Of a stretch of DNA of 44,563 bases, positions 1-44,563 are shown one piece after another. Numbering within the stretch: position 1 is the stretch's first letter; each line of letters begins with the position of its first letter. This DNA is from Escherichia phage vB-Eco-KMB14. The notes below the pieces were generated by a model. The model worked only from the letters and a program-made list of their open reading frames with translations. It searched no databases and was not told the DNA's origin. The DNA lies in the sequence record OR424384.1. One strand, given 5' to 3'. The translations under genes and the position numbers were made by a program.

Positions 1-94
1 GAGCGTTTGACAGGGTGGGCGTGGGTGGGCTATCTGTTCGTTTCGCCTAGCGGCTACACTCACTGGCTAACTTGCGCTACGTTCACTCGCTCAC

Positions 95-230
95 GTGTAC
101 CTTAGGTTGTTCCTTGATGGATAGCTTAGGTTAACCTTAGTGGACTACCTTAGTTAAAGCCTTAGTGCTTATCTTAGTAATAGCTTAGTAGTATACCTTA
201 GTAAGTCTTAGTGTCTTCTCTTAGTGATTG
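95..230. repeat. Array of about 10 short CTTAGT-type repeats (ccttagt/gcttagt/tcttagt) spaced 10-13 bp near the left genome end
   Basis: Direct reading: the motif recurs at about 100,124,137,149,160,172,183,196,205,217. Analogous to the CCTAAAG-type repeat arrays next to the terminal repeat in T7. Confidence 0.5.
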
Positions 231-421
231 CACATGCAAGCATGTAAGATGCCATTAGGTCGCGGTCGGTAGACCGCTAAAGAAAGAGAATAGTAATAAG
301 ATGCAGTAGGAGGAACACCGGAAACCTAGCCAACCTAGCCTATCCTAGCTCTGTATCTATTGCTTTTCCTTAGTCTCACATGTTAGACAACCTATCTTAT
401 TCTTAGTGATGATAACTTAGT

Positions 422-450
422 GTTGACAAGATAATCTTAGTGTAATACTA
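422..450 (+). promoter_or_regulatory. Candidate host sigma70 early promoter (TTGACA, 17 nt spacer, TACTAT)
   Basis: TTGACA at 422-427 and a -10-like hexamer at 445-450, upstream of the first early ORF; T7-like phages use host RNAP for early transcription. Confidence 0.3.
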
Positions 451-552
451 TGCATCACGTAGGCGGTGCTGAGGCACCTAGTAGCCAGCTAGTAAGGCAT
501 ACGAAGAGACTAGCGCTTACATTGCTCTTTAACAATTTGCTTAGTGTAACCT

Positions 553-774
553 ATGTATGCCGTGGTTAATTACTTATTGAATGAGGGATTAACTATGACA
601 TTAAACAACCGTGAACTATCCGTTCTCTTTACCCTGTTGTGCTACATGATTCGTAACAACGAATTGCTTACAGATGACGAGTTGGCACTGTATCGTCGCT
701 TTCTTAACGAAGGTTGGACAGATACAGTTAATCAATACCGTAACATGATAGATGAGTTGAGGGAGGGTAAATAA
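553..774 (+). CDS. Hypothetical early protein (73 aa; alternative start at 595 with GAGGG Shine-Dalgarno gives 59 aa)
   Basis: ORF in the early region; the internal ATG at 595 is preceded by tgagggatt. Confidence 0.5.
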   Translation: MYAVVNYLLNEGLTMTLNNRELSVLFTLLCYMIRNNELLTDDELALYRRFLNEGWTDTVNQYRNMIDELREGK

Positions 775-998
775 TGTATCAACATGAGGTGTTCTTTGAA
801 TCAGCTAGCGAAGCTATTCGCTTCCGTGATGATATGATGCAAGCTGGTGTAGGCGTTGATGTGTATCACTATTTGATAGATTACGACACTGAATATCACC
901 GAGTTACCTTAGTATCTGAGTATGACAACCAAGTCATTACTGAGTATCTAGGTAGTGAAGATTATGATTACGATGAAGTAATCACGACAAATCTCTAA
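774..998 (+). CDS. Hypothetical early protein (74 aa)
   Basis: ORF with strong RBS ggaggg 8 nt upstream; start overlaps the previous stop (taATG). Confidence 0.55.
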   Translation: MYQHEVFFESASEAIRFRDDMMQAGVGVDVYHYLIDYDTEYHRVTLVSEYDNQVITEYLGSEDYDYDEVITTNL

Positions 999-1006
999 AT
1001 TAACTG

Positions 1007-1035
1007 TTGACAGCCACGGCATACAAGGTTACATT
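1007..1035 (+). promoter_or_regulatory. Candidate host sigma70 promoter (TTGACA, 17 nt spacer, TACATT)
   Basis: TTGACA at 1007-1012 and TACATT at 1030-1035, in an intergenic region. Confidence 0.3.
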
Positions 1036-1127
1036 AAGCATCAAGACGGCGACGTCTTTAAACATCCCGCTCTTTAACAATACGGTTTGTGTCTTGATAG
1101 GCTAACTAACTAACTAAGGTAATTATC

Positions 1128-1238
1128 ATGAAAGGTTTAATTTGTGTAGAACGTATGGTCAATGGTAAACTTGAAATATTACCACTGGAAAACCAATCTA
1201 GCTTCAAAGAGTGGTATGGCTGTTTCTCACTGATTTAA
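1128..1238 (+). CDS. Small hypothetical early protein (36 aa), not in the ORF track
   Basis: ATG at 1128 preceded by the ctaactaactaactaagg leader; translates MKGLICVERMVNGKLEILPLENQSSFKEWYGCFSLI. Confidence 0.35.
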   Translation: MKGLICVERMVNGKLEILPLENQSSFKEWYGCFSLI

Positions 1239-1388
1239 GGTAAAGGCTGGCACTAGTCAGCCTATCAAGGCGCAAACCAAGCTCTTTAACAATTTGGATA
1301 AAGCTTCTTAGTCTGGATAGGTTAAACCTAGGAGATTCTCTTGAGTCTCCTATAATGTAACCTAACTAACTAAATGAGGATTAATAAC

Positions 1389-1745
1389 ATGGCTATGTCT
1401 AATATGACTTACTCTCAGGTTTACAACACCGCTCATGCTGCATTAGTTGAACGTATCTGGAATGATGACATTGATTGTATCGATAACGCACATGATGCAA
1501 TCCATGAGGTAGCGGACAGTGCTGTACCAATCTATTATGCTGACATCTTCTCAGTGATGGCGAGTGAAGGTATTGATCACTTCTTCGAAGACTCCGGCCT
1601 GATGCCAGATACTAAGGATGTAACTGTCGTACTACAAGCCCGTATTTATGAACAACTAACCATTGATTTATGGGAACGTGTTCAAGATATGATTGTTGCG
1701 TACACCAATTACGCTGAGGATTCAGAAGAAGAAGAGGAAGAATAA
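1389..1745 (+). CDS. ocr: Ocr-like anti-restriction DNA-mimic protein (T7 gp0.3 homolog), 118 aa, poly-Glu C-terminus
   Basis: Translation MAMSNMTY...DAIH...[32 protein letters not shown]...[15 protein letters not shown] matches T7 Ocr nearly block for block. ATG at 1389 follows RBS gagg; the ORF-track start at 1374 is an N-terminal extension. Confidence 0.9.
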
Positions 1746-1746
1746 G

Positions 1747-1860
1747 ATGGAAAAGCTATACAACTTCATCTTTTCAGACGGTGTAACCCTGAAGTGTTCC
1801 CTGCGTTTCGCACAAATTCGTGAGGAAGTACTAGGCACTACATACAAACTATTTAGCTGA
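1747..1860 (+). CDS. Small hypothetical protein (37 aa)
   Basis: ATG 2 nt after the ocr stop, with AGGAAG upstream; in the position of T7 gene 0.4 but with no recognisable similarity. Confidence 0.3.
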   Translation: MEKLYNFIFSDGVTLKCSLRFAQIREEVLGTTYKLFS

Positions 1861-1871
1861 CACTATAAGAG
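1851..1871 (+). promoter_or_regulatory. Phage-RNAP promoter-like variant (ATTTAGCTGACACTATAAGAG)
   Basis: Matches the genome promoter consensus except around +1 (TATAAG instead of TATAGAAG). Confidence 0.3.
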
Positions 1872-1936
1872 AAGGCTTAACAAGGCGTTGCTACGGTAGC
1901 GCCTGATTAAACTTTCACTTACTAGGAGTTGAGATT

Positions 1937-2122
1937 ATGAAAACCTTGATTGGATGCTTCTTGTTGGCTTCTCTTGCTCTGGCATTTACCGCTAAAGCTG
2001 GTTATGACGCTTATAAAGTAGAACAAGCCCAGCAAGACTGGGCCAAAAAGTTCAACTTGTGCAGCAAGAGCAACACCTACGAGTACTGCAACAAAACACT
2101 AAGACACTTATGGAAAGAGTAA
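1937..2122 (+). CDS. Small secreted early protein with N-terminal signal peptide (61 aa)
   Basis: RBS aggag; N-terminus MKTLIGCFLLASLALAFTAKA is a typical Sec signal with an AKA cleavage motif; the mature part has two Cys. Confidence 0.6.
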   Translation: MKTLIGCFLLASLALAFTAKAGYDAYKVEQAQQDWAKKFNLCSKSNTYEYCNKTLRHLWKE

Positions 2123-2185
2123 CTAGCCTATAGCCTACCTGAGTGGGCTATGTGATATTTACTTACACTATATAAGGTGACTATT

Positions 2186-3109
2186 ATGACTACTGAAAAC
2201 ATCCTCCTGTCTGTCCGTGAAGCTGCAACCGCTGAGATTAAGCAGCACTTAGACAATATCGGCACTTCTTACATCAAAGTTGGCGCTTGTCTGAATGAAT
2301 TACGCGGTGATTTCGAAGGTCAAAAAGACTTTTTAGCTTATGTAGAATCAGAGTTCGGCATCAAGAAGGCACAATGCTACAAGCTGATGAGTGTAGCCCG
2401 TGTCTTTGAAGGAGACGAACGCTTTAAAGGTGTGGCTATGCGTGTAATGCTGGCGCTTGTTCCTTTCGCTGATGAAAATATAATCATGGAGAAGGCCGCA
2501 GAACTCGCCGCAGCTGGCAAGCTGGACACTAATGCCGTAAATGCCCTGATTGATCCTAAGAAAGAGACAAAGGCCGAGACGGTACAATCTAAGGCTGAGA
2601 CAGTAAAACCGCAGGAGAACGCGACTGAGGCCGCAGAAACTATGCAAGGACATGCAACCTTTGAGGATTTCATCTTAGAGAAGGCGAAGGAGGAGTTACA
2701 AAGTGTGCCGCCAGTAAGTGAGTCGGGTAACGACGAATCCGCACCGTGGGAAGATGAAAGCAAGCCGGAAGGCACAAAGGCAGCACCGCTGGATAACACG
2801 GCTAATACCGAAAACGCCGCTATTGCTGGTCTGCTGGCACAAATTAAAGCACTGACCGAGCAATTACAGGCAGCTAATGACCGCATTGCCTCCTTAAGCA
2901 GCGCACGCGAAAGCAAGAAAGCAGCCGCGCCTATGCTGCCGCAATTCAAATCTTCCTGCTTCTATGCTCGCTTAGGTTTAAGCGCTGAGGAGGCAACGAA
3001 GAAAACAGCAGTTAACAAGGCACGCCGCGAACTGGTTAAGCTAGGCTACGGCGAAGGCCATGAAGCATGGCCCTTAATCTCTGAGGCAGTAGAAGAATTA
3101 ACTAAGTAA
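2186..3109 (+). CDS. Hypothetical early protein (307 aa), unknown function, acidic/Ala-rich central region
   Basis: Long ORF immediately upstream of the RNAP gene. ATG at 2186 follows aagg; the ORF-track start at 2177 is GTG. Confidence 0.7.
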   Translation: MTTENILLSVREAATAEIKQHLDNIGTSYIKVGACLNELRGDFEGQKDFLAYVESEFGIKKAQCYKLMSVARVFEGDERFKGVAMRVMLALVPFADENIIMEKAAELAAAGKLDTNAVNALIDPKKETKAETVQSKAETVKPQENATEAAETMQGHATFEDFILEKAKEELQSVPPVSESGNDESAPWEDESKPEGTKAAPLDNTANTENAAIAGLLAQIKALTEQLQAANDRIASLSSARESKKAAAPMLPQFKSSCFYARLGLSAEEATKKTAVNKARRELVKLGYGEGHEAWPLISEAVEELTK

Positions 3110-3172
3110 CCTTATCGGTGGCATCTTCTTAGGTGTCACCTATTAAGGTTTCTTTCACTAGGAGTAAACAAG

Positions 3173-5800
3173 ATGCAAGACCTACACGCTATTCAACTTC
3201 AACTTGAAGAAGAAATGTTTAACGGAGGTATCCGTCGCTTTGAAGCGGACCAACAACGCCAGATTGCATCCGGTAATGAATCCGACACGGCATGGAATCG
3301 CCGCTTATTGTCTGAGTTAATCGCGCCAATGGCTGAAGGCATTCAGGCATACAAGGAAGAGTATGAAGGTAAAAGAGGCCGTGCACCGCGTGCATTAGCT
3401 TTCATTAACTGCGTAGAAAACGAAGTGGCAGCATATATCACGATGAAAATCGTTATGGATATGCTGAACACGGATGTAACCTTGCAGGCTATAGCCATGA
3501 ATGTAGCTGACCGCATTGAGGACCAAGTACGTTTTAGCAAGCTGGAAGGTCACGCCGCCAAATACTTTGAGAAAGTTAAGAAGTCACTTAAGGCAAGTAA
3601 GACTAAATCATATCGCCATGCGCACAACGTAGCGGTCGTGGCTGAGAAGTCAGTAGCTGACCGTGACGCTGATTTCTCTCGCTGGGAGGCGTGGCCTAAA
3701 GATACCTTGCTACAAATCGGTATGACCTTGCTAGAAATACTGGAAAATAGTGTATTCTTCAATGGTCAGCCTGTCTTTCTTCGCACCTTGCGCACTAATG
3801 GTGGCAAGCATGGCGTTTACTACTTACAGACTAGCGAACACGTGGGTGAATGGATAACTGCATTTAAAGAGCACGTAGCTCAGCTGAGTCCAGCCTATGC
3901 GCCTTGCGTTATTCCTCCTCGTCCGTGGGTTTCTCCGTTTAATGGTGGCTTCCATACCGAGAAAGTGGCGAGTCGTATTCGTCTGGTTAAAGGAAACCGC
4001 GAGCACGTCCGCAAGCTGACCAAAAAGCAAATGCCAGCGGTTTACAAGGCTGTTAACGCTTTGCAGGCGACTAAGTGGCAGGTTAATAAAGAGGTTTTGC
4101 AGGTAGTAGAGGACGTTATCCGTCTCGACCTTGGTTATGGTGTGCCTTCCTTTAAACCGCTCATCGACCGTGAGAACAAGCCAGCTAATCCAGTGCCGTT
4201 AGAGTTCCAGCACCTGCGAGGCCGTGAACTTAAAGAGATGCTAACGCCGGAACAATGGCAAGCCTTCATCAACTGGAAAGGCGAATGTACCAAGCTGTAT
4301 ACCGCTGAAACTAAGCGCGGCAGCAAGTCGGCGGCAACCGTTCGTATGGTCGGGCAGGCCCGTAAATACAGCCAGTTTGACGCAATATACTTCGTGTATG
4401 CACTGGATAGCCGCTCACGCGTTTATGCGCAATCTAGCACACTCTCACCGCAATCAAATGACTTAGGCAAGGCTTTACTACGCTTTACCGAAGGGCAGAC
4501 CATAAACAGCACTGAGGCGCTTAAGTGGTTTTTGGTGAACGGGGCAAATAACTGGGGCTGGGATAAGAAAACTTTTGACGTGCGTACCGCTAACGTGCTG
4601 GATGGCGAATTTCAAGACATGTGCCGCGACATTGCAGCCGACCCGCTGACCTTCACTCAATGGGTAAATGCTGATTCCCCTTATGGCTTCCTTGCATGGT
4701 GCTTTGAATATGCGCGTTATCTGGATGCACTGGACGAAGGAACGCAAGACCAATTCATGACGCACCTACCCGTCCATCAAGATGGTAGTTGCTCTGGTAT
4801 CCAGCACTATAGCGCGATGTTACGCGATGAGGTAGGTGCGAAAGCAGTAAACCTTAAGCCTTCTGACTCCCCTCAAGATATTTATGGCGCGGTTGCGCAG
4901 GTTGTTATCCAGAAGAATTACGCCTACATGAATGCAGACGATGCAGTGACTTTCACATCCGGAAGCGTCACACTTACAGGTGCAGAACTGCGTAGCATGG
5001 CTAGTGCGTGGGATATGATAGGAATCACTCGCGGCCTGACCAAAAAGCCCGTAATGACACTACCTTATGGCAGCACACGTCTAACCTGCCGTGAGTCAGT
5101 GATTGATTATATCGTTGATTTAGAAGAAAAAGAGGCCCAACGAGCTATTGCGGAAGGGCGTACCGCCAATCCTGTACATCCTTTTGATAATGACCGTAAG
5201 GACAGCCTGACACCTGGCGCAGCTTATAACTATATGACAGCTTTAATCTGGCCTTCTATTTCGGAAGTGGTTAAAGCTCCTATAGTGGCAATGAAAATGA
5301 TTCGTCAGCTTGCCCGTTTCGCAGCTAAAAGGAATGAAGGCTTAGAGTATACCTTGCCTACTGGCTTCATCTTGCAACAAAAGATTATGGCTACTGATAT
5401 GCTCCGCGTATCCACTTGCCTGATGGGAGAAATCAAGATGAGTCTACAGATTGAAACGGACGTAGTGGATGAAACGGCTATGATGGGCGCTGCTGCTCCT
5501 AACTTTGTGCATGGTCATGATGCCAGTCACCTTATCTTAACAGTCTGCGACCTTGTTGATAAAGGGATTACATCTATCGCAGTCATTCATGATTCTTTCG
5601 GTACTCACGCAGGCCGTACAGCCGATCTTCGTGATAGCTTAAGGGCAGAAATGGTGAAGATGTATCAAGGCCGTAATGCCCTGCAAAGCCTGTTAGATGA
5701 GCATGAAGAACGCTGGTTAGTAGACACCGGAATCCAAGTGCCAGAGCAAGGAGAGTTTGACCTTAACGAAATCTTAGTATCTGACTATTGCTTCGCATAA
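3173..5800 (+). CDS. T7-like single-subunit DNA-dependent RNA polymerase (875 aa)
   Basis: Size and motifs typical of T7 RNAP (HDSFGT motif C, PYGS region, C-terminal ...FA); RBS ctaggag. Confidence 0.95.
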
Positions 5801-5808
5801 TATTAATA

Positions 5809-5839
5809 GGCCATTCCTTCGGGAGTGGCCTTTTCTTTT
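5809..5839 (+). terminator. Rho-independent terminator after the RNAP gene (9-bp stem, UUCG tetraloop, T-run)
   Basis: ggccattcc-ttcg-ggagtggcc followed by ttttctttt. Confidence 0.55.
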
Positions 5840-5891
5840 ACCTACTACCGGTAACATTTCATTAACATAAAGTGTCTCACATGTGAGACTT

Positions 5892-5911
5892 ATTTACCGG
5901 ACACTATAGGA
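5892..5911 (+). promoter_or_regulatory. Phage-RNAP promoter (ATTTACCGGACACTATAGGA)
   Basis: Consensus match; first of a twin pair downstream of the RNAP gene. Confidence 0.5.
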
Positions 5912-6072
5912 TAGCCGTCGGAGACGGGAAAGAAAGGGAAGATAAAGGATATAAAGGAAGTAATAGGTATTAAAGGTTATATAGGTTATCTAGGAATACC
6001 TATTACCTTCTTCTTTCCTCTTATTACCACTTAGAGGAAGGGCAGAGCTAGGTTGTCTCACATGTGAGACTT

Positions 6073-6093
6073 ATTTACCGGACAGTATAGATA
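6073..6093 (+). promoter_or_regulatory. Phage-RNAP promoter variant (ATTTACCGGACAGTATAGATA)
   Basis: One substitution in the conserved core (CAGTATAG); second of the twin pair. Confidence 0.35.
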
Positions 6094-6120
6094 AGACTAA
6101 CTTACTTTGGAGATTTAACC

Positions 6121-6249
6121 ATGCGTAACTTTGAGAAGATGACCCGTAAAGCTAACCGTTTTGACATGGAAGAAGGGCAGAAGAAAGGCAAGAAGCTGAA
6201 TAAACCTGTCCGTGACCGTGCATCTAAACGCGCTGCGTGGGAGTTCTAA
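6121..6249 (+). CDS. gp1.1-like small basic protein (42 aa), not in the ORF track
   Basis: Translation MRNFEKMTRKANRFDMEEGQKKGKKLNKPVRDRASKRAAWEF resembles T7 gene 1.1 in sequence, length and position; RBS ggag. Confidence 0.7.
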   Translation: MRNFEKMTRKANRFDMEEGQKKGKKLNKPVRDRASKRAAWEF

Positions 6250-6252
6250 GTT

Positions 6253-8241
6253 ATGGCTATTATTCAGAATGTACCGTGTCCTGCTTGCCAAAAGAACGGA
6301 CATGATATTACTGGCAATCATTTAATGATCTTTGACGACGGGGCAGGGTACTGTAACCGTGGTCACTTCCATGATAACGGTAAACCTTATTACCACAAGC
6401 CGGAAGGTGGCATCGAGATAACCGAGTTACCTATTACTGGCAATATCAAATATACACCTTCTCAATTCAAAGAAATGGAGAAGGAAGGGAAGATAAGCGA
6501 CCCTAAGCTACGCGCCATCGCACTTGGTGGTATGCGTATGAAAGACCGTTGGGAGGTTATGAATGAGCAAGAAAGGGCAGACCAAGAAGCAGAGTGGAAA
6601 CTTGATGTTGAATGGTTTCTCACGCTTAAGCGTAAGAACCTTGTATCCCGTCACATTCGAGGTGACATCGCAGCAATGTACGATGTGCGCGTTGGACACG
6701 ATGAAGAGGGAAGAGTCAACCGTCACTATTATCCACGATATGAAAAGGGTGTGTTTGTTGGAGCAAAATGCCGGACGTTGCCGAAGGATTTTAAGTTCGG
6801 ACACCTAGGTAAACTCTTTGGTATGCAAGACCTTTTCGGTATGAACACTTTGTCTCACGTGTTAGACAAGGGGAGACGAAAGGATTGCTTGCTTATTGTA
6901 GGCGGTGAACTTGATGCACTAGCAGCGCAGCAGATGCTCCTTGATTCTGCCAAAGGTACTAAGTGGGAAGGTCAGCCATACCATGTATGGTCTGTCAATA
7001 AAGGTGAGTCTTGCCTTGAAGAGATAGTGCAAAACCGTGAGCACATAGCCCAATTCAAGAAGATTATATGGGGCTTTGATGGCGACGAGGTGGGGCAGAA
7101 GCAGAACCAACAAGCTGCTCGCCTGTTTCCTGGCAAATCCTACATCCTCGAATATCCATCTGGTTGCAAAGATGCTAACAAGGCATTGATGGCTGGCAAG
7201 GCTAAAGAGTTTGTAGATGCATGGTTTAATGCCAAGTCATCTGATGAAGTCTTTGGTAGCCAGATTAAATCTATCGCATCTCAAAGGGATAAGCTCAAGG
7301 CTGCACGTCCAGAGCAAGGACTATCATGGCCTTGGCCTAAGCTGAACAAGGTAACGCTAGGTATTCGTAAGAACCAACTTATCATTGTAGGCGCAGGCTC
7401 TGGTGTAGGTAAGACTGAGTTCCTTCGTGAAGTAGTTAAGCACCTCATTGAAGAACACGGTGAATCTGTAGGCATCATTTCTACAGAAGACCCGATGGTC
7501 AAGGTGTCCCGTGCTTTTATCGGCAAGTGGATTGATAAGCGTATTGAGTTACCGCCAACCAACGACCCGAAAGAAGATGGATACCGTGAGGTGTTCGACT
7601 ACACCGAGGAAGAGGCTAACGCCGCCATTGATTATGTAGCTGATACAGGTAAGCTGTTTGTAGCTGACCTAGAGGGTGACTATTCGATGGAAAAGGTAGA
7701 GCAAACTTGCCTAGAGTTTGAGGCTATGGGCATTTCTAATATCATCATTGATAACTTAACGGGGATTAAATTAGATGAGCGTGCTTTTGGTGGGAAGGTT
7801 GGTGCACTTGATGAATGCGTCAAGCGGATTGGTACTATCAAAGACCGACACCCGGTTACTATATTCCTTGTATCACACCTTACACGTCCTCCGGCAAACC
7901 GTACCCAACACGAAGAAGGTGGCGAGGTTATCCTTTCTGACTTCCGAGGTTCAGGCGCTATCGGATTCTGGGCATCTTACGCCTTGGGGATTGAGCGTAA
8001 TACAAGAGCTGAAACGCTTGATGAACGGACTACCACGTACATCTCATGTGTCAAAGACCGCGACCAAGGTATCTACACTGGAACCAAGGTCATGCTTAAG
8101 GGTGACATTCAAACCGGACGTTTAATGGAACCACAAGCCCGTACTAAGTCATTTGATACAGGTGAAGCAAGGCAACAAGAAGTGCCGGATTTACCGGACA
8201 CTATAGAAGAGACAACTTTTGACGATGAACAGGAGTTTTAA
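6253..8241 (+). CDS. DNA primase/helicase (T7 gp4-like, 662 aa) with acidic C-terminal tail ending in Phe
   Basis: N-terminal Cys4 zinc ribbon (CPACQ...CNRGH), Walker A GAGSGVGKT, C-terminus ...TTFDDEQEF. Confidence 0.95.
   Translation: MAIIQNVPCPACQKNGHDITGNHLMIFDDGAGYCNRGHFHDNGKPYYHKPEGGIEITELPITGNIKYTPSQFKEMEKEGKISDPKLRAIALGGMRMKDRWEVMNEQERADQEAEWKLDVEWFLTLKRKNLVSRHIRGDIAAMYDVRVGHDEEGRVNRHYYPRYEKGVFVGAKCRTLPKDFKFGHLGKLFGMQDLFGMNTLSHVLDKGRRKDCLLIVGGELDALAAQQMLLDSAKGTKWEGQPYHVWSVNKGESCLEEIVQNREHIAQFKKIIWGFDGDEVGQKQNQQAARLFPGKSYILEYPSGCKDANKALMAGKAKEFVDAWFNAKSSDEVFGSQIKSIASQRDKLKAARPEQGLSWPWPKLNKVTLGIRKNQLIIVGAGSGVGKTEFLREVVKHLIEEHGESVGIISTEDPMVKVSRAFIGKWIDKRIELPPTNDPKEDGYREVFDYTEEEANAAIDYVADTGKLFVADLEGDYSMEKVEQTCLEFEAMGISNIIIDNLTGIKLDERAFGGKVGALDECVKRIGTIKDRHPVTIFLVSHLTRPPANRTQHEEGGEVILSDFRGSGAIGFWASYALGIERNTRAETLDERTTTYISCVKDRDQGIYTGTKVMLKGDIQTGRLMEPQARTKSFDTGEARQQEVPDLPDTIEETTFDDEQEF
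8189..8209 (+). promoter_or_regulatory. Phage-RNAP promoter embedded in the 3' end of the primase/helicase gene
   Basis: ATTTACCGGACACTATAGAAG consensus match. Confidence 0.5.
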
Positions 8242-8402
8242 TGGAAATTATTAAACCAGTATTGAATATCGGTATTGAGATCCTATTCATGCTTGTGATC
8301 GCAGATTATGCTGCACGATATGGCTTCAAGAAAGCAGTGAAACTTATCGTTGCATCTGGTTTTATGATGTCAATGTTCTTTATTGTAACACGCCTTATCT
8401 AG
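8241..8402 (+). CDS. Small hydrophobic membrane protein (53 aa), not in the ORF track
   Basis: ATG overlaps the primase stop; RBS aggag; translation MEIIKPVLNIGIEILFMLVIADYAARYGFKKAVKLIVASGFMMSMFFIVTRLI. Confidence 0.45.
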   Translation: MEIIKPVLNIGIEILFMLVIADYAARYGFKKAVKLIVASGFMMSMFFIVTRLI

Positions 8403-8415
8403 TGTATTTATCAGG

Positions 8416-8446
8416 GCTTGTCTCACATGTGAGACAGGCTCTTATT
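8416..8446 (+). terminator. Conserved palindrome hairpin (GTCTCACATGTGAGAC core) followed by a T-rich tract
   Basis: gcttgtctcacatgtgagacaggc then tcttatt; one of seven copies of the same palindrome. Confidence 0.45.
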
Positions 8447-8474
8447 AAGTACATTAAATAACTGGAGATTGATT

Positions 8475-9158
8475 ATGTATAAATTAGTATTGAATGTAGG
8501 TGATTATGTTCGTAACATCAATGAAGCCTCACGTCGTTATCGTTGCCGTGGTGTAGTGGCTCGTGTAAGTGAGAACATGTATCATGTAGAATATGATGAT
8601 GGTATTAAGGCTTCTTATCACAAGAAAACCGCACATAAATATCTTGAAAAGGTTGTAGAGGTAAACAATCAATGTAAGTGCATACATGATGAGGTTTGCG
8701 ATAAATGTGCTCGCCAGATGCTTAAGAATTTCCTAGCCCCTCTTTATTATGGTGCTGGTCCTCAAACACTAGCAGAGTACATGGCAGAAAAGAAAACCAC
8801 ACTCAAGAAAGAGCGTCGCAATGTAATCACTGGTAAGACTCAAAGTGAGATGATTAAGCAATGTGGCACTGCATTAGGTGTTACACAGTTCAATACTCGT
8901 GCATTGGGTAAATCCACAGGGCAAGCTATGGTGAAAATTGGTGAAGCTATGATGCACCCAAATGTGCCTGTGCGAATCTTGGATGTTGACCATGCAATCA
9001 CAGAGCATGGCACACCACGGCGTGTAGCTAATAATCATTTCGCCGACACTATAGAAGGTATTATTCGTAAGCAAGGGTTGAAGGGTCTTCACATCTTAAA
9101 TGGTGAAGAATTACTGTACCTACCTATCGTTACTGAAGAAACATACGTGAATATCTAA
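8475..9158 (+). CDS. Hypothetical protein (227 aa)
   Basis: ATG at 8475 follows RBS ggag; the ORF-track start at 8469 is TTG. Confidence 0.7.
   Translation: MYKLVLNVGDYVRNINEASRRYRCRGVVARVSENMYHVEYDDGIKASYHKKTAHKYLEKVVEVNNQCKCIHDEVCDKCARQMLKNFLAPLYYGAGPQTLAEYMAEKKTTLKKERRNVITGKTQSEMIKQCGTALGVTQFNTRALGKSTGQAMVKIGEAMMHPNVPVRILDVDHAITEHGTPRRVANNHFADTIEGIIRKQGLKGLHILNGEELLYLPIVTEETYVNI
9037..9057 (+). promoter_or_regulatory. Phage-RNAP promoter-like sequence inside a CDS (ATTTCGCCGACACTATAGAAG)
   Basis: Core GACACTATAGAAG conserved; upstream part diverges. Confidence 0.3.
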
Positions 9159-9168
9159 GGAGTTAATC

Positions 9169-9387
9169 ATGACTAAGGTATTAATTTATATGCGTGGACC
9201 TCATAAATGCTATGCAGTTGTAGCACCAAATGGCGTTAAGCCTTATCGTACTTCAAAAAGATTGGCATTAATAGGTGCTAGTAGTAGTGCAAGTTTCCAA
9301 ATGGAACTTTTTGGTCATTGGACTGAAAGGCAATTCCGTGAGGATTTTAAAGTCATTGGCAGTTTCATGGTGAAATATGCAGAATAA
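9169..9387 (+). CDS. Hypothetical protein (72 aa)
   Basis: RBS aaggag 7 nt upstream of the ATG. Confidence 0.6.
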   Translation: MTKVLIYMRGPHKCYAVVAPNGVKPYRTSKRLALIGASSSASFQMELFGHWTERQFREDFKVIGSFMVKYAE

Positions 9388-9553
9388 ACATAGTCTTAGA
9401 ATGTTCGATGGTCATGAAGACCTGCAAGCCAAGATTACTAACCAAGCCTTCCTGTTCGCACAGTTAACTATGGCTGAGGCCAAGAAGAATAGTCTCACTC
9501 GTGAACAGGTTATCAAGGAAAGTGAAGTGAAACGTAAGATTCGCAGTCGATAA
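9377..9553 (+). CDS. Small hypothetical protein (58 aa), not in the ORF track
   Basis: ATG overlaps the end of the preceding ORF; the ORF ends just before a terminator-like hairpin. Confidence 0.35.
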   Translation: MQNKHSLRMFDGHEDLQAKITNQAFLFAQLTMAEAKKNSLTREQVIKESEVKRKIRSR

Positions 9554-9560
9554 GTCAAGG

Positions 9561-9590
9561 GTTGTCTCACGTGTGAGACAGCCTTTTATC
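9561..9590 (+). terminator. Conserved palindrome hairpin (GTCTCACGTGTGAGAC) plus T-run; rho-independent terminator-like
   Basis: gttgtctcacgtgtgagacagcc followed by ttttatc. Confidence 0.5.
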
Positions 9591-9610
9591 ATGTTGATTG
9601 GAGGTGCATT

Positions 9611-9718
9611 ATGCCACGTGATTATGATTCTGATTGGGACTACTATGACTCAATGAATCCAAAACCAGAACGTTCAGATGATTACTACGAAACAGAGGCA
9701 ATGTATGAAAACTATTAA
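9611..9718 (+). CDS. Small acidic hypothetical protein (35 aa), not in the ORF track
   Basis: Strong RBS ggagg 6 nt upstream; translation MPRDYDSDWDYYDSMNPKPERSDDYYETEAMYENY. Confidence 0.4.
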   Translation: MPRDYDSDWDYYDSMNPKPERSDDYYETEAMYENY

Positions 9719-9923
9719 AGTCAGTAAGGTTTGCTCTTGCGGTAAAGGTTATCGCAGTCGTATTGATGGTAAGTGTGGACATTGTAGGTCTAAGAAAGAG
9801 GCTGCTTTGTTTGACAAGTACCACAATGAATTAGCCTATAACTACCCACATCTAACACCTAATTCTTTATTAGGGCTTGGTTATAGGGCTAAATACTTTG
9901 GAGCAATCTATGAAATCAATTGA
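9705..9923 (+). CDS. Small zinc-ribbon protein (72 aa; CxC...CxxC)
   Basis: ATG at 9705 overlaps the upstream ORF; translation contains CSCGKG...CGHC. The ORF-track start at 9678 is probably an extension. Confidence 0.5.
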   Translation: MKTIKVSKVCSCGKGYRSRIDGKCGHCRSKKEAALFDKYHNELAYNYPHLTPNSLLGLGYRAKYFGAIYEIN

Positions 9924-12456
9924 TTGGAAGAAGGAGGCAGAAGGTCGTATCCTCGTGATGGATGCGGAAGCTAAAGGACTCCTTGACGCTATCCGATATG
10001 GACACCGTGAAGATGTGCATATCATTTGCTGCATGGATTTGCTTACTACCGAGGAGTTTCTCTTCTTTGACCCGTATGAGATGCGTGACCCTGAAGCAAG
10101 AGAACGCCTGAAGGAATGGGAAGGTCATCAAGATGGAACCTTGGTTGACGGTGTTAACTTCCTGAAGCACTGTGAGGCTATTGTGTCGCAGAACTTCCTA
10201 GGGTATGACGGTCTTCTCTTTGAGAAAGCATTCCCTGATATTTGGAAAGGCTTTAACTATACCGAGAAGCGCGGTAAGGGCAGACTCCGTGCTGACCTGT
10301 GTCCGGTGCGAGTCATGGATACGCTGGTGATGAGTCGCCTGTTAAACCCCGATAGACGCCTTCCTCCGCAAGCATATGCCAAAGGTATGGGTAACGTCGC
10401 CCCTCACTCAATTGAGGCGCACGGCATCCGTATAGGTCGCTATAAACCGGAGAACGAGGACTGGTCTAAACTAACTGACCACATGGTTCACCGTGTACGT
10501 GAGGACGTGGCGATTGGTCGTGACTTGTTCCTCTGGCTCTTTAACGGGGAATGGATGGAGCACAAACGCCGTGGCGTGAATAAACGCACGGGCCTAGGCA
10601 TTGAGACAGCCTTCCACATGGAGTCCATTGTGGCGCTGGAGATGAGCCGTCAGGCCGAGCGCGGGTTCCGTCTGGACATCGACAAGGCTTTGGCCCGATG
10701 CGAAGAATTGGACGCTAAGATTGATGAGACAGTCGCAGCGTTCCGCCCTCACATGCCTATGCGTATCAAGTCTAAACCTTTTAAACCGGAAGAAAAGAAT
10801 GAAGTATGCCAACGCGCAAATGAGTATGGAGCTAGCAACAATATACCTACTGTCCTTGACCCCTCACACTTTCTTCATGCCGAGAGACGAGGAGATCGCA
10901 AGACAGTATGGAGTGTCACTACTAAGTCTGGTGATTGGTCGGCTAGTGTCAAGAAAGACTTTCCTCACCTTAGAGGAAACCGTAATGACACGCCAAGTAT
11001 CAAGTGGATTGGTGCTTACTCGCCTGTTACTTTCGAAGAGATTCCCTTGGGTAACAGGGATACAGTTAAGCAAGTGCTCTATGATTATGGATGGAAAGGT
11101 GTTGAATTTAACGATACCGAGCAAGCGCATCTCGATGAGTATGGCGTATTACCAAAACCTTGGAGTGGAAAGATAAATGAAAAGTCTCTTACTTTATGGC
11201 AAGAGAGAGCCGCACGTGAAGGTAAAACAGTACCCGATTGGTGCTTGGGTATCGCTGCATGGTACATACTCGTATCCCGTCGTGGTCAGATACTCAACCG
11301 TGGTGACGTTGAAGCCTTCAACGAGAAGGGAACGTGGCCCTCGCAGGCTGGTGTACGAAAGTGTCGCGGCCTTGTACCTGTAGCATTCAACAAGGAGCTA
11401 GGAATCAATGCGCAGCAATACTACGAAAGGTACGGATGCTGGCCTACGTCAGACAAGGATGACGGGGAGTGGCGTGTTCCAGCTGTTGCTATTAGCATTG
11501 GCACTTCTACGTTCCGTATGCGTCATCGTAACGTGGTTAATATTCCTGCCCGTGGCTTGTATCCTTTACGTGATTTATTCATAGCAGGTAAAGGCAAGCT
11601 AATCCTTGGTTGTGACGGTGCAGGTCTTGAACTGCGCGTCCTGTCTCACTTCATGAATGACCCTGAGTACCAAGAGATTGTATTGCATGGTGACATCCAT
11701 ACACATAACCAGATGAAGGCTGGTCTTCCTAAGCGTGACATGGCGAAGACGTTTATATACGCTTTCCTCTATGGCTCTGGTATAGCTAACCTTGCAGCAG
11801 TCTGCGGTGTTACTGAGGAAGAAATGAAGGAAGTTGTGGCAAGATTCGAGATTGAACTACCGTCTCTTGCACGTCTTCGTGAGAATGTTATCGCACAAGG
11901 TAACAAGTTTGGCTACCTGCAAGCACCTGATGGGCATTGGGGTCGCATCCGCATGTCTGGTGGTGAACTTAAAGAGCACACGATGCTTAACGTATTACTC
12001 CAGATGACTGGCTCTTTGTGTATGAAATATGCATTAGTCAAGGCATTTGCAGTAATGCGCAAGGAAGGTGTAGCTTTGGATGCTATGGGAAATCCTTGTG
12101 GTGTGGCTAACGTGCATGATGAAATCCAGATGGAAGTTCCTGAAGAGGAGGTCTTGTATCTTAACTACGACCTACCTTTCACCTTAGATGGGTTCGAAAC
12201 AGAGAAGGCTGCTGTGAAAGCAGTTTTCGATGCAGAGGAGAAACGTGTTCATGTGGATTCTGAAGGACGTATGTGGTCTGCTGCAAACCTCGTTAGCGTT
12301 GATGCTGATGCTGGTGTATTGCATTGCCAGCGCCGTTATCACCGTGCAGGTCATATCATTGCCGACGCCATGACTTGGGCAGGGCAGTATCTGAAGATGC
12401 GTTGCCCGATGGCAGGCGAATATAAGATTGGCGCAAGTTGGAAGGAAACACACTGA
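9910..12456 (+). CDS. Family A DNA polymerase (848 aa)
   Basis: Motif A DGAGLELRVL, motif B KRDMAKTFIYAFLYGSG, motif C VHDE. ATG at 9910 follows RBS ggag; the ORF-track start at 9877 is TTG. Confidence 0.95.
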   Translation: MKSIDWKKEAEGRILVMDAEAKGLLDAIRYGHREDVHIICCMDLLTTEEFLFFDPYEMRDPEARERLKEWEGHQDGTLVDGVNFLKHCEAIVSQNFLGYDGLLFEKAFPDIWKGFNYTEKRGKGRLRADLCPVRVMDTLVMSRLLNPDRRLPPQAYAKGMGNVAPHSIEAHGIRIGRYKPENEDWSKLTDHMVHRVREDVAIGRDLFLWLFNGEWMEHKRRGVNKRTGLGIETAFHMESIVALEMSRQAERGFRLDIDKALARCEELDAKIDETVAAFRPHMPMRIKSKPFKPEEKNEVCQRANEYGASNNIPTVLDPSHFLHAERRGDRKTVWSVTTKSGDWSASVKKDFPHLRGNRNDTPSIKWIGAYSPVTFEEIPLGNRDTVKQVLYDYGWKGVEFNDTEQAHLDEYGVLPKPWSGKINEKSLTLWQERAAREGKTVPDWCLGIAAWYILVSRRGQILNRGDVEAFNEKGTWPSQAGVRKCRGLVPVAFNKELGINAQQYYERYGCWPTSDKDDGEWRVPAVAISIGTSTFRMRHRNVVNIPARGLYPLRDLFIAGKGKLILGCDGAGLELRVLSHFMNDPEYQEIVLHGDIHTHNQMKAGLPKRDMAKTFIYAFLYGSGIANLAAVCGVTEEEMKEVVARFEIELPSLARLRENVIAQGNKFGYLQAPDGHWGRIRMSGGELKEHTMLNVLLQMTGSLCMKYALVKAFAVMRKEGVALDAMGNPCGVANVHDEIQMEVPEEEVLYLNYDLPFTLDGFETEKAAVKAVFDAEEKRVHVDSEGRMWSAANLVSVDADAGVLHCQRRYHRAGHIIADAMTWAGQYLKMRCPMAGEYKIGASWKETH

Positions 12457-12572
12457 TGGATAGGCTTGACATTGTTTACCTATTCTTCACTTTCTTTCTT
12501 GTATTTCTTATGATTGCTTGTTACGGAAGTATGCAGGTAAATATACCTGATGAAGAGGAAGGATACGACTGA
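12456..12572 (+). CDS. Small membrane protein (38 aa), not in the ORF track
   Basis: ATG overlaps the DNAP stop (tgATGg); hydrophobic core IVYLFFTFFLVFLMIACYG. Confidence 0.35.
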   Translation: MDRLDIVYLFFTFFLVFLMIACYGSMQVNIPDEEEGYD

Positions 12573-12630
12573 GTTATACTCAAGGTCACTTACGAGTGGC
12601 CTTTATGGATAACTTAACTAAGGAAATATT

Positions 12631-12891
12631 ATGATTAAATACACTGCTTATCAGTTAACTAAAGACCATAAGATAGGTATTGAGGTTAAGGCTTGGGAGC
12701 GAGGTCATATCTCTGGAGTAATAGAGGTGCGTTCCAAGGAAGGTATGATGATTAGAAGACACTTTAGTTTCGCTAAATCTACTTGTAAGCATTTAACAGA
12801 GGAACAATTCTTACATCATATTATTAACAATATTAAAGCTATCCAGCCTTATGCCAAGCAAGTTGTAGGTAATGTCACAGTAGTACATTGA
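12631..12891 (+). CDS. Hypothetical protein (86 aa)
   Basis: RBS aaggaa; its last 21 nt are part of the duplicated 105-bp unit. Confidence 0.6.
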   Translation: MIKYTAYQLTKDHKIGIEVKAWERGHISGVIEVRSKEGMMIRRHFSFAKSTCKHLTEEQFLHHIINNIKAIQPYAKQVVGNVTVVH

Positions 12892-12911
12892 TTTACTGGA
12901 CACTATAGAAG
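12891..12911 (+). promoter_or_regulatory. Phage-RNAP promoter (ATTTACTGGACACTATAGAAG), copy 1 of the duplicated unit
   Basis: Exact consensus. Confidence 0.7.
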
Positions 12912-13082
12912 GAAAGCCTAGATAATCTAGGTTTATAAGGTAGTATAGGTAATTAAGTAAATATAGGAGATATAAGCTATAGGTTCTGCCGTTATGGCTG
13001 GTATGTCTTCTATTGGTAGTATGTTTACAGGCAGCGGCTGCTGCACCGCTGCCTGTAAACATAATGTCACAGTAGTACATTG

Positions 13083-13103
13083 ATTTACTGGACACTATAG
13101 AAG
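13083..13103 (+). promoter_or_regulatory. Phage-RNAP promoter, copy 2 of the duplicated unit, driving the 13170 gene
   Basis: Exact consensus; followed by the leader and RBS ataggaga. Confidence 0.7.
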
Positions 13104-13169
13104 GAAAGCCTAGATAATCTAGGTTTATAAGGTAGTATAGGTAATTAAGTAAATATAGGAGATATAAAC

Positions 13170-13547
13170 ATGTCTATGGTAACTACTCTGGTATTTGTAG
13201 CTCAATACTTTCGTGGTCTGGCTAATAAGTTCAAGTCCAAGGCTATCAAAGCTATTGAGTCTCGCATCGAGGCAGTCCAGGCAGAGCAAGTTAAAGTTGA
13301 AGAACATCGTAGTTCTCAAATGATTGACTGCCACAATCGCTACTATGCATCTCGTGATGAACTGAATGCTCGTCAAGTCAAAGAGGTTGAAGAGATGCTG
13401 GCACGTCACCAGCAAGAGCGCGACAGCCTGAAAGCTGAATTTGAAGAGAACAAGGCATCCATCGCCCTTGTACATCAAGCCGCATCTGACAGCCTGAAGA
13501 AAGAGATTGTTATGCTGGAGATTGAGTTAGACAATCTTACCAAATAA
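13170..13547 (+). CDS. Hypothetical coiled-coil protein (125 aa)
   Basis: RBS aggaga; charged heptad-like sequence. Confidence 0.65.
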   Translation: MSMVTTLVFVAQYFRGLANKFKSKAIKAIESRIEAVQAEQVKVEEHRSSQMIDCHNRYYASRDELNARQVKEVEEMLARHQQERDSLKAEFEENKASIALVHQAASDSLKKEIVMLEIELDNLTK

Positions 13548-13566
13548 TTACTGGACACTATAGAAC
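13546..13566 (+). promoter_or_regulatory. Phage-RNAP promoter variant (AATTACTGGACACTATAGAAC)
   Basis: Consensus match with A at -16 and C at +6; overlaps the 3' end of the upstream ORF. Confidence 0.5.
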
Positions 13567-13709
13567 AATAGGTCGGCTTAGTTCGGCCTATGATTGTAAA
13601 GTGTTGAACCTTATTGTGCATCTTGCACAACCCGATGCTATATCGGGCTTTCTAGTGAGTACATGCTTGTGCTCAGTACAAAGCTAACTGACAATAGGAG
13701 ACTAAATAA

Positions 13710-14516
13710 ATGGCACGTGGTGATTTTGATTTTGGTGCTCAGGTTACTAAGGCTGAAGGTAAAGTATTTAAGAACCCTGAAGTTGGTGATCATGAAGCAG
13801 TAATCTCTGGCATCATTCATGTTGGTTCCTTCCAAGATATTTTTAAGAAAGGTAATACCACTGAGGTTAAGAAGCCAGCAAACTTTGTTCTTGTTAAGAT
13901 TATCCTGATGGGTGACGACGACAAGAATGAAGATGATTCTCGCATGGAACAGTGGATGGCTGTGCCTCTGAAGTCTGGTGACAAGGCAACCTTGACTAAG
14001 TTCCTGAATGCAGTTGACCCTAAAGAGCTGCTTGGTGGTTTCGATGACTTCATCGGTGAATGCCTGACTGCAACTATGGTTGGCTCTGGCGACAAGAATG
14101 ATGATGGTACTTTCAAGTATGTTAACTGGAAAGGCTTTGGCGGTATGCCTGATAAGTTGAAGAAGCTTGTACTGGCTCAGGTAGAAGAGGAAGGTCTGTC
14201 TATGACAGGTCATATCACCTTCGACAAGCTGACCAAAGAAATCCTTGATGACATCCCAGCTAACTTGGTGCGTCAATACTTCCTTAATGAAACACCTCGT
14301 GGTAAGAACCTGTCTGTTGCTGGTTCTCACGTAGAAGCAATCATTAAAGCTGCTCGTGAAGAAGACCCAGAGTGGAAGAAAGCCAAGAAGAAAGATGACG
14401 AGGATGCTACTCCAGCTAATCGTAAATCTCTGGATACTGGTGAGTCTGTTCCACAGGAAGTACCTGAAGCAGAAGATACTCCTGCACCGGAGATGGATGA
14501 GGACGCGGAATATTAA
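13710..14516 (+). CDS. Putative ssDNA-binding protein (gp2.5-like; 268 aa) with acidic C-terminal tail ending in Tyr
   Basis: Sits in the replication module with RBS aggag; C-terminus ...EDTPAPEMDEDAEY resembles the acidic, aromatic-terminated tail of T7 gp2.5. Overall similarity was not verified. Confidence 0.5.
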   Translation: MARGDFDFGAQVTKAEGKVFKNPEVGDHEAVISGIIHVGSFQDIFKKGNTTEVKKPANFVLVKIILMGDDDKNEDDSRMEQWMAVPLKSGDKATLTKFLNAVDPKELLGGFDDFIGECLTATMVGSGDKNDDGTFKYVNWKGFGGMPDKLKKLVLAQVEEEGLSMTGHITFDKLTKEILDDIPANLVRQYFLNETPRGKNLSVAGSHVEAIIKAAREEDPEWKKAKKKDDEDATPANRKSLDTGESVPQEVPEAEDTPAPEMDEDAEY

Positions 14517-14525
14517 GGAGAAAGG

Positions 14526-14744
14526 ATGAAAGTACAAATCGTAACCCTGTACTGCAAGAAAGGTATCACAACGCTCGGAGGTAGCACTTTCCACTCTTTC
14601 TCCGAAGGGGAGATTTATGCTGACCTGCACTACATCTGGCGCGACGGACAGCACGTGGTGAACTACAGCGACCCAGCTACGGGGAAACGCCACGGCGTAT
14701 CGCTTCCGGCGCATGACATTGCTCAGGTGAACACAGTTTTATAA
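14526..14744 (+). CDS. Hypothetical protein (72 aa)
   Basis: RBS aaggag 6 nt upstream; followed by the palindrome hairpin at 14746-14761. Confidence 0.55.
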   Translation: MKVQIVTLYCKKGITTLGGSTFHSFSEGEIYADLHYIWRDGQHVVNYSDPATGKRHGVSLPAHDIAQVNTVL

Positions 14745-14776
14745 AGTCTCACGTGTGAGACAAATCGGTGTCCGGT

Positions 14777-14797
14777 ATTTACTGGACACTATAGAAG
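14777..14797 (+). promoter_or_regulatory. Phage-RNAP promoter (ATTTACTGGACACTATAGAAG)
   Basis: Exact consensus, immediately downstream of the palindrome hairpin. Confidence 0.7.
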
Positions 14798-14849
14798 AGA
14801 AGAATTTTAATCGGCGATAATGCCATAATCAACAAAAGGAGAATTTAAT

Positions 14850-15221
14850 ATGTTCAAGATTGAAACTATCGTAAACCGTGTTGTTAAAGGTGCTGCTCTG
14901 GTATCCGTTGAGTCTTTCATTATCGTCGATGAAGCTGATCAACTGGTAGCTGGTACTAAGGCTTACGATACCCGTGAAGAAGCTCAGGCTAAGATTGACA
15001 GCATGGGTAACTTCGCTGCTGGTCTGGAGTTCGCTCGTGCTTGCTTCCCTGAGCAGGCTGACAAAGCTCAGATTGGTAAGGCTAATATCGTAGCTGAATA
15101 TCTGGATTGGGTTGCTGCTGGTAAACCAGTGAAAGAAGTTAAGGCTGCTGAAGAAGCTGAAGCTCCAGCAGAAGAAGTAGCTGCACCGGAAACTCCGGTA
15201 AGCGAAGAGGAAGAATTTTGA
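14850..15221 (+). CDS. Hypothetical protein (123 aa) with acidic C-terminal tail ending in Phe
   Basis: Strong RBS aaaggaga; C-terminus ...APETPVSEEEEF. Confidence 0.65.
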   Translation: MFKIETIVNRVVKGAALVSVESFIIVDEADQLVAGTKAYDTREEAQAKIDSMGNFAAGLEFARACFPEQADKAQIGKANIVAEYLDWVAAGKPVKEVKAAEEAEAPAEEVAAPETPVSEEEEF

Positions 15222-15280
15222 TAATAGCAGGTGTTGCCTCTGTTAGTCCTGGTTGACTATCACGCTCACCTCATCTAATG

Positions 15281-15313
15281 CCCTGTCTGCCTTAGTGTAG
15301 GCAGGGTCTTTTG
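15281..15313 (+). terminator. Possible stem-loop plus T-run after the 14850 gene
   Basis: ctgtctgcc-ttagtgta-ggcagggtc followed by ttttg; imperfect stem. Confidence 0.3.
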
Positions 15314-15338
15314 CGTAATAGTTATTGGAGAATGAATT

Positions 15339-15635
15339 ATGCCGACTATTGAATCTCGTTTACGCGCTGACTATAATAGATACTTTAGCCGCTTACATAG
15401 GGATTATATGACACACGTTACAGTATGGTTAGATGGTGAGATATTCTTAGTGTATGAGTATTTACATGATACGGATGACCGCTATGACCCTAGTTCCCTC
15501 CAAGTAGCAAAGTCTATTGTAGAGCACATCTTGAAGGAGTGGCCTACATGCGACCAAACTTCGACTTCGGAGCTACAGTATCGGAAGACAATAACCTGTT
15601 GCTGTGGCCAACTGAAGGTAATAGAATCGCTTTAA
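15339..15635 (+). CDS. Hypothetical protein (98 aa); 3' end overlaps the exonuclease gene
   Basis: RBS ggaga upstream of the ATG. Confidence 0.5.
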   Translation: MPTIESRLRADYNRYFSRLHRDYMTHVTVWLDGEIFLVYEYLHDTDDRYDPSSLQVAKSIVEHILKEWPTCDQTSTSELQYRKTITCCCGQLKVIESL

Positions 15636-16576
15636 TAGATGCTGACATGTTACCCTACATCGTAGGTTATACAATCAGTGACATGACTTATGTACGAGCC
15701 ACAACTCGTGTTAAGTCAGGACAAGTCCCATCAATCAAAGATACACCTGAGTGTAAGCAAGCGTGTGACCGTGTGAACTCCTTGCTCAACTCTTGGGTGT
15801 ATGCAGCAGAGTGTGATGCAGCTAAGTTATTCATGACGAAATCAGAAGCTAACTTCCGTGTTCGCCTAGCCTTCACCAAGCCTTATAAGGGTCAACGTAA
15901 GACCGAGAAGCCTCCGTTCTTCTATGAATTGCGAGAGCATCTCTTAGAGGTTCATGGTGCAATCTTGGCAGATGGAGAAGAGGCTGATGACCTCATGAGC
16001 ATTGCACAATGGGATAGCCACCGCCGCTTCCAGCAAGATACAGGTAACGAGTTCCCTATCGGTAGTCCAGAGCATAAAGCATTCTCTGACACTTGCATCG
16101 TTTCCTTGGATAAGGATTTGATGATTGTTCCCGGTTGGCATCTTCAGCCGGGTCAAGAGAAGAAATGGGTAGAGCCTATGGGTTGGCTTGAGCTACGCCG
16201 TAAGGCTAATGGTCAGGTTAAAGACCTTAAAGGTGCTGGCCTCATGTTTCATTATGCACAGATGATTATCGGTGATGATATTGATAACTATGCTGGCATA
16301 CCTGGACGTGGTGCTAAATACGCCTATGATCTTCTCAAAGATTGTAAGACAGAGAAAGAGTTGTACATGGCAGTGCTTGGTGCTTACAAGGCTAAGTTCG
16401 GACATGGACAAGTTAAGATTAAGAATTACCGAAGTGGTTATCGTATCGGCAAGGCTTTTGACCTGATGCTCGAATGTGGTCGCCTAGCTCACATGGCAAG
16501 ATTCAAAGGTGATATATGGCGAGCCGATAAGAACCCAATCTTGTGGGGAGATGATGCGGAATGGTTAGCAAATTAA
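15548..16576 (+). CDS. 5'-3' exonuclease (T7 gp6-like, FEN family), 342 aa
   Basis: LDKD motif and a layout like T7 gene 6. ATG at 15548 follows RBS aaggag; the ORF-track start at 15539 is GTG. Confidence 0.85.
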   Translation: MRPNFDFGATVSEDNNLLLWPTEGNRIALIDADMLPYIVGYTISDMTYVRATTRVKSGQVPSIKDTPECKQACDRVNSLLNSWVYAAECDAAKLFMTKSEANFRVRLAFTKPYKGQRKTEKPPFFYELREHLLEVHGAILADGEEADDLMSIAQWDSHRRFQQDTGNEFPIGSPEHKAFSDTCIVSLDKDLMIVPGWHLQPGQEKKWVEPMGWLELRRKANGQVKDLKGAGLMFHYAQMIIGDDIDNYAGIPGRGAKYAYDLLKDCKTEKELYMAVLGAYKAKFGHGQVKIKNYRSGYRIGKAFDLMLECGRLAHMARFKGDIWRADKNPILWGDDAEWLAN

Positions 16577-16971
16577 AATCATCAGAGGTAGCAGCTTATA
16601 AGAGGGAATTGCTAGAGAAGCAAGGGTGGAAGTGCCCACTATGTGGCGGCAGTCTCAAGGCTGTTACTCCTATAAACCGTGTACTTGACCATGACCATGA
16701 GACAGGATTCTGCCGTGCTGTTGTATGCCGAGGCTGCAATGGTGCAGAAGGAAAGATTAAGGGTGTTATCTCTGGTTACGGTAAGGCTGGTAACAACCGT
16801 TACTTCCAGCTTCAATGGTTAGAGCGACTATATGAATACTGGAAGTTACATAGTACGCCTCAGACAGATAAGTTATATCACAAACATCAAACGGAGGCAG
16901 AGAAGCGCGAGGCTAAGAACCGTAAGGCACGCCTTGCTTATGCAAGAAAGAAGGAGGTTAAAGTTGGGTAA
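16561..16971 (+). CDS. Endonuclease VII-type Holliday junction resolvase (136 aa)
   Basis: CPLCGG...LDHDHETG...CRGCNGAEG matches the T4 endonuclease VII zinc/HNH-like signature; RBS ggggag. Confidence 0.85.
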   Translation: MVSKLKSSEVAAYKRELLEKQGWKCPLCGGSLKAVTPINRVLDHDHETGFCRAVVCRGCNGAEGKIKGVISGYGKAGNNRYFQLQWLERLYEYWKLHSTPQTDKLYHKHQTEAEKREAKNRKARLAYARKKEVKVG

Positions 16972-17971
16972 GCTTCGCAGCTTGTACAAAGACTCCGAGG
17001 TACTTGATGCAATCGAGCAAGCTACCGACGAGAAAGGTAATGTTAATTATAATGAGATGGCACGTGTATTATCGTGTCACCCTGTGGGTAAGAAGATTAC
17101 CCGCCAGTTGGCTCGATACTGGCATGGTCAATTCAAGAAGACCAAGAAGAATGGTGATTATTACCAGACCCTTCTGCAAGAAGATAAGCGTATCAAAGAA
17201 GAGCGTAAGCTCAGGACTCCTGACCGCTACGAGGATTTGGCTATTGTACCATTGCCTGACTCGCCTCATCGAAGTGTACTGGTAATCCCTGATACTCATG
17301 CACCTTATGAGCATCCAGATACCTTAGAGTTCCTTGCAGCAGTCGCGGCACGTTACCGTCCAGATACAGTGGTTCACTTAGGAGATGAGGCAGATAAACA
17401 CGCCCTCTCCTTCCATGACTCTGACCCTAATCTGGATAGTGCTGGCATGGAGCTAGAGAAGGCTCGTGTCTTCATGCACAAGTTGCACAAGATGTTCCCT
17501 GTGATGCGCCTGTGTCATTCTAATCACGGCTCTATGCACTTCCGTAAGGCAAGCGCCAAGGGTATTCCAGTGCAATATCTTCGCACCTACCGTGAAGTCT
17601 TTTTCCCAAATGGAGGTGGCGACCAGTGGGATTGGCAGCATACACATGTTCTTGAGTTGCCGAATGGTGAACAAGTGGCATTCAAGCATCAACCTGCTGG
17701 CTCTGTCCTAGCAGATGCAGCGCATGAGCGTATGAACCTTGTGTGTGGTCACTTGCACGGTAAGATGTCTGTGGAGTACGCACGTAATACACATGAACAG
17801 TATTGGGCTGTGCAAGGTGGCTGCTTAATTGATGAGTCATCCCGTGCATTTGCCTATGGGCGTGAGTCTAAATACAAGCCAGCATTAGGTTGTGTGGTTA
17901 TTCTGGAGGGTGTGCCTCATATTGTCCCGATGCAAACCAATAGCGACAACCGTTGGATTGGCAAGATTTAG
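16964..17971 (+). CDS. Calcineurin-like metallophosphoesterase (about 335 aa from a TTG start; the ATG at 17057 is an alternative)
   Basis: Motifs VIPDTHAP, HLGDEAD and GHLH. A perfect AGGAGG sits 6 nt before TTG 16964; the ORF-track start at 16832 lies deep inside the endonuclease VII gene. Confidence 0.65.
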   Translation: MGKLRSLYKDSEVLDAIEQATDEKGNVNYNEMARVLSCHPVGKKITRQLARYWHGQFKKTKKNGDYYQTLLQEDKRIKEERKLRTPDRYEDLAIVPLPDSPHRSVLVIPDTHAPYEHPDTLEFLAAVAARYRPDTVVHLGDEADKHALSFHDSDPNLDSAGMELEKARVFMHKLHKMFPVMRLCHSNHGSMHFRKASAKGIPVQYLRTYREVFFPNGGGDQWDWQHTHVLELPNGEQVAFKHQPAGSVLADAAHERMNLVCGHLHGKMSVEYARNTHEQYWAVQGGCLIDESSRAFAYGRESKYKPALGCVVILEGVPHIVPMQTNSDNRWIGKI

Positions 17972-17986
17972 TTGACACTATAGAAC
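17966..17986 (+). promoter_or_regulatory. Phage-RNAP promoter variant (ATTTAGTTGACACTATAGAAC)
   Basis: The closest copy to the canonical SP6 promoter ATTTAGGTGACACTATAGAAG. Confidence 0.5.
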
Positions 17987-18071
17987 AAAGGGCTAGGTAA
18001 GACTTTATCGGCTGGCGTATCCAAATGATATTGCACTAGCCCTTGATTGTATAGTGAATGGAGGATTCAAT

Positions 18072-18575
18072 ATGTCACACTATGAATGTAAGAAGTGTCA
18101 TAAGCGTTATGATTACTGTACTTGTGGTCAAGAGAAAACATCTTTTAAAGTTGGAGACAAGGTATTTCGTAATGAAAAAGATTCGATTCCTTGGAATCAA
18201 TACTGCAAAGAAGCTGGTATTGACCCTGATAGCCCTGTAACCATAGATGATATTGATGGCATTAACTTGTGCTTTCGTGAGGTGAGGGGTACAGGTTGGG
18301 ATTCCAAAAAATTCAAACTTGCATCTGATAAGTTAGACAACAATATGGTAACTCAGCCTAAGCACTACGAGTTCTTTGATGGCGTAGAAGCAATTACTAT
18401 CATCGCCCGTAGTATGACCGAGAAGCAATTCGCGGGGTATTGCATGGGTAATGCTTTGAAGTATCGTCTGCGTGCAGGTAAGAAGTTCAATACTGAAGAA
18501 GACCTGAAGAAAGCAGACTACTACAAAGAGTTATTCCAGAAGCATCGTCACGAATGTATTGATGAGGATATTTAA
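18072..18575 (+). CDS. Hypothetical protein with N-terminal zinc ribbon (CKKC...CTC), 167 aa
   Basis: ATG at 18072 follows RBS ggagg; the C-terminal region GYCMGNALKYRLRAGKK is a conserved phage-domain-like segment. Confidence 0.6.
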   Translation: MSHYECKKCHKRYDYCTCGQEKTSFKVGDKVFRNEKDSIPWNQYCKEAGIDPDSPVTIDDIDGINLCFREVRGTGWDSKKFKLASDKLDNNMVTQPKHYEFFDGVEAITIIARSMTEKQFAGYCMGNALKYRLRAGKKFNTEEDLKKADYYKELFQKHRHECIDEDI

Positions 18576-18576
18576 T

Positions 18577-18750
18577 ATGGAAGGTAAACTGTATAGAGGG
18601 TACTTCGGTAACTTATATAAAGTAAGCTCTCGCGGTTTTGTATTGACCTCTGATGATGAAGGTGCAATGTGGCACCTAAGTGCATATGGTTCTAACTTAG
18701 CACACTTTAAAGAGGCAATAGTCAAAGGTGTGATGAAGGAGGTGAAATGA
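18577..18750 (+). CDS. Small hypothetical protein (57 aa)
   Basis: ATG at 18577 follows gaggat. Confidence 0.45.
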   Translation: MEGKLYRGYFGNLYKVSSRGFVLTSDDEGAMWHLSAYGSNLAHFKEAIVKGVMKEVK

Positions 18751-19694
18751 ACATCTTCCAATTCCTAGGTCTTCCAGAAGACCACCGCAATCATCCATTC
18801 ATGCTGGTGAAGCATCGCGGTGAAGTTCCTGAGAAGAAACTTACTTTTCCATGTTATGCACAGGTGAAACGAGATGGAATATTCAGTGCTGTTGTGGTGC
18901 GCAATGATGGTGCTGTTGCCGTCTTTGGTCGTACTGGTAAGAAGCTCGCAAATGTTGAAGCCTTGGAAAAGACATTTAGTGTATTTCCTGTCGGGTTGTA
19001 TCTTGGTGAGTTGCAATCTATGGCTGTTGATGTTTATCTTGAAGCTCTGTCAGGAGTGGTAAACCCTAATCGTACAGAGCCACTTGACTTCATAGGCCAG
19101 CAGATTAAAGACAACCTGTATATCGACTTCTTCGATATGTTAACTATTAAGGCATTCCATGATGGATTCACTGATGTTTCTTATCTCAAACGTTACGATG
19201 CTTTACATCGTCGTATCGGCACTCATCTTAGCGGGTGCAACGCTATCCTTCCTATCACTCCTTGCCATAATGAGCGAGAAGTTGAAGCGTTTGCGCAAGA
19301 GCAAATAGATGCAGGACGTGAGGGTGCTGTATTCAAACTGGACTGCGATTATGAAGCAGGACACAAAGGTTATCGTCAGACTAAAGAAGTCCGTAAGGTA
19401 ACTTATGACCTTACTTGTATTGGCTTTGAAGAAGGTAAAGGTAAATACAAAGGTAAGGTAGCTAACCTCATTTTCAAGTGGAAAGGGGGCAAGACAATCA
19501 AAGCTATGCTCGGTAAAGGGTGGACTCATGCAGATGCAGAACAGATGTTCCACGATATTAAACATGGCGGACGGTTGAATGTCATTGGTAAAATCTTTGA
19601 AGTCAAAGGTCTTCAGGATTCAAGCAAGGGCAACATTCGTCTGCCCAAAGCGGGAGAATTAAGACATGACAAAGATGAACCAGATTTCTTTTGA
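18747..19694 (+). CDS. ATP-dependent DNA ligase (315 aa)
   Basis: KxDG adenylation motif (AQVKRDGIF); strong RBS aaggaggtg; start overlaps the upstream stop. Confidence 0.85.
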   Translation: MNIFQFLGLPEDHRNHPFMLVKHRGEVPEKKLTFPCYAQVKRDGIFSAVVVRNDGAVAVFGRTGKKLANVEALEKTFSVFPVGLYLGELQSMAVDVYLEALSGVVNPNRTEPLDFIGQQIKDNLYIDFFDMLTIKAFHDGFTDVSYLKRYDALHRRIGTHLSGCNAILPITPCHNEREVEAFAQEQIDAGREGAVFKLDCDYEAGHKGYRQTKEVRKVTYDLTCIGFEEGKGKYKGKVANLIFKWKGGKTIKAMLGKGWTHADAEQMFHDIKHGGRLNVIGKIFEVKGLQDSSKGNIRLPKAGELRHDKDEPDFF

Positions 19695-19881
19695 TAGCAT
19701 GAAGGCAACTCGTGCAGTTGAGGTAGCAGAAGCTATCTTTGAAACTTTATCATGTGGCATGGAAGTGCCATATACTTTACTTGCTGATGCAGAAGAACTT
19801 GGTCTTTCTGTAGAAGCTATCCAAGAGAAGGTTGACGAATTATATGGTACAGACGAAGAAGAAACCGACGATTTCATTTGA
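19666..19881 (+). CDS. Small acidic hypothetical protein (71 aa)
   Basis: RBS gggaga upstream of the ATG. Confidence 0.5.
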   Translation: MTKMNQISFDSMKATRAVEVAEAIFETLSCGMEVPYTLLADAEELGLSVEAIQEKVDELYGTDEEETDDFI

Positions 19882-19885
19882 AGGA

Positions 19886-20014
19886 ATGGAGATGCTTGAG
19901 ATGATTCTCAAGCCTTCTTCTCCGAAGGTGACTAAGACTCATGAAGAGTTAATCGTTGATGAAGTGAAGCGTTACATCATGGATTGTGTCAGAGCACAAC
20001 TGGTGGTCCAATGA
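19886..20014 (+). CDS. Small hypothetical protein (about 42 aa); start uncertain
   Basis: In-frame ATGs at 19886 and 19892 follow agga; its stop overlaps the next start (ATGA), suggesting translational coupling. Confidence 0.3.
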   Translation: MEMLEMILKPSSPKVTKTHEELIVDEVKRYIMDCVRAQLVVQ

Positions 20015-20472
20015 TACGTCCAGCTTCCTTCCTAGATATTCCTGAGATTATAAACCTTGGGAATAAATATGTGGAAGAGGAAGTCAAGGTAGTGGCCCAT
20101 CACTCAGCATCATGGAATGCAGAACAAAGCGCACATAACCTTTGCGCATCTCTTAGTAGAGAAGATTTATTCCTATGGGTTGCTGTAGATGAAGGGCGGA
20201 TTGTAGGGTTCCTGTGGGCTGGCTATCACGAGTTGGCCCCTTGGACACCTGTAAGGGTTGCCTCTGACATTCTCTTTTATATTATACCAGAGAAGCGAGG
20301 AACCCTACTTGGTATGCGTCTCATCAAAGCCCTAAAGCAATGGGCTAGTGATAATGAATGCTCTGAGGTTCGCCTGTCTATCGCCTCTGGTATTAATGAA
20401 GAACGTGTCGGACGTATGTATAAGCGACTTGGCTTTGAACCGTTTGGCACTGTGTACAACCTGAAGTTCTAA
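20011..20472 (+). CDS. GNAT-family N-acetyltransferase-like protein (153 aa)
   Basis: Layout and motifs (RIVGFLWAGY...PEKRGTLLGMRLIKAL) resemble the acetyl-CoA binding core of GNAT enzymes. Confidence 0.6.
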   Translation: MIRPASFLDIPEIINLGNKYVEEEVKVVAHHSASWNAEQSAHNLCASLSREDLFLWVAVDEGRIVGFLWAGYHELAPWTPVRVASDILFYIIPEKRGTLLGMRLIKALKQWASDNECSEVRLSIASGINEERVGRMYKRLGFEPFGTVYNLKF

Positions 20473-20481
20473 GGAGATAAC

Positions 20482-20691
20482 ATGGGTGTTGTAAAGAAAG
20501 CATTTAAGGCTATCGGTCTTGCTCAAGATGCACCACGTATTGAAGCCAAAGTCCCAGCACAGCAGCTTGAGCGTAAGCCTGAGACTGAAGCTGAAGATAT
20601 TCAAATTGGTGCAGGTGGTGATGATTCGACTGCATCTGCAAAAGGTAAGCGAGGCCTTGTCCGTCCGGTAGCTTCTAGCTTGAAGGTGTAA
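20482..20691 (+). CDS. Small hypothetical (possibly virion) protein, 69 aa
   Basis: RBS aaggag; lies directly upstream of the portal gene. Confidence 0.55.
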   Translation: MGVVKKAFKAIGLAQDAPRIEAKVPAQQLERKPETEAEDIQIGAGGDDSTASAKGKRGLVRPVASSLKV

Positions 20692-20692
20692 T

Positions 20693-22243
20693 ATGAAACA
20701 GAGCACAGATTTGGAGTATGGAGGTAAGCGGTCTAAGATACCTAAGCTATGGGAGAAGTTCTCCACTAAACGTAGCTCTTTCCTTGATAGGGCGAAGCAT
20801 TACTCCAAATTAACCTTGCCCTATCTGATGAATGACAAAGGTGATAACGAGACTTCGCAGAATGGATGGCAAGGTGTAGGTGCTCAGGCAACTAATCATC
20901 TAGCCAACAAGCTAGCGCAAGTACTATTCCCTGCACAGCGTTCCTTCTTCCGTGTAGACTTAACTGCACAAGGTGAGAAGGTTCTTAATCAGCGTGGCCT
21001 GAAGAAGACAGAGCTAGCTACCATCTTCGCTCAAGTGGAAACACGGGCAATGAAAGAGTTAGAGCAACGTCAATTCCGGCCTGCTGTAGTAGAAGCATTT
21101 AAGCATCTTATTGTTGCTGGCAGCTGTATGCTATACAAGCCGAGCAAAGGTGCAATCAGTGCTATCCCAATGCATCACTACGTAGTTAACCGTGATACCA
21201 ATGGCGACCTGTTAGACATTATCTTGCTACAAGAGAAAGCCTTACGTACCTTTGACCCAGCTACACGTGCTGTAGTAGAGGTTGGCCTGAAAGGTAAGAA
21301 GTGCAAGGAAGATGACAGCGTTAAGCTGTACACACATGCTAAGTATCTTGGTGATGGATTTTGGGAACTCAAGCAATCTGCTGATGATATCCCTGTGGGT
21401 AAGGTGAGTAAAATCAAATCAGAAAAGCTACCTTTCATCCCATTAACTTGGAAGCGAAGCTATGGTGAGGATTGGGGTCGCCCTCTTGCAGAGGATTACT
21501 CCGGTGATTTATTCGTTATCCAATTCTTATCTGAAGCGGTTGCCCGTGGTGCTGCGCTGATGGCAGATATCAAGTACCTGATTCGTCCGGGTGCTCAAAC
21601 TGATGTTGACCACTTTGTTAACTCTGGCACTGGTGAGGTTGTCACTGGTGTAGAAGAAGACATCCATATTGTACAGTTAGGTAAGTATGCAGACCTCACA
21701 CCTATTAGCGCGGTTCTAGAGGTATACACTCGCCGTATCGGTGTTGTCTTCATGATGGAGACAATGACACGCCGTGACGCCGAACGTGTTACTGCTGTAG
21801 AAATCCAGCGAGATGCGTTAGAGATTGAGCAGAACATGGGTGGTGTATACTCCCTCTTTGCTACTACTATGCAATCGCCAGTAGCGATGTGGGGTCTGCT
21901 GGAGGCAGGGGAGTCCTTCACTAGTGACCTAGTGGACCCTGTGATTATCACAGGTATTGAAGCTTTAGGACGCATGGCTGAGTTGGATAAACTGGCTAAC
22001 TTTGCTCAGTATATGTCACTGCCATTACAATGGCCTGAGCCTGTCCTAGCTGCTGTGAAATGGCCTGACTATATGGATTGGGTGCGTGGTCAAATCTCTG
22101 CGGAACTGCCGTTCCTTAAATCAGCTGAAGAGATGGCACAAGAACAGGAAGCACAGATGCAAGCACAGCAAGCACAGATGCTTGAAGAAGGTGTGGCTAA
22201 GGCCGTGCCGGGTGTAATTCAACAAGAACTTAAGGAGGCGTAA
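20693..22243 (+). CDS. Portal (head-tail connector) protein, 516 aa
   Basis: Size and position as for T7 gp8; first gene of the structural block. Confidence 0.85.
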   Translation: MKQSTDLEYGGKRSKIPKLWEKFSTKRSSFLDRAKHYSKLTLPYLMNDKGDNETSQNGWQGVGAQATNHLANKLAQVLFPAQRSFFRVDLTAQGEKVLNQRGLKKTELATIFAQVETRAMKELEQRQFRPAVVEAFKHLIVAGSCMLYKPSKGAISAIPMHHYVVNRDTNGDLLDIILLQEKALRTFDPATRAVVEVGLKGKKCKEDDSVKLYTHAKYLGDGFWELKQSADDIPVGKVSKIKSEKLPFIPLTWKRSYGEDWGRPLAEDYSGDLFVIQFLSEAVARGAALMADIKYLIRPGAQTDVDHFVNSGTGEVVTGVEEDIHIVQLGKYADLTPISAVLEVYTRRIGVVFMMETMTRRDAERVTAVEIQRDALEIEQNMGGVYSLFATTMQSPVAMWGLLEAGESFTSDLVDPVIITGIEALGRMAELDKLANFAQYMSLPLQWPEPVLAAVKWPDYMDWVRGQISAELPFLKSAEEMAQEQEAQMQAQQAQMLEEGVAKAVPGVIQQELKEA

Positions 22244-23163
22244 TGTCTTTCTCATTTACTGAACCGTCAACCACTCACCCTACTGCTGAAGAGGGTCCGG
22301 TAGAAACCAAGGAGGTAACAACTGATGCTGCTACTACTGATGCTACTGCTGACGCTGGCACTGCTGTACAAGATGACAATGCTGGTGCACAACCTACTGA
22401 AGACACCGGAGGAGAAGCTTCTGGACAGCCTTCAGAAAAAGGAGACAATGGCGGAGAGAATGGTGAATCTAAGCCAGATGATACCGCGACCGACACTGAG
22501 GAAGTGCAATACTTCTTCGGAGAACATGAAGTAACAATAGACATCCCACAGGATGTAACTGACAGCCTTAAAGAGAAAGGCATTGATGCCAAGCAGGTTG
22601 CCAAGGAACTCTATTCCAAAGGTGGCAAGTTTGAACTGTCAGATGCAACCAAGCAGAAATTGTATGATGCTTTTGGCAAGTTTGCGGTAGATGCTTACCT
22701 GTCAGGTCTTAAGGCTCAAAATGAAGCCTTCTTCCTGAAAGAAGCCAACGCAGCTAAAGAGCGGGAAGCAGCTAACACTCAGCGCTTCTCTGATATCTCT
22801 AAGGAAGTTGGTGGTGAAGAAGGGTGGTCACGTCTTGAGGCGTGGGCGCTTGAAACGCTATCCGATGACGAACTCACGGCATTCAATGCGGTGATGGAGT
22901 CTGGCAACCAGTACCTCCAGCAGTACGCTGTGCGTGAACTGGAGAGCCGCCGTAAGGCTGCACAGGGTGATGACAAACCAAACCTGATTGAACCCTCTGC
23001 ACCTGCTGCTGCATCTGAAGATAATGGCCCACTCTCTCGTGAGCAGTACCTGCGTGAGATGATGACTCTTAGCTCTCGCTTCGGTACAGACAAGAAAGCT
23101 GCTGCTGAGTATCAGGCTAAACTGGATGCTCGCCGTCGTGCTGGTATGGCTCGCGGTCTGTAA
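22243..23163 (+). CDS. Capsid assembly scaffolding protein (306 aa)
   Basis: Acidic, Ala/Glu-rich protein between portal and major capsid genes; RBS aaggagg. Confidence 0.8.
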   Translation: MSFSFTEPSTTHPTAEEGPVETKEVTTDAATTDATADAGTAVQDDNAGAQPTEDTGGEASGQPSEKGDNGGENGESKPDDTATDTEEVQYFFGEHEVTIDIPQDVTDSLKEKGIDAKQVAKELYSKGGKFELSDATKQKLYDAFGKFAVDAYLSGLKAQNEAFFLKEANAAKEREAANTQRFSDISKEVGGEEGWSRLEAWALETLSDDELTAFNAVMESGNQYLQQYAVRELESRRKAAQGDDKPNLIEPSAPAAASEDNGPLSREQYLREMMTLSSRFGTDKKAAAEYQAKLDARRRAGMARGL

Positions 23164-23168
23164 TCAGT

Positions 23169-23189
23169 ATTTACTGGACACTATAGAAG
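23169..23189 (+). promoter_or_regulatory. Phage-RNAP promoter upstream of the major capsid gene
   Basis: Exact consensus, followed by a 5' leader hairpin (gggaga-aatg-tctccc) and RBS aaggagg. Confidence 0.75.
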
Positions 23190-23239
23190 GGAGAAATGTC
23201 TCCCTAAATTATCAATTTGATTTATAAGGAGGTTTATTA

Positions 23240-24445
23240 ATGAGCACCCCGAATAACCTGACCAACGTTGCAGTCTCTGCTTCCGGCGAGGTAGACAGCC
23301 TTCTCATTGAGAAATTCAATGGCAAGGTAAATGAGCAGTACCTGAAAGGTGAGAACATCATGTCCTACTTTGATGTTCAGACTGTTACTGGTACTAACAC
23401 TGTAAGCAACAAATATTTGGGTGAAACAGAGTTGCAGGTTCTGGCACCGGGCCAGTCTCCGGCTGCAACCTCTACTCAGGCAGATAAAAACCAGCTGGTA
23501 ATTGATGCCACTGTTATTGCTCGTAACACTGTTGCTCACCTGCACGACGTACAGGGTGACATTGATAGCCTGAAGCCGAAGCTGGCTACTAACCAAGCGA
23601 AGCAGTTGAAGAAGATGGAAGATGAAATGCTGATTCAGCAGATGCTGCTGGGCGGTATTGCCAACACTCAGGCTAAGCGCACAAACCCTCGTGTGAAAGG
23701 CCATGGCTTCTCTGTCAACGTAGAGGTCAATGAAGGGGAAGCGATGGTCAACCCGCAGTATGTAATGGCGGCTGTAGAGTTTGCTCTGGAGCAGCAGCTT
23801 GAGCAGGAAGTTGATATCTCTGATGTAGCTATTCTGATGCCATGGCGTTACTTCAACGTACTGCGTGACGCAGACCGTATCGTTGACAAGAGCTACACCA
23901 TTAGCCAGTCTGGTGCAACCATTCAGGGTTTTGTTCTGTCTTCTTACAACTGCCCTGTTATCCCGTCTAACCGCTTCCCTAAATTCTCTGCTGGTCAGAA
24001 ACATCACCTGCTGTCAAATGAAGACAACGGTTATCGTTATGACCCAACTGCAGAAATGAATGGCGCTATCGCTGTACTGTTCACTGCTGATGCGCTGCTG
24101 GTTGGTCGTTCTATTGATGTTACTGGCGATATCTTCTATGAGAAGAAAGAGAAGACCTACTACATTGATACTTTCATGTCTGAAGGTGCAATCCCTGATC
24201 GTTGGGAAGCAGTGTCTGTTGTGACAACTAAGCGTAACTCATCTACTGGTGATGCTGAGGTTACTGGTGGAGCACAGCACACTCAAGTTCTTAACCGTGC
24301 ACAGCGCAAAGCTGTATACGTCAAGAATGCTGCTCCGGCAGGTGCTGCCGCTGCTGCTAGTCTGTCTGCTGAAGACTTAGTTGCTGCTGTCCGTGCTGTC
24401 ATGGCAAATGACATTAAGCCGACTGCAATGAAACCTGCTGAGTAA
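23240..24445 (+). CDS. Major capsid protein (401 aa)
   Basis: Position after the scaffold gene; own strong promoter and RBS; downstream terminator. Confidence 0.9.
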   Translation: MSTPNNLTNVAVSASGEVDSLLIEKFNGKVNEQYLKGENIMSYFDVQTVTGTNTVSNKYLGETELQVLAPGQSPAATSTQADKNQLVIDATVIARNTVAHLHDVQGDIDSLKPKLATNQAKQLKKMEDEMLIQQMLLGGIANTQAKRTNPRVKGHGFSVNVEVNEGEAMVNPQYVMAAVEFALEQQLEQEVDISDVAILMPWRYFNVLRDADRIVDKSYTISQSGATIQGFVLSSYNCPVIPSNRFPKFSAGQKHHLLSNEDNGYRYDPTAEMNGAIAVLFTADALLVGRSIDVTGDIFYEKKEKTYYIDTFMSEGAIPDRWEAVSVVTTKRNSSTGDAEVTGGAQHTQVLNRAQRKAVYVKNAAPAGAAAAASLSAEDLVAAVRAVMANDIKPTAMKPAE

Positions 24446-24453
24446 TACCTATG

Positions 24454-24486
24454 CCCTATCTACCTTGCGTAGGTAGGGTTCTTTTT
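24454..24486 (+). terminator. Rho-independent terminator after the major capsid gene (T7 Tphi-like position)
   Basis: ccctatctac-cttgc-gtaggtaggg, then ttcttttt. Confidence 0.6.
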
Positions 24487-24499
24487 GTTAGGAGGATTC

Positions 24500-25237
24500 A
24501 TGCCTGTAATTAAACAAACCAGTAAAGTAGGACACATGATGGAAGATGTGGCCTTCCAGATTATTGATAGCAAGCTTGAAGCGGTCAACTTGTGTATGCG
24601 AGCTATTGGTCGTGAGGGTGTGGATTCTCTCGACTCAGGCGATCTTGATGCAGAAGATGCAAGTAAGATGATTGATATTGTATCCCAGCGCTTCCAGTAT
24701 AACAAAGGCGGTGGCTGGTGGTTCAATCGTGAACCTAACTGGCAGCTTGCACCAAACACGAACGGTGAGATTAACTTGCCTAATAACTGCCTAGCTGTAT
24801 TGCAGTGCTACGCATTGGGTGAGAAGAAAGTGCCTATGACTATGCGTGCAGGTAAGCTCTACTCTACTTGGAGTCACACCTTTGATATGCGTAAGCATGT
24901 TAATGCTAATGGTATGATTCGTCTTACCTTACTCACCTTACTACCCTACGAGCATTTACCTACAAGTGTAATGCAGGCTATTGCCTATCAAGCTGCTGTA
25001 GAGTTTATTGTGTCTAAGGATGCAGATCAGACTAAGCTAGCCACTGCGCAGCAGATAGCCACTCAGCTTCTTATGGATGTACAATCTGAGCAAATGTCAC
25101 AGAAGCGATTAAACATGCTGGTACATAACCCCACTCAGCGTCAGTTTGGTATCATGGCTGGTGGCTCTCAGAATGTGCCTGCTTACTCTCATTCACCTTA
25201 TGAGAGTTGGGCGCTCCGTCCGTGGGAGGATCGTTAA
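24500..25237 (+). CDS. Tail tubular protein A (gp11-like), 245 aa
   Basis: ATG at 24500 follows RBS aggagg; GGGWWFN resembles the T7 gp11 GWTFN region. The ORF-track start at 24485 is not ATG. Confidence 0.75.
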   Translation: MPVIKQTSKVGHMMEDVAFQIIDSKLEAVNLCMRAIGREGVDSLDSGDLDAEDASKMIDIVSQRFQYNKGGGWWFNREPNWQLAPNTNGEINLPNNCLAVLQCYALGEKKVPMTMRAGKLYSTWSHTFDMRKHVNANGMIRLTLLTLLPYEHLPTSVMQAIAYQAAVEFIVSKDADQTKLATAQQIATQLLMDVQSEQMSQKRLNMLVHNPTQRQFGIMAGGSQNVPAYSHSPYESWALRPWEDR

Positions 25238-27639
25238 TGGAAGTACAAGGTTCATTAGGTAGACAAATCCAAGGGATTAGCCAGCAGCCGCCAGCGGTAC
25301 GCTTGGATGGTCAGTGCACAGCTATGGTTAATATGATACCTGATGTAGTGAATGGTACTCAATCACGCATGGGTACAACTCATATTGCAAAGATACTTGA
25401 TGCGGGGACTGATGACATGGCTATTCATCATTATCGCAGAGGTGATGGTGATGAAGAGTATTTCTTCACGTTGAAGAAAGGACAAGTTCCTGAGATATTT
25501 GATAAGTATGGGCGCAAATGTAATGTGACTTCACAAGATGCACCTATGACCTACCTCTCTGAGGTTGTTAATCCAAGGGAAGATGTACAATTCATGACGA
25601 TAGCTGATGTTACTTTCATGCTTAATCGTAGGAAAGTAGTTAAAGCTAGTAACAGGAAGTCACCTAAAGTTGGAAACAAAGCCATTGTGTTTTGTGCGTA
25701 TGGTCAATATGGTACATCTTATTCCATTGTAATTAATGGGACCAACGCTGCTAGTTTTAAAACACCGGATGGTGGAAGTGCAGACCATGTTGAACAAATT
25801 CGAACTGAACGTATCACTTCTGAATTGTACTCTAAGTTGCAGCAATGGAGCGGTGTGAGTGACTATGAAATACAAAGAGACGGTACTAGTATATTTATCG
25901 AGAGACGGGATGGTGCTAGCTTTACAATAACAACCACCGATGGTGCAAAAGGTAAGGACTTAGTGGCTATCAAGAATAAAGTTAGCTCTACTGACCTACT
26001 CCCTTCTCGTGCGCCTGCTGGTTATAAAGTACAAGTGTGGCCTACTGGCAGCAAACCTGAGTCTCGTTACTGGCTGCAAGCTGAGCCTAAAGAGGGAAAC
26101 CTTGTGTCTTGGAAAGAAACAATAGCTGCTGATGTATTACTTGGGTTTGATAAAGGCACAATGCCTTACATTATTGAACGTACAGATATCATCAACGGCA
26201 TAGCTCAATTCAAGATAAGACAAGGTGATTGGGAAGATCGTAAAGTAGGGGATGACTTGACTAACCCTATGCCCTCTTTTATTGATGAGGAGGTACCCCA
26301 GACAATAGGTGGAATGTTCATGGTGCAGAACCGCCTATGCTTTACAGCAGGTGAAGCGGTTATTGCTTCTCGTACATCATACTTCTTCGATTTCTTTCGT
26401 TATACGGTTATCTCTGCATTGGCAACTGACCCATTTGATATTTTCTCAGATGCTAGTGAAGTCTACCAGCTAAAACATGCAGTGACCTTAGATGGCGCTA
26501 CCGTGTTGTTCTCTGATAAGTCACAATTCATACTGCCAGGCGATAAGCCTTTAGAGAAGTCAAATGCACTGCTTAAGCCTGTTACAACATTTGAAGTGAA
26601 CAATAAAGTGAAGCCAGTAGTAACTGGTGAATCGGTAATGTTTGCCACTAATGATGGTTCTTACTCTGGTGTACGAGAGTTCTATACAGACTCTTATAGT
26701 GACACTAAGAAGGCACAAGCAATCACAAGTCATGTGAATAAACTCATCGAAGGTAACATTACCAACATGGCAGCAAGCACCAATGTCAACAGGTTACTTG
26801 TCACTACCGATAAGTATCGTAACATAATCTACTGCTACGATTGGTTATGGCAAGGAACAGACCGTGTACAATCAGCATGGCATGTATGGAAGTGGCCTAT
26901 AGGTACAAAGGTGCGAGGTATGTTTTATTCTGGTGAATTACTTTACCTGCTCCTTGAGAGAGGCAATGGTGTCTATCTGGAGAAGATGGATATGGGTGAT
27001 GCATTAACCTATGGTTTAAATGATCGCATCCGAATGGATAGACAGGCAGAGTTAATCTTCCAGCATTTCAAAGCAGAAGATGAATGGGTATCTGAACCGC
27101 TCCCTTGGGTTCCTACTAATCCAGAACTTTTAGATTGCATCTTAATCGAGGGTTGGGATTCATATATTGGTGGTTCTTTCCTATTCAAATACAACCCCGG
27201 TGATAACACCTTGTCTACAACCTTTGATATGCATGATGATAGCCACGTAAAAGCGAAGGTTATTGTTGGTCAGATTTACCCTCAAGAGTTTGAACCAACA
27301 CCTGTAGTTATCAGAGATAGGCAAGACCGTGTATCCTATATTGATGTACCTGTTGTGGGATTAGTTCACCTTAATCTTGATATGTATCCTGATTTCTCCG
27401 TGGAGGTTAAGAATGTGAAGAGTGGTAAAGTACGCAGGGTGCTAGCGTCAAACCGTATAGGTGGTGCTCTCAACAATACAGTAGGTTATGTTGAACCAAG
27501 AGAGGGTGTCTTCAGATTCCCACTGAGAGCTAAGAGTACGGATGCTGTTTATCGTATTATTGTAGAATCACCTCACACATTCCAGCTCCGCGATATTGAG
27601 TGGGAAGGGAGCTACAATCCAACCAAAAGGAGGGTCTAA
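25237..27639 (+). CDS. Tail tubular protein B (gp12-like), 800 aa
   Basis: Size and position; ATG at 25237 follows RBS ggagga and overlaps the upstream stop. Confidence 0.8.
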   Translation: MEVQGSLGRQIQGISQQPPAVRLDGQCTAMVNMIPDVVNGTQSRMGTTHIAKILDAGTDDMAIHHYRRGDGDEEYFFTLKKGQVPEIFDKYGRKCNVTSQDAPMTYLSEVVNPREDVQFMTIADVTFMLNRRKVVKASNRKSPKVGNKAIVFCAYGQYGTSYSIVINGTNAASFKTPDGGSADHVEQIRTERITSELYSKLQQWSGVSDYEIQRDGTSIFIERRDGASFTITTTDGAKGKDLVAIKNKVSSTDLLPSRAPAGYKVQVWPTGSKPESRYWLQAEPKEGNLVSWKETIAADVLLGFDKGTMPYIIERTDIINGIAQFKIRQGDWEDRKVGDDLTNPMPSFIDEEVPQTIGGMFMVQNRLCFTAGEAVIASRTSYFFDFFRYTVISALATDPFDIFSDASEVYQLKHAVTLDGATVLFSDKSQFILPGDKPLEKSNALLKPVTTFEVNNKVKPVVTGESVMFATNDGSYSGVREFYTDSYSDTKKAQAITSHVNKLIEGNITNMAASTNVNRLLVTTDKYRNIIYCYDWLWQGTDRVQSAWHVWKWPIGTKVRGMFYSGELLYLLLERGNGVYLEKMDMGDALTYGLNDRIRMDRQAELIFQHFKAEDEWVSEPLPWVPTNPELLDCILIEGWDSYIGGSFLFKYNPGDNTLSTTFDMHDDSHVKAKVIVGQIYPQEFEPTPVVIRDRQDRVSYIDVPVVGLVHLNLDMYPDFSVEVKNVKSGKVRRVLASNRIGGALNNTVGYVEPREGVFRFPLRAKSTDAVYRIIVESPHTFQLRDIEWEGSYNPTKRRV

Positions 27640-28361
27640 TGGCTATAGGTTCTGCCGTTATGGCTGGTATGTCTTCTATTGGTAGTATGTTTACAGGCAG
27701 CGGTGCAGCAGCCGCTGCTGGAGGTGCTGCCGCAGGTGGCGGAGGCTTGCTAGGTTCTCTAGGTGGCTTCCTAAGCGGCTCTACTGCTGGCTTCTCTAAT
27801 GCTGGGCTTCTTGGTGCTGGCCTTCAAGGTTTAGGCTTGATTGGTGATCTCTTTGGTGGAAGTGATGAAGCCAAGGCAATGAAGAAAGCACAAGAAGAAC
27901 AGTGGCGGCAGCAACTTATTGCTACACAAGAAGCATACAAAACAGTAGCAGATGCAGAGCGTTCTGCTGCTAAACAATATCATGCAGATGCAATAAGCAA
28001 TCAGGCTTCACTACTACAGCAGCGAGCACAGGTTGCATTACTAGCAGGTGCTACTGGTACTGGTGGTAACTCTGTATCTTCTATGCTGAATGACTTAGCA
28101 GCAGAGGGCGGGAGGAACCAGAGTACAATTATTGATAACTATGAGAATCAGAAGATTAACTTCACCAATCAGCTTAAGTCTATCCAGCGAGGTGGACAGA
28201 TGCAGATGCGTGAGTTTAAGAAGCCTTCTGCCGTGAGCACCTTGGTGCAAGGTATACCGAGTCTGGCATCTGCCTATGTAACAGGTAGTAAGTCCGGCAT
28301 GGCTTTAGGTAAAGCTTTAACTGATTCTCGTACATATTCATCTGGAACAAGAGGTATTTAA
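27639..28361 (+). CDS. Internal virion protein A (Gly/Ala-rich N-terminus), 240 aa
   Basis: ATG at 27639 follows RBS ggaggg. Its 5' end (27642-27711) is the source of the ectopic insert at 12976-13062. Confidence 0.7.
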   Translation: MAIGSAVMAGMSSIGSMFTGSGAAAAAGGAAAGGGGLLGSLGGFLSGSTAGFSNAGLLGAGLQGLGLIGDLFGGSDEAKAMKKAQEEQWRQQLIATQEAYKTVADAERSAAKQYHADAISNQASLLQQRAQVALLAGATGTGGNSVSSMLNDLAAEGGRNQSTIIDNYENQKINFTNQLKSIQRGGQMQMREFKKPSAVSTLVQGIPSLASAYVTGSKSGMALGKALTDSRTYSSGTRGI

Positions 28362-31309
28362 TGGCAATTGAGCGACAAGCAGTACAAGGTCTGCCACAAG
28401 TGCAGGCCACTTCTCCTAATGTCATGACCTTTGCACCTCAGCAAGTTGGAGGTGTGGAGGCTGGCGTAGCTTCTACCTCCGGTAGTCGATTTATCGAAGA
28501 CCTTATTCGAGCAGCCAGTAGTGTAGCTGATGTTACCACGGGTATCCTTAATCAGAAGATTGAGGAGGATAAGGTTGTTCAAATGGAACGGGCATATAAT
28601 GGATTAATGCCCTCTGAGGATGCAACTCGTGGTGGCGCTCGTGCTAACATGCTTGTCAAAGCTCAACTGCTAGCTAATGATGAAGCAGCACGAATGAAAG
28701 ACATGGCTACTCGTTTCCAAGGAACGGATGACGAGTGGACACAACTTATGGTTGACTCTCGTAATGAGATGCAGAATAAGCTGTTCCAGCAATACCCTGA
28801 GTTGCAAGGTGACAAAGATACTATGCGTATGGTCACTAATGTCTTCCAAGAACAGCAGCCTCAGATTTGGGCTACACGAACCCAGCATAAACTTGACCGT
28901 GAACAAGCAGACCGTGAGGATACCTTTGACGGGCGAGTGGCTTCTACTTGGGATTCTAATATTGACCCTGAAGCCTCTGGCTATGCTTTACAGGAACGAA
29001 TCCGCGAAGGTCTTACTCAAGGATTACTACCTGAACAGATGCACAAGAAGTTAGTCCAGCGAGCAATTTCACTTGCACAAGGCGGTGATGTTAGCATGGC
29101 TGAAGCCCTGAAGTATGTGAAGGACGATAAGGGTGTTTCTGTTTATGCTAAGAATCCACAGCTTATCACAGCCATCACTAGTGGTAATGCAGTTTGGGCT
29201 AGGAATAATGTAGCTGATGTAACTCGTATGTCTTTCGAAGTTAAAGAATCATACCTTGCAGGTGATTTAACTGATGAAGAATTGTTGGAACGAGCACAGC
29301 ACATTAATAATCTGACAGGTAACTCTGTCTTCTCTAACCCAGAACTAGAGGCACTGATGCGCCAACGAGCTAAGCAGAATGCAGAGCTAGGTGCAATGCA
29401 GGATATGCGCCGTGAGCTTTACTCCGACCGCCTGACTGGCTTCCAAGGTAAGACTGATAAAGAGAAGAAGGCTTACATTGATGTTATCAAACAAGATAGC
29501 CAACTTTATGCAGACCAGCAAATCAAACAACGTGGCTTGGACCCTTACAGTCAAGAGGCTGAAGCTATTCGTGGTGCAGTGGAAGTGCAGCGCCTACAAT
29601 TCATGAACTCCAAAGGCTTAGTGGATGATACCTTTGAGTCTCGTATCAAAGCCATGGAATCTATGCTATCTCCTGAGCACTTTGCCAAGGGCGAACCACA
29701 AGAGTTGATGACTATTCGCCAGTTGTGGGAACAGTTGCCAGAAGAGAGCCGAGGTGTCTTTGGTGACACGGTGAATGGCTACATGGATAACTACAACACT
29801 GCACTACAAATGGGAGAGACACCTTTGCAGGCTGCAAGGTTTGCGCGTGAAGCACAGCAGAAATTCTCTCGTACTGAGAAGGAAACCAAGAAGTTCAACT
29901 CAGCTATTGGAGATGCACTGGATGAGGTATCTGGTGCTGGCTGGTTCGATGGTAAAACCGAAGTGTCAGACTTAGGTAAAGCTATTGCAGAAGAGGAGTT
30001 ACGAGCTAAGGCTAATATGCTGTGGTCTAGTGGTATGCGTAACATGGATTCCATCAAGAAGGCTTTAATTACTTGGGGCAATAAACGCTACACTCAAACA
30101 GAGGATGCAAAGACTTCCGGTGGCTATTTCATTAAAGGTGATTACACTTCTGCATCTGATATGCTTATGTCAGTTGGGAAAGGCGTAAATCCTACCGATG
30201 TACCTCTGGCGCTTGGTAGGTATGTAGAAACACAGATGCCAGAATTGAAGAAGGAGCTTCAAGAGTGGGAAACTAAAGATGATATATACATTGATTACAA
30301 TGAACAGAAAGGTACTTTCGTGATTCGTGCTGGTGCAGCAGGTCGCCCTCTTTCTGGAGTAATCCCTGTAACCTCTTTAGATACCACTTCACTACTAGAT
30401 TCTGCCTATCAGAAGAAAGTAGAGGAACGAGATAAAGGCGAGTATGTTCACCCTTATCGTACAGATATTGGTGCACAAGAGCCTATGCCAGCTAAACCAA
30501 CTGCCAAAGATATTGGTAAATTTGGACTAGCTAACTTCCTCATGTCTTCTGCTTTTGCTTCTGGTGAGAATCTGCCTTCTAACTTCGAGATTAACTATCG
30601 AGGTAATATGCAACAATTCTATGACAAGCTAGCTATGGATGAGAATAAAGATAAAGTTGGCTTTAATAAGGCAACTGGAACCTTTACTCCATATAAAGAT
30701 GCTCACGGTGAGTCTATCGGTTACGGTCATTTCTTAACGGAAGAAGAGAAGCGAAACGGGTATATTAAGATTGGTGATGAACTAGTTCCCTATCGAGGGT
30801 CTATGTCTCAGCTTACAGAGAGCAAGGCTCGCGCTCTTATGGAGCAAGATGCCAAGAAGCATGTGCCTCCTACTCGTGACTGGAAGATTCCGTTTGACCA
30901 GATGCATCCTGCACAGCAACGTGGCTTGCTGGATTTAACCTACAATTTAGGTAAAGGTGGAATCCAGAACTCACCGCGTGCTCTTGCTGCATTCAAAGCT
31001 GGTAAGCTTACGGAAGGCTTTATCGAAATGCTGGGCACTGCATCAAGTGAAGGTAAGCGTATCCCTGGTCTACTGAAGCGACGCGCTGAGGCATACAATA
31101 TGGCATCTGCTGGTGGTGTGCCTAAGATTACCGAAGTGGAGACTCGTGAAGATGGCTCCATGTGGGTTAGGTTTGGTGGACCTATGCCAGCAGGTTCTGT
31201 CTCGGCATGGATTCATAAACGTATTGGCGCGGATGGTTGGTATCAGGTTTATGAGGCTGCACCTACCAAGTTAGCTAAAGGTTCTAAGGTAGGTAAATTT
31301 AAGTTGTAG
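28361..31309 (+). CDS. Internal virion protein B with C-terminal lysozyme-like (T4-lysozyme/GH24-type) domain, 982 aa
   Basis: C-terminal segment YKDAHGESIGYGH...LLDLTYNLGKGG resembles the catalytic region of T4-type lysozymes. Confidence 0.75.
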   Translation: MAIERQAVQGLPQVQATSPNVMTFAPQQVGGVEAGVASTSGSRFIEDLIRAASSVADVTTGILNQKIEEDKVVQMERAYNGLMPSEDATRGGARANMLVKAQLLANDEAARMKDMATRFQGTDDEWTQLMVDSRNEMQNKLFQQYPELQGDKDTMRMVTNVFQEQQPQIWATRTQHKLDREQADREDTFDGRVASTWDSNIDPEASGYALQERIREGLTQGLLPEQMHKKLVQRAISLAQGGDVSMAEALKYVKDDKGVSVYAKNPQLITAITSGNAVWARNNVADVTRMSFEVKESYLAGDLTDEELLERAQHINNLTGNSVFSNPELEALMRQRAKQNAELGAMQDMRRELYSDRLTGFQGKTDKEKKAYIDVIKQDSQLYADQQIKQRGLDPYSQEAEAIRGAVEVQRLQFMNSKGLVDDTFESRIKAMESMLSPEHFAKGEPQELMTIRQLWEQLPEESRGVFGDTVNGYMDNYNTALQMGETPLQAARFAREAQQKFSRTEKETKKFNSAIGDALDEVSGAGWFDGKTEVSDLGKAIAEEELRAKANMLWSSGMRNMDSIKKALITWGNKRYTQTEDAKTSGGYFIKGDYTSASDMLMSVGKGVNPTDVPLALGRYVETQMPELKKELQEWETKDDIYIDYNEQKGTFVIRAGAAGRPLSGVIPVTSLDTTSLLDSAYQKKVEERDKGEYVHPYRTDIGAQEPMPAKPTAKDIGKFGLANFLMSSAFASGENLPSNFEINYRGNMQQFYDKLAMDENKDKVGFNKATGTFTPYKDAHGESIGYGHFLTEEEKRNGYIKIGDELVPYRGSMSQLTESKARALMEQDAKKHVPPTRDWKIPFDQMHPAQQRGLLDLTYNLGKGGIQNSPRALAAFKAGKLTEGFIEMLGTASSEGKRIPGLLKRRAEAYNMASAGGVPKITEVETREDGSMWVRFGGPMPAGSVSAWIHKRIGADGWYQVYEAAPTKLAKGSKVGKFKL

Positions 31310-31321
31310 TATCTAACTCAA

Positions 31322-31350
31322 GGCTTGTCTCACATGTGAGACAGGTCTTT
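31322..31350 (+). terminator. Conserved palindrome hairpin (GTCTCACATGTGAGAC) plus T-rich tract
   Basis: gcttgtctcacatgtgagacaggtc followed by tttat. Confidence 0.45.
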
Positions 31351-31373
31351 ATGATAGGCACTATGGAGGAATT

Positions 31374-34300
31374 ATGGAACAAGACATTAAGACTAATTGG
31401 GCTGGATATGTCCAGTCTACTCCTGAGCCGTTTTCTATTGAGGCGGCTCCGGTATCGGCTCCTACGATACGCCAGCGTAATGAGTTACAAGAGCAAGTTC
31501 TTGAAGCTAAAGCTGATGCTGATATCTTAGGTGCTGTAGGTGCTGCCTTCCAGAATGAGTGGTTGGCATTCGGAGGCAAGCGGTGGTATGACCGTGCCAC
31601 TGCTGATTTCACACCTCAACCAGACTTCGAGATACAACCTGAGCAACGTGAAGCACTACGTTTCAAATATGGTACAGATATGATGCAGACAATCACTGAG
31701 GGTGTTCATTCTGAGGATGAATTGAACTTCCGTATTCAGAATGCTGATGAAGACCTTGAGCGCAATAAGCGCATTGCTCAGGCTGGCTGGGTTGGCTCTG
31801 TGGCGACGATTGGCGCTGCTGTGCTTGACCCTGTGGGATGGGTTGCCTCTATTCCAACCGGTGGTGCCGCTAAAGTTGGACTCGTAGGCCGTGCTGTGCG
31901 TGGCGCTATCGCCGCTGGCGTAAGTAATGCCGCTATTGAATCCGTATTGGTCCAAGGTGACATGACTCGTGATTTAGATGACATTATGGTAGCACTAGGC
32001 TCCGGTATGGCTATGGGTGGCGTTATTGGAGCTGTAGCGCGTGGTAGGGCCACTAAGCTCAGTGAGCAAGGAGATGACAGGGCTGCGAGCATTGTGCGCA
32101 GTGCAGACGCAGGGGACCGCTATGTGCGTGCTGTTGCTGATGATAGTATCGGTGCGATGCGTGTTAAGGGTGAAGAGGTACTCACTGAGGGTGCATTTGA
32201 TGTCTCTAGCAAAGGTGAAGATTTGCTGAAAACCCTACAGCGGGAAGGTAATGCAATTGATATGACCCCTCGCCGCTGGGCCGGAACTCTGTCTGCCCTT
32301 GGTACTGTCGTACATTCCTCTCAGGATGCAAGTGTACGCGGCCTTGGTGCTCGCCTGTTTGAGTCCCCCCAAGGCTTAGGTATGCAGAAGGCATCTGCTA
32401 GTCTCATGCAGAATACTAACTTGAACCGTCTGAAATCTGCTGATATGAATCGTTTCAACGATGGGTTCGATTTATGGCTCAAAGAGAATAATATCAATCC
32501 GGTTGCAGGTCATACTAACTCTCACTATGTGCAGCAATATAATGAGAAGGTATGGGAAGCTGTACGCATCGGTATGGATGAGTCTACGCCTAAGTCTATC
32601 CGTATGGCAGCAGAGGGGCAGCAAGCTATGTATCGTGAAGCATTAGCATTACGTCAACGCTCTGGTGAATCTGGGTTTGAAAAGGTTAAAGCAGATGATA
32701 AGTACATGCCTGATATTTTTGACAGTATGAAGGCTCGTCGTCAATTCAGTATGCACGATAAAGAGGACATCATTGAGTTATTCTCTCGTGCATACCAGAA
32801 TGGTTCTCGTAAGGTTCCAAAGGAAGTGGCTGATGATATTGCACGAGCACAAGTAAACCGCGTTGCTGATGCCACCTTGACCGGACAGCTTAGCTTTGAA
32901 AAGGCTATGTCTGGTCAAACCAAAGCAGAATATGAAGCACTAATGCGCAAAGCAGGCTTTAGTGATGAAGAGATTGAAAAGATGGTAGAAGCTCTGGATA
33001 ATAAAGAAACCAGAGATAATATCTCTAACCGAGCTAAGATGAGTTTAGGCTTAGATGTTACTCAAGAGTACAATGGCATTCGTATGCGTGACTTTATGAA
33101 CACTAACGTGGAAGAGTTAACAGATAACTACATGAAGGAAGCGGCAGGTGGTGCTGCCTTGGCTCGTCAAGGTTTCTCTACCTATCAGGCTGCACTTAAT
33201 GCAATTGATCTTGTAGAGCGAAATGCACGAAATGCAGCTAAAGATACAAAAGCACACGCACAATTTGAAGCGGAGTCGGCTAAGATCCGTCAATCAGAGC
33301 CTGATTACAAGAAGGCACAAGAGAAGATTGAAGAGTTAAAGAAGCGACTTAAATTGAAAGAGAAAGATGAAGCAGCTGGTCTGGCTATTGATGAAGAAAT
33401 CCGTCAGATGCGAGAAGGGCTTCGCTTGATTATGGGTAAATCTATCGATTCAAACCCACAAGATTTGTCTACTAAAATGCTGCGTCGTGGGCGTGACATT
33501 ACAGGTGTACTTCGCTTAGGTCAGATGGGCTTCGCACAGCTAGGTGAACTTGCTAACTTCATGGGTGAGTTTGGTATTGCTGCCACCACTATGGCTTTAG
33601 GTAAGCAATTCCGCTTCACCTCTAAGGCGTTGCGTAATGGCGATGGCTTCTTTCGAGATAAGAATTTAGCTGAGGTTGAGCGAATGGTAGGTTACATTGG
33701 TGAAGACAACTGGCTGACAACTAAGGGTGCGCGTCCCGATGAGTTTGGTGATGTAACCACAGTGCGAGGTATGATGGCCCATTTTGACCAGTCCATGAAC
33801 TCTATACGACGTGCTCAGACAAACCTATCCCTCTTCCGCATGGCACAGGGTTCTCTGGAGCGAATGACCAATAGGCAAATAGCTTTGTCTTTCATTGACC
33901 ACCTTGAAGGCAAGAAGATTATTCCTCAGAAGAAACTGGAGGAACTTGGTCTTACTCAGGAGTTCATGACTAACCTACAGAAGCACTATGATGCTAACTC
34001 TAAAGGTTCTGGCTTGCTTGGCTTTGATACAATGCCTTATGCCATGGGTGAAACTTTAGCTAATGCTATTCGTCGTAAGTCAGGTCTAATTATCCAACGT
34101 AACTTCATTGGTGATGAAGGTATCTGGATGAACAAAGCACTAGGTAAGACATTTGCACAGCTTAAGTCATTCTCTCTTGTATCTGGTGAGAAGCAATTTG
34201 GTCGAGGGATTCGCCACGATAAAATTGGTCTTGCTAAGAAGACAGCTTATGGTTTTGCTTTGGGTTCAATAGTGTATGCGGCAAAAGCCTATGTGAACTC

Positions 34301-34682
34301 TATTGGTCGAGAAGACCAAGATGAATATTTGGAAGAGAAGTTATCGCCTAAAGGGTTGGCCTTTGGTGCAATGGGTATGATGAGTACAACTGCTGTATTT
34401 AGTCTAGGTGGAGATTTCTTAGGTGGCCTAGGTGTTCTACCTTCTGAGTTAGTACAATCCCGTTATGAGGCTGGCTTTCAGACTAAGGGTTTGATAGACC
34501 AAATACCACTAGTAGGTGTTGGTCAAGATGCATATCGTTTAGCAGATTCTATAACTAAATACGCAGAGGGTGATACAGAAGGTGTAGATGTGGCACGTAG
34601 GGCTTTACGCTTAGTGCCTCTAGCTAATGTAATAGGAATCCAGAACGCATTGCGTTATGGCTTAGATGAACTGGAGGATTAA
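31374..34682 (+). CDS. Internal virion protein C (gp16-like ejection protein), 1102 aa
   Basis: Very large ORF following the other internal virion proteins; RBS ggagga. Confidence 0.75.
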   Translation: MEQDIKTNWAGYVQSTPEPFSIEAAPVSAPTIRQRNELQEQVLEAKADADILGAVGAAFQNEWLAFGGKRWYDRATADFTPQPDFEIQPEQREALRFKYGTDMMQTITEGVHSEDELNFRIQNADEDLERNKRIAQAGWVGSVATIGAAVLDPVGWVASIPTGGAAKVGLVGRAVRGAIAAGVSNAAIESVLVQGDMTRDLDDIMVALGSGMAMGGVIGAVARGRATKLSEQGDDRAASIVRSADAGDRYVRAVADDSIGAMRVKGEEVLTEGAFDVSSKGEDLLKTLQREGNAIDMTPRRWAGTLSALGTVVHSSQDASVRGLGARLFESPQGLGMQKASASLMQNTNLNRLKSADMNRFNDGFDLWLKENNINPVAGHTNSHYVQQYNEKVWEAVRIGMDESTPKSIRMAAEGQQAMYREALALRQRSGESGFEKVKADDKYMPDIFDSMKARRQFSMHDKEDIIELFSRAYQNGSRKVPKEVADDIARAQVNRVADATLTGQLSFEKAMSGQTKAEYEALMRKAGFSDEEIEKMVEALDNKETRDNISNRAKMSLGLDVTQEYNGIRMRDFMNTNVEELTDNYMKEAAGGAALARQGFSTYQAALNAIDLVERNARNAAKDTKAHAQFEAESAKIRQSEPDYKKAQEKIEELKKRLKLKEKDEAAGLAIDEEIRQMREGLRLIMGKSIDSNPQDLSTKMLRRGRDITGVLRLGQMGFAQLGELANFMGEFGIAATTMALGKQFRFTSKALRNGDGFFRDKNLAEVERMVGYIGEDNWLTTKGARPDEFGDVTTVRGMMAHFDQSMNSIRRAQTNLSLFRMAQGSLERMTNRQIALSFIDHLEGKKIIPQKKLEELGLTQEFMTNLQKHYDANSKGSGLLGFDTMPYAMGETLANAIRRKSGLIIQRNFIGDEGIWMNKALGKTFAQLKSFSLVSGEKQFGRGIRHDKIGLAKKTAYGFALGSIVYAAKAYVNSIGREDQDEYLEEKLSPKGLAFGAMGMMSTTAVFSLGGDFLGGLGVLPSELVQSRYEAGFQTKGLIDQIPLVGVGQDAYRLADSITKYAEGDTEGVDVARRALRLVPLANVIGIQNALRYGLDELED

Positions 34683-35644
34683 TGAGTTATACTTTCACAG
34701 AACATATAGCCAACGGTACGCAAGTAACCTATCCCTTTAGCTTTGCTGGTAGGGATAAAGGTTATCTTCGTGCCTCAGATGTGATAGTGGAGTCTCTTCA
34801 AGGTAACACTTGGATTGAGGTTACATCTGGCTGGCAACTAACTGGCACGCACCAGATTACTTTTGATGTAGCACCAGTTGCAGGTTTGAAGTTCCGTATT
34901 AGAAGGGAAGTACAAAAGGAGTATCCATACGCTGAGTTTGACCGTGGTGTTACCTTGGATATGAAGTCTTTAAATGGTTCTTTCATTCATATACTGGAGA
35001 TTACACAGGAGTTACTTGACGGGTTTTATCCAGAAGGATACTTCATTAAACAGAATGTAAGCTGGGGCGGCAATAAGATTACTGATTTGGCTGATGGCAC
35101 AAATCCGGGAGATGCAGTAAATAAAGGGCAGCTTGATGCCATCGACAAGAAGCATACAGATTGGAACGCCAAACAGGACATTGAGATTGCTGGCCTTAAG
35201 GCTGGTATGACTTCTGGTATTGCGCACAGAACTGTTCCTTGGTACACGATAGCCCAAGGTGGTGAGATTTCCGTAAAACCACCTTATGAATTTCAAGATG
35301 CACTAGTTTTCCTTAATGGGGTGTTGCAGCACCAAATTGTAGGCGCATACTCTATAAGCAACAACACTATCACTTTCGCAGAGCCGCTTGTGGCTGGTAC
35401 AGAGGTGTATGTGCTGATTGGTAGTCGTGTGGCTACATCTGAACCTAATATTCAGTTAGAGTTGAACTTTGACTTAGTAGAAGGCCAACAAGTAGTACAG
35501 ATTGGCTCTGCATTTAAGTACATTGAGGTCTACCTTGATGGATTATTACAACCTAAACTTGCTTATCAGGTAGACGGTGACATTGTTACTTTCTCAGAGG
35601 GAGTGCCAGAATGCCGGATGACTGCTAAGATTATCACAGCATAA
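34682..35644 (+). CDS. Tail fibre/tailspike adaptor protein (T7 gp17 N-terminal-domain-like), 320 aa
   Basis: N-terminus MSYTFTEHIANGTQVTYPFSF resembles the tail-attachment domain of T7-type tail fibres; no receptor-binding domain present. Confidence 0.7.
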   Translation: MSYTFTEHIANGTQVTYPFSFAGRDKGYLRASDVIVESLQGNTWIEVTSGWQLTGTHQITFDVAPVAGLKFRIRREVQKEYPYAEFDRGVTLDMKSLNGSFIHILEITQELLDGFYPEGYFIKQNVSWGGNKITDLADGTNPGDAVNKGQLDAIDKKHTDWNAKQDIEIAGLKAGMTSGIAHRTVPWYTIAQGGEISVKPPYEFQDALVFLNGVLQHQIVGAYSISNNTITFAEPLVAGTEVYVLIGSRVATSEPNIQLELNFDLVEGQQVVQIGSAFKYIEVYLDGLLQPKLAYQVDGDIVTFSEGVPECRMTAKIITA

Positions 35645-35653
35645 GGAGGTAGG

Positions 35654-35848
35654 ATGATTAACTCCGAACTGGTAGATAGTGGTGTGAAGCTTGCGCCACC
35701 TGCACTCGTATCAGGTGGGTACTTCCTCGGTATCAGTTGGGATAATTGGGTGTTAATAGCAACATTCATTTATACCGTGTTGCAAATTGGGGACTGGTTT
35801 TATAATAAGTTCAAGATTTGGAGGGAGAAGCGTGAGCGTACACAATAA
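35654..35848 (+). CDS. Putative holin (64 aa, single TM, charged C-terminus)
   Basis: Strong RBS aaggagg; hydrophobic core WVLIATFIYTVLQI and C-terminus KIWREKRERTQ; same position as T7 gp17.5. Confidence 0.55.
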   Translation: MINSELVDSGVKLAPPALVSGGYFLGISWDNWVLIATFIYTVLQIGDWFYNKFKIWREKRERTQ

Positions 35849-36131
35849 ACATGCAGCTACAGAGGATGAGGTTGGCATTCTGCATGGTGCTATTACCAAA
35901 ATCTTCAATAAAAAAGCACAGGCAATACTGGACACTATAGAAGAAGACCCTGATGCAGCATTACATTTAGTGTCTGGTAAGGATATTGGTGCGATGTGTA
36001 AGTGGGTTCTTGATAACGGCATTACCGCCACACCTGCTGCACAGCAGGAAGAGTCCAAGTTATCTAAGCGCCTCAAGGCTATCCGAGAGGCATCCAGTGG
36101 TAAGATAATTCAATTCACTAAGGAGGATTGA
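35832..36131 (+). CDS. Putative terminase small subunit (about 99 aa, GTG start)
   Basis: GTG at 35832 follows RBS ggaggga; lies directly upstream of and overlapping the large terminase. Confidence 0.5.
   Translation: MSVHNKHAATEDEVGILHGAITKIFNKKAQAILDTIEEDPDAALHLVSGKDIGAMCKWVLDNGITATPAAQQEESKLSKRLKAIREASSGKIIQFTKED
35923..35943 (+). promoter_or_regulatory. Phage-RNAP promoter-like sequence embedded in the small terminase gene (CAATACTGGACACTATAGAAG)
   Basis: Core conserved; the -17 to -13 region diverges. Confidence 0.35.
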
Positions 36132-38029
36132 TGGCTAAGGCAAGAGAATCACAAGCGGAGGCTCTTGCCAGATGGGAGATGCTACAGGAGTTACAGCAGG
36201 CCTTTCCTTACACAGCGGAAGGTTTGCTTCTCTTTGCAGATACAGTTATTCATAACTTAATTGCAGGCAACCCTCATCTGATTCGTATGCAGGCGGATAT
36301 CTTGAAGTTCCTATTTTACGGACACAAGTACCGCCTCATCGAAGCGCCTCGTGGTATCGCTAAGACAACACTATCAGCAATCTATACGGTATTCCGTATT
36401 ATTCATGAACCGCATAAGCGTATCATGGTTGTGTCCCAAAACGCCAAGCGAGCAGAGGAAATCGCAGGTTGGGTAGTTAAAATCTTCCGTGGCTTAGACT
36501 TTCTTGAGTTTATGCTGCCGGATATCTACGCTGGGGACCGTGCATCCGTTAAGGCGTTTGAGATTCATTACACCCTACGTGGTAGTGATAAGTCTCCTTC
36601 TGTATCCTGTTACTCAATCGAAGCAGGTATGCAGGGTGCTCGTGCTGATATTATTCTAGCGGATGACGTAGAGTCGATGCAGAATGCTCGTACGGCAGCG
36701 GGCCGTGCCTTGCTTGAGGAACTGACTAAGGAGTTTGAATCTATCAACCAGTTTGGGGATATCATTTACCTTGGTACACCTCAGAACGTAAACTCTATCT
36801 ACAACAACCTACCTGCTCGTGGTTACTCTGTTCGTATCTGGACTGCGCGTTACCCTTCAGTAGAGCAAGAGCAATGTTATGGCGACTTCCTTGCACCTAT
36901 GATTGTTCAAGATATGAAGGACAACCCAGCACTTCGCTCAGGGTACGGGTTGGATGGTAATAGTGGTGCACCTTGTGCCCCTGAAATGTATGATGATGAA
37001 GTCCTGATTGAGAAGGAAATCTCTCAGGGTGCTGCTAAGTTCCAGCTTCAGTTCATGCTTAACACTCGCATGATGGATGCTGACAGATACCCATTACGCC
37101 TGAACAATCTAATCTTCACCTCGTTTGGTACAGAGGAAGTCCCTGTGATGCCTACGTGGAGTAATGATTCCATAAACATCATTGGTGATGCACCTAAGTA
37201 TGGTAACAAGCCTACGGATTTCATGTACAGACCTGTAGCTCGCCCATACGAATGGGGTGCTGTCTCCCGCAAGATTATGTATATTGACCCTGCGGGTGGT
37301 GGTAAGAACGGAGATGAGACGGGTGTAGCCATCGTATTCCTGCACGGCACATTCATTTATGTGTATCAGTGCTTTGGTGTACCTGGCGGATACCGAGAGT
37401 CGTCCCTGAATCGCATTGTGCAGGCCGCAAAGCAGGCGGGTGTTAAAGAGGTATTCATTGAGAAGAACTTTGGTCATGGCGCGTTTGAGGCGGTAATTAA
37501 GCCGTACTTTGAACGAGAGTGGCCTGTAACTCTGGAAGAGGATTACGCCACCGGACAGAAAGAATTGCGTATCATTGAGACGCTGGAGCCGCTCATGGCA
37601 GCCCATAGGCTTATCTTCAATGCAGAGATGGTGAAGTCAGACTTTGAGTCGGTACAGCACTATCCGCTTGAACTACGCATGTCCTACAGTCTTTTCAATC
37701 AAATGTCGAACATAACGATTGAGAAGAACAGCCTCCGGCACGATGACCGCCTAGACGCCCTGTATGGCGCTATACGGCAATTAACTTCTCAGATAGACTA
37801 TGACGAGGTTACACGGATTAATCGCCTCAGAGCGCAGGAGATGCGAGATTACATCCATGCTATGAACACACCTCATCTACGCAGGGCAATGCTATATGGG
37901 GATTACGGTACTGAGCGAAGAGTGACCAACACTTCCGTAGCGATGCAGCAGCGAGTTTACGGGCAGAACTACCGAAATAAATCGGCAAGCAGAAATACAC
38001 TTTCTGCAAGGATTTCAAGGACTTATTAA
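36128..38029 (+). CDS. Terminase large subunit (633 aa)
   Basis: Walker A-like PRGIAKTT; size and position as T7 gp19; RBS aaggagg. Confidence 0.9.
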   Translation: MMAKARESQAEALARWEMLQELQQAFPYTAEGLLLFADTVIHNLIAGNPHLIRMQADILKFLFYGHKYRLIEAPRGIAKTTLSAIYTVFRIIHEPHKRIMVVSQNAKRAEEIAGWVVKIFRGLDFLEFMLPDIYAGDRASVKAFEIHYTLRGSDKSPSVSCYSIEAGMQGARADIILADDVESMQNARTAAGRALLEELTKEFESINQFGDIIYLGTPQNVNSIYNNLPARGYSVRIWTARYPSVEQEQCYGDFLAPMIVQDMKDNPALRSGYGLDGNSGAPCAPEMYDDEVLIEKEISQGAAKFQLQFMLNTRMMDADRYPLRLNNLIFTSFGTEEVPVMPTWSNDSINIIGDAPKYGNKPTDFMYRPVARPYEWGAVSRKIMYIDPAGGGKNGDETGVAIVFLHGTFIYVYQCFGVPGGYRESSLNRIVQAAKQAGVKEVFIEKNFGHGAFEAVIKPYFEREWPVTLEEDYATGQKELRIIETLEPLMAAHRLIFNAEMVKSDFESVQHYPLELRMSYSLFNQMSNITIEKNSLRHDDRLDALYGAIRQLTSQIDYDEVTRINRLRAQEMRDYIHAMNTPHLRRAMLYGDYGTERRVTNTSVAMQQRVYGQNYRNKSASRNTLSARISRTY

Positions 38030-38048
38030 TTACTGGACACTATAGAAG
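38028..38048 (+). promoter_or_regulatory. Phage-RNAP promoter after the terminase gene
   Basis: AATTACTGGACACTATAGAAG; its first 24 transcribed nt resemble the leader of the 12891 promoter. Confidence 0.7.
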
Positions 38049-38186
38049 GAAGGCCCAGATAATAAGAGAAAATAATAGGTAATATATAGGTTAACCTAGG
38101 TTATATAGATATGCCTTAGTATGGGTGTACTCCTGTACACCCTATTCATTACTACCTTACTATATTTACATAATAGGAGAGAGACA

Positions 38187-38465
38187 ATGGCTAATGATTA
38201 TAGTAGTCAACCATTAACAGGTAAGTCTAAGAGAAAGCAGGTACAACCTGTAAGTGAAGAACTAATGCTTCCGGTAATCAAAAAAGAGGAAGCTAGTAAG
38301 AAAAGCAATGTCATTAATGATGCCACCAAATCAGGTAAACAGAAAGGGGCCATGGTGTGCCTTGAAGTGGAAGGTGGTGTATTGAAGATTGCTATCGCGG
38401 TTGATGGCAAAGAAGATTCAGAGTGGAAGTTAGTAACAGTGGAACCAGCTGTTAACCCAGTTTAA
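38187..38465 (+). CDS. Small hypothetical protein, paralog 1 (92 aa)
   Basis: ATG at 38187 follows RBS aggaga; shares the SGKQKGAMVxLE block with the next ORF. Confidence 0.6.
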   Translation: MANDYSSQPLTGKSKRKQVQPVSEELMLPVIKKEEASKKSNVINDATKSGKQKGAMVCLEVEGGVLKIAIAVDGKEDSEWKLVTVEPAVNPV

Positions 38466-38483
38466 GATAAGGAGGAAGATTAC

Positions 38484-38777
38484 ATGGCTAAATATGGTAC
38501 TACAGGTTCTGTTACTGGTCAGGCTTTTCGAGTAAAAGCAGTACAAACTATTGCAACGGCAATCCCTATGCCTGTTGTTAAAGAAGCAGACCTTAAGAGT
38601 AAAGATCACCCTATCAACATCAAACACCTGTCAGGTAAGCAGAAAGGTGCAATGGTTGCTCTTGAGAAAGATGACACAACCATGCATATTGCTGTTGCAC
38701 GTGGCAGTGAACCAACAGACCCATGGGATGTAACTGGTATGGAAGGGGCAGCTGTCACTCCAGCAGGTGGAGAATAA
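38484..38777 (+). CDS. Small hypothetical protein, paralog 2 (97 aa)
   Basis: RBS aaggagg; shared block HLSGKQKGAMVALEKDD...IAVA. Confidence 0.65.
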   Translation: MAKYGTTGSVTGQAFRVKAVQTIATAIPMPVVKEADLKSKDHPINIKHLSGKQKGAMVALEKDDTTMHIAVARGSEPTDPWDVTGMEGAAVTPAGGE

Positions 38778-39121
38778 TGCTTAACAAATACTTCAAGCGC
38801 CGTGAGTTCGCTTGCCGTTGTGGGTGCGGTACATCCACTGTTGATGCTGAATTACTACAGGTAGTCACAGATGTGCGTGAGCACTTTGGCTCTCCTGTAG
38901 TTATCACTTCGGGGCATCGCTGTGCTAAGCACAATGCTAATGTAGGAGGAGCTAAGAACTCCATGCATCTTACTGGTAAGGCTGCTGACATTAAGGTGTC
39001 TGGTGTTGGCCCAATGGAGGTACGTGCATACCTCTGCAATAAATACCATGATAAGTACGGTATTGGTGCTTATCCTACTTTTACCCATATCGACGTTAGA
39101 GATAACAAAGCCAGATGGTAA
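38777..39121 (+). CDS. Endolysin, zinc peptidase M15 (L-Ala-D-Glu peptidase / D-Ala-D-Ala carboxypeptidase-like), 114 aa
   Basis: SGHRC...HN...S.H.TGKAAD signature of M15 peptidases; ATG at 38777 overlaps the upstream stop. Confidence 0.75.
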   Translation: MLNKYFKRREFACRCGCGTSTVDAELLQVVTDVREHFGSPVVITSGHRCAKHNANVGGAKNSMHLTGKAADIKVSGVGPMEVRAYLCNKYHDKYGIGAYPTFTHIDVRDNKARW

Positions 39122-39229
39122 GATGCATTGAATGGTGTGAACGCATGGTTGCTAAGGCTTCAGAGGAAGGTAACTATGAAGATTGGCAGAACTACTCAAC
39201 TTTATTAGCACAATGGAAAGGGAGGTGCA

Positions 39230-39379
39230 ATGAAAAAGCTGTTCAAATCTAAGAAGGTTGTAGGTGCACTAGTTGCATTGGCAATTGCTCTTGTTTCTGT
39301 AGGTCTTGGTGTAGACCTTGGCTCTGGCACGGAATCCTCTGTGACAGATGTGGTCTGCCAAGTGATCACCTGTGAATAA
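39230..39379 (+). CDS. Small membrane protein (49 aa), not in the ORF track; lysis-associated candidate
   Basis: Strong RBS gggagg; N-terminus MKKLFKSKKVVGALVALAIALVSVGLGV. Confidence 0.45.
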   Translation: MKKLFKSKKVVGALVALAIALVSVGLGVDLGSGTESSVTDVVCQVITCE

Positions 39380-39593
39380 GTTTCTAGAAGTTCTGGCAGG
39401 TCTTATTGGCCTGCTTGTCTCTGCTAAGAAGAAACAAGAAGAGAAGGAGGCACAAAGTGAAGCGAATCATGTTAGTGACAACCCTTCTGATTGGTTCGCT
39501 GACCACTTCCGGGTGTCAGCAGGCGTTACCAGAGAAAGCAATGGTGAAACCTCTGAGGCCGACGCTGACGGAAGTTTACGAGGTAGACGATAA
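39372..39593 (+). CDS. Possible i-spanin-like protein (73 aa, GTG start, N-terminal TM)
   Basis: N-terminal hydrophobic segment FLEVLAGLIGLLVSA; contains the lipoprotein ORF in another frame. Shorter than typical Rz proteins. Confidence 0.3.
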   Translation: MNKFLEVLAGLIGLLVSAKKKQEEKEAQSEANHVSDNPSDWFADHFRVSAGVTRESNGETSEADADGSLRGRR

Positions 39594-39666
39594 GGTCTGC
39601 TTTAGTAAGCCTGACGCTACAAAATTAGGTTTGTATATTCTTTCGCTGGAACGCGGATATAATTAA
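39457..39666 (+). CDS. Putative o-spanin lipoprotein (Rz1-like), 69 aa from GTG
   Basis: Perfect AGGAGG 6 nt before GTG 39457; signal MKRIMLVTTLLIGSLTTSGC with a lipobox-like TSGC; Pro-rich mature region. Confidence 0.5.
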   Translation: MKRIMLVTTLLIGSLTTSGCQQALPEKAMVKPLRPTLTEVYEVDDKVCFSKPDATKLGLYILSLERGYN

Positions 39667-39695
39667 TACATAGCTTTATGTATCAGTGTCTTACG

Positions 39696-39716
39696 ATTTA
39701 CTGGACACTATAGAAG
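39696..39716 (+). promoter_or_regulatory. Phage-RNAP promoter upstream of the tailspike genes
   Basis: Exact consensus ATTTACTGGACACTATAGAAG. Confidence 0.7.
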
Positions 39717-39797
39717 AGATAAGATAGCGCCGTTCTTTTGAGCGGCCTATTACTAGCCAATCTTCATAGGGAGGGTTGGAAAGTAATAGGAGATAGC

Positions 39798-41696
39798 ATG
39801 GCTAAATTAACCAAACCTAATACTGAAGGAATCTTGCATAAAGGACAATCGTTGTATGAGTACCTTGATGCGAGAGTTTTAACATCAAAGCCGTTTGGTG
39901 CTGCAGGTGACGCCACTACTGATGATACGGAGGTTATAGCTGCTTCATTAAACTCTCAGAAAGCTGTCACAGTCTCAGATGGTGTATTCTCTAGTTCTGG
40001 TATTAATAGTAATTACTGTAACTTAGACGGTAGGGGTAGTGGCGTGCTAAGTCACCGTTCCAGTACAGGTAACTACTTAGTATTTAACAATCTACGTGCA
40101 GGTCGCTTAAGTAATATTACGGTAGAAAGTAATAAGGCGACTGATACAACTCAGGGACAGCAGGTATCTCTTGCTGGTGGAAGTGATGTTACTGTAAGTG
40201 ACGTTAACTTCTCAAACGTTAAAGGTACTGGTTTCAGTTTAATCGCATACCCTAATGATGCGCCACCTGATGGACTTATGATTAAAGGCATTCGAGGTAG
40301 CTATTCCGGCTATGCTACTAATAAGGCAGCCGGGTGTGTACTTGCTGACTCCTCAGTTAACTCCCTCATAGATAACGTCATTGCTAAGAACTACCCTCAG
40401 TTCGGAGCAGTAGAGTTGAAAGGTACAGCCAGTTATAACATAGTCAGTAATGTTATAGGGGCAGATTGCCAGCATGTAACTTACAACGGCACTGAAGGGC
40501 CAATAGCTCCTTCTAATAACCTTATCAAGGGGGTGATAGCTAATAACCCTAAGTATGCAGCGGTTGTTGCAGGCAAAGGAAGTACGAACTTAATCTCAGA
40601 CGTGCTCGTAGATTACTCAACTTCTGATGCTAGGCAGGCTCATGGTGTTACCGTAGAGGGGTCTGATAACGTCATAAATAATGTGCTTATGTCAGGATGT
40701 GATGGTACTAACTCTTTAGGACAAGGGCAGACTGCTACAATTGCACGCTTTATAGGTACAGCTAATAACAACTATGCGTCTGTATTTCCTAGCTACAGTG
40801 CTACAGGTGTTATTACTTTCGAATCCGGCTCTACCCGTAACTTCGTAGAGGTAAAGCACCCTGGTAGGAGAAACGACATTCTCAGTTCTGCTAGTACTAT
40901 TGACGGTGCAGCTACTATTGACGGCACTAATAATAGTAACGTAGTGCACGCACCTGCCTTAGGGCAGTACATAGGTAGTATGTCAGGTAGGTTCGAATGG
41001 CGGATTAAGTCCATGTCACTCCCTTCAGGCGTTCTTACTTCTGCTGATAAGTACAGAATGCTTGGGGATGGTGCTGTGTCATTAGCTTTAGGTGGGGGAA
41101 CTTCTTCTCAAGTTCGCCTATTTACTTCTGATGGTACTTCTCGGACAGTGTCCCTCACCAACGGTAACGTGCGTCTTTCTACCAGTAGCACAGGCTTTTT
41201 GCAGTTAGGTGCTGATGCAATGACCCCAGATAGTACTGGTACATATGCATTAGGTTCCGCCAGACGGGTATGGTCTGGCGGTTTTACTCAAGCAGCATTC
41301 ACTGTTACCTCAGATGCTCGGTGTAAAACAGAACCTCTTACTATCTCAGATGCCTTACTGGATGCTTGGTCTGAAGTTGACTTTGTGCAGTTTCAGTATT
41401 TGGATCGTGTTGAGGAGAAGGGTGCAGACTCAGCTAGATGGCACTTCGGTATCATCGCTCAGCGAGCTAAGGAGGCTTTCGAACGTCACGGTATAGATGC
41501 ACATCGCTATGGCTTCTTGTGCTTCGACAGTTGGGATGATGTATACGAGGAAGATGCCACTGGCTCTCGTAAACTGATTACACCAGCAGGTTCCCGCTAC
41601 GGTATTCGTTACGAGGAAGTACTGATATTAGAGGCTGCGTTGATGCGGAGGACTATCAAGCGTATGCAGGAAGCACTAGCTTCCCTGCCTAAGTGA
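39798..41696 (+). CDS. Tailspike 1: beta-helix depolymerase-like protein with C-terminal intramolecular chaperone (peptidase S74-like) domain, 632 aa
   Basis: ATG at 39798 follows RBS aggaga. Gly/Ser/Thr/Asn-rich repetitive body; C-terminal SDARCKTE...HFGIIAQ...YEEVLILEAAL resembles the auto-cleaving chaperone domain of endosialidase/K5-lyase-type tailspikes. Confidence 0.8.
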   Translation: MAKLTKPNTEGILHKGQSLYEYLDARVLTSKPFGAAGDATTDDTEVIAASLNSQKAVTVSDGVFSSSGINSNYCNLDGRGSGVLSHRSSTGNYLVFNNLRAGRLSNITVESNKATDTTQGQQVSLAGGSDVTVSDVNFSNVKGTGFSLIAYPNDAPPDGLMIKGIRGSYSGYATNKAAGCVLADSSVNSLIDNVIAKNYPQFGAVELKGTASYNIVSNVIGADCQHVTYNGTEGPIAPSNNLIKGVIANNPKYAAVVAGKGSTNLISDVLVDYSTSDARQAHGVTVEGSDNVINNVLMSGCDGTNSLGQGQTATIARFIGTANNNYASVFPSYSATGVITFESGSTRNFVEVKHPGRRNDILSSASTIDGAATIDGTNNSNVVHAPALGQYIGSMSGRFEWRIKSMSLPSGVLTSADKYRMLGDGAVSLALGGGTSSQVRLFTSDGTSRTVSLTNGNVRLSTSSTGFLQLGADAMTPDSTGTYALGSARRVWSGGFTQAAFTVTSDARCKTEPLTISDALLDAWSEVDFVQFQYLDRVEEKGADSARWHFGIIAQRAKEAFERHGIDAHRYGFLCFDSWDDVYEEDATGSRKLITPAGSRYGIRYEEVLILEAALMRRTIKRMQEALASLPK

Positions 41697-41703
41697 GCGA
41701 CAG

Positions 41704-41726
41704 GCAGTGCGTAAGCACTGCTTTTC
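41704..41726 (+). terminator. Possible weak terminator hairpin between the two tailspike genes
   Basis: gcagtgc-gtaa-gcactgc followed by ttttc. Confidence 0.3.
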
Positions 41727-41781
41727 ACGCAACTTTTCTTAAAGGTTATCATGGTGGTAGCCTTTCAGAAAAGGAGGTTAC

Positions 41782-43965
41782 ATGCTTCAAAGATTAGGGG
41801 CAATGTTTGTTCGGTACAAAAATAAAGTAGGTAATGCTATCGAGCGTACACTACAAAGTAAATTACAGGATGTAGTCAGTGTAAAGGATTATGGTGCTAT
41901 TGGTGATGGAGTATATCGTTCACTTGGTGCTAAATTTACCACGTTAAGTATGGCACAAGTAGTATACCCGCATGCGGAAAGTTTAACTCAATCGCAAGAT
42001 TGGGCGGCTATTCAGGCTGCACTTAATTCTCACTCAAAAGTGTACATTCCAGCAGGTAAGTACATGCTATCTGATACCATTGAGATGCGCGGCGGTCAAA
42101 CTCTGCAAGGTGACGGTATTGATTCTTGGGTTGCAGGTTATGCTGGGTTTGTAAAAGATAATCAAGGCACTCACCTCATAATGGTGGGAGATGGAAATAA
42201 GAAGTATACATTAGATCATGTATCTAACTTCGATGTAGAAGGTGGTGTCATAGACAACCCAGCTAAGAGTGACGCTTATACTGCCACGGCACCTTCCCCT
42301 AATTACTCATTTACTAACTTCACTAATGCTAACGCCTCTGGTGCACAACGTGCTACATTGAAATCTTTCAGCGTAGCATTACGTTGCACAGGTCACGGTG
42401 GTGTTTACCTTCGTGACTTCCGTATTGTGCCTAATCACAGAGGGCAAGAAGGTTATAAGGATGAGTTGTCAACTGCATTAGGGGACGCATGGGATGTAGG
42501 TATTTGGCTGGAGAATACATCTGACTCAGTGTTATCTTCTGTGCAAGCAGTAGGTTACTGGCGCATTGCAGGTGTTATGAAGACTTGTATACCACAAGAG
42601 GGTTCCTTTGTTGGTGGAGAGCGTGATAGGATATACAATTGCACATTACAAGGTTATCGTGGCTTCTTAGCACGTTCGCATGATACTTACCAAGTAGAAG
42701 AAGTATCAGGTAACACTGTATCGATTAAGTGGTCTGCATCTCACACTTTCGAACCTTCTGGTAAAGTTCGTATCCAAGGGAAAGACCGTAGTTATACTAG
42801 CCTGTCTGTATCTGGTGACAAATTAGTTTTCAATGGTATTGACGATGTATCAGGTATTAATACCAATAGCTATGTGAGAGTTTCAGGGTCTTCATTCGGA
42901 ATGTCTGCTACTCAACTAAATAACACATACATCGCTGCATTAAACCATCATGCTCGCTTGCCAGCAACCTCTAATCTTTTAGATAATAGGTTTTCTACTT
43001 CGGCAGCTTGCTATGAAGTTGCAGGTGAACCAATTCGTGCCATAAAATTATCTAACTGCACTGTCATTACTTGGGATGACATCTTAGGTATGACTGGTGG
43101 TATTAGGGACTTCCAGACGACAGATACTTACTTCGAGTCTCAGCCTTTCCGTACTTCTGTGCAAGGCTTGGCAAGCACCACACAACCTGCTGGTTCTCGC
43201 ATGATTGCACTTCGTGGACGTCAAGGTTCTAAAACTACAGGCTATCAAGCTATCGGTTGTACTTATGGGCCGGGTGTAGACCTAAGCCCTCGTTATGAAA
43301 GCGATGTATCTCGTTACACAACTTCCGGTGGTATGTTCAATCCAAGAGAAGATTTGAACACAACTAAGCAGTTACCAATGAGGCAAGACGCTACTGAGCT
43401 ATCTTCTACTTCTGCCTTATTCCTTACACATGCTGTAGGTGGGAAGGCCTATGTTGGCGCTACCTCTGGTGATGCAACGCTTCAATCTAGAACTGGATCA
43501 TTGAATATCCAATCAGGACTTCGTGTACGCATTGGTGGCACTGATGGTAGTGGTTGGTACATTGCTGACAGTGCTAAGTTGACACCTACTGCTGACAATG
43601 CAAGGGCTTGTGGACAGCCTAATGGACGATGGACTGTTGTCTATGCTGTTAATGGTACAATCCAGACTTCTGATGGTAGATTCAAGGAAATCCTTGAGAT
43701 TGAACAGGCAGAACTTGATGCTGGTCTTGAATTATCAGCAAACCTAATTAAGTATCGGTGGAATGGGGAAGATAAAATTCACTTTGGTTGCATAGCACAA
43801 GAAGTGATGTTAATACTGGAGAAACATGGCCTAGACCCATTACAATATGATATGGTTCAGTATGATGAGGAGGCAGACATCTTTGGGGTAAACTATGCTG
43901 AACTCAACAGCTTCTGTATTGCAGCATTATCGAGGAAGCTAAATGCCATTAATCAGATCAGTTAA
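41782..43965 (+). CDS. Tailspike 2: pectate-lyase-fold depolymerase-like protein with C-terminal intramolecular chaperone domain, 727 aa
   Basis: Strong RBS aaggagg; N-terminal DYGAIGDG motif typical of pectate-lyase-type phage depolymerases; C-terminal SDGRFKE...HFGCIAQ...YAELNSFCIAAL is paralogous to the C-terminus of tailspike 1. Confidence 0.8.
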   Translation: MLQRLGAMFVRYKNKVGNAIERTLQSKLQDVVSVKDYGAIGDGVYRSLGAKFTTLSMAQVVYPHAESLTQSQDWAAIQAALNSHSKVYIPAGKYMLSDTIEMRGGQTLQGDGIDSWVAGYAGFVKDNQGTHLIMVGDGNKKYTLDHVSNFDVEGGVIDNPAKSDAYTATAPSPNYSFTNFTNANASGAQRATLKSFSVALRCTGHGGVYLRDFRIVPNHRGQEGYKDELSTALGDAWDVGIWLENTSDSVLSSVQAVGYWRIAGVMKTCIPQEGSFVGGERDRIYNCTLQGYRGFLARSHDTYQVEEVSGNTVSIKWSASHTFEPSGKVRIQGKDRSYTSLSVSGDKLVFNGIDDVSGINTNSYVRVSGSSFGMSATQLNNTYIAALNHHARLPATSNLLDNRFSTSAACYEVAGEPIRAIKLSNCTVITWDDILGMTGGIRDFQTTDTYFESQPFRTSVQGLASTTQPAGSRMIALRGRQGSKTTGYQAIGCTYGPGVDLSPRYESDVSRYTTSGGMFNPREDLNTTKQLPMRQDATELSSTSALFLTHAVGGKAYVGATSGDATLQSRTGSLNIQSGLRVRIGGTDGSGWYIADSAKLTPTADNARACGQPNGRWTVVYAVNGTIQTSDGRFKEILEIEQAELDAGLELSANLIKYRWNGEDKIHFGCIAQEVMLILEKHGLDPLQYDMVQYDEEADIFGVNYAELNSFCIAALSRKLNAINQIS

Positions 43966-44092
43966 GCAAAGTGCTGTACGCCAGAACACAGAAGAACTTA
44001 TTCAATCAGGACGTGACCCTAAGCAGGCTTATGCCATTGCCAAGGATGTTCAACGTCGTGCCATGAAGAAACCTTCTGCATCTTCTGCGTAA
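43943..44092 (+). CDS. Small basic hypothetical protein (49 aa), not in the ORF track
   Basis: ATG follows aggaag; overlaps the tailspike 2 stop. Confidence 0.3.
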   Translation: MPLIRSVKQSAVRQNTEELIQSGRDPKQAYAIAKDVQRRAMKKPSASSA

Positions 44093-44162
44093 GCAGGTTA
44101 ATATCTTAGTATAAACAAGGGCAGACTTAGGTTTGTCCTTAGTGTATTCCAAAGGAGGTAAC

Positions 44163-44291
44163 ATGCTGAAAGATGGTTGGGTTTCATATGACCCTACAGA
44201 CCCTAAGAATTGGCTACAGGTTATCGCTATAGCTTGTGCAGGTAGCCTATTGGCTGCCCTGATGTATTCATTATGGATGTACACAAAGTAA
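44163..44291 (+). CDS. Small membrane protein (42 aa), not in the ORF track
   Basis: Strong RBS aaggagg 6 nt upstream; hydrophobic segment LQVIAIACAGSLLAALMYSLW. Confidence 0.45.
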   Translation: MLKDGWVSYDPTDPKNWLQVIAIACAGSLLAALMYSLWMYTK

Positions 44292-44299
44292 CCAAAGTC

Positions 44300-44563
44300 A
44301 AAATTTTGATGTAGGCGTGTGTCAGCTCTCTCGCCCTCGCCCTCGCCGGGTTGTCCCCATATGGGGTTGCTCGGCGGTTGGCCTAGGAATTGGGCGGGGC
44401 TGGGCCGATTTCATCGGGTGGGCCGAGGTCTGCCGAGGCTTGCTCTTAGTGGGAGCACAAGGAGAACGCCTAGGAAGCGCTAGGGCACGCCTTAGTATTG
44501 GACAAGGTGATTGCCTTAGTGCAACCGCTTAGGGCTTACACGGGCCGTTTTAGGGCCATTCCT
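44300..44563. repeat. GC-rich right-end region with GCCCTC repeats, palindrome CCCCATATGGGG and CTTAG-type repeats
   Basis: Composition shifts sharply from the rest of the genome: ctcgccctcgccctcgccgg, ccccatatgggg at 44355-44366, then gccttagt/gcttaggg motifs resembling the left-end array. Confidence 0.45.

What the first reader, a model, noticed from the sequence alone, without database searches (positions are those of the whole stretch)
373..31342. A perfectly conserved 16-bp palindrome recurs at seven intergenic sites
Copies lie at 373-388 (one mismatch), 5874-5889, 6055-6070, 8420-8435, 9564-9579 (CACGTG centre), 14746-14761 (CACGTG centre) and 31327-31342. All are intergenic and in the same orientation; most are extended by flanking complementary bases and followed by a T-rich tract, and several sit right before a phage promoter. 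Ordinary intrinsic terminators conserve structure, not sequence, so near-identical stem sequence at seven loci suggests sequence-specific recognition. Possibilities are an RNase III-type processing or stability hairpin, a pause/termination signal for the phage RNAP, or a DNA site for a phage or host protein.
Basis: seen in the sequence. Interest (0 to 1): 0.6.

Follow-up and report, generated by a model that had tools for sequence, protein, structure and literature searches.

The report
Conserved palindrome network in SP6-type phage
The repeated 16-bp palindrome is real and is conserved across two subfamilies of SP6-like phages; three copies cap T7-style RNase III processing hairpins, but the element looks like a separate sequence-specific site, probably read by the early phage protein gp6.

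Summary
The window is a complete K1E/K1-5-like (Vectrevirus, SP6 group) phage genome. An eighth, imperfect copy lies inside the primase/helicase gene (8 found, 0.15 expected). The copies fall into two kinds. Three (8420, 9564, 31327) form the tip of two-part hairpins with a covarying lower stem and the T7 RNase III internal-loop motif. A covariance model built only from T7 RNase III sites finds them. They are not terminators. The other five are bare 6-bp stems: three beside phage promoters, one upstream of the early promoter, one coding. The window also has RNase III-like hairpins without the palindrome, so the two elements are separable. The palindrome (GTCYMAC-N2-3-GTKRGAC) recurs 6-9 times per genome at matching positions across Molineuxvirinae and Colwellvirinae, and not in T7. 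Its type changes genome-wide by lineage, including inside the RNAP and primase genes at the cost of amino-acid changes that do not restore pairing. That points to sequence-specific reading. Residue 69 of early protein gp6 tracks the palindrome type (K, N/H, R) in 45 loci. Best reading: operator-like sites for a gp6 dimer. This is inferred, not shown.

The parts
373..388 (.). Left-end copy, GTCTCACATGTTAGAC (hybrid half-sites GTCTCAC/GTCTAAC), 35 bp upstream of the -35 of a sigma70-like early promoter (423-451)
   Evidence: The orthologous left-end copy is present in K1E, K1-5, SP6, PP1, phD2B, FBKp16, Era103 and HJG. It carries at least one GTCTAAC half-site in each (both halves in K1-5)
5874..5889 (.). 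Exact copy 2 nt upstream of phage promoter ATTTACCGGACACTATAGG (5892-5913), after the RNAP gene and its terminator
6055..6070 (.). Exact copy 2 nt upstream of the second promoter-like site ATTTACCGGACAGTATAGA (6073-6094). With 5874 it brackets an AT/purine-rich stretch (inference: resembles the T7 phi1.1A/B origin region)
6852..6867 (.).
   Evidence: GTCCAAC-type genomes encode S-N-V-L-D here. The right half cannot become GTGAGAC because that would create a TGA stop in frame
8420..8435 (+). Exact copy forming the apex of the RNase III-like hairpin 8400-8456 (primase region to gene 10)
   Evidence: T7-site model hit 8397-8459, E 0.054
9564..9579 (+). Copy (GT spacer) forming the apex of the RNase III-like hairpin about 9544-9599 (gene 11 to gene 11.5/12)
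   Evidence: hit 9541-9603, E 0.02
14746..14761 (.). Copy (GT spacer) starting 2 nt after the gp17 stop codon and 15 nt before promoter 14777-14798
   Evidence: orthologous copies in SP6, Premi, PP1, phD2B, Era103
31327..31342 (+). Exact copy forming the apex of the RNase III-like hairpin about 31307-31363 between gp35 and gp36. Flanks ACTCAAGG...CTTTATGAT match T7 R0.3/R0.5/R1.1/R18.5
   Evidence: hit 31304-31366, E 5e-5
2177..3109 (+). Early gene gp6 (310 aa from GTG 2177; the K1E homolog starts 9 nt later). Candidate reader of the palindrome. Helical N-domain with a helix-turn-helix-like pair (H49-60, H64-77), disordered linker, long helix 209-250, J-domain-like C-terminus
12566..12620 (+). 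Context: T7-like RNase III hairpin without the palindrome (ACTCAAGGTCACTTACGAGTGGCCTTTATGGAT). Shows that the two elements are separable
   Evidence: E 9e-10
3101..3157 (+). Context: RNase III-like two-part hairpin just before the RNAP gene (position of T7 R1), without the palindrome
   Evidence: E 0.03

Best explanation
The palindrome (family consensus GTCYMAC-N2-3-GTKRGAC; here GTCTCAC-RT-GTGAGAC) is a cis-element that is read by its sequence. It is conserved across SP6-supergroup phages. Most likely it is an operator-like double-stranded DNA site bound by a dimer of the early phage protein gp6 (window 2177-3109). In this reading each half-site is contacted by a helix of the N-terminal domain that carries residue 69. 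The eight sites lie upstream of the early host promoter, next to three phage promoters (two of them in the origin-like region after the RNAP gene), inside the primase/helicase gene, and in three intergenic hairpins. Together they would form a small genome-wide binding network. Separately, three copies (8420, 9564, 31327) sit at the tip of T7-type RNase III processing hairpins. There the RNA structure, not the palindrome, supplies the processing function. Shown: the sites, their conservation, their lineage-wide concerted change, the RNase III-like architecture, and the covariation with gp6 residue 69. Inferred: gp6 binding, DNA rather than RNA as the bound form, and any regulatory effect.
For: (1) The element is ancient and holds its position. 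There are 6-9 copies per genome at orthologous places in 9 Molineuxvirinae genomes, in Colwellvirinae phages phi-A318, HJG and uligo, and in metagenomic contigs with no DNA similarity to the window. T7 has none. (2) The type changes in concert by lineage: GTCTCAC in K1E-like, Era103 and Colwellvirinae; GTCCAAC in Premi, PP1, FBKp16 and phD2B; a mix in SP6; GTCTAGT in PP99. (3) Coding copies follow the genome's type at a protein cost and without restoring pairing. Primase reads S-N-V-L-D in most genomes but S-H-V-L-D only in K1E-like ones. RNAP reads V-S-N-V-L-D but V-S-H-V-L-D only in Era103, and is recoded to V-S-R-C-E-T in phi-A318, which gives a perfect palindrome. The K1E-like primase copy has a C.U mismatch in mid-stem, so hairpin stability was not what was selected. 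(4) The palindrome and the RNase III hairpins are separable. The window has RNase III-like hairpins without it (12566-12620, 3101-3157). Era103 has the orthologous hairpins with unrelated upper stems yet keeps the palindrome elsewhere. (5) The central 2-3 nt vary freely (AT, GT, AC, GC, N3), like an operator spacer and unlike a recognised RNA loop. (6) gp6 residue 69 is K in 24 of 24 GTCTCAC-type loci, N (17) or H (2) in 19 GTCCAAC-type loci, and R in both GTCTAGT-type loci. It is the only clean column of 2693 tested in gp6, RNAP, primase and DNAP. The closest gp6 relatives of the window's gp6 carry N or H, so K in K1E-like phages changed together with the sites. Lys with a C:G pair and Asn with an A:T pair at half-site position 5 fits the usual amino-acid/base preferences (established knowledge). 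(7) gp6 is present in every palindrome-bearing genome and was not detected in T7 by tblastn. Residue 69 is the sixth residue of helix 64-77, which follows helix 49-60 and a 3-residue turn. A long helix at 209-250 could mediate dimerisation.
Confidence: 0.45

Rival explanations
1. The element acts as an RNA hairpin bound by a sequence-specific protein (gp6 or another). This would resemble lambda N with boxB, or a processing or translation factor acting on the polycistronic + strand transcripts. In relatives the copies often abut Shine-Dalgarno sequences.
For: All genes are on the + strand, so most copies are transcribed. Loops of 4 nt (N2 spacer) or 3-5 nt (N3 spacer) are natural for hairpins, which explains the spacing tolerance. 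SP6 has the U.G-compatible form GTCTAAC..GTTGGAC at six sites in one orientation. In phi-A318, uligo and L009 the palindrome directly precedes AGGAG. The gp6 K/N/R covariation would hold for RNA as well.
Against: Conserved copies carry non-pairing mid-stem mismatches (C.U, A.G, C.A) that would abolish a 6-7 bp hairpin. These are the left-end copy in most genomes examined (K1-5 has a perfect copy; PP1 and phD2B a G.U-compatible one), the K1E-like primase copy, and the RNAP copies. Hybrids make up 22% of non-coding and 44% of coding sites. Loop bases, usually the key contacts in hairpin-binding systems, are the least conserved part. Copies at 5874, 6055 and 14746 lie upstream of promoters and so are absent from those promoters' own transcripts.
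Confidence: 0.2
2. All copies are simply RNA structural elements, namely RNase III processing or 3'-stability hairpins and their degenerate remnants. The sequence identity would come from RNase III box preferences plus gene conversion among dispersed repeats, with no dedicated reader protein.
For: Three copies are clearly embedded in T7-type RNase III hairpins. E. coli RNase III does have positive base-pair determinants in the proximal and distal boxes (PMC1540722). T7-like phages recombine actively (established knowledge). [quoted passage not shown]
Against: Five of the eight copies have only a 6-bp stem, too short for RNase III, which typically needs about two helical turns (PMC1540722). They are not hit by the T7-site model even at E of 10. 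RNase III-like hairpins in the same genome, in Era103 and in T7 use unrelated upper stems. Gene conversion alone does not explain orthologous coding copies kept over subfamily distances, protein recoding in phi-A318, or the gp6 residue-69 covariation.
Confidence: 0.15
3. The copies are intrinsic terminators or pause sites for host or phage RNA polymerase.
For: The Proteus phage Premi record annotates the three orthologous long hairpins as 'terminator'. The consensus scan flags 5874 and 6055.
Against: 8420, 9564 and 31327 fail the stem-plus-T-run criterion. Their downstream T-rich bases pair into a covarying lower stem. At 5874 and 6055 the 'T-run' is the promoter's AT-rich upstream element. 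The genome's convincing terminators (5808-5831, 24453-24479) have unrelated GC-rich stems and real T-runs. Coding copies inside essential genes cannot be terminators.
Confidence: 0.04
4. The copies work at the DNA level in replication or recombination. They could be an origin or priming signal, since both strands start with the T7-type primase trinucleotide GTC. They could also be cruciform or recombination hot spots marking module boundaries.
For: Two copies flank the origin-like two-promoter, AT-rich region after the RNAP gene. GTC lies at both outer ends (sequence). Foreign-type copies in K1-5 and L014 suggest exchange near the sites.
Against: Primase recognition would not constrain the inner 10 bp. 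Isolated half-sites are not enriched. There is no evidence of mobility or of target duplications. The gp6 covariation is left unexplained unless gp6 is itself the replication factor, which would merge this reading with the best explanation.
Confidence: 0.1

Closest known systems
Phage T7 RNase III processing sites (R0.3, R0.5, R1, R1.1, R1.3, R4.7, R18.5)
   Same: The three long copies share the architecture: lower stem, asymmetric internal loop, upper stem. They share the intergenic position just upstream of a gene and, at 31327, the loop motif ACUCAAGG...CUUUAUGAU. A model trained only on T7 sites finds them.
   Different: T7 upper stems vary and hold no shared palindrome. Here the upper stem hosts a 16-bp element that also occurs alone, next to promoters and inside genes. 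Cleavage has not been shown. The T7 site coordinates were recalled from Dunn and Studier 1983, not read from an annotation; the records held lack these features.
Global operator networks of plasmid regulators, such as KorB and its OB sites on IncP plasmid RK2 (ParB-family HTH protein binding a palindrome repeated around the replicon)
   Different: There is no detectable sequence homology and the fold match is weak. gp6 has a J-domain-like C-terminus and a coiled-coil-like helix instead of a ParB dimerisation domain. The host replicon is a lytic T7-supergroup phage, where such regulators are not known. Function has not been demonstrated.
Lambda N with nut boxB (and similar hairpin-reading systems)
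   Same: Identical short hairpin sequences sit at several loci in one genome, with lineage-specific variants that co-vary with a phage protein.
   Different: The loop is variable here, whereas it is the recognised part in boxB. Several conserved copies cannot form the hairpin. No antitermination role is known for single-subunit RNA polymerases.
Palindromic hairpins of T7-like vibriophage VIB04 that trigger the DdmABC (Lamassu) defence (Robins et al. 2024, PMC11707656)
   Same: Dispersed, mutually similar palindromes in an Autographiviridae genome, some RNase III-site-like, with consequences at the DNA level.
   Different: That work concerns host sensing of hairpin-forming DNA, not the phage's own use of the sites. 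The GTCTCAC motif does not appear in its text.

Membership tests
T7-type RNase III processing site | Two-part hairpin of about two helical turns with an internal loop separating upper and lower stems | tested here: met
   Met for 8420, 9564 and 31327. Not met for 373, 5874, 6055, 6852 and 14746, which have only a 6-bp stem.
T7-type RNase III processing site | Sequence and structure similarity to bona fide T7 sites | tested here: met
   Covariance model R1, built from 7 T7 sites, hits 31304-31366 (E 5e-5), 9541-9603 (E 0.02) and 8397-8459 (E 0.054). The top 8 hits are all on the + strand and intergenic. The five bare copies are not hit at E up to 10. E-values for two of the three are marginal.
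T7-type RNase III processing site | Structure maintained by compensatory change in relatives | tested here: met
   In the gp35/gp36 hairpin, 8 of 23 pairs show double changes, including four lower-stem pairs with 3-8 pair types each.
T7-type RNase III processing site | Cleavage by host RNase III | not testable with these tools
   Needs in vitro cleavage or end mapping in rnc+ and rnc- hosts.
Intrinsic (rho-independent) terminator | Stable GC-rich stem followed directly by a T-run | tested here: not met
   8420, 9564 and 31327 are not called. 5874 and 6055 are called only because of the promoter's TTATTTAC. The convincing terminator-like sites are 5808-5831 and 24453-24479, with unrelated stems.
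Operator sites of a dimeric DNA-binding regulator | Inverted repeat of 14-18 bp with a variable central spacer, repeated at several loci | tested here: met
Operator sites of a dimeric DNA-binding regulator | Site sequence co-varies with a residue of the cognate protein | tested here: met
   gp6 residue 69: K with GTCTCAC (24/24), N or H with GTCCAAC (19/19), R with GTCTAGT (2/2). It is the only clean column of 2693 tested. This is a correlation over few independent transitions.
Operator sites of a dimeric DNA-binding regulator | Cognate protein has a recognisable DNA-binding fold | tested here: inconclusive
   [not shown]
Operator sites of a dimeric DNA-binding regulator | Demonstrated binding and regulatory effect | not testable with these tools
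   Needs EMSA, footprinting, ChIP-seq and genetics.
Any curated RNA family (Rfam 15) | Match to a covariance model | tested here: not met
   The only match was a chance miRNA hit at E 0.53.

The most novel reading that the evidence does not exclude
SP6-supergroup phages (Molineuxvirinae and Colwellvirinae) carry a previously unrecognised global DNA-binding regulator, gp6, made of an HTH-like N-domain, a coiled coil and a J-like domain. Its palindromic operators have been kept at fixed genome positions since before the two subfamilies split. Selection has been strong enough to recode the RNA polymerase and primase/helicase genes to host operator copies. A single recognition-helix residue (K, N or R) has been re-tuned together with all sites in a genome. 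This would be the first site-specific regulator network described in the T7 supergroup, whose gene-expression programme is thought to run on polymerase switching alone.
Probability: 0.3. Interest if true: 0.8.

Novelty: new variant of a known kind. Interest (0 to 1): 0.65.

Why it matters
T7-supergroup phages are the textbook case of a programme run by promoters, terminators, RNase III sites and polymerase inhibitors, with no site-specific DNA-binding regulator. A palindrome kept at matching positions across two subfamilies, written into essential genes and co-varying with one residue of an uncharacterised early protein, would add a new regulatory or replication layer. It would give a function to one of the most conserved 'hypothetical' early genes of SP6, K1E and K1-5-type phages, which are used in phage therapy and as sources of RNA polymerases. 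It also makes a specificity-swap experiment (K69N) directly testable. In practice, the three long hairpins should be annotated as probable RNase III sites, not terminators. Hairpin-forming palindromes may also expose these phages to Lamassu/DdmABC-type defences (PMC11707656).

Tried and rejected
- **Rfam scan of the window.** Nothing relevant.
- **Literature.** Ten full-text searches, including the exact motif and its half-sites, found no description of this palindrome. The two primary genome papers (Dobbins 2004; Scholl 2004) are not held, so prior description there cannot be excluded.
- **Terminator reading.** Rejected by the consensus scan and by the lower-stem pairing.
- **Host-factor site.** Rejected because the type follows phage lineage across hosts (E. 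coli, Erwinia, Vibrio, Aeromonas and Pseudomonas phages share GTCTCAC), while closer relatives on other enteric hosts have GTCCAAC.
- **Family searches on gp6, gp10, gp16, gp18 and other small proteins.** Pfam, PHROGs and PDB sequence searches gave no functional family.
- **Fold searches on the gp6 model.** Foldseek against PDB was not significant. The afdb50 library was unavailable.
- **Other covarying columns.** Columns in RNAP, primase and DNAP that discriminated in the first 10 genomes failed in the extended set of 43 loci.
- **L027.** This high-GC 129-kb contig has three exact copies at hairpin tips. It was judged unrelated to the phage family and not pursued.
- **T7 site coordinates.** Annotated T7 records did not carry RNase III features, so the coordinates come from memory.

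Full report
**What the window is.** The window aligns at 93-96% identity over most of its first 20 kb with Vectrevirus genomes (K1E, K1-5 and relatives). Gene order matches the K1E record: early genes, RNAP, primase/helicase, DNAP, structural genes and tailspikes. It is a complete genome of an SP6-group (Molineuxvirinae) phage, with every gene on the + strand.

**The observation.** All seven reported copies are present at the stated coordinates.
- A search allowing up to 3 mismatches finds 8 matches against 0.15 expected. No shuffle out of 100 reached 8.
- The eighth copy (6852-6867, GTCTCACGTGTTAGAC) lies inside the primase/helicase ORF.
- The half-site GTCTCAC occurs 10 times on the + strand (1.8 expected), 8 of them in palindromes. 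GTGAGAC occurs 6 times, all in palindromes. So the unit is the whole palindrome, not the half-site.

**Two structural classes in the window.**
- *Long copies (8420, 9564, 31327).* The 16-mer is extended to a 13-bp stem using G.U pairs that work only in + strand RNA. A larger fold then appears: upper stem, asymmetric internal loop, and a 6-11 bp lower stem (-23.8 to -31.7 kcal/mol).
- *Bare copies (373, 5874, 6055, 6852, 14746).* These have only the 6-bp stem. Copies 5874 and 6055 sit 2 nt before phage promoters (ATTTACCGGACAC/GTATAG). Copy 14746 sits 15 nt before another promoter. Copy 373 lies 35 bp upstream of the -35 of a sigma70-like promoter (423-451).

**The long copies are T7-type RNase III hairpins, not terminators.**
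- Folding T7 DNA at the RNase III cleavage positions gives the same architecture. I recalled those positions from Dunn and Studier 1983, because the T7 records held lack these features.
- Those T7 folds share the motif ACTCAAGG[upper stem]CCTTTATGAT. The gp35/gp36 hairpin reads ACTCAAGGCTT[palindrome]AGGTCTTTATGAT.
- A covariance model built only from seven T7 sites was run unfiltered on both strands of the window. Its eight best hits are all on the + strand and all intergenic:

| Window hit | E-value | Holds the palindrome? |
|---|---|---|
| 12566-12620 | 9e-10 | no |
| 31304-31366 | 5e-5 | yes (31327) |
| 9541-9603 | 0.02 | yes (9564) |
| 3101-3157 | 0.03 | no |
| 1315-1367 | 0.05 | no |
| 8397-8459 | 0.054 | yes (8420) |
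| 2114-2167 | 0.1 | no |
| 41733-41774 | 0.13 | no |

- Across ten phages the gp35/gp36 hairpin keeps its lower stem through compensatory changes: 8 of 23 pairs show double changes.
- The terminator scan does not call these three. It does call convincing terminators after the RNAP gene (5808-5831) and after the capsid gene (24453-24479), and their stems are unrelated.
- One relative's record labels the orthologous hairpins 'terminator'. I regard that as a prediction artefact.
- Internal loops that restrict RNase III to one cut and leave a protective 3' hairpin are established knowledge (PMC1540722).

**The palindrome is a separate module.**
- Several of the RNase III-like hairpins in the window hold no palindrome, and five palindromes lie outside such hairpins.
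- Era103 keeps the orthologous hairpins before the DNAP gene and between gp35 and gp36 with unrelated upper stems. It still carries GTCTCAC-type palindromes elsewhere.
- In HJG and phi-A318 a palindrome lies next to, not within, a T7-like hairpin.

**Comparative picture.**
- The pattern GTC[CT][ACT]A[CT]-N2-5-[GA]T[TGA][GA]GAC finds 6-9 sites in each of nine Molineuxvirinae genomes and none in T7.
- The sites are orthologous. They lie at the left end; inside the RNAP gene (PP1, phD2B, Era103); after the RNAP gene next to promoters; inside the primase/helicase gene; at the three hairpins; before the promoter near 14-17 kb; and in some genomes inside kinase or ligase genes.
- Colwellvirinae phages of Vibrio, Aeromonas and Pseudomonas carry 8-9 copies of GTCTCAC-N3-GTGAGAC in the same kinds of place.
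- Metagenomic contigs with no DNA similarity to the window carry several copies (L009 has six).
- PP99 (Gajwadongvirus) has GTCTAGT-AY-ACTAGAC instead, at the same positions.

**Evidence for sequence-specific reading.**
- The type is uniform within a genome and differs between lineages: GTCTCAC, GTCCAAC, an SP6 mixture with GTCTAAC, and GTCTAGT.
- Coding copies follow the genome's type. The primase copy encodes S-N-V-L-D in GTCCAAC genomes but S-H-V-L-D in K1E-like genomes. The RNAP copy encodes V-S-N-V-L-D in PP1 and phD2B but V-S-H-V-L-D in Era103.
- In that reading frame the right half cannot become GTGAGAC, because it would create a TGA stop. The left half therefore changed alone and produced a C.U mismatch. 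Pairing was lost to gain half-site identity.
- In phi-A318 the same RNAP position reads V-S-R-C-E-T and holds a perfect palindrome.
- The left-end copy carries at least one GTCTAAC half-site in every genome examined and is a hybrid in all but K1-5. Over 261 distinct sites, hybrids make up 22% of non-coding and 44% of coding copies.
- The central spacer is the least conserved part.
- Host does not predict type.

**A candidate reader.**
- Among non-structural proteins present in all palindrome-bearing genomes and not found in T7 by tblastn, I screened for alignment columns that separate GTCTCAC-type from GTCCAAC-type genomes. gp6 position 69 stood out: K versus N, H in SP6, R in PP99.
- I then fetched 42 loci around gp6 homologs and repeated the test. 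Residue 69 is K in 24 of 24 GTCTCAC-type loci, N (17) or H (2) in 19 GTCCAAC-type loci, and R in both GTCTAGT-type loci.
- It is the only clean column among 2693 tested in gp6, RNAP, primase and DNAP. The columns in other proteins that discriminated at first all failed in the larger set.
- The nearest gp6 relatives of the window's protein (63-71% identity) carry N or H. So K in the K1E-like clade changed together with its sites.
- The AF2 model (pLDDT 73-89 in the N-domain, pTM 0.35 overall) has helices 49-60 and 64-77 joined by a three-residue turn, with residue 69 at the sixth position of the second helix. A disordered linker, a 42-residue helix and a compact C-domain follow.
- Foldseek, Pfam and PDB sequence searches add nothing firm.

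**Interpretation and its limits.** The best-supported reading is that the palindrome is an operator-like site read by a gp6 dimer. Three copies are lodged in the free apical part of RNase III hairpins. What gp6 binding would achieve is open: promoter control, shut-off of early transcription, replication initiation at the two-promoter region after the RNAP gene, or genome organisation. Several points count against this reading.
- Half-site spacing is N2 or N3, and both occur within Premi.
- SP6 has a one-sided, U.G-compatible asymmetry at six sites.
- K-type genomes tolerate GTCCAAC copies at hairpin positions (K1-5 at 9570; L014).
- Nufs112-like phages have K69 but no GTC-type palindrome.
- The fold evidence is weak.
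- The covariation cannot separate DNA recognition from RNA recognition.

An RNA hairpin read by a protein is therefore a serious rival. A purely structural RNA role fits only three of the eight copies.

**Novelty.** T7-type RNase III sites are well known. Finding them in an SP6-group genome is a new member of a known kind, and it corrects 'terminator' annotations. I found no description of the dispersed palindrome as a separable, lineage-tuned element written into essential genes, nor of its covariation with gp6, in the searchable literature. Related work shows that RNase III-like palindromes of a T7-like vibriophage are sensed as DNA hairpins by the DdmABC defence (PMC11707656). This suggests that carrying such repeats has a cost and so implies a benefit.

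Noticed in passing
window 14767-14790 (GGTGTCCGGTATTTACTGGACAC): The specificity region of the phage promoter at 14777-14798 pairs with an upstream inverted copy of itself (10 bp, one G.T). The equivalent inverted repeat changes together with the promoter sequence in SP6, Premi, PP1 and phD2B. So the arrangement 'palindrome, promoter-containing hairpin, promoter' is conserved. It recalls T7 R3.8, R6.5 and R13, which overlap promoters.
   Followed up: partly
window 12880-12985 and 13072-13170: A direct repeat of about 100 bp. Each copy holds a phage promoter (12891, 13083), the palindrome CCTAGATTATCTAGG and an AT-rich leader. The copies flank a strong 18-bp hairpin (TGTTTACAGGCAGCGG...CCGCTGCCTGTAAACA).
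   Followed up: no
window 12566-12620, 3101-3157, 2114-2167, 1315-1367, 41733-41774: Additional T7-like RNase III-type hairpins without the palindrome. The one at 12566-12620 is nearly identical to the T7 consensus (E 9e-10 with a model built from T7 sites).
   Followed up: partly
window 5890-6100: Two tandem phage promoters, each preceded by the palindrome, bracket a purine- and AT-rich stretch directly after the RNAP gene and its terminator. The layout resembles the T7 primary replication origin (phi1.1A/phi1.1B).
   Followed up: no
[not shown]
   Followed up: partly
L047 4686-4702 (Vibrio phage phi-A318 RNAP gene): The RNAP protein reads V-S-R-C-E-T where relatives read V-S-N-V-L-D. The DNA there is a perfect GTCTCACGCTGTGAGAC, so an essential enzyme appears to have been recoded to hold the site.
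   Followed up: partly
L050 161, 7939, 8017, 16305; L051 142, 974, 17017, 45683: PP99 and Nufs112 carry a second, different repeated palindrome (GTACTAG-N4-CTAGTAC) at the left end, after the RNAP gene and before the promoter near 16-17 kb. In PP99 it lies next to that phage's GTCTAGT-type palindrome.
   Followed up: no
L027 964-979, 1004-1019, 3004-3019 (129-kb high-GC IMG/VR contig): Three GC-rich hairpins between genes have different lower stems but the same 20-nt apex, GTGTCTCACATGTGAGACAC, in a genome unrelated to SP6-like phages. Whether this is coincidence or a shared element is unexplained.
   Followed up: partly
L003 9570 (K1-5) and L014 9394: Single GTCCAAC-type copies sit in otherwise GTCTCAC-type genomes, only at RNase III-hairpin positions. 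This suggests recombination with GTCCAAC-type phages and tolerance of a foreign type where the RNA structure is what matters.
   Followed up: no

Follow-up and report, generated by a model that had tools for sequence, protein, structure and literature searches.

Escherichia phage vB-Eco-KMB14 has a standard Vectrevirus early region in which ocr appears to be an exchangeable gene

The window, meaning the whole 44,563-nt stretch of Escherichia phage vB-Eco-KMB14 (OR424384.1) that was analysed, is best read, with a probability of about 0.9, as a complete Vectrevirus genome of the K1-5/K1E-like kind (SP6 supergroup, Molineuxvirinae), in which positions 1389–6249 are its standard early region and ocr alone is exchangeable. 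A first-pass annotation had correctly recognised an Ocr homologue at 1389–1745 and a gp1.1-like peptide 3' of the RNAP gene, and had proposed that the early and replication blocks were exchanged as modules between T7-like and SP6-like phages. Of that mosaicism, the part that stands concerns the ocr ORF, which alone is incongruent and looks like a swapped cassette; block exchange does not stand, as the gene order is typical of SP6-like phages and the replication genes are SP6-like. The early arrangement with Ocr and gp1.1 is already known, and homologues are annotated in RefSeq for SP6, K1-5, and K1E-like phages. As originally framed, the finding matters little; the replacement of ocr is a by-product of modest interest.

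Placement of the genome and order of its early genes

At the DNA level, positions 1–8400 are 94–96% identical to the Vectrevirus phages LI10P5, EC120, and AAPEc6 and 94% identical to K1-5, with 92–98% of bases covered. Positions 38000–44563 are 91–98% identical to Vectrevirus and K1-5 relatives within the covered parts (61–70%), and no relative covers the second tailspike region in full. The window starts at the position of K1-5 nucleotide 203, near the left terminal repeat. Nearly all genes encode proteins with 63–93% identity to SP6; gene order matches that of SP6, and the window is collinear with SP6 and K1-5 gene by gene.

The RNAP (3173–5800, +) is a single-subunit enzyme of the SP6/K1-5 type with 86% identity to SP6, 32% to T7, and 99% to K1-5. 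The primase/helicase (6253–8241, +; 91% to SP6 gp10, 25% to T7 gp4) lies directly 3' of gene 1.1, an order shared with SP6 and K1-5. Together with DNAP, these proteins are 86–91% identical to SP6 and 25–35% identical to T7, which argues that no T7 block was imported. T7-type early and replication genes are absent, and this, with the low RNAP identity to T7, places the window outside both the T7-like phages (Studiervirinae) and T7/SP6 block hybrids. In the RNAP tree the window falls inside the Molineuxvirinae (100% bootstrap), and the subfamilies are split with 100% bootstrap.

The gene order is of the SP6 type, with tailspikes 3' of the terminase gene, an adaptor protein, and the ligase gene late in the DNA-metabolism block. 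Both tailspikes downstream of the terminase carry S74 chaperones, and a 401-aa capsid protein is encoded. Phage promoters were sought with ATTTACTGGACACTATAGAAG, which matches 11 sites with three or fewer mismatches against 0 expected.

Is the early region unusual among SP6-like phages? In SP6 the order is ocr (gp5), gp6, gp7, RNAP (gp8), gp1.1 (gp9), and primase/helicase (gp10), and the ligase homologue gp25 is found at 18.0 kb; K1-5 and mutPK1A2 have the same early order. The succession of ocr, a protein of about 300 aa, and RNAP occurs in eight other Molineuxvirinae: SP6, K1-5, mutPK1A2, GRNsp51, SE29, Premi, F5M1D, and IME184. The last five of these eight are two Zindervirus, one Proteus Acadevirus, and two Klebsiella Molineuxvirinae, and among them the primase/helicase comes next in the four whose examined stretch reaches past RNAP. 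A gp1.1-sized or gp1.1-homologous ORF follows RNAP in five of the eight comparison phages. Small ORFs vary at three places: ahead of ocr, between ocr and the ~300-aa protein, and in the interval from gp1.1 to the primase.

The first-pass annotation had described the genome well in its SP6-like promoters, family-A polymerase, capsid protein, and tailspikes after the terminase, and also in the primase/helicase (6253) directly following gene 1.1 (ending at 6249) with the ligase far downstream at 18747. It had held that an early complement and order shared across SP6-like phages would make the arrangement typical rather than mosaic, and the core order shared by eight Molineuxvirinae settles the matter in that sense. 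As for the per-gene phylogenies it had called for, the RNAP tree gives a member of the Molineuxvirinae and no hybrid, while the Ocr tree is incongruent and mixes the subfamilies.

Several early and replication genes have counterparts in SP6 but no match in T7. The 310-aa early protein (2177–3109, +) belongs to the SP6 gp7/K1-5 gp6 family (63% to SP6 gp7; PHROG 4571, E=6e-130) and has no T7 or Pfam match; its gene fills the slot before RNAP that gene 0.7 holds in T7. The products of orf553, orf1747, and orf2177 are 63–76% identical to SP6 proteins and have no T7 homologue, and those of orf774 and orf1937 match neither T7 nor SP6 proteins. A 37-aa ORF after ocr (1747–1860, +; PHROG 11746, E=1.5e-29) has homologues directly 3' of ocr in K1-5, SP6, GRNsp51, Premi, F5M1D, IME184, and SE29, regardless of the ocr allele. 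It was considered as part of an ocr cassette and rejected, being conserved in all Molineuxvirinae examined and unrelated to the post-ocr ORFs of Studiervirinae. The ATP-dependent DNA ligase (18747–19694, +; Pfam PF01068 and PF14743) is 81% identical to SP6 gp25 (SP6 18004–18951) and has no BLAST match to T7 gp1.3.

When 52 T7 proteins were searched, 11 had homologues in the window, eight of them at 25–37% identity; T7 genes 0.4–0.7, 1.2–1.6, 2, 2.5, 3, 3.5, and 6 had no match. Set against this core range, there are three T7-similar outliers, namely Ocr (66–71%), gp1.1 (56%), and the C-terminus of gp1.7 (64% over 73 aa). The last is found in a gp1.7-like protein (18054–18575, +) with a C-terminal DUF3310 domain (Pfam, E=7.6e-25), annotated as "nucleotide kinase" in SP6 and K1-5. 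The gene 1.1 homologue (6121–6249, +) encodes a 42-aa basic peptide rich in K and R that matches the full PF08200 (Phage_1_1) profile (E=8.2e-16, 58.6 bits, cutoff 21). Its identity is 98% to K1-5 and 74% to SP6 gp9, and it falls stepwise with lineage, from 93–100% in Vectrevirus through 74–79% in Zindervirus and Klebsiella phages and 60–63% in Proteus phages to 53–56% in T7-like phages. This graded series suggests vertical descent of gp1.1. Horizontal transfer of gp1.1 was rejected on the same grounds, with the proviso that a peptide of 42 aa may have been transferred anciently.

Could a T7-type early module, from ocr to gene 1.1, have been joined with rearranged replication genes to an SP6-type late region? 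Such a junction would fit the fact that Ocr and gp1.1 are far closer to T7 than the core genes are, and also a DNA-metabolism gene order unlike that of T7. Since the SP6 and K1-5 genome papers of 2004, the T7 and SP6 groups have reportedly been known to differ in this order. However, the genes that separate and flank ocr and gene 1.1 (orf553, orf774, orf1747, orf1937, and orf2177) lack T7 homologues, RNAP and primase/helicase are SP6-like, the same core order runs throughout the Molineuxvirinae examined, with the ligase position matching in SP6 and K1-5, and divergence from K1-5 is limited to the ocr ORF. Per-gene tblastn in both directions and the synteny in eight other Molineuxvirinae led to the rejection of a block-level hybrid, and an origin of this kind is very improbable. 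Ocr and gp1.1 are part of what the T7 supergroup as a whole inherited: the two genes hold corresponding positions in the two subfamilies, and finding them in this genome is nothing unusual.

The ocr gene and its two alleles in Vectrevirus

The ocr gene (1389–1745, +) encodes a 118-aa DNA-mimic anti-restriction protein of the T7/SP6-type allele, with the N-terminus MAMSNMTY as in T7 Ocr. It lies about 1.4 kb from the window start, near the leading genome end and upstream of the RNAP gene. The protein matches Pfam PF08684 (E=3.5e-43, 146.6 bits, cutoff 25; profile positions 1–100 of 101) and PHROG 2568, "ocr-like anti-restriction" (E=9e-49). In a phmmer search against PDB, residues 1–117 align end to end and gap-free to residues 1–117 of T7 Ocr (1S7Z_A, E=1.7e-41). 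Identity to T7 reaches 71% over 100 aa, and that to SP6 Ocr is 61–66%. The 118 residues include 27 D+E and 4 K+R, against 34 and 6 in T7 Ocr. Acidic residues are strongly conserved among Ocr homologues in published alignments (PMC4872106), and Ocr was described in a 2026 paper as conserved among Vectrevirus (PMC13005862).

K1-5 is nearly identical to the window in its early region but carries another ocr. In 60-nt sliding comparisons, DNA identity is 42–70% within positions 1377–1736 and rises to 95–100% in the bins that flank this segment left and right. The left border of this replacement lies within 5 nt of the ATG at 1389, just 3' of a shared RBS, and the right one falls within the poly-Glu tail GAAGAAGAGGAAGAATAA. 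K1-5 Ocr is 83–85% identical to that of the Kayfunavirus phages K1F and KE14, against 49–53% to the window Ocr. Thus, two ocr alleles of about 50% identity coexist in Vectrevirus: a T7/SP6-type allele, present in the window, EC120, AAPEc6, 6949, and LI10P5, and a K1F-type allele, present in K1-5, mutPK1A2, and phage vB_EcoP_B. Alleles with at least 90% identity to that of the window occur in 45 GenBank phage records and the K1-5-type allele in 24; the window-type Ocr is also encoded on six IMG/VR contigs, all with a Vectrevirus RNAP. The ocr ORF is the only mosaic element and acts like a single-gene cassette exchanged by recombination from the conserved leader/RBS to the poly-Glu tail.

The sharp boundaries of the divergence from K1-5 raise the question of an assembly or chimera artefact, for which nothing specific speaks. 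The ORF is intact, its flanks are continuous, and independent isolates exclude it, since the GenBank records and IMG/VR contigs mentioned all carry this allele in that context; the probability left to an artefact is negligible.

From where did the window-type allele come? No donor is visible in GenBank phages or IMG/VR, where Ocr identities leave a gap from about 73% to 89%. A recent acquisition from a T7-like donor was rejected, because identities of at least 90% occur in Vectrevirus only, the next being about 72–73% or less, and because the four-fold sites are saturated (38% identity between window and T7, n=24). The missing donor and the saturation point to old shared ancestry, or old transfer plus constraint, as the source of the T7 likeness, and not to a recent event.

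Incongruent histories of ocr and RNAP

That the early genes of the T7 group are mosaic is well known in general. In the Ocr tree, which covers 16 genomes out of about 570 Ocr-bearing phage records (neighbour-joining on about 105 columns, bootstrapped), the two subfamilies are intermixed at 97–100% bootstrap, and the grouping is largely by host genus. The Klebsiella phages F5M1D (Molineuxvirinae) and KN1-1 (Studiervirinae) pair with 88% identity and 100 bootstrap, the Salmonella phages SE29 (Molineuxvirinae) and STP-SP4 (Studiervirinae) with 92% and 100, and Premi (Molineuxvirinae) and MP2 (Studiervirinae), from Proteus and Morganella, with a bootstrap of 99. Cross-subfamily ocr pairs share 84–87% of nucleotides, and their RNAPs are about 35% identical. 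At four-fold sites, two of these cross-subfamily pairs agree at 64–68% in ocr against 24–40% for cross-subfamily RNAP, on small samples of 14–36 codons. Conversely, SP6 and SE29 have RNAPs that are 93% identical and Ocr proteins that are 49% identical, and for K1F and STP-SP4 the values are 98% and 63%. On one T7-like IMG/VR contig, whose RNAP is 99% identical to that of T7, the Ocr is of the K1F type. These comparisons indicate that ocr alone was replaced, as a single-gene cassette, among members of this genus as well as across the divide separating T7-like from SP6-like subfamilies.

Purely vertical descent of Ocr from an ancestor of the T7 supergroup would attribute the similarity to T7 to purifying selection on the DNA-mimic surface. 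It would account for ocr lying ahead of RNAP at the leading genome end in the two subfamilies alike, and it agrees with the reported conservation of acidic residues (PMC4872106) and with the saturated four-fold sites between window and T7, which speak against recent transfer of this allele. It is hard to reconcile with window and K1-5 genomes that are 92–99% identical yet differ in Ocr across sharp borders, with the near-identical RNAPs and divergent Ocr proteins of SP6/SE29 and K1F/STP-SP4, with the nucleotide and four-fold identities of the cross-subfamily pairs, or with the strongly supported incongruent clades. Retention of paralogues would be a further route to such patterns, and no second ocr copy was found in any genome examined. 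Little credence is therefore given to descent without horizontal transfer.

A broader reading is moderately favoured, in which ocr is a host-tracking, freely exchanged cassette across enterobacterial Autographiviridae whose swaps have the RBS and the poly-Glu tail as recombination points, the class of SE29, STP-SP4, and IME184 is chimeric, and the driver would be matching to the type I R-M and BREX repertoire of the host or escape from defences that sense Ocr, such as PARIS. A limited literature search found no paper describing a host-tracking pattern of ocr exchange. Sharing of alleles by host was seen for Klebsiella, Salmonella, E. coli K1, and Proteus/Morganella phages. At least one Ocr class, that of SE29, STP-SP4, and IME184, resembles an intragenic chimera with a K1F-type N-terminus and a T7-type C-terminus.

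On this evidence, anti-defence genes such as ocr are exchanged while the phage backbone stays in place, and they seem to track the host. Two Vectrevirus isolates may be almost the same and still carry different anti-restriction alleles, which is relevant to choosing or engineering therapeutic phages specific for K1/K5 capsules. The natural pairs of ocr alleles could be used to test the specificity of Ocr toward type I R-M, BREX, and Ocr-triggered systems.

The spacer, the early programme, and known systems

Two candidate host sigma-70 promoters lie upstream of ocr, at 423–451 (+; TTGACA-17-TACTAT) and 1007–1035 (+; TTGACA-17-TACATT), each with 10 of 12 consensus matches; in a consensus scan, the number of such sites in the region is no higher than in shuffles. 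Directly 3' of the RNAP stop, a terminator-like hairpin with a T-run (5808–5838, +; a 10-bp stem with six GC pairs and the tail TTTTCTTTT) is probably the end of the host-transcribed early unit, and the SP6 RNAP gene is trailed by the same element.

The intergenic region between RNAP and gene 1.1 is 320 nt long. It contains the 16-bp palindrome GTCTCACATGTGAGAC followed by TT and the phage promoter ATTTACCGGACACTATAGGAT (5874–5912, +; promoter 5892–5912). A second palindrome copy with TT and the promoter-like ATTTACCGGACAGTATAGATA, in which a core C is changed to G (6055–6093, +; promoter-like part 6073–6093), lies 28 nt upstream of gene 1.1 and is a direct repeat of 5873–5909. Between the copies lies a long imperfect hairpin in a purine- and AT-rich spacer (5954–6012, +), with an RNA folding z of -1.55 that is not significant alone. 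SP6 has an equivalent inter-promoter hairpin (z=-1.77), values of about -1.6 to -1.8 being suggestive only.

By analogy with T7, the following programme may be inferred. Host RNA polymerase would read from the leading end through the small ORFs, ocr, the 37-aa ORF, a 61-aa ORF, the 310-aa protein gene, and the phage RNAP gene, and would halt at the hairpin terminator. Ocr, as an acidic dimeric DNA mimic, would sequester type I R-M enzymes, and probably also the BREX methyltransferase, while the remainder of the genome has yet to enter. The phage RNAP would then fire from the two tandem promoter copies in the spacer, and this transcription would express gene 1.1, the primase/helicase, and the other DNA-metabolism genes.

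How does this region compare with known phages? In T7, the stretch from gene 1 to gene 1.1 holds the promoters phi1.1A and phi1.1B at the matching site and in the same layout, and its gp1.1 is also a 42-aa peptide encoded 3' of RNAP and two tandem phage promoters. Between the two T7 promoters lie the R1.1 RNase III site and the primary origin; the window hairpin at 5954–6012 is in the matching position. The rest of the T7 genome is only distantly related, and its ligase gene is located elsewhere. T7 Ocr (PDB 1S7Z) and the window Ocr have in common the N-terminus, the conserved core, and the poly-acidic tail, but T7 Ocr has seven more acidic residues and the C-terminal helix of the window Ocr is different, which means that the range of its targets may not be the same.

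SP6 (Zindervirus) has genes 5–10 in the order of the window and its ligase near 18 kb, but its DNA is only 68–78% identical, and its Ocr is nearer to that of T7 (76–78%) than to that of the window. The SP6 spacer shows the same layout of terminator, palindrome-promoter, hairpin, and palindrome-promoter, with the palindrome GTCCAACGTGTTGGAC in place of GTCTCACATGTGAGAC. In K1-5 and its close relatives, the spacer upstream of gene 1.1 holds the tandem palindrome-promoter repeats seen in the window; with its syntenic early region and nearly identical RNAP and gp1.1, K1-5 differs in the ocr allele.

The genome and its T7-similar genes

All large ORFs of the 44.6-kb window lie on the + strand, and gene-by-gene tblastn pairs nearly every ORF with a collinear SP6 gene at 63-93% identity (RNAP 86%, primase/helicase 91%, DNAP 90%, capsid 93%, ligase homologue 81%). 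The first 8.4 kb show 94-96% DNA identity to many Vectrevirus genomes, including LI10P5, EC120, AAPEc6, 6949 and K1-5; 40 deposited records span at least 80% of this stretch. The phage promoter consensus ATTTACTGGACACTATAGAAG is matched at 11 sites against 0 expected. On the strength of this DNA identity, the SP6 collinearity and the promoter sites, the phage is classed as a K1-5/K1E-like member of the SP6 supergroup (Molineuxvirinae). The record is a complete, slightly permuted genome, because it starts at K1-5 nucleotide 203 and has a terminal-repeat-like sequence near its end. By megablast, the nearest Vectrevirus records cover only 61-70% of 38000-44563, and therefore some part there is not common to the closest Vectrevirus records. 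This region contains two tailspike ORFs (39738-41696 and 41782-43965). The second tailspike, at 727 aa, is shorter than the 811-aa K1-5 endosialidase and combines a pectate-lyase-like N-terminal region with an S74 intramolecular chaperone; it may also differ in capsule specificity.

How much of T7 is present in such a genome? The first-pass annotation had called T7-type Ocr and gp1.1 and had proposed a modular exchange of the early and replication blocks. The Ocr call was correct: the ORF at 1389-1745 (118 aa, first residues MAMSNMTY, 27 acidic versus 4 basic residues) matches Pfam 'ocr' (E=3.5e-43) and PHROG 'ocr-like anti-restriction' (E=9e-49), and aligns end to end with the T7 Ocr crystal structure 1S7Z (E=1.7e-41). 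The gp1.1-like call also holds for a 42-aa basic peptide (6121-6249; Pfam Phage_1_1, E=8e-16) found 3' of the RNAP gene past a 320-nt spacer and followed directly by the primase/helicase gene. According to one paper, co-expression of T7 Ocr and gp1.1 shut off host protein synthesis (PMC7064336). In the record of Enterobacter phage E-4, a frameshift splits ocr into two CDS (5501-5865), both mis-annotated as 'protein kinase', a label that ocr carries in several other records too.

Only 11 of the 52 T7 proteins searched have a match in the window. Eight of these are the supergroup core (RNAP, primase/helicase, DNAP, portal, tail tube B, gp16, holin, terminase) at 25-37% identity to T7, as against three T7-similar outliers: Ocr (66% over its full length, 71% over 100 aa), gp1.1 (56%) and the C-terminal DUF3310 domain of a gp1.7-like protein (64%). 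None of T7 genes 0.4-0.7 and 1.2-1.6 was found in this search. Since the outliers are single, well-conserved genes and those T7 genes are absent, the presence of a T7 'early block' was rejected. The gp1.7-like gene (18054-18575) lies just 5' of the ligase gene (18747-19694, with both ATP-dependent ligase domains), and both are placed elsewhere than in T7. gp1.1 looks vertically inherited, because its tblastn identity to the window steps down along the phage lineage: 93-100% in Vectrevirus, 74-79% in Zindervirus and Klebsiella relatives, 60-63% in Proteus Acadevirus and 53-56% in T7-like phages.

Early gene order in SP6-like phages

The idea of block exchange fails because the core gene order is common to SP6-like phages. 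The SP6 RefSeq order is gp5 ('ocr-like anti-restriction'), gp6, gp7 (295 aa), gp8 RNAP, gp9 ('other names: gp1.1') and gp10 primase/helicase, an early order shared by K1-5 and mutPK1A2. The order from ocr through RNAP also recurs in Zindervirus GRNsp51 and SE29, Proteus Acadevirus Premi, and Klebsiella Molineuxvirinae F5M1D and IME184. The primase/helicase gene comes next in four of these five (GRNsp51, SE29, Premi and F5M1D), all with sequence beyond RNAP; the IME184 stretch compared ends about 130 nt past the RNAP gene. gp1.1 after RNAP was confirmed by sequence in SP6, K1-5 and mutPK1A2, the slot holds a 42-aa ORF in GRNsp51 and Premi, and gp1.1 matches were found in Proteus phages; in this tally SE29 is without a gp1.1 annotation, and the F5M1D ORF in the slot was left out of the comparison. 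Small ORFs near the landmark genes are variable, with two extra ORFs ahead of primase in Premi and F5M1D. The far-downstream ligase, which had been taken as a sign of exchange, has a counterpart in SP6, where its homologue gp25 is found at 18.0 kb. Judged by gene order, the early arrangement is typical for an SP6-like phage, the outcome that the first-pass annotation had itself named as refuting its mosaic reading.

The finding as first noted is thus already known as well as typical, given the RefSeq annotation, a published statement on Ocr and earlier gene-order reports. That the T7 and SP6 groups order their DNA-metabolism genes differently was reportedly described in 2004, together with the genomes of SP6 and K1-5. 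RefSeq already annotates Ocr and gp1.1, with their positions, in SP6-like phages, and a 2026 paper expressly terms Ocr conserved among Vectrevirus (PMC13005862).

Exchange of ocr alleles

Once block exchange fails, a narrower and moderately interesting pattern remains, the exchange of ocr itself. The Ocr proteins of K1-5 and mutPK1A2 are 49-53% identical to that of the window and 83-85% identical to those of Kayfunavirus K1F and KE14. In 60-nt bins, window and K1-5 DNA are 95-100% identical up to 1376 and from 1737 on, versus 42-70% between. The left border of divergence lies no more than 5 nt from the ATG, just 3' of a shared Shine-Dalgarno region, and the right border falls in a GAA-rich poly-Glu tail common to all alleles. 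Window-type ocr is found at 90% or more in 45 records and the K1-5 type in 24. Directly after ocr, a 37-aa ORF (MEKLYNFIFSDGVTLKCSLRFAQIREEVLGTTYKLFS; 1747-1860) is kept in every Molineuxvirinae phage examined, the Proteus phage included, and was not found in the Studiervirinae examined; this flanking ORF is read as not part of the swap. Judged by eye, it is more conserved than Ocr. Just 3' of it, in the host-transcribed early region, is a phage-promoter-like site (ATTTAGCTGACACTATAAGAG; 1851-1871) with 3 mismatches to the SP6 consensus. Further on, the 310-aa early protein (ORF 2177-3109) has an indel-rich, low-complexity middle segment (2632-2751), with 28-63% identity to K1-5 and a 39-nt gap against 87-100% in the flanks.

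Trees of 16 genomes show how far the exchange extends. The neighbour-joining RNAP tree splits Molineuxvirinae from Studiervirinae at 100% bootstrap (cross-identity 31-36%), whereas the Ocr tree interleaves them. Here, Molineuxvirinae F5M1D pairs with Studiervirinae KN1-1 (Klebsiella; Ocr 88%, bootstrap 100), SE29 with STP-SP4 (Salmonella; 92%, bootstrap 100) and Premi with MP2 (Proteus/Morganella; 48%, bootstrap 99). The K1-5 type lies inside the K1F/Przondovirus clade, and the window type groups with T7, E-4, SP6 and GRNsp51 (bootstrap 78). Alleles are swapped inside genera too, as in SP6/SE29 (RNAP 93%, Ocr 49%) and K1F/STP-SP4 (RNAP 98%, Ocr 63%). A 38.9-kb IMG/VR contig has an RNAP 99% identical to that of T7 and a K1F-type Ocr (80% to K1F, 59% to T7); therefore, ocr replacement occurs within Teseptimavirus-like phages too. 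By these comparisons, ocr moves as a single-gene cassette, both inside each of the two subfamilies and from one to the other, and it tends to follow host genus. A limited literature search did not find the cassette/host-genus pattern described. A third allele class (SE29 2033-2383, STP-SP4 637-1020, IME184 6001-6348) combines a K1F-type N-terminal half (MERNANAYY...HEIFTVMAADGID) with a T7-type C-terminal helix (...EYLE), which suggests an intragenic chimera recombined within the conserved core.

Is the allele of the window itself a recent arrival? For the two closest cross-subfamily ocr pairs, the transfers are comparatively recent, since four-fold-degenerate sites are 64-68% identical, versus 24-40% in cross-subfamily RNAP. 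For the window, recent acquisition was rejected: four-fold sites are saturated between its ocr and that of T7 (38%, n=24), and no donor was found among GenBank phages and IMG/VR, where identity is at least 90% in Vectrevirus backbones only and then at most 72%. The T7 likeness of this Ocr is thus attributed, on sequence grounds, to old common origin and constraint, not to a recent event.

Layout of the RNAP-to-gene 1.1 spacer

A strong hairpin with a T-run (5808-5838) follows the RNAP stop codon, and two direct repeats (5874-5912 and 6055-6093) each consist of a 16-bp palindrome and a promoter. The perfect palindrome GTCTCACATGTGAGAC occurs in the window in 8 copies at up to 2 mismatches, versus 0.15 expected (16 nt each, at 373, 5874, 6055, 6852, 8420, 9564, 14746 and 31327). 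All are intergenic except 6852, which is within the primase/helicase gene, and two end 2 nt 5' of the tandem promoters ahead of gene 1.1. K1-5 and mutPK1A2 keep GTCTCACATGTGAGAC at the same places. The SP6 spacer has the same layout but a different palindrome at the equivalent site, GTCCAACGTGTTGGAC; therefore the symmetry is kept and not the sequence. The palindrome may act as a protein operator, form an RNA 3' hairpin or mark a pause site.

On the T7 model, host RNA polymerase would transcribe from the leading end past ocr and the RNAP gene, halting at 5808-5838. Ocr dimers, mimics of bent B-DNA, would soak up type I R-M enzymes, probably together with BREX PglX, while unmodified target sites are still outside the cell. 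From the tandem promoters, the phage RNAP would next transcribe gene 1.1 together with the replication genes. The sigma-70-like candidate sites at 423-451 and 1007-1035 are consensus matches only, with no enrichment over shuffles.

Between the promoter copies, a purine/AT-rich segment contains a long imperfect hairpin (5954-6012; fold z only about -1.6), with an equivalent in SP6 at about 6163-6232 (fold z only about -1.8). In the T7 record, phi1.1A and phi1.1B are found at the equivalent place. The R1.1 RNase III site and primary replication origin of T7 lie between these two promoters, and the position of the hairpin recalls them. The layout of the spacer argues for shared ancestry with T7 over an imported block.

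Follow-up and report, generated by a model that had tools for sequence, protein, structure and literature searches.

The short repeats spread over the genome of Escherichia phage vB-Eco-KMB14, a member of the SP6/K1E branch of the T7 supergroup, are very probably its middle and late promoters, used according to the transcription plan outlined below. The sequence analysed, in the following referred to as the window, comprises 44,563 nucleotides (OR424384.1) and represents a near-complete Vectrevirus genome of the K1E/K1-5 group. About 14 motif copies had been listed in a preliminary description, and a sequence of the quoted kind is indeed present at each of the 14 coordinates. The proposal that they are promoters of the phage's own SP6-class single-subunit RNA polymerase is likewise supported, as this polymerase is encoded in the window and the sites are syntenic with those of SP6 and identical to those of K1E. 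Furthermore, polymerase/promoter pairs from the closest relatives work: in the C3P3 study, the promoter of the major capsid gene was taken from each phage, and the K1E polymerase together with the K1E version gave expression in cells (PMC6412113); the K1-5 polymerase with its 21-bp promoter showed specificity both in E. coli and in CHO cells (PMC12231593).

With regard to the transcription plan, host RNA polymerase would start at sigma-70-like promoters near the left end and read the early genes, and early transcription would end at a terminator just past the phage polymerase gene. The phage polymerase would bind each 21-23-bp promoter, with its AT-rich recognition loop on ATTTA (-17 to -13) and its specificity loop on -12 to -8 if T7 is taken as the model, initiate at the G after TATA and read rightwards through the DNA-metabolism, structural, packaging and tailspike genes. 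The sequence features, their synteny and the difference in the specificity loop described below are observations, from which we infer initiation at each predicted site in this phage as well as the relative strengths of the sites. A promoter set of this type is ordinary and already described for K1E/K1-5-like coliphages.

Detection of the promoter set

All 14 sites lie on the plus strand, to which the coordinates of sites refer throughout, and are co-oriented with the genes (14 seen versus 0 by chance); on the minus strand of the window no promoter site was found. With up to three mismatches to ATTTACTGGACACTATAGAAG, 11 sites were retrieved compared to 0.00 expected from 100 shuffles, and the core GACACTATAGAA with at most one mismatch occurs 12 times compared to 0.23 expected. 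The sites at 1851, 6073 and 9037 carry four to five mismatches to ATTTACTGGACACTATAGAAG. A weight matrix was trained on ten other sites, with these three serving as an independent test, and they reach 20.3-22.6 bits, compared to 29.8-37.0 bits for the remaining sites and a top score of 18.5 bits in 50 shuffled genomes.

The sequence CACTATAG is present in 12 of the 14 sites, the exceptions being 1851 (A at +1) and 6073 (CAGTATAG). ATTTA or AATTA is also found in 12, with ATTTC at 9037 and CAATA at 35923. Eight sites (12891, 13083, 13546, 14777, 23169, 35923, 38028 and 39696) have CTGGA at -12 to -8, and three further ones have CCGGA. Six sites are intergenic, five coincide with the stop codon that ends the gene before them and three are located within genes. 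Each of the strong sites is followed, after a leader of 31-262 nt, by a gene or a block of genes, and several of the leaders start with a stable hairpin.

Some additional candidates were dismissed, namely matrix matches at 31972 and 34989 (10-12 bits) and a CACTATA at 4805, all of which fall under the best shuffle score. A sigma-70 reading of the sites was rejected as well, since just two places, 423 and 1007, come near the consensus of a host promoter (10 of 12 matches) and the overall count corresponds to chance. An Rfam scan of the window gave no family match, and a literature search for the exact promoter string retrieved no paper. A degenerate promoter-like sequence at 2157 (ATTTACTTACACTATATAAGG), absent from the preliminary description, is kept in K1E, LF31P3 and 6949, and its K1-5 version is one base longer (ATTTACTTAACACTATATAAG).

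Comparison with related phages

K1E and K1-5 (Vectrevirus) have the same promoter consensus ATTTACTGGACACTATAGAAG as the window. In K1E, the sites are letter-for-letter the same at 13 of 13 orthologous positions, deviant and internal ones included, and in K1-5, 11 places match within three mismatches. Compared to both phages, the window has one additional copy, which it owes to a private 192-bp duplication. The gene gp9.5 follows the helicase gene in the window and in K1E but not in K1-5, whose helicase site, unlike that of the window, has a T at -7.

The promoters of SP6 (Zindervirus; consensus ATTTAGGTGACACTATAGAAG) are of the same length as those of the window and share with them ATTTA at -17 to -13, the GACACTATAGAAG core and the start at G. 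Sites of SP6's own type were computed at 12 of the 13 syntenic positions, the missing one being the small terminase site, and overlaps with stop codons as well as endings in GAAC also recur in SP6. In T7, the class II/III promoters are 23 bp long, lie on one strand in many copies and are served by a phage-encoded single-subunit polymerase. T7 also has a tandem promoter pair past its polymerase gene, leader hairpins and promoter copies inside or overlapping coding sequence, and phi4c lies inside gene 4. The window follows the same promoter logic, although the sequence shared with T7 is the CACTATAG core region alone and the polymerases are 35% identical.

RNA polymerase and promoter specificity

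The gene for the phage single-subunit RNA polymerase (3173..5800, plus strand; 875 aa) was assigned by sequence identity, which amounts to 99.8% with Vectrevirus LF31P3, 99% with K1-5, 98% with K1E and 86% with SP6, in addition to the 35% with T7. The specificity-loop codons (36 residues; 5375..5482, plus strand), aligned to T7 residues 736-772, place Ser747 (5411-5413) at the position of T7 N748. Ser is found at this position in the window and K1E, and Arg in SP6, PM116 and PA45-9. The sole other loop change against SP6 is Glu753 versus Asp (T7 positions 746, 748, 754, 756 and 758 examined). Where T7 has R756 and Q758, the window and SP6 alike have Lys and Ser, such that among the 748/756/758 equivalents just 748 differs between the two. 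The window hence combines CTGGA with S747, K755 and S757, as is characteristic of the K1E-type class, and the SP6 polymerase has R, K and S.

The preliminary description had named the block from -12 to -8, given as ACTGG, as the probable specificity determinant that separates this polymerase from that of SP6. The labels were off by one, because ACTGG occupies -13 to -9 when the G after TATA is counted as +1; the true -12 to -8 block is CTGGA compared to GGTGA in SP6, and the differing bases are -12, -11 and -10. The idea as such fits published covariation as well as the single relevant loop change. In a genome-wide study, K1E and SP6 fall into separate specificity clusters, the defining features being residues 748/756/758 (T7 numbering) and the promoter positions from -12 to -8 (PMC11880802). 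As far as the sequences indicate, the promoter difference between the window and SP6 at -12 to -10, CTG (K1E type) versus GGT, coincides with Ser747 versus Arg. Ser747 would be expected to contact CTG at these positions, but since the K1E and SP6 polymerases fit the T7-derived recognition rules poorly (PMC11880802), this contact assignment is to be taken as an analogy only.

Intergenic sites and the tandem pair

Past the polymerase gene, two tandem promoters are located 92 and 273 nt beyond the stop codon at 5800. The first one (5892..5912; ATTTACCGGACACTATAGGAT; 30.7 bits) is intergenic and has orthologues in K1E (6824) and SP6 (6118). The second one (6073..6093; ATTTACCGGACAGTATAGATA; 22.5 bits) has gp8 31 nt downstream, is identical in K1E (7008) and has an SP6 counterpart at 6287. 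Each of them is abutted by the palindrome GTCTCACATGTGAGAC, which lies directly upstream of 5892 at 5874..5889 and is repeated at 6055-6070. The window contains eight copies of this palindrome compared to 0.15 expected; a third copy beside a promoter starts at 14746, and the others start at 373, 6852, 8420, 9564 and 31327. In SP6 and PA45-9, the palindrome has the doubly compensated form GTCCAAC..GTTGGAC, and in SP6 this form lies immediately upstream of the promoters at 6118, 6287 and 14286.

One could speculate that the pair 5892/6073 acts mainly as primary replication origin and not as ordinary mRNA promoters, similar to phi1.1A/phi1.1B and the AT-rich region that reportedly form the primary origin of T7. 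The pair is placed as is generally known for T7, its members are 181 nt apart, it is kept in K1E and SP6, and the spacer contains many short A/G-rich repeats and has a G+C content of 39% compared to 45% for the genome. However, this drop in G+C is modest, no mapped origin was found for this phage group in the literature examined, and the site at 6073 is also well positioned for the expression of gp8 and the helicase. From our point of view, an origin as the main function is quite conceivable, if somewhat doubtful.

Three further consensus promoters belong to gp18, the major capsid gene and the tailspike genes. The promoter of gp18 (14777..14797; 37.0 bits) is intergenic, has counterparts in K1E (15932) and SP6 (14286) and is preceded by the palindrome copy at 14746-14761, 15 nt upstream. 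The promoter of the major capsid gene (23169..23189; 36.0 bits), which has a 54-nt leader with a 5' hairpin, is identical to the K1E site at 24431 upstream of the K1E capsid gene. The promoter of the tailspike genes (39696..39716; 37.0 bits; 85-nt leader with a 5' hairpin) has counterparts in K1E (41717), K1-5 (39265) and SP6 (39910).

Duplication and stop-codon overlaps

The two consensus promoters upstream of gp15 (35.9 bits each) are held by an exact 106-nt repeat (12870-12975 = 13062-13167). The orthologous copy (13083..13103; 70-nt leader) has single-copy counterparts in K1E (13925), LF31P3 (21747) and SP6 (12542), and the upstream duplicate copy (12891..12911) carries the orf86 stop codon at -19 to -17. 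The 192-bp duplication is present in none of K1E, 6949, LF31P3 and SP6 and is specific to the window among them; it is the reason for the 14th site, although the duplication, together with a gp34 fold-back, may be an artefact of the assembly. Thus, the coordinates of 14 separate sites are right, but 12891 and 13083 are not independent of each other. Such a recent duplication is what would be expected if the repeats were copies of a mobile or recombining DNA element instead of regulatory signals. Outside this pair, however, the sites resemble each other over no more than about 25-35 nt, with unrelated flanks, and the positions are syntenic across genera whose motif itself differs, which makes a mobile element extremely improbable.

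As promoters of the phage polymerase, the sites also illustrate how a tightly packed genome accommodates a fixed DNA signal, namely by placing it over stop codons or inside genes. The preliminary description had pointed out three copies inside genes and passed over five more sites (1851, 12891, 13546, 17966 and 38028) that overlap the stop codon of the upstream gene. At these sites, deviations from the consensus arise because the stop codon is embedded in the promoter. In the gp16 promoter (13546..13566; AATTACTGGACACTATAGAAC; 34.3 bits), the A at -16 is explained by the gp15 stop TAA at -18 to -16; K1E 14694 is identical, and the GAAC ending is also found in SP6 (13005). Similarly, the G at -12 of the gp23 promoter (17966..17986; ATTTAGTTGACACTATAGAAC; 29.8 bits) results from the gp22 stop TAG, which covers -14 to -12, and SP6 has TAA in its place (17428). 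The promoter past the large terminase gene (38028..38048; AATTACTGGACACTATAGAAG; 34.7 bits), with counterparts in K1E (40033) and SP6 (37773), carries the terL stop TAA at -18 to -16. The weak promoter-like site at 1851..1871 (ATTTAGCTGACACTATAAGAG; 22.6 bits, five mismatches, A at +1) is located upstream of a gp5-like gene, gp6 and the RNA polymerase gene and contains the gp4 stop TGA at -10 to -8. It is identical in K1E (2779), 6949 and LF31P3 and is followed by a stable hairpin, and its SP6 counterpart (GTGACACTATAAGA, 2104) has the gene 4 stop at the same place.

Sites within genes

The sites at 8189, 9037 and 35923 had been described as lying within coding sequence with the core read in frame as Asp-Thr-Ile-Glu (DTIE), which is correct for all three (GAC at 8197, 9045 and 35931; gene starts at 6253, 8475 and 35832). 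The first one (8189..8209; 35.6 bits, one mismatch) is located in the 3' end of the primase/helicase gene, 35 nt upstream of gp9.5, and SP6 has AATTAGGTGACACTATAGAAG at the same place (8411). The promoter-like site within gp10 (9037..9057; ATTTCGCCGACACTATAGAAG; 20.3 bits) deviates at -13 to -10 and lies 115 nt upstream of gp10.5. Its core does not vary among 13 Vectrevirus sequences, in which the identity of gp10 falls to 75%, and SP6 gene 10, the protein of which is just 38% identical, has its own copy (TATTACGTGACACTATAGGTG, 9112) four codons downstream of the Vectrevirus position. The promoter-like site in the small terminase gene (35923..35943; CAATACTGGACACTATAGAAG; 30.7 bits) follows the consensus from -14 to +4, precedes the large terminase gene by 191 nt and is found throughout Vectrevirus. 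At the same position SP6 has no site (AAVE), and other genera have DAIE in other codons.

It could be argued that these internal copies are unused as promoters and are kept because the proteins need Asp-Thr-Ile-Glu or simply by shared ancestry. Within Vectrevirus, synonymous conservation at the three sites shows no significant excess over the rest of the genes (ranks 21 of 96, 10 of 224 and 48 of 118 windows for terS, gp10 and the helicase 3' end); the divergence within Vectrevirus is, however, too low for these ranks to be decisive. In addition, GAT, i.e. a T at -7, is present in the K1-5 helicase site and in the terS site of one metagenomic relative, and 9037 is off consensus at -13 to -10.

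Given the weak synonymous test, we relied on codon-usage probability, on a fourth DTIE and on the comparison with SP6. Each of the DTIE codons agrees with the promoter, even though ATA is the least used codon for Ile here (15%); with the codon usage of this genome, the probability that DTIE is written as GACACTATAGAA is 0.012, and that of a promoter-matching ILDTIE is 0.00035. The fourth DTIE of the proteome (gp47, 42073) is written in other codons (GATACCATTGAG). The terS position differs in both residues and codons in SP6 and other genera, SP6 gene 10 retains a promoter-like core at a different codon position, and the helicase site corresponds to a near-consensus SP6-type site in SP6. It is hence unlikely that the internal copies are unused as promoters and persist for these reasons only. 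As codon choice fits the promoter, the fourth DTIE differs and the gp10 site is shifted in SP6, the comparison indicates that what is selected within these genes is the DNA sequence, not the peptide. The three DTIE readings follow as by-products from this signal and from the TAG stop that it contains in one of its three frames, and have no significance for the proteins.

Deviant sites

Three sites may be very weak or inactive, namely 1851 with its five mismatches and A at +1, 6073 with a G at -5 and 9037 with four changes at -13 to -10. The preliminary description had suggested that the GAAC endings (13546 and 17966) and CAGTATAG (6073) may mark weaker promoters. These variants are the same at the matching K1E sites, with GAAC also occurring in SP6, and because of this conservation they represent fixed position-specific features and not decay. 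Still, 1851, 6073, 9037 and the sequence at 2157 could be decayed relics that lack activity, given their four to five mismatches, some of them at bases expected to matter (A at +1, G at -5, -12 to -10), and the one-base deletion at 2157. On the other hand, all four are letter-identical in K1E and LF31P3, and 6949 has three of them unchanged and differs by one base at the counterpart of 9037. Moreover, for 1851, 6073 and 9037, though not for 2157, the SP6 counterparts deviate alike (TATAAGA at 2104, a deviant core at 6287 and the gene 10 copy), which argues against relics since decay would not preserve such deviations. We therefore consider it possible but rather doubtful that these sites are relics.

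A cassette with the same promoter in E. coli prophages

A prophage cassette carrying the same promoter was observed in 632 of 5426 complete E. coli genomes (about one in nine). It resides in lambdoid prophages of the HK97/P27 type and consists of four co-oriented elements, i.e. a T7-like promoter sequence, a palindromic hairpin, a perfect promoter of the K1E type, and an open frame of 40 codons with a strong ribosome-binding site. In strain M217 (NZ_AP019189), for instance, the cassette occupies 2772942-2773190, and the predicted start of its RNA is the G at 2773016. The hairpin is the same palindrome as that beside the promoters of SP6-group phages. Related prophages have as their second promoter either the SP6 type or one of at least three others. 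Sequence differences cluster in the arms of the hairpin, in the spacer that follows these arms and in the promoter, where -12, -11 and -10 all vary, and the leader is almost invariant.

Contamination by cloning vectors was ruled out, as the promoters are in tandem and in the same orientation, the second one is K1E-type and they reside in complete chromosomes. The svsR small RNA (PMC12803456) was also ruled out for the cassette, since svsR is located in cI. An exchange of modules with SP6-group phages beyond the signal itself was rejected, because the match covers only some 29 nt of the promoter and no more than 26 nt of the hairpin. At the protein level, the spanins and the HNH endonuclease of the prophages as well as the 40-codon frame have no similarity to anything in the window, in K1E or in SP6. 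In the putative 40-codon frame, variable sites are distributed 9/8/8 across the three codon positions, and it has no match in Pfam, NCBIfam or PADLOC. A consensus RNA fold shows almost no covariation, and a scan of the ribosome-binding stretch against representative genomes gave chance matches only.

One could imagine that an infecting phage of the T7 or SP6/K1E kind activates the cassette through its polymerase, the cassette being either an abortive-infection trap or a hitch-hiking device, and that the resulting arms race helps to explain the shifting promoter specificity, including the K1E/SP6 split. At present we regard this scenario as improbable.

Implications

For the window itself, the finding matters little, as the isolate follows the standard transcription plan of K1E/K1-5-like phages. 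It also provides a clean map of the promoters, for use in annotation or in engineering work with the polymerase of K1E or K1-5. In annotation, deviations from the consensus mostly flag a stop codon embedded in the promoter, and a DTIE peptide flags a spot where the promoter dictates the protein sequence. If prophages keep promoters of lytic phages and these promoters differ at the positions that set specificity, an attack during infection may be directed at promoter specificity itself. If true, this would bear on the old question of why the phages of the T7 supergroup have mutually exclusive promoters.

Results

Judged from sequence comparison, the window is a near-complete genome of a K1E/K1-5-like phage that belongs to the SP6 branch within the T7 supergroup (Autographiviridae, Molineuxvirinae), a placement carried jointly by its megablast identity, its collinearity with K1E and its polymerase gene. 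In a megablast search of the phage collection, the Vectrevirus genomes K1E, K1-5, 6949, VEc3, LI10P3 and LF31P3 aligned with most of the first 25 kb at 93-96% identity and with the remainder at 96-98.6%, and in tblastn the K1E proteins mapped collinearly and only to the + strand, gp1 through gp48. The phage RNA polymerase gene, located with the same proteins (3173-5800, + strand), encodes a product that is 98% identical to that of K1E, 99% to that of K1-5, 86% to that of SP6 and 35% to that of T7. Two sigma-70 promoters (423-451 and 1007-1035; perfect TTGACA -35 hexamer, 10/12 matches overall) and a strong intrinsic terminator directly after the polymerase gene (5808-5831) bound the early, host-transcribed region, whose layout is the usual one. 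The large terminase gene is intact (36131-38029), whereas in K1E a homing endonuclease gene interrupts it (gp40A / gp40.5 / gp40B). The main region without close relatives comprises the two tailspike genes (39798-43965), and the best genome matches fall to 87% coverage. The tailspikes resemble the K1E endosialidase only over 43 residues at the N terminus (56%) and over a stretch at the C-terminal end (29-32%); the targeted capsule is probably other than K1.

The preliminary description had listed about 14 SP6-like promoters of 21 nt, named here by their start. The motif was indeed found at all 14 positions on the + strand, far above shuffled expectation: with up to three mismatches the 21-mer occurs at 11 sites (0.00 expected) and its 12-mer core 12 times (0.23 expected). 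Ten sites went into a weight matrix, from which the duplicate 13083 and the weak sites 1851, 6073 and 9037 were excluded; it scored the three weak sites at 20.3-22.6 bits and the remaining ones at 29.8-37.0 bits, the top of 50 shuffles being 18.5 bits. All sites but 1851 lie downstream of the polymerase gene (13/14). Three, as had been claimed, are internal to genes (8189, 9037, 35923) and six are intergenic (5892, 6073, 13083, 14777, 23169, 39696), but a further five, which the claim had passed over, extend over the stop codon of the gene before them (1851, 12891, 13546, 17966, 38028).

Four departures from the consensus at these overlapping sites arise because a stop codon is embedded in them. 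Counting upstream from the G after TATA as +1, a TAA at -18 to -16 yields AATTAC at sites 13546 and 38028, a TAG at -14 to -12 yields the G at -12 of site 17966, where the SP6 counterpart has TAA, and a TGA at -10 to -8 yields the T at -10 of site 1851, an arrangement that the SP6 counterpart has as well. The T at -10 of site 17966 is not explained in this way, and the orf86 stop at -19 to -17 of site 12891 leaves the consensus unharmed.

Over +1 to +45, stable 5' stem-loops begin within a few bases of the predicted starts at 1851, 5892, 12891/13083, 23169 and 39696 (z about -2.5 to -3.6), and the leader of site 13546 has a weaker one (z -1.9); no such hairpin was present over this range in the transcripts of the internal sites 8189, 9037 and 35923. 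These stem-loops are similar to the leader hairpins by which T7 stabilises its late mRNAs. A degenerate promoter-like sequence, ATTTACTTACACTATATAAGG (2157-2177), stands immediately before gp6, with T at +1 and a spacing one base short of consensus; it is kept in K1E, LF31P3 and 6949, reads ATTTACTTAACACTATATAAG in K1-5, is missing from SP6, and has a terminator-like hairpin just upstream (2129-2152). Directly after the polymerase gene (5873-6093), sites 5892 and 6073 lie 181 nt apart, each abutted by a palindrome and separated by a spacer of 39% G+C full of short A/G-rich repeats, a layout also seen in phi1.1A/phi1.1B, the primary replication origin of T7.

This palindrome, GTCTCACRTGTGAGAC, is present in eight copies (0.15 expected), at 373-388, 5874-5889, 6055-6070, 6852-6867, 8420-8435, 9564-9579, 14746-14761 and 31327-31342. 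Promoters 5892, 6073 and 14777 are each closely preceded by one copy; those at 8420, 9564 and 31327 stand at gene ends and are followed by a T-rich run. SP6 has the form GTCCAAC..GTTGGAC at corresponding places, directly before its promoters 6118, 6287 and 14286; the same form adjoins promoters in Klebsiella phage PA45-9 and occurs in some relatives, one Vectrevirus-like contig among them. As it differs from the window's form by double compensatory changes that preserve the hairpin, its occurrence in these genomes suggests a conserved hairpin, and we read the palindromes as candidate terminator or processing hairpins.

Although all 14 sites exist, two are not independent. Positions 12870-12975, which hold the gp15 promoter, leader and ribosome-binding site, recur exactly at 13062-13167 (106 nt), and separating the copies are 86 nt that correspond to the 5' end of gp34 from this very genome: 12976-13037 is identical to 27642-27703, after which 13031-13061 is the reverse complement of 27688-27718, so that the insert folds back at a short inverted repeat. 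The 192-bp insertion is private to this genome, with K1E, 6949, LF31P3 and SP6 being single-copy, and has the appearance of either a template-switch product or an assembly artefact. Whichever its origin, 12891 and 13083 are duplicates and the orthologous promoter count is therefore 13.

At each internal site the core is read in frame as Asp-Thr-Ile-Glu (DTIE), just as had been noticed. Since the frame ..TGG ACA CTA TAG.. holds a stop, only two frames are open, and three of three sites would share one with a probability of 1/8. Given DTIE, the codons GAC ACT ATA GAA have a probability of 0.012 under this genome's codon usage (only 15% of its Ile codons are ATA), and ILDTIE in the spelling of the small terminase gene one of 0.00035; the sole other DTIE of the proteome (gp47, 42073) is spelled GATACCATTGAG. 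The peptide thus derives from the DNA signal, not the reverse. At the small-terminase position SP6 has AAVE and more distant relatives have DAIE, with codons unlike the promoter. In gp10, where the proteins are only 38% identical, the SP6 copy TATTACGTGACACTATAGGTG is displaced four codons downstream relative to that of Vectrevirus, which argues that a start signal within gene 10 is itself being kept. Two observations count against strong constraint, namely that excess synonymous conservation at the internal sites was not significant within the genus Vectrevirus and that K1-5 and one metagenomic relative have T at -7.

An exact scan of IMG/VR with TTACTGGACACTATAGAAG returned several matches per Vectrevirus contig and single ones in dozens of contigs of 20-58 kb. 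Fifteen of the latter, aligned over 219 nt, represent one element (98% identical), located in HK97/P27-type lambdoid prophages and pointing away from the head genes, between an HNH endonuclease gene beside the terminase genes and iss/bor with the lysis genes. In E. coli M217 (NZ_AP019189; positions 5984-6232 of the extracted locus L144) this cassette consists of a T7-like sequence, CAATACAACTCACTAATGGAGAGG (5984-6007), a palindromic hairpin, GGCTTGTCCAACACGTTGGACAAG, a perfect K1E-type promoter sequence, ATTTACTGGACACTATAGAAGG (6041-6062), a conserved leader of 51 nt whose ribosome-binding site (AAGGAGG) is strong, and a 40-codon open frame (6110-6232). It also lies at 3907-4156 of locus L041 and at further loci (L039-L124, L150-L176), and a homologous element occupies 522-757 of locus L143 from Shigella phage SfIV. 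Of 5426 complete E. coli genomes, 632 carry it; in 411 records it matches the K1E-type form with at least 99% identity, and no annotation lay under it in the 20 rows checked (12 plus 8 further).

The SfIV element differs in combining an SP6-type block, ATTTAGGTGACACTTTAGAAGG, with CAATACGACTCACTAATGGGGAGG, which has 14 consecutive bases in common with the T7 consensus. Among 28 cassette sequences the second promoter block falls into at least six types, with -12, -11 and -10 all varying, and ATTTA and TATAG, together with most of the core in between, are fixed. The hairpin arms change in compensating pairs, and 3 of 46 leader columns vary. A consensus fold gave no convincing covariation, and the 40-codon frame had neither a sign of purifying selection nor a family match. 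With the window, K1E and SP6 the cassette has only the hairpin and the promoter in common.

Discussion

The promoter set is a correct rediscovery of an already known signal, as its orthologous sites and the documented function in relatives make clear. K1E has letter-identical sequences at the 13 orthologous positions, 6949 and LF31P3 have the same 13 bar one or two single-base differences each, and K1-5 matches at 11 places with up to three mismatches. At 12 syntenic positions SP6 has sites in its own version of the motif (ATTTAGGTGACACTATAGAAG), only the small-terminase site being missing. Quirks of individual sites recur in both genera: the gp16 and gp23 promoters carry TATAGAAC, the site after gene 4 has TATAAGA, and the first promoter beyond the polymerase gene has TATAGGA. 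These syntenic sites, together with the 98-99% polymerase identity to K1E and K1-5, bear out the assignment to SP6-class phage promoters. The SP6 and K1-5 sets were reportedly tabulated by Scholl et al. in 2004 and the K1E set by Stummeyer et al. in 2006. The K1E polymerase drives expression in cells from the K1E major-capsid-gene promoter (PMC6412113), and the K1-5 polymerase, paired with its promoter of 21 bp, is specific both in E. coli and in CHO cells (PMC12231593).

It had further been proposed that ACTGG in place of AGGTG at -12 to -8 most likely sets polymerase specificity. The block does differ, but those letters occupy -13 to -9; at -12 to -8 the consensus is CTGGA in the window and GGTGA in SP6. 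In an alignment to T7, the position of N748 is Ser747 in the window and K1E and Arg in SP6, Proteus phage PM116 and PA45-9; Glu753/Asp is the only other change relative to SP6 among the examined positions, the equivalents of R746, R756 and Q758 being unchanged. The promoters of PM116, AATTA(A/G)AGACCACTATAGAAG, and PA45-9, TTAATAGTGGCGAGTATAGAAG, indicate that the block varies between genera. A 2025 survey of polymerase/promoter pairs in 23,854 phage genomes identified residues 748/756/758, together with -12 to -8 of the promoter, as the main determinants and placed K1E and SP6 in separate clusters that fit T7-derived rules poorly (PMC11880802); a Vibrio-phage genome paper that cites the K1E promoter consensus likewise takes -8 to -12 as the specificity region (PMC4099482). 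Taken together, the loop difference, the covariation study and the variation between genera make the proposal reasonable; it is already published, with the exact contact suggested by analogy.

For the prophage cassette, no description was found in the literature searched. That the polymerase of an infecting phage activates it seems to us rather unlikely, and it could be a recurrent recombination scar. Whereas the window's promoter set is of low interest, it is this cassette that is the item worth pursuing from the present work.

Follow-up and report, generated by a model that had tools for sequence, protein, structure and literature searches.

A conserved spacer behind the RNA polymerase gene of a K1-5/SP6-type phage as the candidate counterpart of the T7 gene 1/gene 1.1 control region and primary origin

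Phages of the K1-5, K1E and SP6 type are potential therapeutic agents, and the RNA polymerase of SP6 is in standard laboratory use. To our knowledge, the replication origin of these phages has never been mapped. In T7, the promoters phi1.1A and phi1.1B are the primary origins, and a phage promoter is essential in every T7 origin (PMC8373140). The genome of Escherichia phage vB-Eco-KMB14 (OR424384.1), a Vectrevirus of the K1-5/K1E group, raises the question of whether an equivalent locus exists in phages of this type. Its 320-base intergenic spacer at 5801-6120 was originally predicted to be origin-like; it has no open reading frame and consists of an intrinsic terminator and two palindrome-promoter units separated by an AT-rich, strand-asymmetric segment of 146 nt. 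Here, we analyze this spacer within the window, that is, the whole stretch of 44,563 nucleotides. We propose that in the K1-5/SP6 group it corresponds to the T7 gene 1/gene 1.1 control region, acting as a class switch and probable primary replication origin, a proposal to which we give about an even chance of being correct. Its place at the T7 origin position, together with its conserved parts (terminator, promoters, hairpins and repeat array), makes it probably both the origin and the site at which the genes for replication are turned on.

Each element that had been predicted was recovered, at most a few bases away from its predicted coordinates, and each stands out above chance. The features of the spacer and its flanking genes are as follows.

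3173-5800, + strand: gene for the phage single-subunit RNA polymerase (875 aa; PHROG 414, E 5e-290)
5808-5839, + strand: early intrinsic terminator TE, from the terminator scan; hairpin AGGCCATTCC-TTCG-GGAGTGGCCT, then TTTTCTTTT
5840-5872, + strand: conserved block of ~30 nt, ACCTACTACCGGTAACATTTCATTAACATAAAGT, near-identical in SP6 and Klebsiella phages
5874-5889, unstranded: palindrome copy 1, GTCTCAC-AT-GTGAGAC, at -35 to -20 of P1
5892-5909, + strand: predicted phage promoter P1, ATTTACCGGACACTATAG; exact pattern match, +1 = G 5909
5915-5927, + strand: predicted 5' hairpin of the P1 transcript (+7 to +19), CCGTC-GGA-GACGG (CCGTCGGAGACGG)
5926-5998, + strand: array of seven ~9.5-bp AGG direct repeats, with AGG at 5935, 5946, 5955, 5965, 5974, 5983 and 5992
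5954-6012, unstranded: dyad with arms AAGGAAGTAATAGGTATT / AATACCTATTACCTTCTT and a 23-nt apex, centred in the AT-rich minimum
6001-6045, + strand: pyrimidine-rich run of ~10-bp repeats (TATTACCTCT), base-pairing with the dyad's AGG half and, locally, with AGAGGAAGG
6055-6070, unstranded: palindrome copy 2, at -35 to -20 of P2
6073-6090, + strand: predicted phage promoter P2, ATTTACCGGACAGTATAG; one mismatch, G for C at -5 (6085), +1 = G 6090
6109-6112, + strand: Shine-Dalgarno sequence GGAG ahead of the gene 1.1 homolog
6121-6249, + strand: gene 1.1 homolog, 42 aa (PHROG 2490; 56% identity to T7 gp1.1, E 1e-12)
6253-8241, + strand: primase/helicase gene (PHROG 239, E 2e-186)
6852-6867, within the primase/helicase gene: in-gene palindrome copy, at a position shared by SP6 and a Klebsiella phage

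The RNA polymerase gene is the last early gene, and its product is 86% identical in amino acid sequence to SP6 RNA polymerase. By sequence comparison, the small downstream reading frame is a true homolog of T7 gp1.1, and the spacer therefore occupies the position that in T7 holds phi1.1A, R1.1, phi1.1B and the primary origin. The predicted correspondence with the T7 gene 1/gene 1.1 interval is supported by the PHROG match of the polymerase and the gp1.1 homology. The primase/helicase gene is the first replication gene served by the two predicted promoters.

Compared with SP6, 238 of the 320 spacer positions are identical (74%; shuffle null 160 +/- 7), whereas the four-fold synonymous sites of the flanking genes are only 41-55% identical, and by this sequence measure the spacer is under strong purifying selection across genera. 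Zindervirus, the Proteus Acadevirus and several lineages of Klebsiella Molineuxvirinae share the order of parts, which runs from the terminator, palindrome and P1 through the hairpin, AGG array and pyrimidine run to P2 and gp1.1; Era103 shares it in part. By this analysis, the control region behind the polymerase gene can be traced to the common ancestor of the T7 supergroup.

The strong terminator predicted at 5809-5839, directly after the polymerase gene, was recovered by the terminator scan. Its stem (5808-5831) has 10 pairs, six of them G-C, closed by a TTCG loop and followed by the T-run. The stem letters vary among the SP6, BP12B, Klebsiella, Proteus, Era103, L039 and pKV-BS375 phages while pairing is kept, and the loop (TTCG or TCCG) and T-run are retained in the SP6, BP12B, Klebsiella, Proteus and Era103 phages. 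TE thus combines a G+C-rich hairpin, a T-run and compensatory stem change, as an intrinsic terminator should, and it carries a terminator annotation in the records of relatives. The adjoining block at 5840-5872 is missing from the Proteus phage, pKV-BS375 and L039/L041. A promoter scan found no sigma-70 promoter in the spacer, this block included, and no IHF or DnaA-box match was seen in the spacer by eye.

The twin units form a direct repeat (5873-5909 and 6054-6090) with 36 of 37 positions identical, so the prediction of two near-identical units holds, although its length of 41 bp was slightly generous. Each unit comprises a 16-bp perfect palindrome (GTCTCACATGTGAGAC), TT and an 18-nt promoter. 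The identity over 37 nt is peculiar to this isolate; all 12 of the other Vectrevirus sequences aligned have an extra TCG between palindrome 2 and promoter 2. With the originally predicted P1 sequence as the search pattern, the window contains 13 matches, all on the + strand, against 0.03 expected; these 13 listed sites represent 12 promoters and one pattern match at 35940. The P1 18-mer occurs again, identically, at 8189. ACCGG is common to the promoters at 5892, 6073 and 8189, and ACTGG is found from 12891 onward. As predicted promoters, P1 and P2 follow the SP6/K1-5-type consensus ATTTA-NNN-GACACTATAG with a +1 G and point toward the genes they precede. The core substitution predicted for the second promoter is present (C to G at -5, giving CAGTATAG). 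All 13 Vectrevirus sequences compared have it, as does the Proteus phage, while SP6 and Klebsiella phages deviate in another way, CACTATTG; in most of the lineages examined, P2 differs from P1 or from the core consensus. By this comparison, the substitution is a conserved feature and no chance mutation. In Era103, the promoter consensus itself has G at -5, and related polymerases therefore read promoters with this base.

The P1 transcript would carry the small 5' hairpin, which was predicted as a palindrome and located at 5915-5927. Its third stem pair is G-C in 25 sequences, T-A in four, A-T in five (from two separate lineages) and C-G in one, and is never broken; judged from these sequences, the hairpin covaries, with four Watson-Crick pair types at a single stem position. 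The 33-nt purine run reported next to it does coincide with the 40-mer that has the highest purine content in the genome (5921-5960, 36/40), but it is interrupted by several T's and is really the tandem AGG array. The AGG spacings are 11, 9, 10, 9, 9 and 9 (period 9 in Tandem Repeats Finder), and the density of [AT]AGG[TA] reaches its genome maximum here. Relatives have five to nine units with the same period, one of them with a whole-unit insertion, and in the SP6, Klebsiella and Proteus phages most repeats read AGGT. Helical phasing is not strictly kept, given the repeat period of ~9.5 bp and an insertion of 6 bp at the apex in one Klebsiella phage. Apart from P1, just two promoter positions are followed by similar TAGGT arrays, one behind the DNA polymerase gene and one behind the terminase gene.

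Purines account for 80% of the initial 60 nt of the P1 transcript, G outnumbering C by 22 to 4, and this leader has the highest purine fraction and G-over-C excess among the 13 listed; in SP6 and a Klebsiella phage, P1 also ranks at or near the top. Directly downstream of P1 lies the AT-rich minimum (5940-5999), with 26.7% GC against ~45% for the genome and a GC skew of +0.9. The dyad centred in it is the inverted repeat that had been predicted, here with 18-nt arms (5954-5971 and 5995-6012; 89% complementary), and its apex is the place of indels in relatives; the matching pyrimidine run was likewise found, at about 6001-6033. GTC triplets, which are T7-type primase sites and may differ from the site of this primase, occur in the palindromes and the small hairpin only, with none in the AT-rich core.

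How far does this anatomy resemble that of T7? In both phages, the region lies between the RNA polymerase gene and gene 1.1, carries two tandem rightward phage promoters, has a hairpin immediately upstream of the second promoter and includes an AT-rich stretch with short repeats, which in the T7 leaders read CTTAAG/TTAAAG. Three traits of a T7-type origin are found here, namely a location in the gene 1/1.1 spacer, a (predicted) promoter reading into the zone and AT-rich DNA after that promoter. The AT-rich region that had been likened to that of T7 is present, but it lies between P1 and P2, whereas in T7 it follows the second promoter, and the anatomy thus differs from that of the only mapped model. 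The promoters are also 181 nt apart instead of 75 nt, and the early terminator is directly upstream of them, whereas that of T7 follows gene 1.3. The AGG array, the covarying 5' hairpin and the 16-bp palindromes have no equivalent in T7. Origin activity is proven for T7; in this phage, it is predicted.

Based on position and anatomy, the spacer would function as follows. It would be the boundary between transcription by the host and the phage polymerase: early transcripts would end at TE, and P1 and P2 would begin the middle transcripts that express gp1.1 and primase/helicase. As a primary, transcription-primed origin, it would have the phage RNA polymerase start at P1 (5909), make the small 5' hairpin and next enter the AT-rich AGG array, where purine-rich RNA and pyrimidine template may form an unusually stable hybrid and hold the duplex open. 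Phage DNA polymerase would then extend the RNA rightward, and for the leftward fork primase/helicase may load on the displaced, hairpin-prone + strand. P2 would serve mainly as a messenger promoter, and additionally as a back-up origin promoter. We infer the RNA priming, the persistent hybrid, the helicase loading and this division of labour between P1 and P2, starting from the observed elements, their conservation and covariation, and the positional match to T7. P1 would fire into a G-over-C-skewed, purine-rich region, as in R-loop-primed origins such as ColE1 RNA II and the T7 ori plasmids dependent on the loss of RNase HI; judged solely by base composition, the P1 transcript would be expected to promote a persistent RNA:DNA hybrid. 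For T7 origin plasmids, an R-loop mechanism has been put forward (PMC8373140).

In favour of an origin, we count the T7-like position, the 13 rightward promoters, the AT-rich minimum after P1, the purine- and G-skewed P1 leader, selection on the spacer, the recurring architecture, the covarying hairpin, the TAGGT array at a phiOR-like position and the repeats in the T7 origin leaders. As an origin marker, GC skew is confounded: it steps up near 6 kb in this genome, SP6 and T7 (with no such step in Era103 or the Proteus phage), where the early/middle gene boundary also lies. Against an origin stand this ambiguity of the skew, the differing anatomy, the lack of strict helical phasing of the repeats, and the fact that every element has an ordinary gene-expression reading, as terminator, class II promoters or structured leader.

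This last point leads to the best surviving alternative, a region devoted purely to the control of gene expression, which we consider possible though on the unlikely side. TE would stop host transcription, two class II promoters would give a strong, graded start to gp1.1 and primase/helicase expression, and the 146-nt P1 leader would set mRNA stability, processing (for example by RNase III) or translation, with replication starting at some other site or at many promoters. The T7 promoters phi1.1A and phi1.1B have an RNase III hairpin, R1.1, exactly between them. The segment from P1 to P2 can form a long imperfect hairpin in each lineage (z -1.3 to -5.0), the covariation of the 5' hairpin is as expected for RNA structure, and both of the other AGG/TAGGT arrays lie in long untranslated leaders. 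This genome also has T7-type RNase III sites elsewhere, defined by a ~20-bp hairpin (upper stem, internal loop and lower stem) and the frame ACUCAAGG...GGCCUUUAU. However, the long hairpin lacks that conserved frame, and RNAalifold on a MAFFT alignment gave it no consensus pairing, recovering only the small hairpin and the palindrome because the repeats are not reliably alignable. Rfam returned nothing at gathering score, and the sub-threshold microRNA-precursor shapes merely reflect the long hairpin. Conservation extends over the full length of the spacer, including the parts outside this hairpin. Moreover, control of gene expression is compatible with an origin, because the T7 region does both jobs.

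The palindromes had been predicted as part of the promoter units of the origin, a view that does not hold, for the window contains eight matches to the palindrome pattern (0.15 expected), and elsewhere the palindrome caps RNase III-type hairpins. The two spacer copies belong to a genome-wide hairpin family. Three of its members tip T7 RNase III-type hairpins at 8400-8455, 9545-9600 and 31308-31363, which have the frame ACTCAAGG...G(G/T)CTTTAT|GAT and the upper stem, internal loop and lower stem seen in T7. The copies at 8420, 9564 and 31327 are thus of the T7 RNase III type, as is the site at 12581, whose hairpin (12570-12618) has no palindrome. In T7 itself (R1.1 and nine other sites), the tips vary by site, whereas this genome reuses one tip. 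Palindromes 1 and 2 were rejected as RNase III sites: only the 6-bp tip folds, the 3' frame and any lower or extended stem are missing, and folding is no better than that of shuffled sequence (z -0.98 for copy 1 and +1.05 for copy 2); by that criterion, they are therefore not such sites. They were likewise rejected as terminators; the scan flagged them, but the T-run is the AT-rich end of the promoter and is missing in SP6, Klebsiella, Era103 and Proteus phages.

Members of the family occupy corresponding positions in phages of Klebsiella, Proteus, Erwinia and Vibrio and in SP6, revealing a dispersed hairpin element conserved from E. coli phages to Vibrio phages. A member lies between TE and P1 in every Molineuxvirinae relative examined, and copy 2 is found in Vectrevirus, Zindervirus and K44-type Klebsiella phages and is missing from the Proteus phage, L039, L041 and the pKV-BS375 group. 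A literature search found no palindrome sequences and no discussion of an SP6-group origin; the genome papers of SP6 (Dobbins 2004) and K1-5 (Scholl 2004) were outside its scope.

A second alternative, which appears doubtful, is an initiator- or regulator-dependent locus, in which the palindromes, the AGG(T) array or both would bind a putative phage-encoded, sequence-specific protein on DNA, either for control of P1 and P2 or for assembly of a replication complex in the manner of iterons. Within each genome, every copy has the same arm sequence, and all copies switch together from one lineage to another: Vectrevirus, Era103 and Vibrio AS51 have GTCTCAC, whereas the arms of SP6, Klebsiella and Proteus phages read GTCCAAC or GTCTAAC. 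This points to a sequence-reading partner. Pairing of the in-gene copy survives covarying changes at synonymous sites, three copies stand at fixed distances of 2, 2 and 15 nt upstream of promoters, the last kept even in a Vibrio phage, and neither palindrome is present in T7. The array has seven direct repeats with a period of 9-11, near 10 bp, and varies by whole units; no initiator candidate was found among the window proteins. In addition, no window protein is closer to its Era103 than to its SP6 counterpart, so none tracks the arm type as a partner would. The usual variant of the SP6 copies is T.G at pair 4/13, in one orientation in six of nine; it wobble-pairs in + strand RNA only and so speaks for a hairpin in RNA rather than a symmetric site on DNA, and the three copies on RNase III-type hairpins clearly tip RNA structures. 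The repeats were also unaltered when promoter specificity changed: AGG is kept in Vectrevirus though the promoters went from AGG to ACC/ACT at -12 to -10, and an interpretation of the repeats as partial promoter sites was rejected on the same observation. A related idea, also improbable in our judgement, is that SP6-like phages mark "replication promoters" with two conserved elements absent from T7, the genome-wide 16-bp hairpin and the ~9.5-bp TAGGT leader array, which a putative phage-encoded factor would read as RNA hairpin or DNA, coupling transcript processing to origin firing. If so, initiation would need an initiator, as opposed to the promoters alone in T7.

Finally, the P1 transcript is most improbable as a small non-coding RNA or protein sponge, titrating for instance CsrA or 30S subunits through a GGA (or GAA) loop on a covarying stem and several GGA/AGG motifs spaced by ~10 nt in a region without a reading frame, since Rfam gives no match, no terminator ahead of P2 defines a discrete small RNA, and the repeats are mostly AGGT and not GGA in SP6, Klebsiella and Proteus phages, which makes CsrA in particular an unlikely target.

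The reading of the spacer as a class switch and probable primary origin offers a defined, conserved candidate origin of 250 bp with separable parts (P1, 5' hairpin, repeat array, palindromes and P2), which could underpin replicons driven by SP6 polymerase, comparable to the published T7 ori plasmids. At the left end of Era103 and of the Proteus phage, there is a palindrome-promoter unit placed as phiOL is in T7; the left-end palindrome of this genome (373) has no phage promoter after it. T7 phiOR is a known secondary origin. Like phiOR, the promoter at 38028 directly follows the gene for the terminase large subunit; its untranslated leader of 143 nt is AT-rich and contains TAGGT repeats resembling those behind P1, which makes this promoter a candidate replication promoter.

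The spacer at 5801-6120 lies in 1.4 kb of sequence that is 92-97% identical to many genomes of Vectrevirus (Autographiviridae, Molineuxvirinae), including K1-5, K1E, AAPEc6, and others. The 42-aa product of the gene downstream matches T7 gp1.1 (56% identity across 41 residues, E 1e-12), and the T7 spacer between genes 1 and 1.1 holds promoters phi1.1A (5848) and phi1.1B (5923), the primary origins of replication in that phage (PMC8373140). The original prediction, that the region occupies the place of the T7 primary origin, therefore holds in its positional argument. Every origin in T7 requires a phage promoter as one of its components (PMC8373140). The features of the region are as follows, in + strand coordinates.

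3173-5800, single-subunit RNA polymerase gene, flanking the spacer
5808-5839, terminator, confirmed
5873-5909 and 6054-6090, 37-nt direct repeat, each unit a perfect 16-bp palindrome, TT, and an 18-nt promoter (P1, 5892-5909; P2, 6073-6090)
5915-5927, small palindrome
between P1 and P2, purine-rich stretch containing the most purine-rich 40-mer of the genome
5954-5971 and 5995-6012, 18-nt inverted repeat
downstream of the purine-rich stretch, pyrimidine-rich run
within the spacer, GC minimum (26.7% GC)
6121-6249, gene for the 42-aa gp1.1 homolog, flanking the spacer
6253-8241, primase/helicase gene, flanking the spacer

All of the elements predicted for the spacer (terminator, twin units, small palindrome, purine stretch, inverted repeat, and pyrimidine run) are thus present, and the twin units are indeed near-identical (36/37), although they span 37 nt instead of the 41 bp claimed. 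The promoter pattern occurs at 13 sites in the window, all on the + strand, against 0.03 expected, and the palindrome eight times against 0.15. An exact match of the two units was seen in vB-Eco-KMB14 alone among 13 Vectrevirus sequences; the other aligned sequences (12/12) have TCG inserted between the second palindrome and P2. Between the terminator and the first palindrome stands a block of ~30 nt, ACCTACTACCGGTAACATTTCATTAACATAAAGT (5840-5872), which is near-invariant across Vectrevirus, Zindervirus, and K44-type Klebsiella phages and missing in more distant relatives.

By blastn, the spacer is ~70% identical over most of its length to Salmonella Zindervirus (SP6, UAB_Phi78, BP12B) and to unclassified Klebsiella Molineuxvirinae. 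Global alignment with SP6 gives 238 identical positions out of 320 (160 +/- 7 with a shuffled partner); the count is 232 for a Klebsiella phage and 184 for a Proteus Acadevirus. At four-fold synonymous sites of the polymerase and primase genes on either side, identity to SP6 is only 41-55%, so the non-coding spacer evolves far more slowly than neutral sites. One order of parts is common to Zindervirus, Klebsiella, and Proteus phages and to IMG/VR contigs: terminator, palindrome, P1, small hairpin, AGG(T) repeats, AT-rich centre, pyrimidine run, P2, and gp1.1. Within this order, the terminator stem varies in sequence yet stays paired, with a TTCG loop; the AGG(T) repeats number five to nine; and the palindrome just before P2 is present in some lineages only. 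In Erwinia phage Era103 the layout is looser, and Vibrio phage AS51 (Colwellvirinae) carries twin promoters after its terminator. Relatives bear extra small or HNH homing-endonuclease genes directly after P2 or gp1.1 (UAB_Phi78, 1793-2203; BP12B, 1904-2350; K1E genes 8/8.5), which marks the P2/gp1.1 junction as an insertion hot spot.

The transcript from P1 has an unusual composition: purines make up 80% of its first 60 nt, which include 22 G and 4 C, and among 13 listed leaders (12 promoters and one pattern match at 35940) it ranks first for purine fraction and G-over-C excess; its equivalents in SP6 and the Klebsiella phage stand at or near the top. What had been described as a 33-nt purine run is purine-rich, but is really an array of AGG repeats (5935, 5946, 5955, 5965, 5974, 5983, and 5992; spacings 11, 9, 10, 9, 9, and 9) to which Tandem Repeats Finder assigns a period of 9. 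The array is kept in relatives, with one extra 10-bp unit in KAW1A4500, and the genome-wide density of [AT]AGG[TA] peaks there. Positions +7 to +19 of the transcript form the small hairpin CCGTC-GGA-GACGG, whose third stem pair is G-C (n=25), T-A (n=4), A-T (n=5, in two unrelated lineages), or C-G (n=1) and is broken in none; such covariation is good evidence for a real hairpin, as RNA or single-stranded DNA.

The elements of the spacer, their conservation, and their position match to T7 are established here; the spacer is a candidate origin of the T7 type, with a variant anatomy. Origins of this kind are textbook knowledge for T7. The reading we favour, at roughly even odds, is that the spacer serves both as the primary, transcription-primed origin and as the start of middle transcription. 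We infer the priming steps as follows: transcription from P1 would enter the AT-rich repeats, where the RNA, rich in purines, would remain hybridised to the pyrimidine template, the phage DNA polymerase would extend this RNA, and primase/helicase would load onto the displaced strand, while P2 would chiefly yield messenger RNA. The main rival reading, which we hold less likely, is that the spacer controls expression only, with a long leader hairpin in the role of T7 R1.1. Pairing joins the AGG array to the pyrimidine run that follows it, the P1-to-P2 segment folds as a long imperfect hairpin in every lineage (z -1.3 to -5.0), and the indels of relatives fall at its apex; folding based on the alignment did not confirm it, because the repeats align ambiguously. 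Origin function and expression control do not exclude each other, and in T7 one region does both.

The core substitution predicted for P2 is borne out, with G at -5 invariant in 13 Vectrevirus sequences and present in the Proteus phage as well. In SP6 and Klebsiella phages the deviation is T at -1 (CACTATTG), another lineage has CTATGG, and one more (L041) has the consensus core. A second promoter that departs from consensus is thus the rule, in keeping with P2 being tuned and probably weaker. ACCGG is common to P1, P2, and the 8189 promoter; later promoters read ACTGG, a division resembling the T7 class II/class III split. The SP6 and K1-5 promoters have already been published. Upstream of the polymerase gene lies a conserved variant promoter (1851-1868; 2104 in SP6) ending CACTATAAGA, with A at +1 where G is usual; it could act as a weak phage promoter whose transcripts extend through the early region and the early terminator, TE.

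The palindrome, GTCTCAC-NN-GTGAGAC, predicted as part of the twin promoter units, does stand 2 nt before each promoter, but is a genome-wide element of eight copies. These are given below together with hairpins of the frame ACTCAAGG...GGCCTTTAT followed by GAT.

373-388, palindrome, no lower stem
5874-5889, palindrome, no lower stem
6055-6070, palindrome, no lower stem
6852-6867, palindrome within the primase gene
8420-8435, palindrome capping the hairpin 8400-8455
9564-9579, palindrome capping the hairpin 9545-9600
12570-12618, classical, palindrome-free hairpin (12581)
14746-14761, palindrome, no lower stem
31327-31342, palindrome capping the hairpin 31308-31363

The palindromes at 8420, 9564, and 31327 are extended by complementary flanks in the frame ACTCAAGG...G(G/T)CTTTAT followed by GAT. 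The four hairpins fold like T7 R1.1, with upper stem, internal loop, and lower stem (z -4.0 to -7.1), and are probable RNase III processing sites. T7 R0.3, R0.5, R1.1, and R18.5 show the frame exactly and R1.3, R4.7, and R6.5 with small variations; the sequences at the T7 RNase III coordinates attributed to Dunn and Studier share the common motif. The copies at 373, 5874, 6055, and 14746 fold no better than shuffled sequence and have no lower stem, which makes the spacer palindromes bare tips of the hairpin family, each placed 2 nt ahead of its promoter. There is a precedent in T7 for a hairpin ahead of a promoter: 19 nt separate R1.1 from phi1.1B, and R4.7 directly adjoins phi4.7.

SP6 and the Klebsiella phage have palindrome copies at matching relative positions, and Era103, the Proteus phage, and AS51 have 6-9 each; a search of the T7 genome for the palindrome found none. 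The arms differ between lineages and change jointly across all copies in one genome: Vectrevirus, Era103, and AS51 have GTCTCAC/GTGAGAC, the Klebsiella and Proteus phages have GTCCAAC/GTTGGAC, and SP6 has mostly GTCTAAC/GTTGGAC, giving a T.G pair that is a wobble in + strand RNA only. In the primase gene (~codon 200), pairing survives synonymous Ser and Leu codons (TCC..TTG in Klebsiella, TCT..TTG in SP6, TCT..TTA in the window); a perfect K1-5-type palindrome there would make a TGA stop codon. The concerted change of the arms suggests a partner that reads the sequence; a simple screen of phage proteins for one tracking arm type found none. An iteron or palindrome system bound by an initiator is less likely than the readings considered above, as is a small RNA or protein sponge. 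At 14746-14794, a promoter comes after the palindrome, separated from it by 15 nt (AAATC.G.G....), an arrangement also found in SP6 (14255), Klebsiella (21954), Proteus (14585), and Vibrio AS51 (14843) phages; the distance and some of the intervening bases are conserved between E. coli phages and the Vibrio phage, which belongs to a different subfamily. A literature search, which did not extend to the SP6 genome paper and the K1-5 paper, returned no mention of the palindrome or of an SP6-group origin; the dispersed palindrome, the covarying hairpin, and the repeat arrays may be undescribed.

TAGGT arrays like that of P1 follow just two further promoter positions, 12891/13083 (downstream of the DNA polymerase gene) and 38028, and WWAGGTWW is enriched 19-fold in these leaders, which were picked after the data had been seen. 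The promoter at 38028 (38028-38187 together with its leader) stands directly 3' of the terminase large-subunit gene, with a 143-nt untranslated AT-rich leader that contains TAGGT repeats closely like those of P1 and a hairpin, GGGTGTAC-TCCT-GTACACCC. T7 phiOR, a known secondary origin (PMC8373140), occupies the same place, and the 38028 promoter is a candidate secondary origin. The T7 origin leaders phiOL and phi1.1B have their own short repeat in an AT-rich stretch, CTTAAG/TTAAAG, which differs from TAGGT. The second twin promoter (12872-12975 and 13064-13167) is a 192-bp tandem duplication of promoter and TAGGT-repeat leader, of which SP6 has a single copy; a 29-aa Cys-rich ORF, MAGMSSIGSMFTGSGCCTAACKHNVTVVH (12994-13083), lies between the copies. 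At the left end (100-330 and 390-450), ~15 copies of CTTAG(T/G) are spaced ~10-12 bp apart, resembling the short-repeat arrays beside the terminal repeats of T7-group genomes, and ACCTAGCC-ACCTAGCC-TATCCTAGC also stands ahead of the palindrome at 373.

Follow-up and report, generated by a model that had tools for sequence, protein, structure and literature searches.

A C-terminal acidic motif shared by three replication-region proteins of a K1-5/SP6-like phage and its possible role in docking

[quoted passage not shown] Both tails were described in a preliminary description of the present locus as acidic and Phe-terminated, which the T7 record confirms (gp2.5 ...EADEDGDF, gp4 ...WSNDTDF); no other protein in that record has such a tail. 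A C-terminal peptide ending in Phe also serves for docking in the experimentally confirmed SSB of phage HK620, whose family is DUF669 and whose last six residues (NDYPPF) recruit the partner Sak4 (PMC5928155). The tip of bacterial SSBs (...DDDIPF) is a docking peptide of the same kind, with a disordered linker, an acidic stretch and a C-terminal Phe, and there one tail serves many partners. PrgE of plasmid pCF10 uses a tail at the other end, the N-terminus, to form filaments on DNA.

Phages of the SP6, K1-5 and K1E type have found wide use: SP6 is valued for its RNA polymerase, and therapy draws on the K1-specific and Klebsiella phages. To our knowledge, the workings of their replisome have never been established. 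The window analyzed here, a stretch of 44,563 nucleotides from Escherichia phage vB-Eco-KMB14 (OR424384.1), comes from a Vectrevirus, one of the K1-5/K1E/SP6-like Autographiviridae. Three of its genes, all inside the DNA-metabolism block, encode proteins with acidic C-termini capped by Phe or Tyr: the primase/helicase (...ETTFDDEQEF) and two proteins named here after their K1-5 counterparts, gp16 (...APEMDEDAEY) and gp18 (...PVSEEEEF). The endings agree exactly with those first reported, and chance does not account for them: when a capped tail is defined as a C-terminal F, Y or W preceded by at least three D/E in six residues, 0.12-0.15 such tails are expected among the 44 window genes from the window amino-acid composition, and three are observed (P = 3e-4 to 5e-4). 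Features of the region are collected in Table 1.

Table 1. Positions in the window of the tail-bearing genes, the candidate receptor and associated signals
Feature	Position	Strand	Details
Primase/helicase, 662 aa (K1-5 gp9 / SP6 gp10 homologue)	6253..8241	+	PHROG 239, E 1.8e-186; Pfam DnaB_C, Toprim_2
Primase/helicase C-terminal tail, residues 621-662	8113..8238	+	pI 4.05; tip FDDEQEF = 8218-8238
Family A DNA polymerase, 846 aa when started at the same ATG as in K1-5; candidate tail receptor	9916..12456	+	Pfam DNA_pol_A
Polymerase thumb insertion, roughly 100 aa, where T7 has its thioredoxin-binding domain	10740..11030	+	MAFFT alignment with T7 gp5 and 8 relatives
Phage promoter upstream of the 268-aa gene	13546..13568	+	Core match TACTGGACACTATAG at 13549-13563
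gp16-like protein, 268 aa (K1-5 gp16 / SP6 gp18); predicted SSB-type OB-fold protein	13710..14516	+	
gp16-like disordered acidic tail, residues 231-268	14400..14513	+	pI 4.05; tip MDEDAEY = 14493-14513
Phage promoter dedicated to the 123-aa gene	14777..14799	+	ATTTACTGGACACTATAGAAGAG
Ribosome-binding site AAGGAG of the 123-aa gene	14836..14841	+	Sequence; 8 nt before ATG
gp18-like protein, 123 aa (K1-5 gp18 / SP6 gp20); beta-hairpin and three helices	14850..15221	+	
gp18-like disordered A/E/P-rich tail, residues 93-123	15126..15218	+	pI 4.05; tip VSEEEEF = 15198-15218
Intrinsic terminator directly 3' of the 123-aa gene	15280..15315	+	11-bp G+C-rich stem, then T run

The analogy with T7 holds for the helicase and the SSB. 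Both phages have a homologous primase/helicase and a family A polymerase (palm and fingers share 35% identity with T7 gp5), and the helicase homologue carries the same annotation in K1-5 and EEc2. In both, helicase and SSB bear a disordered acidic tail with an aromatic cap, the tips of the two tails agree within each lineage (D-x-D-F in T7, x-E-[F/Y] here), and the SSB gene is served by its own phage promoter. Unlike in T7, the helicase and gp16 tails resemble each other over 34 residues, with an alignment score of 68 (shuffled, 28.9 +- 5.4; z = 7.2) that none of 2000 composition-preserving shuffles reaches. The aligned pattern, KS[F/L]DTGE..QEVP..DT..Φ-D-acidic-E-[F/Y], contains an [F/L]DTG element. 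The DNA identity of the two tails is only about 67%, so that recent gene conversion is not the source of the resemblance.

A further difference from T7 is that the SSB is of another kind. The preliminary description had set the 268-aa protein beside T7 gp2.5 and suggested a comparison with SSB families; an SSB-type identity stands at the level of predicted fold, and kinship with gp2.5 does not. The predicted structure of gp16 consists of an OB fold, a helical domain and a disordered tail (AF2 pLDDT below 50 over residues 230-257), and its closest structures are PrgE and the DUF669-type phage SSBs, not T7 gp2.5, the OB domain being similar in fold to DUF669/PrgE-like SSBs. The profile comparison with SSB families that had been proposed returned nothing: the hhalign probability was 0.09 against T7 gp2.5 and 0.07 against the HK620-SSB family alignment, no Pfam or PDB sequence match was found, and Pfam, including DUF669, was empty for all 30 family members searched. 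Homology to gp2.5 is ruled out by these results. A relationship to DUF669 and PrgE was likewise not detected at the sequence level, and gp16 differs from them by about 80 additional residues that form a helical domain and from HK620 SSB by its tip (xEY instead of YPPF) and by the absence of a Sak4 neighbour. [quoted passage not shown] On the basis of the structural model, gp16 is most likely the phage's own SSB, with predicted binding to single-stranded DNA. Among the matches listed (40 of 215), all 40 rows from phage records label the protein "hypothetical" and none names an SSB; both the gp16 and gp18 families are listed as unknown in PHROGs.

Capped tails on the helicase, gp16 and gp18 are retained across the Molineuxvirinae, the Colwellvirinae and unclassified lineages (nine annotated phages, 43 IMG/VR loci), even where identity falls to about 30%, and the gene order DNA polymerase, gp16, gp18, exonuclease is preserved even at 33% identity. 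Position-specific logos, registered with position 0 on the last aromatic residue of each distinct tail, give a seven-residue pattern common to the three, Φ-[D/S]-acidic-acidic-x-E-[F/Y]-COOH. Position 0 is F or Y in every tail of all three proteins. Position -1 is E in 83% of the 30 distinct helicase tails, which have D/E at -5 in 77%, and in 88% of the 69 distinct gp16 tails (acidic in 94%), which have M/L at -6 in 99%. Among 47 gp16 homologues the acidic stretch with its F/Y cap is present in 45, at identities as low as 33%; the 45 include P0046 and P0047, which carry a single Ser beyond F, and the other two are P0040, a truncated sequence, and P0024, which ends ...DADQVY. The aromatic residue is strictly C-terminal in most lineages, the exceptions being the Uliginvirus clade, locus L060 and the SP6 helicase, which has two residues beyond the terminal F that its gp16 and gp18 counterparts lack. 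Acidic C-termini are common, and further window proteins have acidic ends with no aromatic cap, so that three might simply happen to finish in an aromatic residue. We regard such a coincidence of composition as extremely improbable: it is already contradicted by the conservation of the tips while neighbouring linkers vary, and it also runs against the excess over expectation and the helicase/gp16 similarity described above.

The third tail-bearer, gp18, has no counterpart in T7. As first reported, it is small and strongly expressed: it has its own promoter (one of 15 promoter-core matches in the window, against 1.5 expected), an AAGGAG ribosome-binding site, a terminator whose hairpin (15280-15307) has a folding energy of -18.3 kcal/mol (z -3.6), and a codon optimality that no other window gene reaches, the capsid gene included. 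Its folded body is mildly acidic (pI 4.7) and its tail has an AF2 pLDDT of about 50 over residues 100-123. No known relative of the fold was found, and a DUF1508/YegP (UPF0339) domain was considered as the identity of its N-terminal half. All 120 close homologues among the matches listed end in ...EEEF, and most distant representatives, to about 30% identity, end in E-x-F. The register of the tip differs from that of the other two proteins, with E at -2 (94%) and a variable -1 in place of a variable -2 and E at -1, and the gp16 and gp18 tails show no similarity beyond composition (z 0.8).

Tail states change together between lineages. Concerted change was seen in only four lineages, whose independence was judged by polymerase identity. 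In L037-39 all three proteins end in Y; in the Uliginvirus clade each has one or two residues beyond F; in L060, whose polymerase is 36-42% identical to all others, the helicase ends ...DEFT, gp18 ends ...GEEFE and gp16 reads ...LDEEETF followed by DPNDDVPF; and in L046 both the helicase and gp16 end in Y. A rough Fisher test by hand on about 16 self-grouped lineages, uncorrected for kinship, gave p of about 0.025 per protein pair. These parallel changes point to a common, co-evolving partner. The SP6 helicase, with its extra residues that gp16 and gp18 of that phage lack, runs against this. The preliminary description had supposed that the third protein might be an additional replisome component or a competitor for the docking site on the polymerase; its tail does shift in step with the other two, as expected if one partner serves all three. 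The relatives from Klebsiella phages show both F/Y/F and Y/Y/Y states, indicating that the tail state is not dictated by the host; near-identical gp16 tails suggest that L037-39 are linked to Klebsiella phages.

The best explanation, which we favour with modest confidence, is that the three tails are one shared docking motif for a common phage receptor surface. The motif, which follows a disordered acidic linker, would be carried by the hexameric primase/helicase, by an SSB with a PrgE/DUF669-type OB fold and a helical domain, and by the abundant accessory protein gp18, and all three would bind the same phage-encoded surface, which would co-evolve with them. Compared with bacterial SSBs, this would be the reverse arrangement, with several tail-bearers and apparently one partner. 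Helicase and SSB might thereby be retained at the fork, with their hand-over taking place at a polymerase site, and gp18 might use the shared tag to enter the replisome or as a competitor for that site. The divergent register of the gp18 tip and the composition-only resemblance of its tail to that of gp16 count against this explanation.

Alternatively, the tails could act mainly within their own proteins and resemble each other by convergence, with gp18 unrelated to the replisome. The gp16 tail would then cover its own DNA-binding cleft, as in T7 gp2.5 and in E. coli SSB, whose tail likewise folds back (discussed in PMC5928155), and the helicase tail would behave as in T7. In this reading gp18 would be an abundant host-takeover protein at the position of T7 genes 5.5-5.9: it lies directly upstream of the exonuclease gene, like T7 5.5/5.7/5.9, its codon optimality would suit titration of an abundant target, and the different register and composition-only resemblance of its tail would be natural. 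The same alternative leaves unexplained both the strict conservation of the terminal aromatic residue in gp18 and the co-changes of its tail with those of the helicase and gp16 in L037-39, Uliginvirus and L060. Moreover, no T7 protein resembles gp18 by hhalign (probability 2.2 at best), and since the gp18 body is acidic, it offers no obvious basic cleft for its tail to cover. We consider this explanation unlikely.

The tails might instead mimic the tip of the host SSB, recruiting or soaking up host enzymes that bind SSB, among them RecQ, ExoI, PriA or the chi subunit, with gp18 as a decoy. An acidic tail ending in Phe is the interaction code of host SSB, the C-terminal peptide of HK620 SSB works likewise (PMC5928155), and a decoy needs the high abundance that gp18 fits. 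The host-like ...NDDVPF that L060 adds to its gp16 points the same way, but it follows a phage-type tip, and the tandem suggests two different signals. L060 is a distant locus and the only place where a tip of this kind was found; the window tails (EY, EF) lack the D-D-D-[I/V]-P-F tip and its I/V-P-F end. Tail states also vary among phages of one host genus. Across these gamma-proteobacterial hosts the SSB tip hardly varies and would thus be no driver of lineage-specific concerted changes. Mimicry appears to us a rather poor candidate, a shade weaker than action within each protein.

If the shared docking motif is accepted, its receptor surface would most likely lie, by analogy with T7, on the DNA polymerase, possibly in the thumb insertion. 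The polymerase differs from that of T7 in both regions. The front basic patch loop of T7, QWVAGEQQVKWKRRW (K587/K589/R590/R591), has no counterpart in a MAFFT alignment with T7 gp5 and 8 relatives; SP6-type polymerases read QGNKFGYLQAPDGHW at this position, with a net charge of -2 to +2. The thumb insertion has little basic character, with a net charge of -1 to +4 where T7 has +10; the alignment shows a few conserved R/K residues in it, and the conserved motifs R-x-G-K/D-R/K..W and VKKxFPxxxGNxNDT can be read from it.

The three tails thus look like a variant of the T7-type docking system with one extra client, gp18, which is conserved and, by its expression signals, very abundant. The principle of an acidic tail with a terminal aromatic residue would hold despite a different SSB family and a missing polymerase patch, making the SP6/K1-5 group a natural experiment on tail/receptor co-evolution. 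For this group the analysis yields a probable SSB and a docking code that can be tested. A bolder proposal, to which we give little credence, is that gp18 is a new replisome regulator made in capsid-like amounts and occupying the shared docking site on the polymerase. It might be a processivity or adaptor factor replacing the host thioredoxin used by T7, or a competitor that times the hand-over between helicase and SSB; in that case the tail code of the SP6/K1-5 group would serve three clients, on a polymerase without T7's known patch.

Elsewhere in the window, uncapped acidic ends occur in the products of 1374-1745 (...SEEEEEE), 12438-12572 (...DEEEGYD) and 19666-19881 (...ETDDFI), and the ligase ends in ...PDFF and behaves unlike the helicase, gp16 and gp18 endings.

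The window represents the genome, complete or nearly so, of a Vectrevirus (Autographiviridae, Molineuxvirinae) belonging to the K1-5/K1E/SP6 group. Over region 13000-15700 it shares 99.3% identity with Escherichia phage EEc2 and about 94-95% with K1-5 and K1E. The K1-5 gene order is matched: RNA polymerase, primase/helicase (gp9), DNA polymerase, gp15, gp16, gp17 and gp18 are followed by the exonuclease, endonuclease VII and further genes, the ligase and the structural genes. The three proteins with acidic, aromatic-capped tails are gp9, gp16 and gp18 in K1-5 numbering, and gp10, gp18 and gp20 in SP6; the K1-5 names are used here for the 268-aa (gp16) and 123-aa (gp18) proteins. Called mechanically, the DNA polymerase ORF opens at a TTG (859 aa), and the K1-5 and EEc2 polymerases (846-848 aa) are annotated from an ATG further in.

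Coordinates of the tail-bearing genes and of neighboring or related features in the window
Feature	Position	Strand	Length
Early protein, in the place held in SP6 by a gene with an Ocr-like anti-restriction annotation	1374-1745		123 aa
Primase/helicase (gp9)	6253-8241	+	
DNA polymerase, extra part of the TTG-opened ORF	9877-9915		
DNA polymerase, equivalent of the annotated ATG	9916		
Direct repeat, first copy	12870-12975		106 nt
Direct repeat, second copy	13062-13167		106 nt
'Polysaccharide chain length determinant' gene	13170-13547		125 aa
gp16	13710-14516	+	268 aa
gp16, N-terminal segment (residues 1-18)	13710-13760		
gp17	14526-14744		72 aa
Promoter of the gp18 gene	14777-14799		
gp18	14850-15221	+	123 aa
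Terminator	15280-15307		
ATP-dependent DNA ligase	18747-19694		

The C-termini read in the preliminary description are exact: ...TTFDDEQEF for the primase/helicase, ...EMDEDAEY for gp16 and ...PVSEEEEF for gp18. A terminal F, Y or W with at least three D or E among the preceding six residues is expected in 0.12-0.15 of 44 genes given the window's own composition, against the three observed (P = 3e-4 to 5e-4). The DNA ligase (...RHDKDEPDFF) is a fourth window protein passing this loose filter, and it ends in D-[F/Y] or D-[F/V]-F in all ten annotated or reference genomes compared. It was rejected as a fourth member. The end lies only 4-6 residues past R-x-D-K, which we take to be ligase motif VI; the aromatic residue is lost in several loci (DADA, PDVQ, ADV, SDVA); the end takes no part in the lineage-specific changes of the other three; and the T7 ligase has no such end. 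We therefore treat it as unrelated. The early 123-aa protein has an acidic C-terminus without an aromatic cap, in contrast to the three capped tails.

The tails are widely conserved. Of 47 gp16 homologues in the databases, with identities as low as 33%, 45 have an acidic stretch capped by F or Y, counting two (P0046 and P0047) with one Ser after the F; the remaining two are a truncated sequence (P0040) and a protein ending ...DADQVY (P0024). The linker before the tip is freely variable. All 120 close gp18 homologues listed end ...EEEF, and 1.8 billion cluster representatives, searched exhaustively, yielded 26 relatives; of those down to about 30% identity, most end in E-x-F. Four proteins were compared across a divergent set of nine annotated phages (K1-5, SP6, Era103 and phages of Edwardsiella, Vibrio, Pseudomonas, Marinomonas, Aeromonas and Pantoea) and 43 IMG/VR loci. 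In this set the capped acidic tail is present almost everywhere on the helicase, gp16 and gp18, and never on the polymerase or the exonuclease.

When sequence logos are registered on the last aromatic residue (position 0), one 7-residue pattern is common to all three: Φ(-6)-[D/S](-5)-acidic(-4)-acidic(-3)-x(-2)-E(-1)-[F/Y](0). In gp16, position -6 is M or L in 99%, with E at -1 in 88% (acidic in 94%) and Y/F at 0. Position -6 of the helicase is hydrophobic in 47% (F being commonest), with E at -1 in 83% and F/Y at 0; in gp18 it is hydrophobic in 65% (V/L), and E is found at -2 in 94%, followed by a variable -1 and F/Y at 0. Judged from these alignments, the three tails are conserved motifs and not a matter of composition.

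The helicase and gp16 tails are alike beyond the tip. Their last 34 residues, ARTKSFDTGEARQQEVPDLPDTIEETTFDDEQEF and ANRKSLDTGESVPQEVPEAEDT-PAPEMDEDAEY, align with a score of 68, compared with 28.9+-5.4 for composition-preserving shuffles (z 7.2), and none of 2000 shuffles reaches 68. Since the best stretch of the corresponding DNA is only about 67% identical, recent gene conversion between the two tails is excluded. An [F/L]-D-T-G element is present in both proteins across Molineuxvirinae, and the helicase retains F-D-x-G in more distant lineages. In the same shuffle test the gp18 tail is weakly similar to that of the helicase (z 3.6) and shows no similarity to that of gp16 (z 0.8).

Four lineages depart from the usual tail state, each in several proteins at once. 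They are separate lineages by their polymerase identities: the polymerase of L060, the locus of a deep-branching related phage, is 36-42% identical to all others and that of locus L046 42-56% (about 45% to most), and those of the Uliginvirus clade and of locus L037 are about 52% and 83% identical, respectively, to the window's. Outside the two Y lineages the aromatic residue ending the helicase is F, as is that ending gp18 outside L037-39.

C-terminal ends in the four lineages with changed tails
Lineage	Helicase	gp16	gp18
L037-39	...SEY	...AEY	...EEY
Pseudomonas Uliginvirus clade (L052, L053, Ulitu01), 1-2 residues after F in all three proteins	...ETFD/...KTFE	...EVFE/...QTFD/...QEFGE	...AFEG/...SFS/...ETFE
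L060, deep branch	...DEFT	...LDEEETF + added DPNDDVPF	...GEEFE
L046	...DSY	...NQNY	

Within the Uliginvirus clade, the helicase annotated in Ulitu01 is an exception in ending with F. A protein search showed that the gp16 tails of L037-39 match those of Klebsiella-phage relatives. As Klebsiella-phage relatives include both the ordinary F/Y/F state (helicase/gp16/gp18) and Y/Y/Y, host genus does not dictate tail state. The number of concerted events is small, and a Fisher test puts p at about 0.025 for each protein pair, a rough value obtained by hand with our own grouping into about 16 lineages and without phylogenetic correction. A single receptor that all three tips fit, and that drifts along with them, would be expected to produce such concerted changes. 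SP6 is an exception in having two extra residues after the F on the helicase only (...TQEFNG; L004:6472-8457). The closest relatives of the SP6 helicase end ...TQEF, and the longer end may be a peculiarity of the SP6 genome or strain that was sequenced.

The gp16 homologue of L060 (L060:7177-7929, on a Logan SRR22936148 contig) has a tandem tail, in which a segment resembling DDDIPF, the tip of bacterial SSB, comes after a phage-type ...ELDEEETF. The arrangement suggests that a phage SSB has gained a second docking signal of host type.

The preliminary description compared the tails with those of T7, and the T7 record bears this out: the tails there are ...EADEDGDF (gp2.5) and ...WSNDTDF (gp4), and the rest of the T7 proteome has none of this kind. 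The negatively charged tails of the T7 helicase touch positive patches of the polymerase, and their removal lowers processivity threefold (PMC8472574). The gp2.5 tail is anchored on the front basic patch of the polymerase, K587/K589/R590/R591 (PMC12339929), and deletion of F232 abolishes the polymerase interaction while leaving ssDNA binding unimpaired (bioRxiv 10.64898/2026.02.22.705581). Over the palm and fingers, the window polymerase and T7 gp5 share 35% identity. A multiple alignment shows the loop that forms the front basic patch to be an insertion peculiar to T7, which the window polymerase lacks. At the place of the thioredoxin-binding domain of T7 lies a thumb insertion of about 100 residues with a net charge of -1 to +4, compared with +10 in T7, in which a few R and K are conserved. 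The known T7 docking sites do not appear to be conserved, and alternative receptors would be the predicted DNA-binding cleft of gp16 or the helicase. By analogy with T7, and because of its co-conservation with the other genes, the polymerase is the most likely candidate partner of the tails.

gp16 belongs to PHROG 862 ('unknown function') and is called hypothetical or given only a gene number in all 40 rows listed, of 215 matching phage records. Sequence searches gave no significant match among PDB chains, Pfam or NCBIfam; the only sub-threshold one, to NCBIfam NF046043 (NGO0469 family 'phage replication initiation protein'), has E 0.0015, far below the cutoff. Profile comparison with T7 gp2.5 and with an HK620-SSB (DUF669) alignment gave no signal, and gp16 would be an analogue of gp2.5 and not a homologue. 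In an AlphaFold2 model (30-sequence alignment, mean pLDDT 80), a flexible N-terminus leads into a five-stranded barrel that includes the usual helix (residues 26-144); residues 148-230 form a helical domain, and the tail is disordered. A Foldseek search of predicted viral structures returned 75 matches at E<=1e-3, mostly uncharacterised podovirus proteins and including 'DUF669 domain-containing' proteins. The HK620 SSB belongs to the DUF669 family; its identity as an SSB has been confirmed by experiment, and it depends on its six C-terminal residues, NDYPPF, for recruiting its partner Sak4 (PMC5928155). The model thus places gp16 structurally with the PrgE/DUF669 kind of protein, and it is most likely the phage's SSB, a reading that fits the host-SSB-like tip in L060 and a gene that has a phage promoter of its own and a high codon optimality (0.64, the median being 0.51).

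The N-terminal segment of gp16, MARxFDFGAxV..GG, is among the best-conserved parts of the family (M1, F6, G9, A10 and G17 do not vary), despite its predicted flexibility (pLDDT about 44). PrgE, an OB-fold DNA-binding protein of likely phage origin, uses its N-terminal tail to form filaments on DNA, and by analogy this segment may mediate cooperative binding.

The gp18 gene has its own promoter and RBS, as had been described: it stands alone between a consensus phage promoter and a strong terminator, with an AAGGAG ribosome-binding site. With 0.77 of its codons E. coli-preferred (major capsid gene: 0.70), it ranks highest in the window and is predicted to be very highly expressed; the optimal-codon list is one that we take to represent E. 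coli usage. The predicted structure (pLDDT 82) has a beta-hairpin, three helices and a disordered A/E/P-rich tail, and its folded part is mildly acidic (pI 4.7). It gave no convincing PDB fold match and, by sequence, no significant match to PDB chains, Pfam, NCBIfam or any small T7 protein; the N-terminal half gives weak, sub-threshold signals to DUF1508/YegP. A45 and A78 are invariant in the family, and K37, G58, K77, N79, A82, W87 and G91 nearly so.

Members of the gp18 family occur only in this group of podoviruses, which encode an RNA polymerase. Even at 33% identity, the gp18 gene is invariably found between those of the gp16 homologue and the exonuclease; for the most distant relatives the context comes from L060, which has the same synteny, three other contigs being too short. 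The most divergent loci have shortened relatives of 84-100 aa in the same slot, most ending ...ADEDF or ...EAETF. These comparisons indicate that the gp18 tip is under selection, changing in step with those of the helicase and the putative SSB.

Acidic tails with a terminal aromatic residue are well established as docking peptides (T7 gp4 and gp2.5, bacterial SSB, HK620 SSB), which would make the helicase/SSB part a further case of a known mechanism. The system differs from the established ones in that its SSB candidate is unannotated and from another structural family, the helicase and gp16 tails share extended similarity, and there is a third carrier with extremely high predicted expression and unknown fold; compared with T7, the receptor patch is missing from the polymerase. 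We found no paper on SP6-like phages that names an SSB or discusses the tails; the 2004 SP6 and K1-5 genome papers, which may mention the acidic ends, were outside the scope of this search.

This region has four phage promoters within about 2 kb (12894, 13086, 13549 and 14780). The first two are in the copies of a perfect direct repeat with a spacing of 192 nt, each copy containing a promoter core and a small hairpin, CCTAGATTATCTAGG. The repeat pair sits just 5' of the 125-aa gene, which has its own promoter and a high codon optimality of 0.62. RefSeq and PHROG 7450 name its product 'polysaccharide chain length determinant protein'; its Pfam matches are weak and of coiled-coil type only, and the name looks like annotation carry-over. 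The gp17 gene (PHROG 5791, unknown function), between gp16 and gp18, has a high codon optimality (0.63) like both neighbors. It is kept in close relatives and its place is taken by other small ORFs in distant ones.

Follow-up and report, generated by a model that had tools for sequence, protein, structure and literature searches.

We consider it likely that the DNA just upstream of gp15 in this phage genome preserves a real and recent rearrangement scar, private to the genome. A 105-bp unit consisting of a promoter, a leader and an RBS has been duplicated there, with 87 bp of templated filler between the copies, and the most likely source of the scar is an episode of DNA synthesis that jumped between templates three times. 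That this was a single event, that its origin was replicative and that the scar is close to neutral are all probable. The window, by which we mean the whole 44,563-bp stretch of DNA that was analysed, is a complete Vectrevirus genome (Autographiviridae, Molineuxvirinae; K1E/K1-5 group, SP6-related). The Vectrevirus genomes LI10P3, VEc3, K1E and K1-5 are collinear with it at 93-98.6% identity. The genome uses SP6-type promoters.

The duplicated promoter unit

An earlier note on this DNA had claimed that a 105-bp unit occurs twice. Direct comparison of 12871-12975 with 13063-13167 bore this out, with 105 of 105 nt identical, and a repeat search extended the match by 1 nt leftward, to 106 nt (12870-12975 and 13062-13167). 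We refer to the repeat as unit A. Its features, all on the + strand, are as follows.

12871..12975, +: unit A, copy 1; 105/105 nt identical to copy 2 (106-nt repeat family D4).
12891..12911, +: SP6-type phage RNAP promoter, copy 1, ATTTACTGGACACTATAGAAG; matches to the promoter core (repeat families D1-D3).
12917..12931, +: leader stem-loop CCTAGA-TAA-TCTAGG, copy 1; predicted by the MFE and the centroid fold alike.
12966..12969, +: orphaned RBS GGAG, copy 1; from the sequence and the ORF list, a start codon at usable spacing being absent.
13063..13167, +: unit A, copy 2, which supplies gp15 with its working promoter, leader and RBS; identical to copy 1 and collinear with the single copy of the relatives.

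The first 21 nt of copy 1 are the end of an 86-aa ORF (12631-12891), stop codon included; the phage promoter, its leader and the RBS come next. Transcription from this promoter presumably starts at G12908, a position that we take from the known SP6 promoter. The corresponding elements of copy 2 are a promoter at 13083-13103, a leader stem-loop at 13109-13123 and an RBS at 13158-13161; the last of these serves the ATG of gp15 at 13170 (gene 13170-13547). In an alignment with LF31P3 and K1E, the leader stem is kept in both phages and the loop differs. Unit A is thus a head-to-tail direct repeat that lies in an intergenic region and contains a complete phage RNAP promoter, with 87 bp of filler separating its copies. 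Both promoter copies are whole and identical, and the 86-aa ORF, gp15 and gp34 are all intact, so that no gene has been disrupted.

The rearrangement also creates a chimeric ORF of 29 codons on the + strand (12994-13083, MAGMSSIGSMFTGSGCCTAACKHNVTVVH), which is present in the ORF list. No Shine-Dalgarno motif stands at a proper distance from it in the sequence, and we believe that it is probably not translated.

The 86-aa ORF itself corresponds to phrog_35123 and gives a weak, below-threshold hint of PDDEXK_15. It belongs to a mosaic cassette (12571-13080): SP6, LF31P3, T147P1 and PSK8 have the 86-aa ORF in common, and its position in K1E and VEc3 is occupied by a 32-aa gp14 gene, homology restarting exactly at the promoter (13081).

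The filler and its gp34 donor

The 87 nt between the copies of unit A consist of two segments, both templated on gp34, which we designate X and Y. Their features and those of the donor are given below; the two palindromic elements have no strand.

12976..13037, +: X, a sense copy of gp34 codons 2-22 (27642-27703); 62/62 nt identical (repeat family D7).
13031..13063, +: Y, an antisense copy of gp34 27686-27718; 33 nt, 100% complementary (inverted pair I1).
27642..27718, +: donor segment in gp34 (ATG at 27639), intact and unchanged.
27697..27718, no strand: native quasi-palindrome GCAGCGG-TGCAGCAG-CCGCTGC in gp34, the putative strand-switch site; stem of 7-8 bp in an ssDNA fold.
13020..13063, no strand: perfectly paired 18-bp hairpin, 8-nt loop CTGCTGCA, formed by the ends of X and Y; in both the MFE and the centroid folds.

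The donor gene (27639-28361) encodes a 240-aa internal virion protein of the T7_gp14 family (PF24072, E = 9e-33; phrog_805), and it is gp34 in the K1E/K1-5 numbering. Its segment 27600-27760 is 100% identical to the homologous DNA of phages EC120, Sem1 and Sem2, and the quasi-palindrome occurs in VEc3 too.

The sense copy had been described earlier, and all 62 of its nucleotides agree with the donor. The antisense copy had been read as 25 nt, 13038-13062 being the reverse complement of 27687-27711; that match is exact, but it falls short of the full extent of the complementarity, which is 33 nt (13031-13063 against 27686-27718). The unambiguous part of Y is 13038-13062. The nucleotides at 13031-13037 (GCAGCGG) are common to X and Y, the antisense match beginning at 13031, before the end of the sense copy (13037), and those at 13062-13063 (TA) are common to Y and copy 2 of unit A. 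The 87 bp hold three junctions, which share 0 nt (12975/12976), 7 nt (sense/antisense, 13031-13037) and 2 nt (13062/13063, TA). Promoter and palindrome families aside, the 106-, 62- and 33-nt matches are the only long exact repeats in the window, and exact matches of these lengths cannot have arisen by chance in 44.5 kb.

The loop of the insert hairpin, CTGCTGCA, is the reverse complement of the native gp34 loop, TGCAGCAG. The arms, which measure 7 bp in gp34, have grown to 17 bp in the insert, or to 18 bp when the pair T13020-A13063 is included. The earlier descriptions of the promoter, the RBS, the 29-codon ORF and the hairpin were all correct, with the qualification that the stem in its context has 18 bp. 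The two arms of the insert extend for 62 and 25 nt, and both are genuine gp34 sequence. As RNA, the insert hairpin folds with -31.3 kcal/mol, against -16.8 for the native quasi-palindrome, and the fold of 12906-13090 has a z-score of -5.8. No U/T-run follows the hairpin (AATGTCACAGTAG / AATGTCACAG stands there), and a terminator scan does not report it. A search of Rfam returned only chance matches to miRNA hairpins, at 21 bits against gathering scores of 60-70.

One further observation concerns the heptamer TAAACAT. It forms the end of the insert (13056-13062) and recurs at 13165-13171, across the other ancestral breakpoint (GATA-TAAACAT-GTC); it is also found on the - strand at 27687-27693. 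The chance of such a coincidence was estimated at about 0.001 by Monte-Carlo simulation. It may be the trace of a first pairing between the two loci, or a product of chance.

Comparison with related phages

A comparison with related genomes for a single-copy promoter, which the earlier note had proposed, gave a uniform answer: one copy and no insert in all of them. A 341-nt query spanning the whole structure matched 103 related phage records, every one of which has one copy; none covers 80% or more of the query, and in each the alignment falls into two parts over about 149 nt (341 - 192). The alignment with LF31P3 and K1E likewise shows a single unit and no insert. Three contigs that encode an identical 86-aa upstream protein (two from Logan assemblies and one from an NCBI assembly) also carry a single unit; they are 96-99% identical to the window, and their intergenic region has 85 nt. 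One of these Logan contigs represents a different phage, 96-98% identical. At the nine loci that were fetched, an 18-mer from the leader occurs once in nine of nine, compared with twice in the window. The idea of a conserved functional element, which had been raised earlier, is thereby ruled out, since every relative checked has a single promoter copy.

The junctions themselves were sought by exact scans. The hairpin junction gave no match in IMG/VR, the JGI metagenomes or the GTDB genomes, and IMG/VR lacks both outer junctions as well. A positive control with the wild-type junction did retrieve two contigs from IMG/VR, each with one copy and no insert. A literature search for a described duplication in Vectrevirus gave nothing relevant. 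Because the relatives are single-copy and the junctions are absent from the scanned collections, the arrangement is private to this genome. Deletion of 12976-13167 in silico yields a genome of 44,371 bp with the usual architecture of the family. The repeated parts are 100% identical, whereas the relatives differ by 1-5%, and for this reason the event is dated as recent.

Among the related sequences is contig CCBI010000091.1 of GCA_000613105.1 (18,573 bp; also IMGVR_UViG_2627853805_000001), a Vectrevirus sequence. Around 11.2-14.6 kb of the window it shows 97-99% identity, and it probably derives from phage DNA co-sequenced with the sample.

Other promoters and features of the genome

When up to two mismatches were tolerated, the promoter core GACACTATAGAAG was matched 15 times in the whole window, against a chance expectation of 1.46; 14 of the matches lie on the + strand, and 8 are exact. 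The leader of the promoter at 38030 is 94% identical to that of unit A over 34 nt (38030-38063; GGAAGGCCCAGATAAT vs GGAAAGCCTAGATAAT), a resemblance that suggests a promoter-proximal leader motif common to the two loci.

A natural tandem pair of promoter-like sites, 5873-5909 and 6054-6090, lies just downstream of the RNA polymerase gene. The sites are 181 nt apart, the palindrome TGTCTCACATGTGAGAC stands ahead of each, and the spacer between them is purine- and AT-rich; the second copy reads GACAGTATAG. We take the layout of this pair to be like that of the T7 phi1.1A/1.1B primary replication origin. A different palindrome family, GTCTCACATGTGAGAC, flanked by G/C and followed by TTAT, occupies three intergenic sites (8400-8445, 9544-9589 and 31307-31352). 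These palindromes, which are conserved, probably serve the phage as transcription terminators or as sites of RNA processing.

No direct repeat of at least 24 nt was found to join the ends of the window (1-300 and 44260-44563). Position 257 of K1E aligns with position 1 of the window, and the terminal repeat expected for the Vectrevirus group seems to have been collapsed or trimmed in the record. The two HNH endonuclease genes of VEc3 (6396-6812 and 36367-36810) are absent from the window at 6126-6128 and 36131-36132; the difference is one of presence or absence of homing-endonuclease-like inserts.

A model of serial template switching

The features of the filler can be accommodated in a single path of synthesis. 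Written for the + strand, the nascent strand would have quit the gp15 leader after 12975, with no microhomology, and synthesis would have restarted on codon 2 of gp34, where 62 nt were copied. The 3' end of this copy, GCAGCGG, would then have re-paired over 7 nt with CCGCTGC on the opposite parental strand, in an inter-strand or "cross-fork" switch. Copying back for 25-26 nt would have inverted the 8-nt loop and lengthened the arms from 7 to 17-18 bp, and a return to the original locus 105 nt behind the point of exit, over the 2 nt TA, would have left unit A duplicated. Mirror-image steps on the - strand are just as possible.

The central step of this path, a replicative template switch onto the opposite strand, had already been put forward in the earlier note. 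It is supported by the 7-nt microhomology, the native quasi-palindrome, the inverted loop and the extended arms. The strict form of the proposal, a self-primed snap-back with the nascent strand as its own template, is excluded: the loop has the wrong orientation, and the longer arm runs on into genuine gp34 rather than into the upstream sequence of the nascent strand itself. Since both arms carry genuine gp34 sequence, they were copied from the gp34 duplex, one per strand. Self-folding would have kept the native orientation of the loop and would not have extended the second arm with gp34, which argues for a cross-fork switch rather than a snap-back.

A switch of this kind has precedents. The mechanism was first proposed by Ripley (1982) for phage T4 and was treated further by Rosche, Trinh and Sinden in 1997 (both reviewed in PMC8604942). 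An inter-strand switch that begins in the first arm of an inverted repeat leads to inversion of the spacer and extension of the arms, as in a yeast example in which arms of 5 bp became 16 bp, and it is the spacer inversion that separates this intermolecular type from the intramolecular, snap-back type (PMC8604942). The event in the window is similar: its apparent starting point is the first arm of an imperfect inverted repeat native to gp34, the microhomology at the junction equals the arm (7 nt), the spacer is inverted, and the arms have been lengthened from 7 to 17-18 bp, making the palindrome perfect. It departs from the classic quasi-palindrome switch, in which synthesis goes back to its original template and the repeat is mutated where it stands; gp34 is untouched here, and the product lies 14.7 kb away, within a tandem duplication.

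In its other aspects, the scar resembles the rearrangements attributed to FoSTeS/MMBIR, serial template switching with templated insertions that is described mainly in human and cancer genomes (PMC5120786, PMC7025897). Common to both are several junctions per event, a net gain in copy number and short templated segments drawn from distant loci in direct and inverted orientation; the junction microhomologies, 0-7 nt in the window, may be a further likeness. The scale and setting are unlike, with 87-192 bp, a 44-kb phage and a T7-type replisome for which break-induced replication machinery is not known.

Events closer to home come from T7 itself. Illegitimate recombination at short repeats, leading to deletion or duplication, has reportedly been seen in T7, in the deletions of Studier and in work by Pierce, Kong and Masker in 1991. 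There, too, a T7-family replisome and recombination system rearranges DNA at very short homologies. Those events have a single junction at a direct repeat, whereas the scar has three, including one on an inverted repeat.

Several simpler routes were considered and rejected. Duplication by microhomology between the ATGTC repeats at the ends of unit A predicts the junction AAACATGTCACAG, which is not seen. Models with a junction at TAAACAT predict the order A-X-Y-GTCTATGG, without a duplication and with the start codon of gp15 severed from its RBS, and this order is not observed either. Engineering can be dismissed on the grounds that all 192 bp come from the phage's own genome, and the hairpin finds no support as a terminator or as a member of a known RNA family, as it lacks a U-tract and has only sub-threshold Rfam matches. 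Two points tell against serial switching as formulated above. Junction 1 is blunt and would fit end-joining better than re-priming by a polymerase, and the model leaves the TAAACAT coincidence unused, so that the real pathway may include an extra step.

Alternative explanations

Two of the competing explanations concern how the arrangement came to be in the record or in the population. It may be an artefact of assembly or library preparation, or a low-frequency variant that entered the consensus; chimeric molecules formed by amplification, MDA or ligation would have produced a cycle A -> XY -> A in the assembly graph, traversed once. We regard this as unlikely, although none of more than 100 relatives shares the arrangement, it is missing from all scanned collections, and the record, having no terminal direct repeat, is an assembler product rather than a finished end-to-end sequence. 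Inverted chimeras are typical of in-vitro amplification. Independent chimeras, however, would not place three specific junctions on one 87-bp piece that closes exactly on the same 105-bp unit, and single-molecule chimeras have negligible coverage. The switch also coincides with a native quasi-palindrome and has 7 nt of microhomology, as expected of a polymerase that switches on real template (though a polymerase in vitro could do likewise), and elsewhere the genome keeps its long ORFs intact and its collinearity with the relatives. It is quite unlikely, in our estimation, that the scar owes its presence to selection for a doubled strong promoter ahead of gp15 and the DNA-metabolism genes, or for a tandem-promoter replication origin, with the filler as a passenger. 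Both promoter copies are complete and identical, and the genome already has its natural tandem pair at 5873-6090. There is, moreover, an instructive parallel: during long-term adaptation of a rearranged T7 genome, a 154-bp tandem duplication that includes promoter phi13 rose into the population consensus of evolved T7:LME_2000, and its authors judged it likely to be regulatory (PMC3737178). That duplication and ours are alike in being head-to-tail, intergenic and about 100-150 bp long, in containing a complete phage RNAP promoter and in disrupting no gene. The T7 case is a plain tandem with documented selection, and the one in the window has 87 bp of ectopic filler. Its absence from the relatives gives no sign of recurrent or sustained selection, and the outcome of selection would be indistinguishable from a neutral hitch-hiker fixed by plaque purification.

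The remaining two explanations accept the scar as genuine and differ on its origin or its role. In a non-replicative origin, broken copies of a concatemer, one ending at 12975 and the other starting at 12871, would have been ligated around an 87-bp fragment of gp34 that had been strand-switched or folded back. The blunt junction 1 and the mere 2 nt shared at junction 3 are in keeping with ligation, and the relatives encode DNA ligase, an exonuclease and endonuclease VII (VEc3 annotation). Yet the 7-nt junction inside the filler still requires a template switch by a polymerase, and one continuous synthesis covers all junctions with fewer independent events. We therefore hold the ligation route to be very improbable, while noting that its end product is identical to that of serial switching and that the two give the same sequence. 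It is extremely improbable that the hairpin or a small transcript was retained for a function of its own, whether as a terminator or insulator, an RNase III site, a 33-nt antisense regulator of gp34 or a source of the 29-aa peptide. The hairpin is certainly very stable, it lies behind a strong promoter (z = -5.8 for 12906-13090), and 13031-13063 is complementary to the gp34 mRNA. It is conserved in no relative, though; the stem has no U-tract, the antisense segment is held in the stem by its own sense copy, the 29-codon ORF is devoid of an RBS, and the Rfam matches are at chance level, far below threshold.

Implications

From the layout of the sequence, gp15 and the genes downstream of it are expected to keep their normal promoter, leader and RBS and to gain a second, identical promoter upstream. 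Transcripts from promoter copy 1 would be expected to have a leader that is 192 nt longer and that includes the orphan RBS, the 18-bp hairpin and the small ORF. With the genes intact, the hairpin unlike a terminator and the antisense segment locked in the hairpin, extra transcription into gp15 and the downstream genes is the only plausible effect. The fact that no relative shares the duplication leaves no sign of selection. A function of the insert is not needed to explain its presence, and the scar is probably near-neutral rather than a functional element.

There is a very slim chance that the scar is not neutral. The upstream promoter could drive a short RNA, stabilised by the hairpin, with 33 nt antisense and 62 nt sense to gp34, or the tandem promoters could serve as a secondary origin. 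Such an RNA could tune the expression of gp34, an ejectosome protein, or act as a decoy or a processing site. Were this reading true, a template-switch accident would have made a new regulatory element in one step.

For annotation, the 29-codon ORF should not be called a gene, nor the hairpin a terminator, and the interval 12871-13167 is a site for the depositors to verify. The kinds of event involved, namely the quasi-palindrome switch, the serial-switch rearrangement and the tandem duplication of a promoter, are already known, and the window adds one example for work on mutational mechanisms and the evolution of phage genomes. If confirmed in reads, it would be a natural record of three successive template jumps by a T7-type replisome, one of them cross-strand at a quasi-palindrome. 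The scar would then illustrate a route by which phage promoters can be duplicated, and by which perfect hairpins and small chimeric ORFs may arise in one step.
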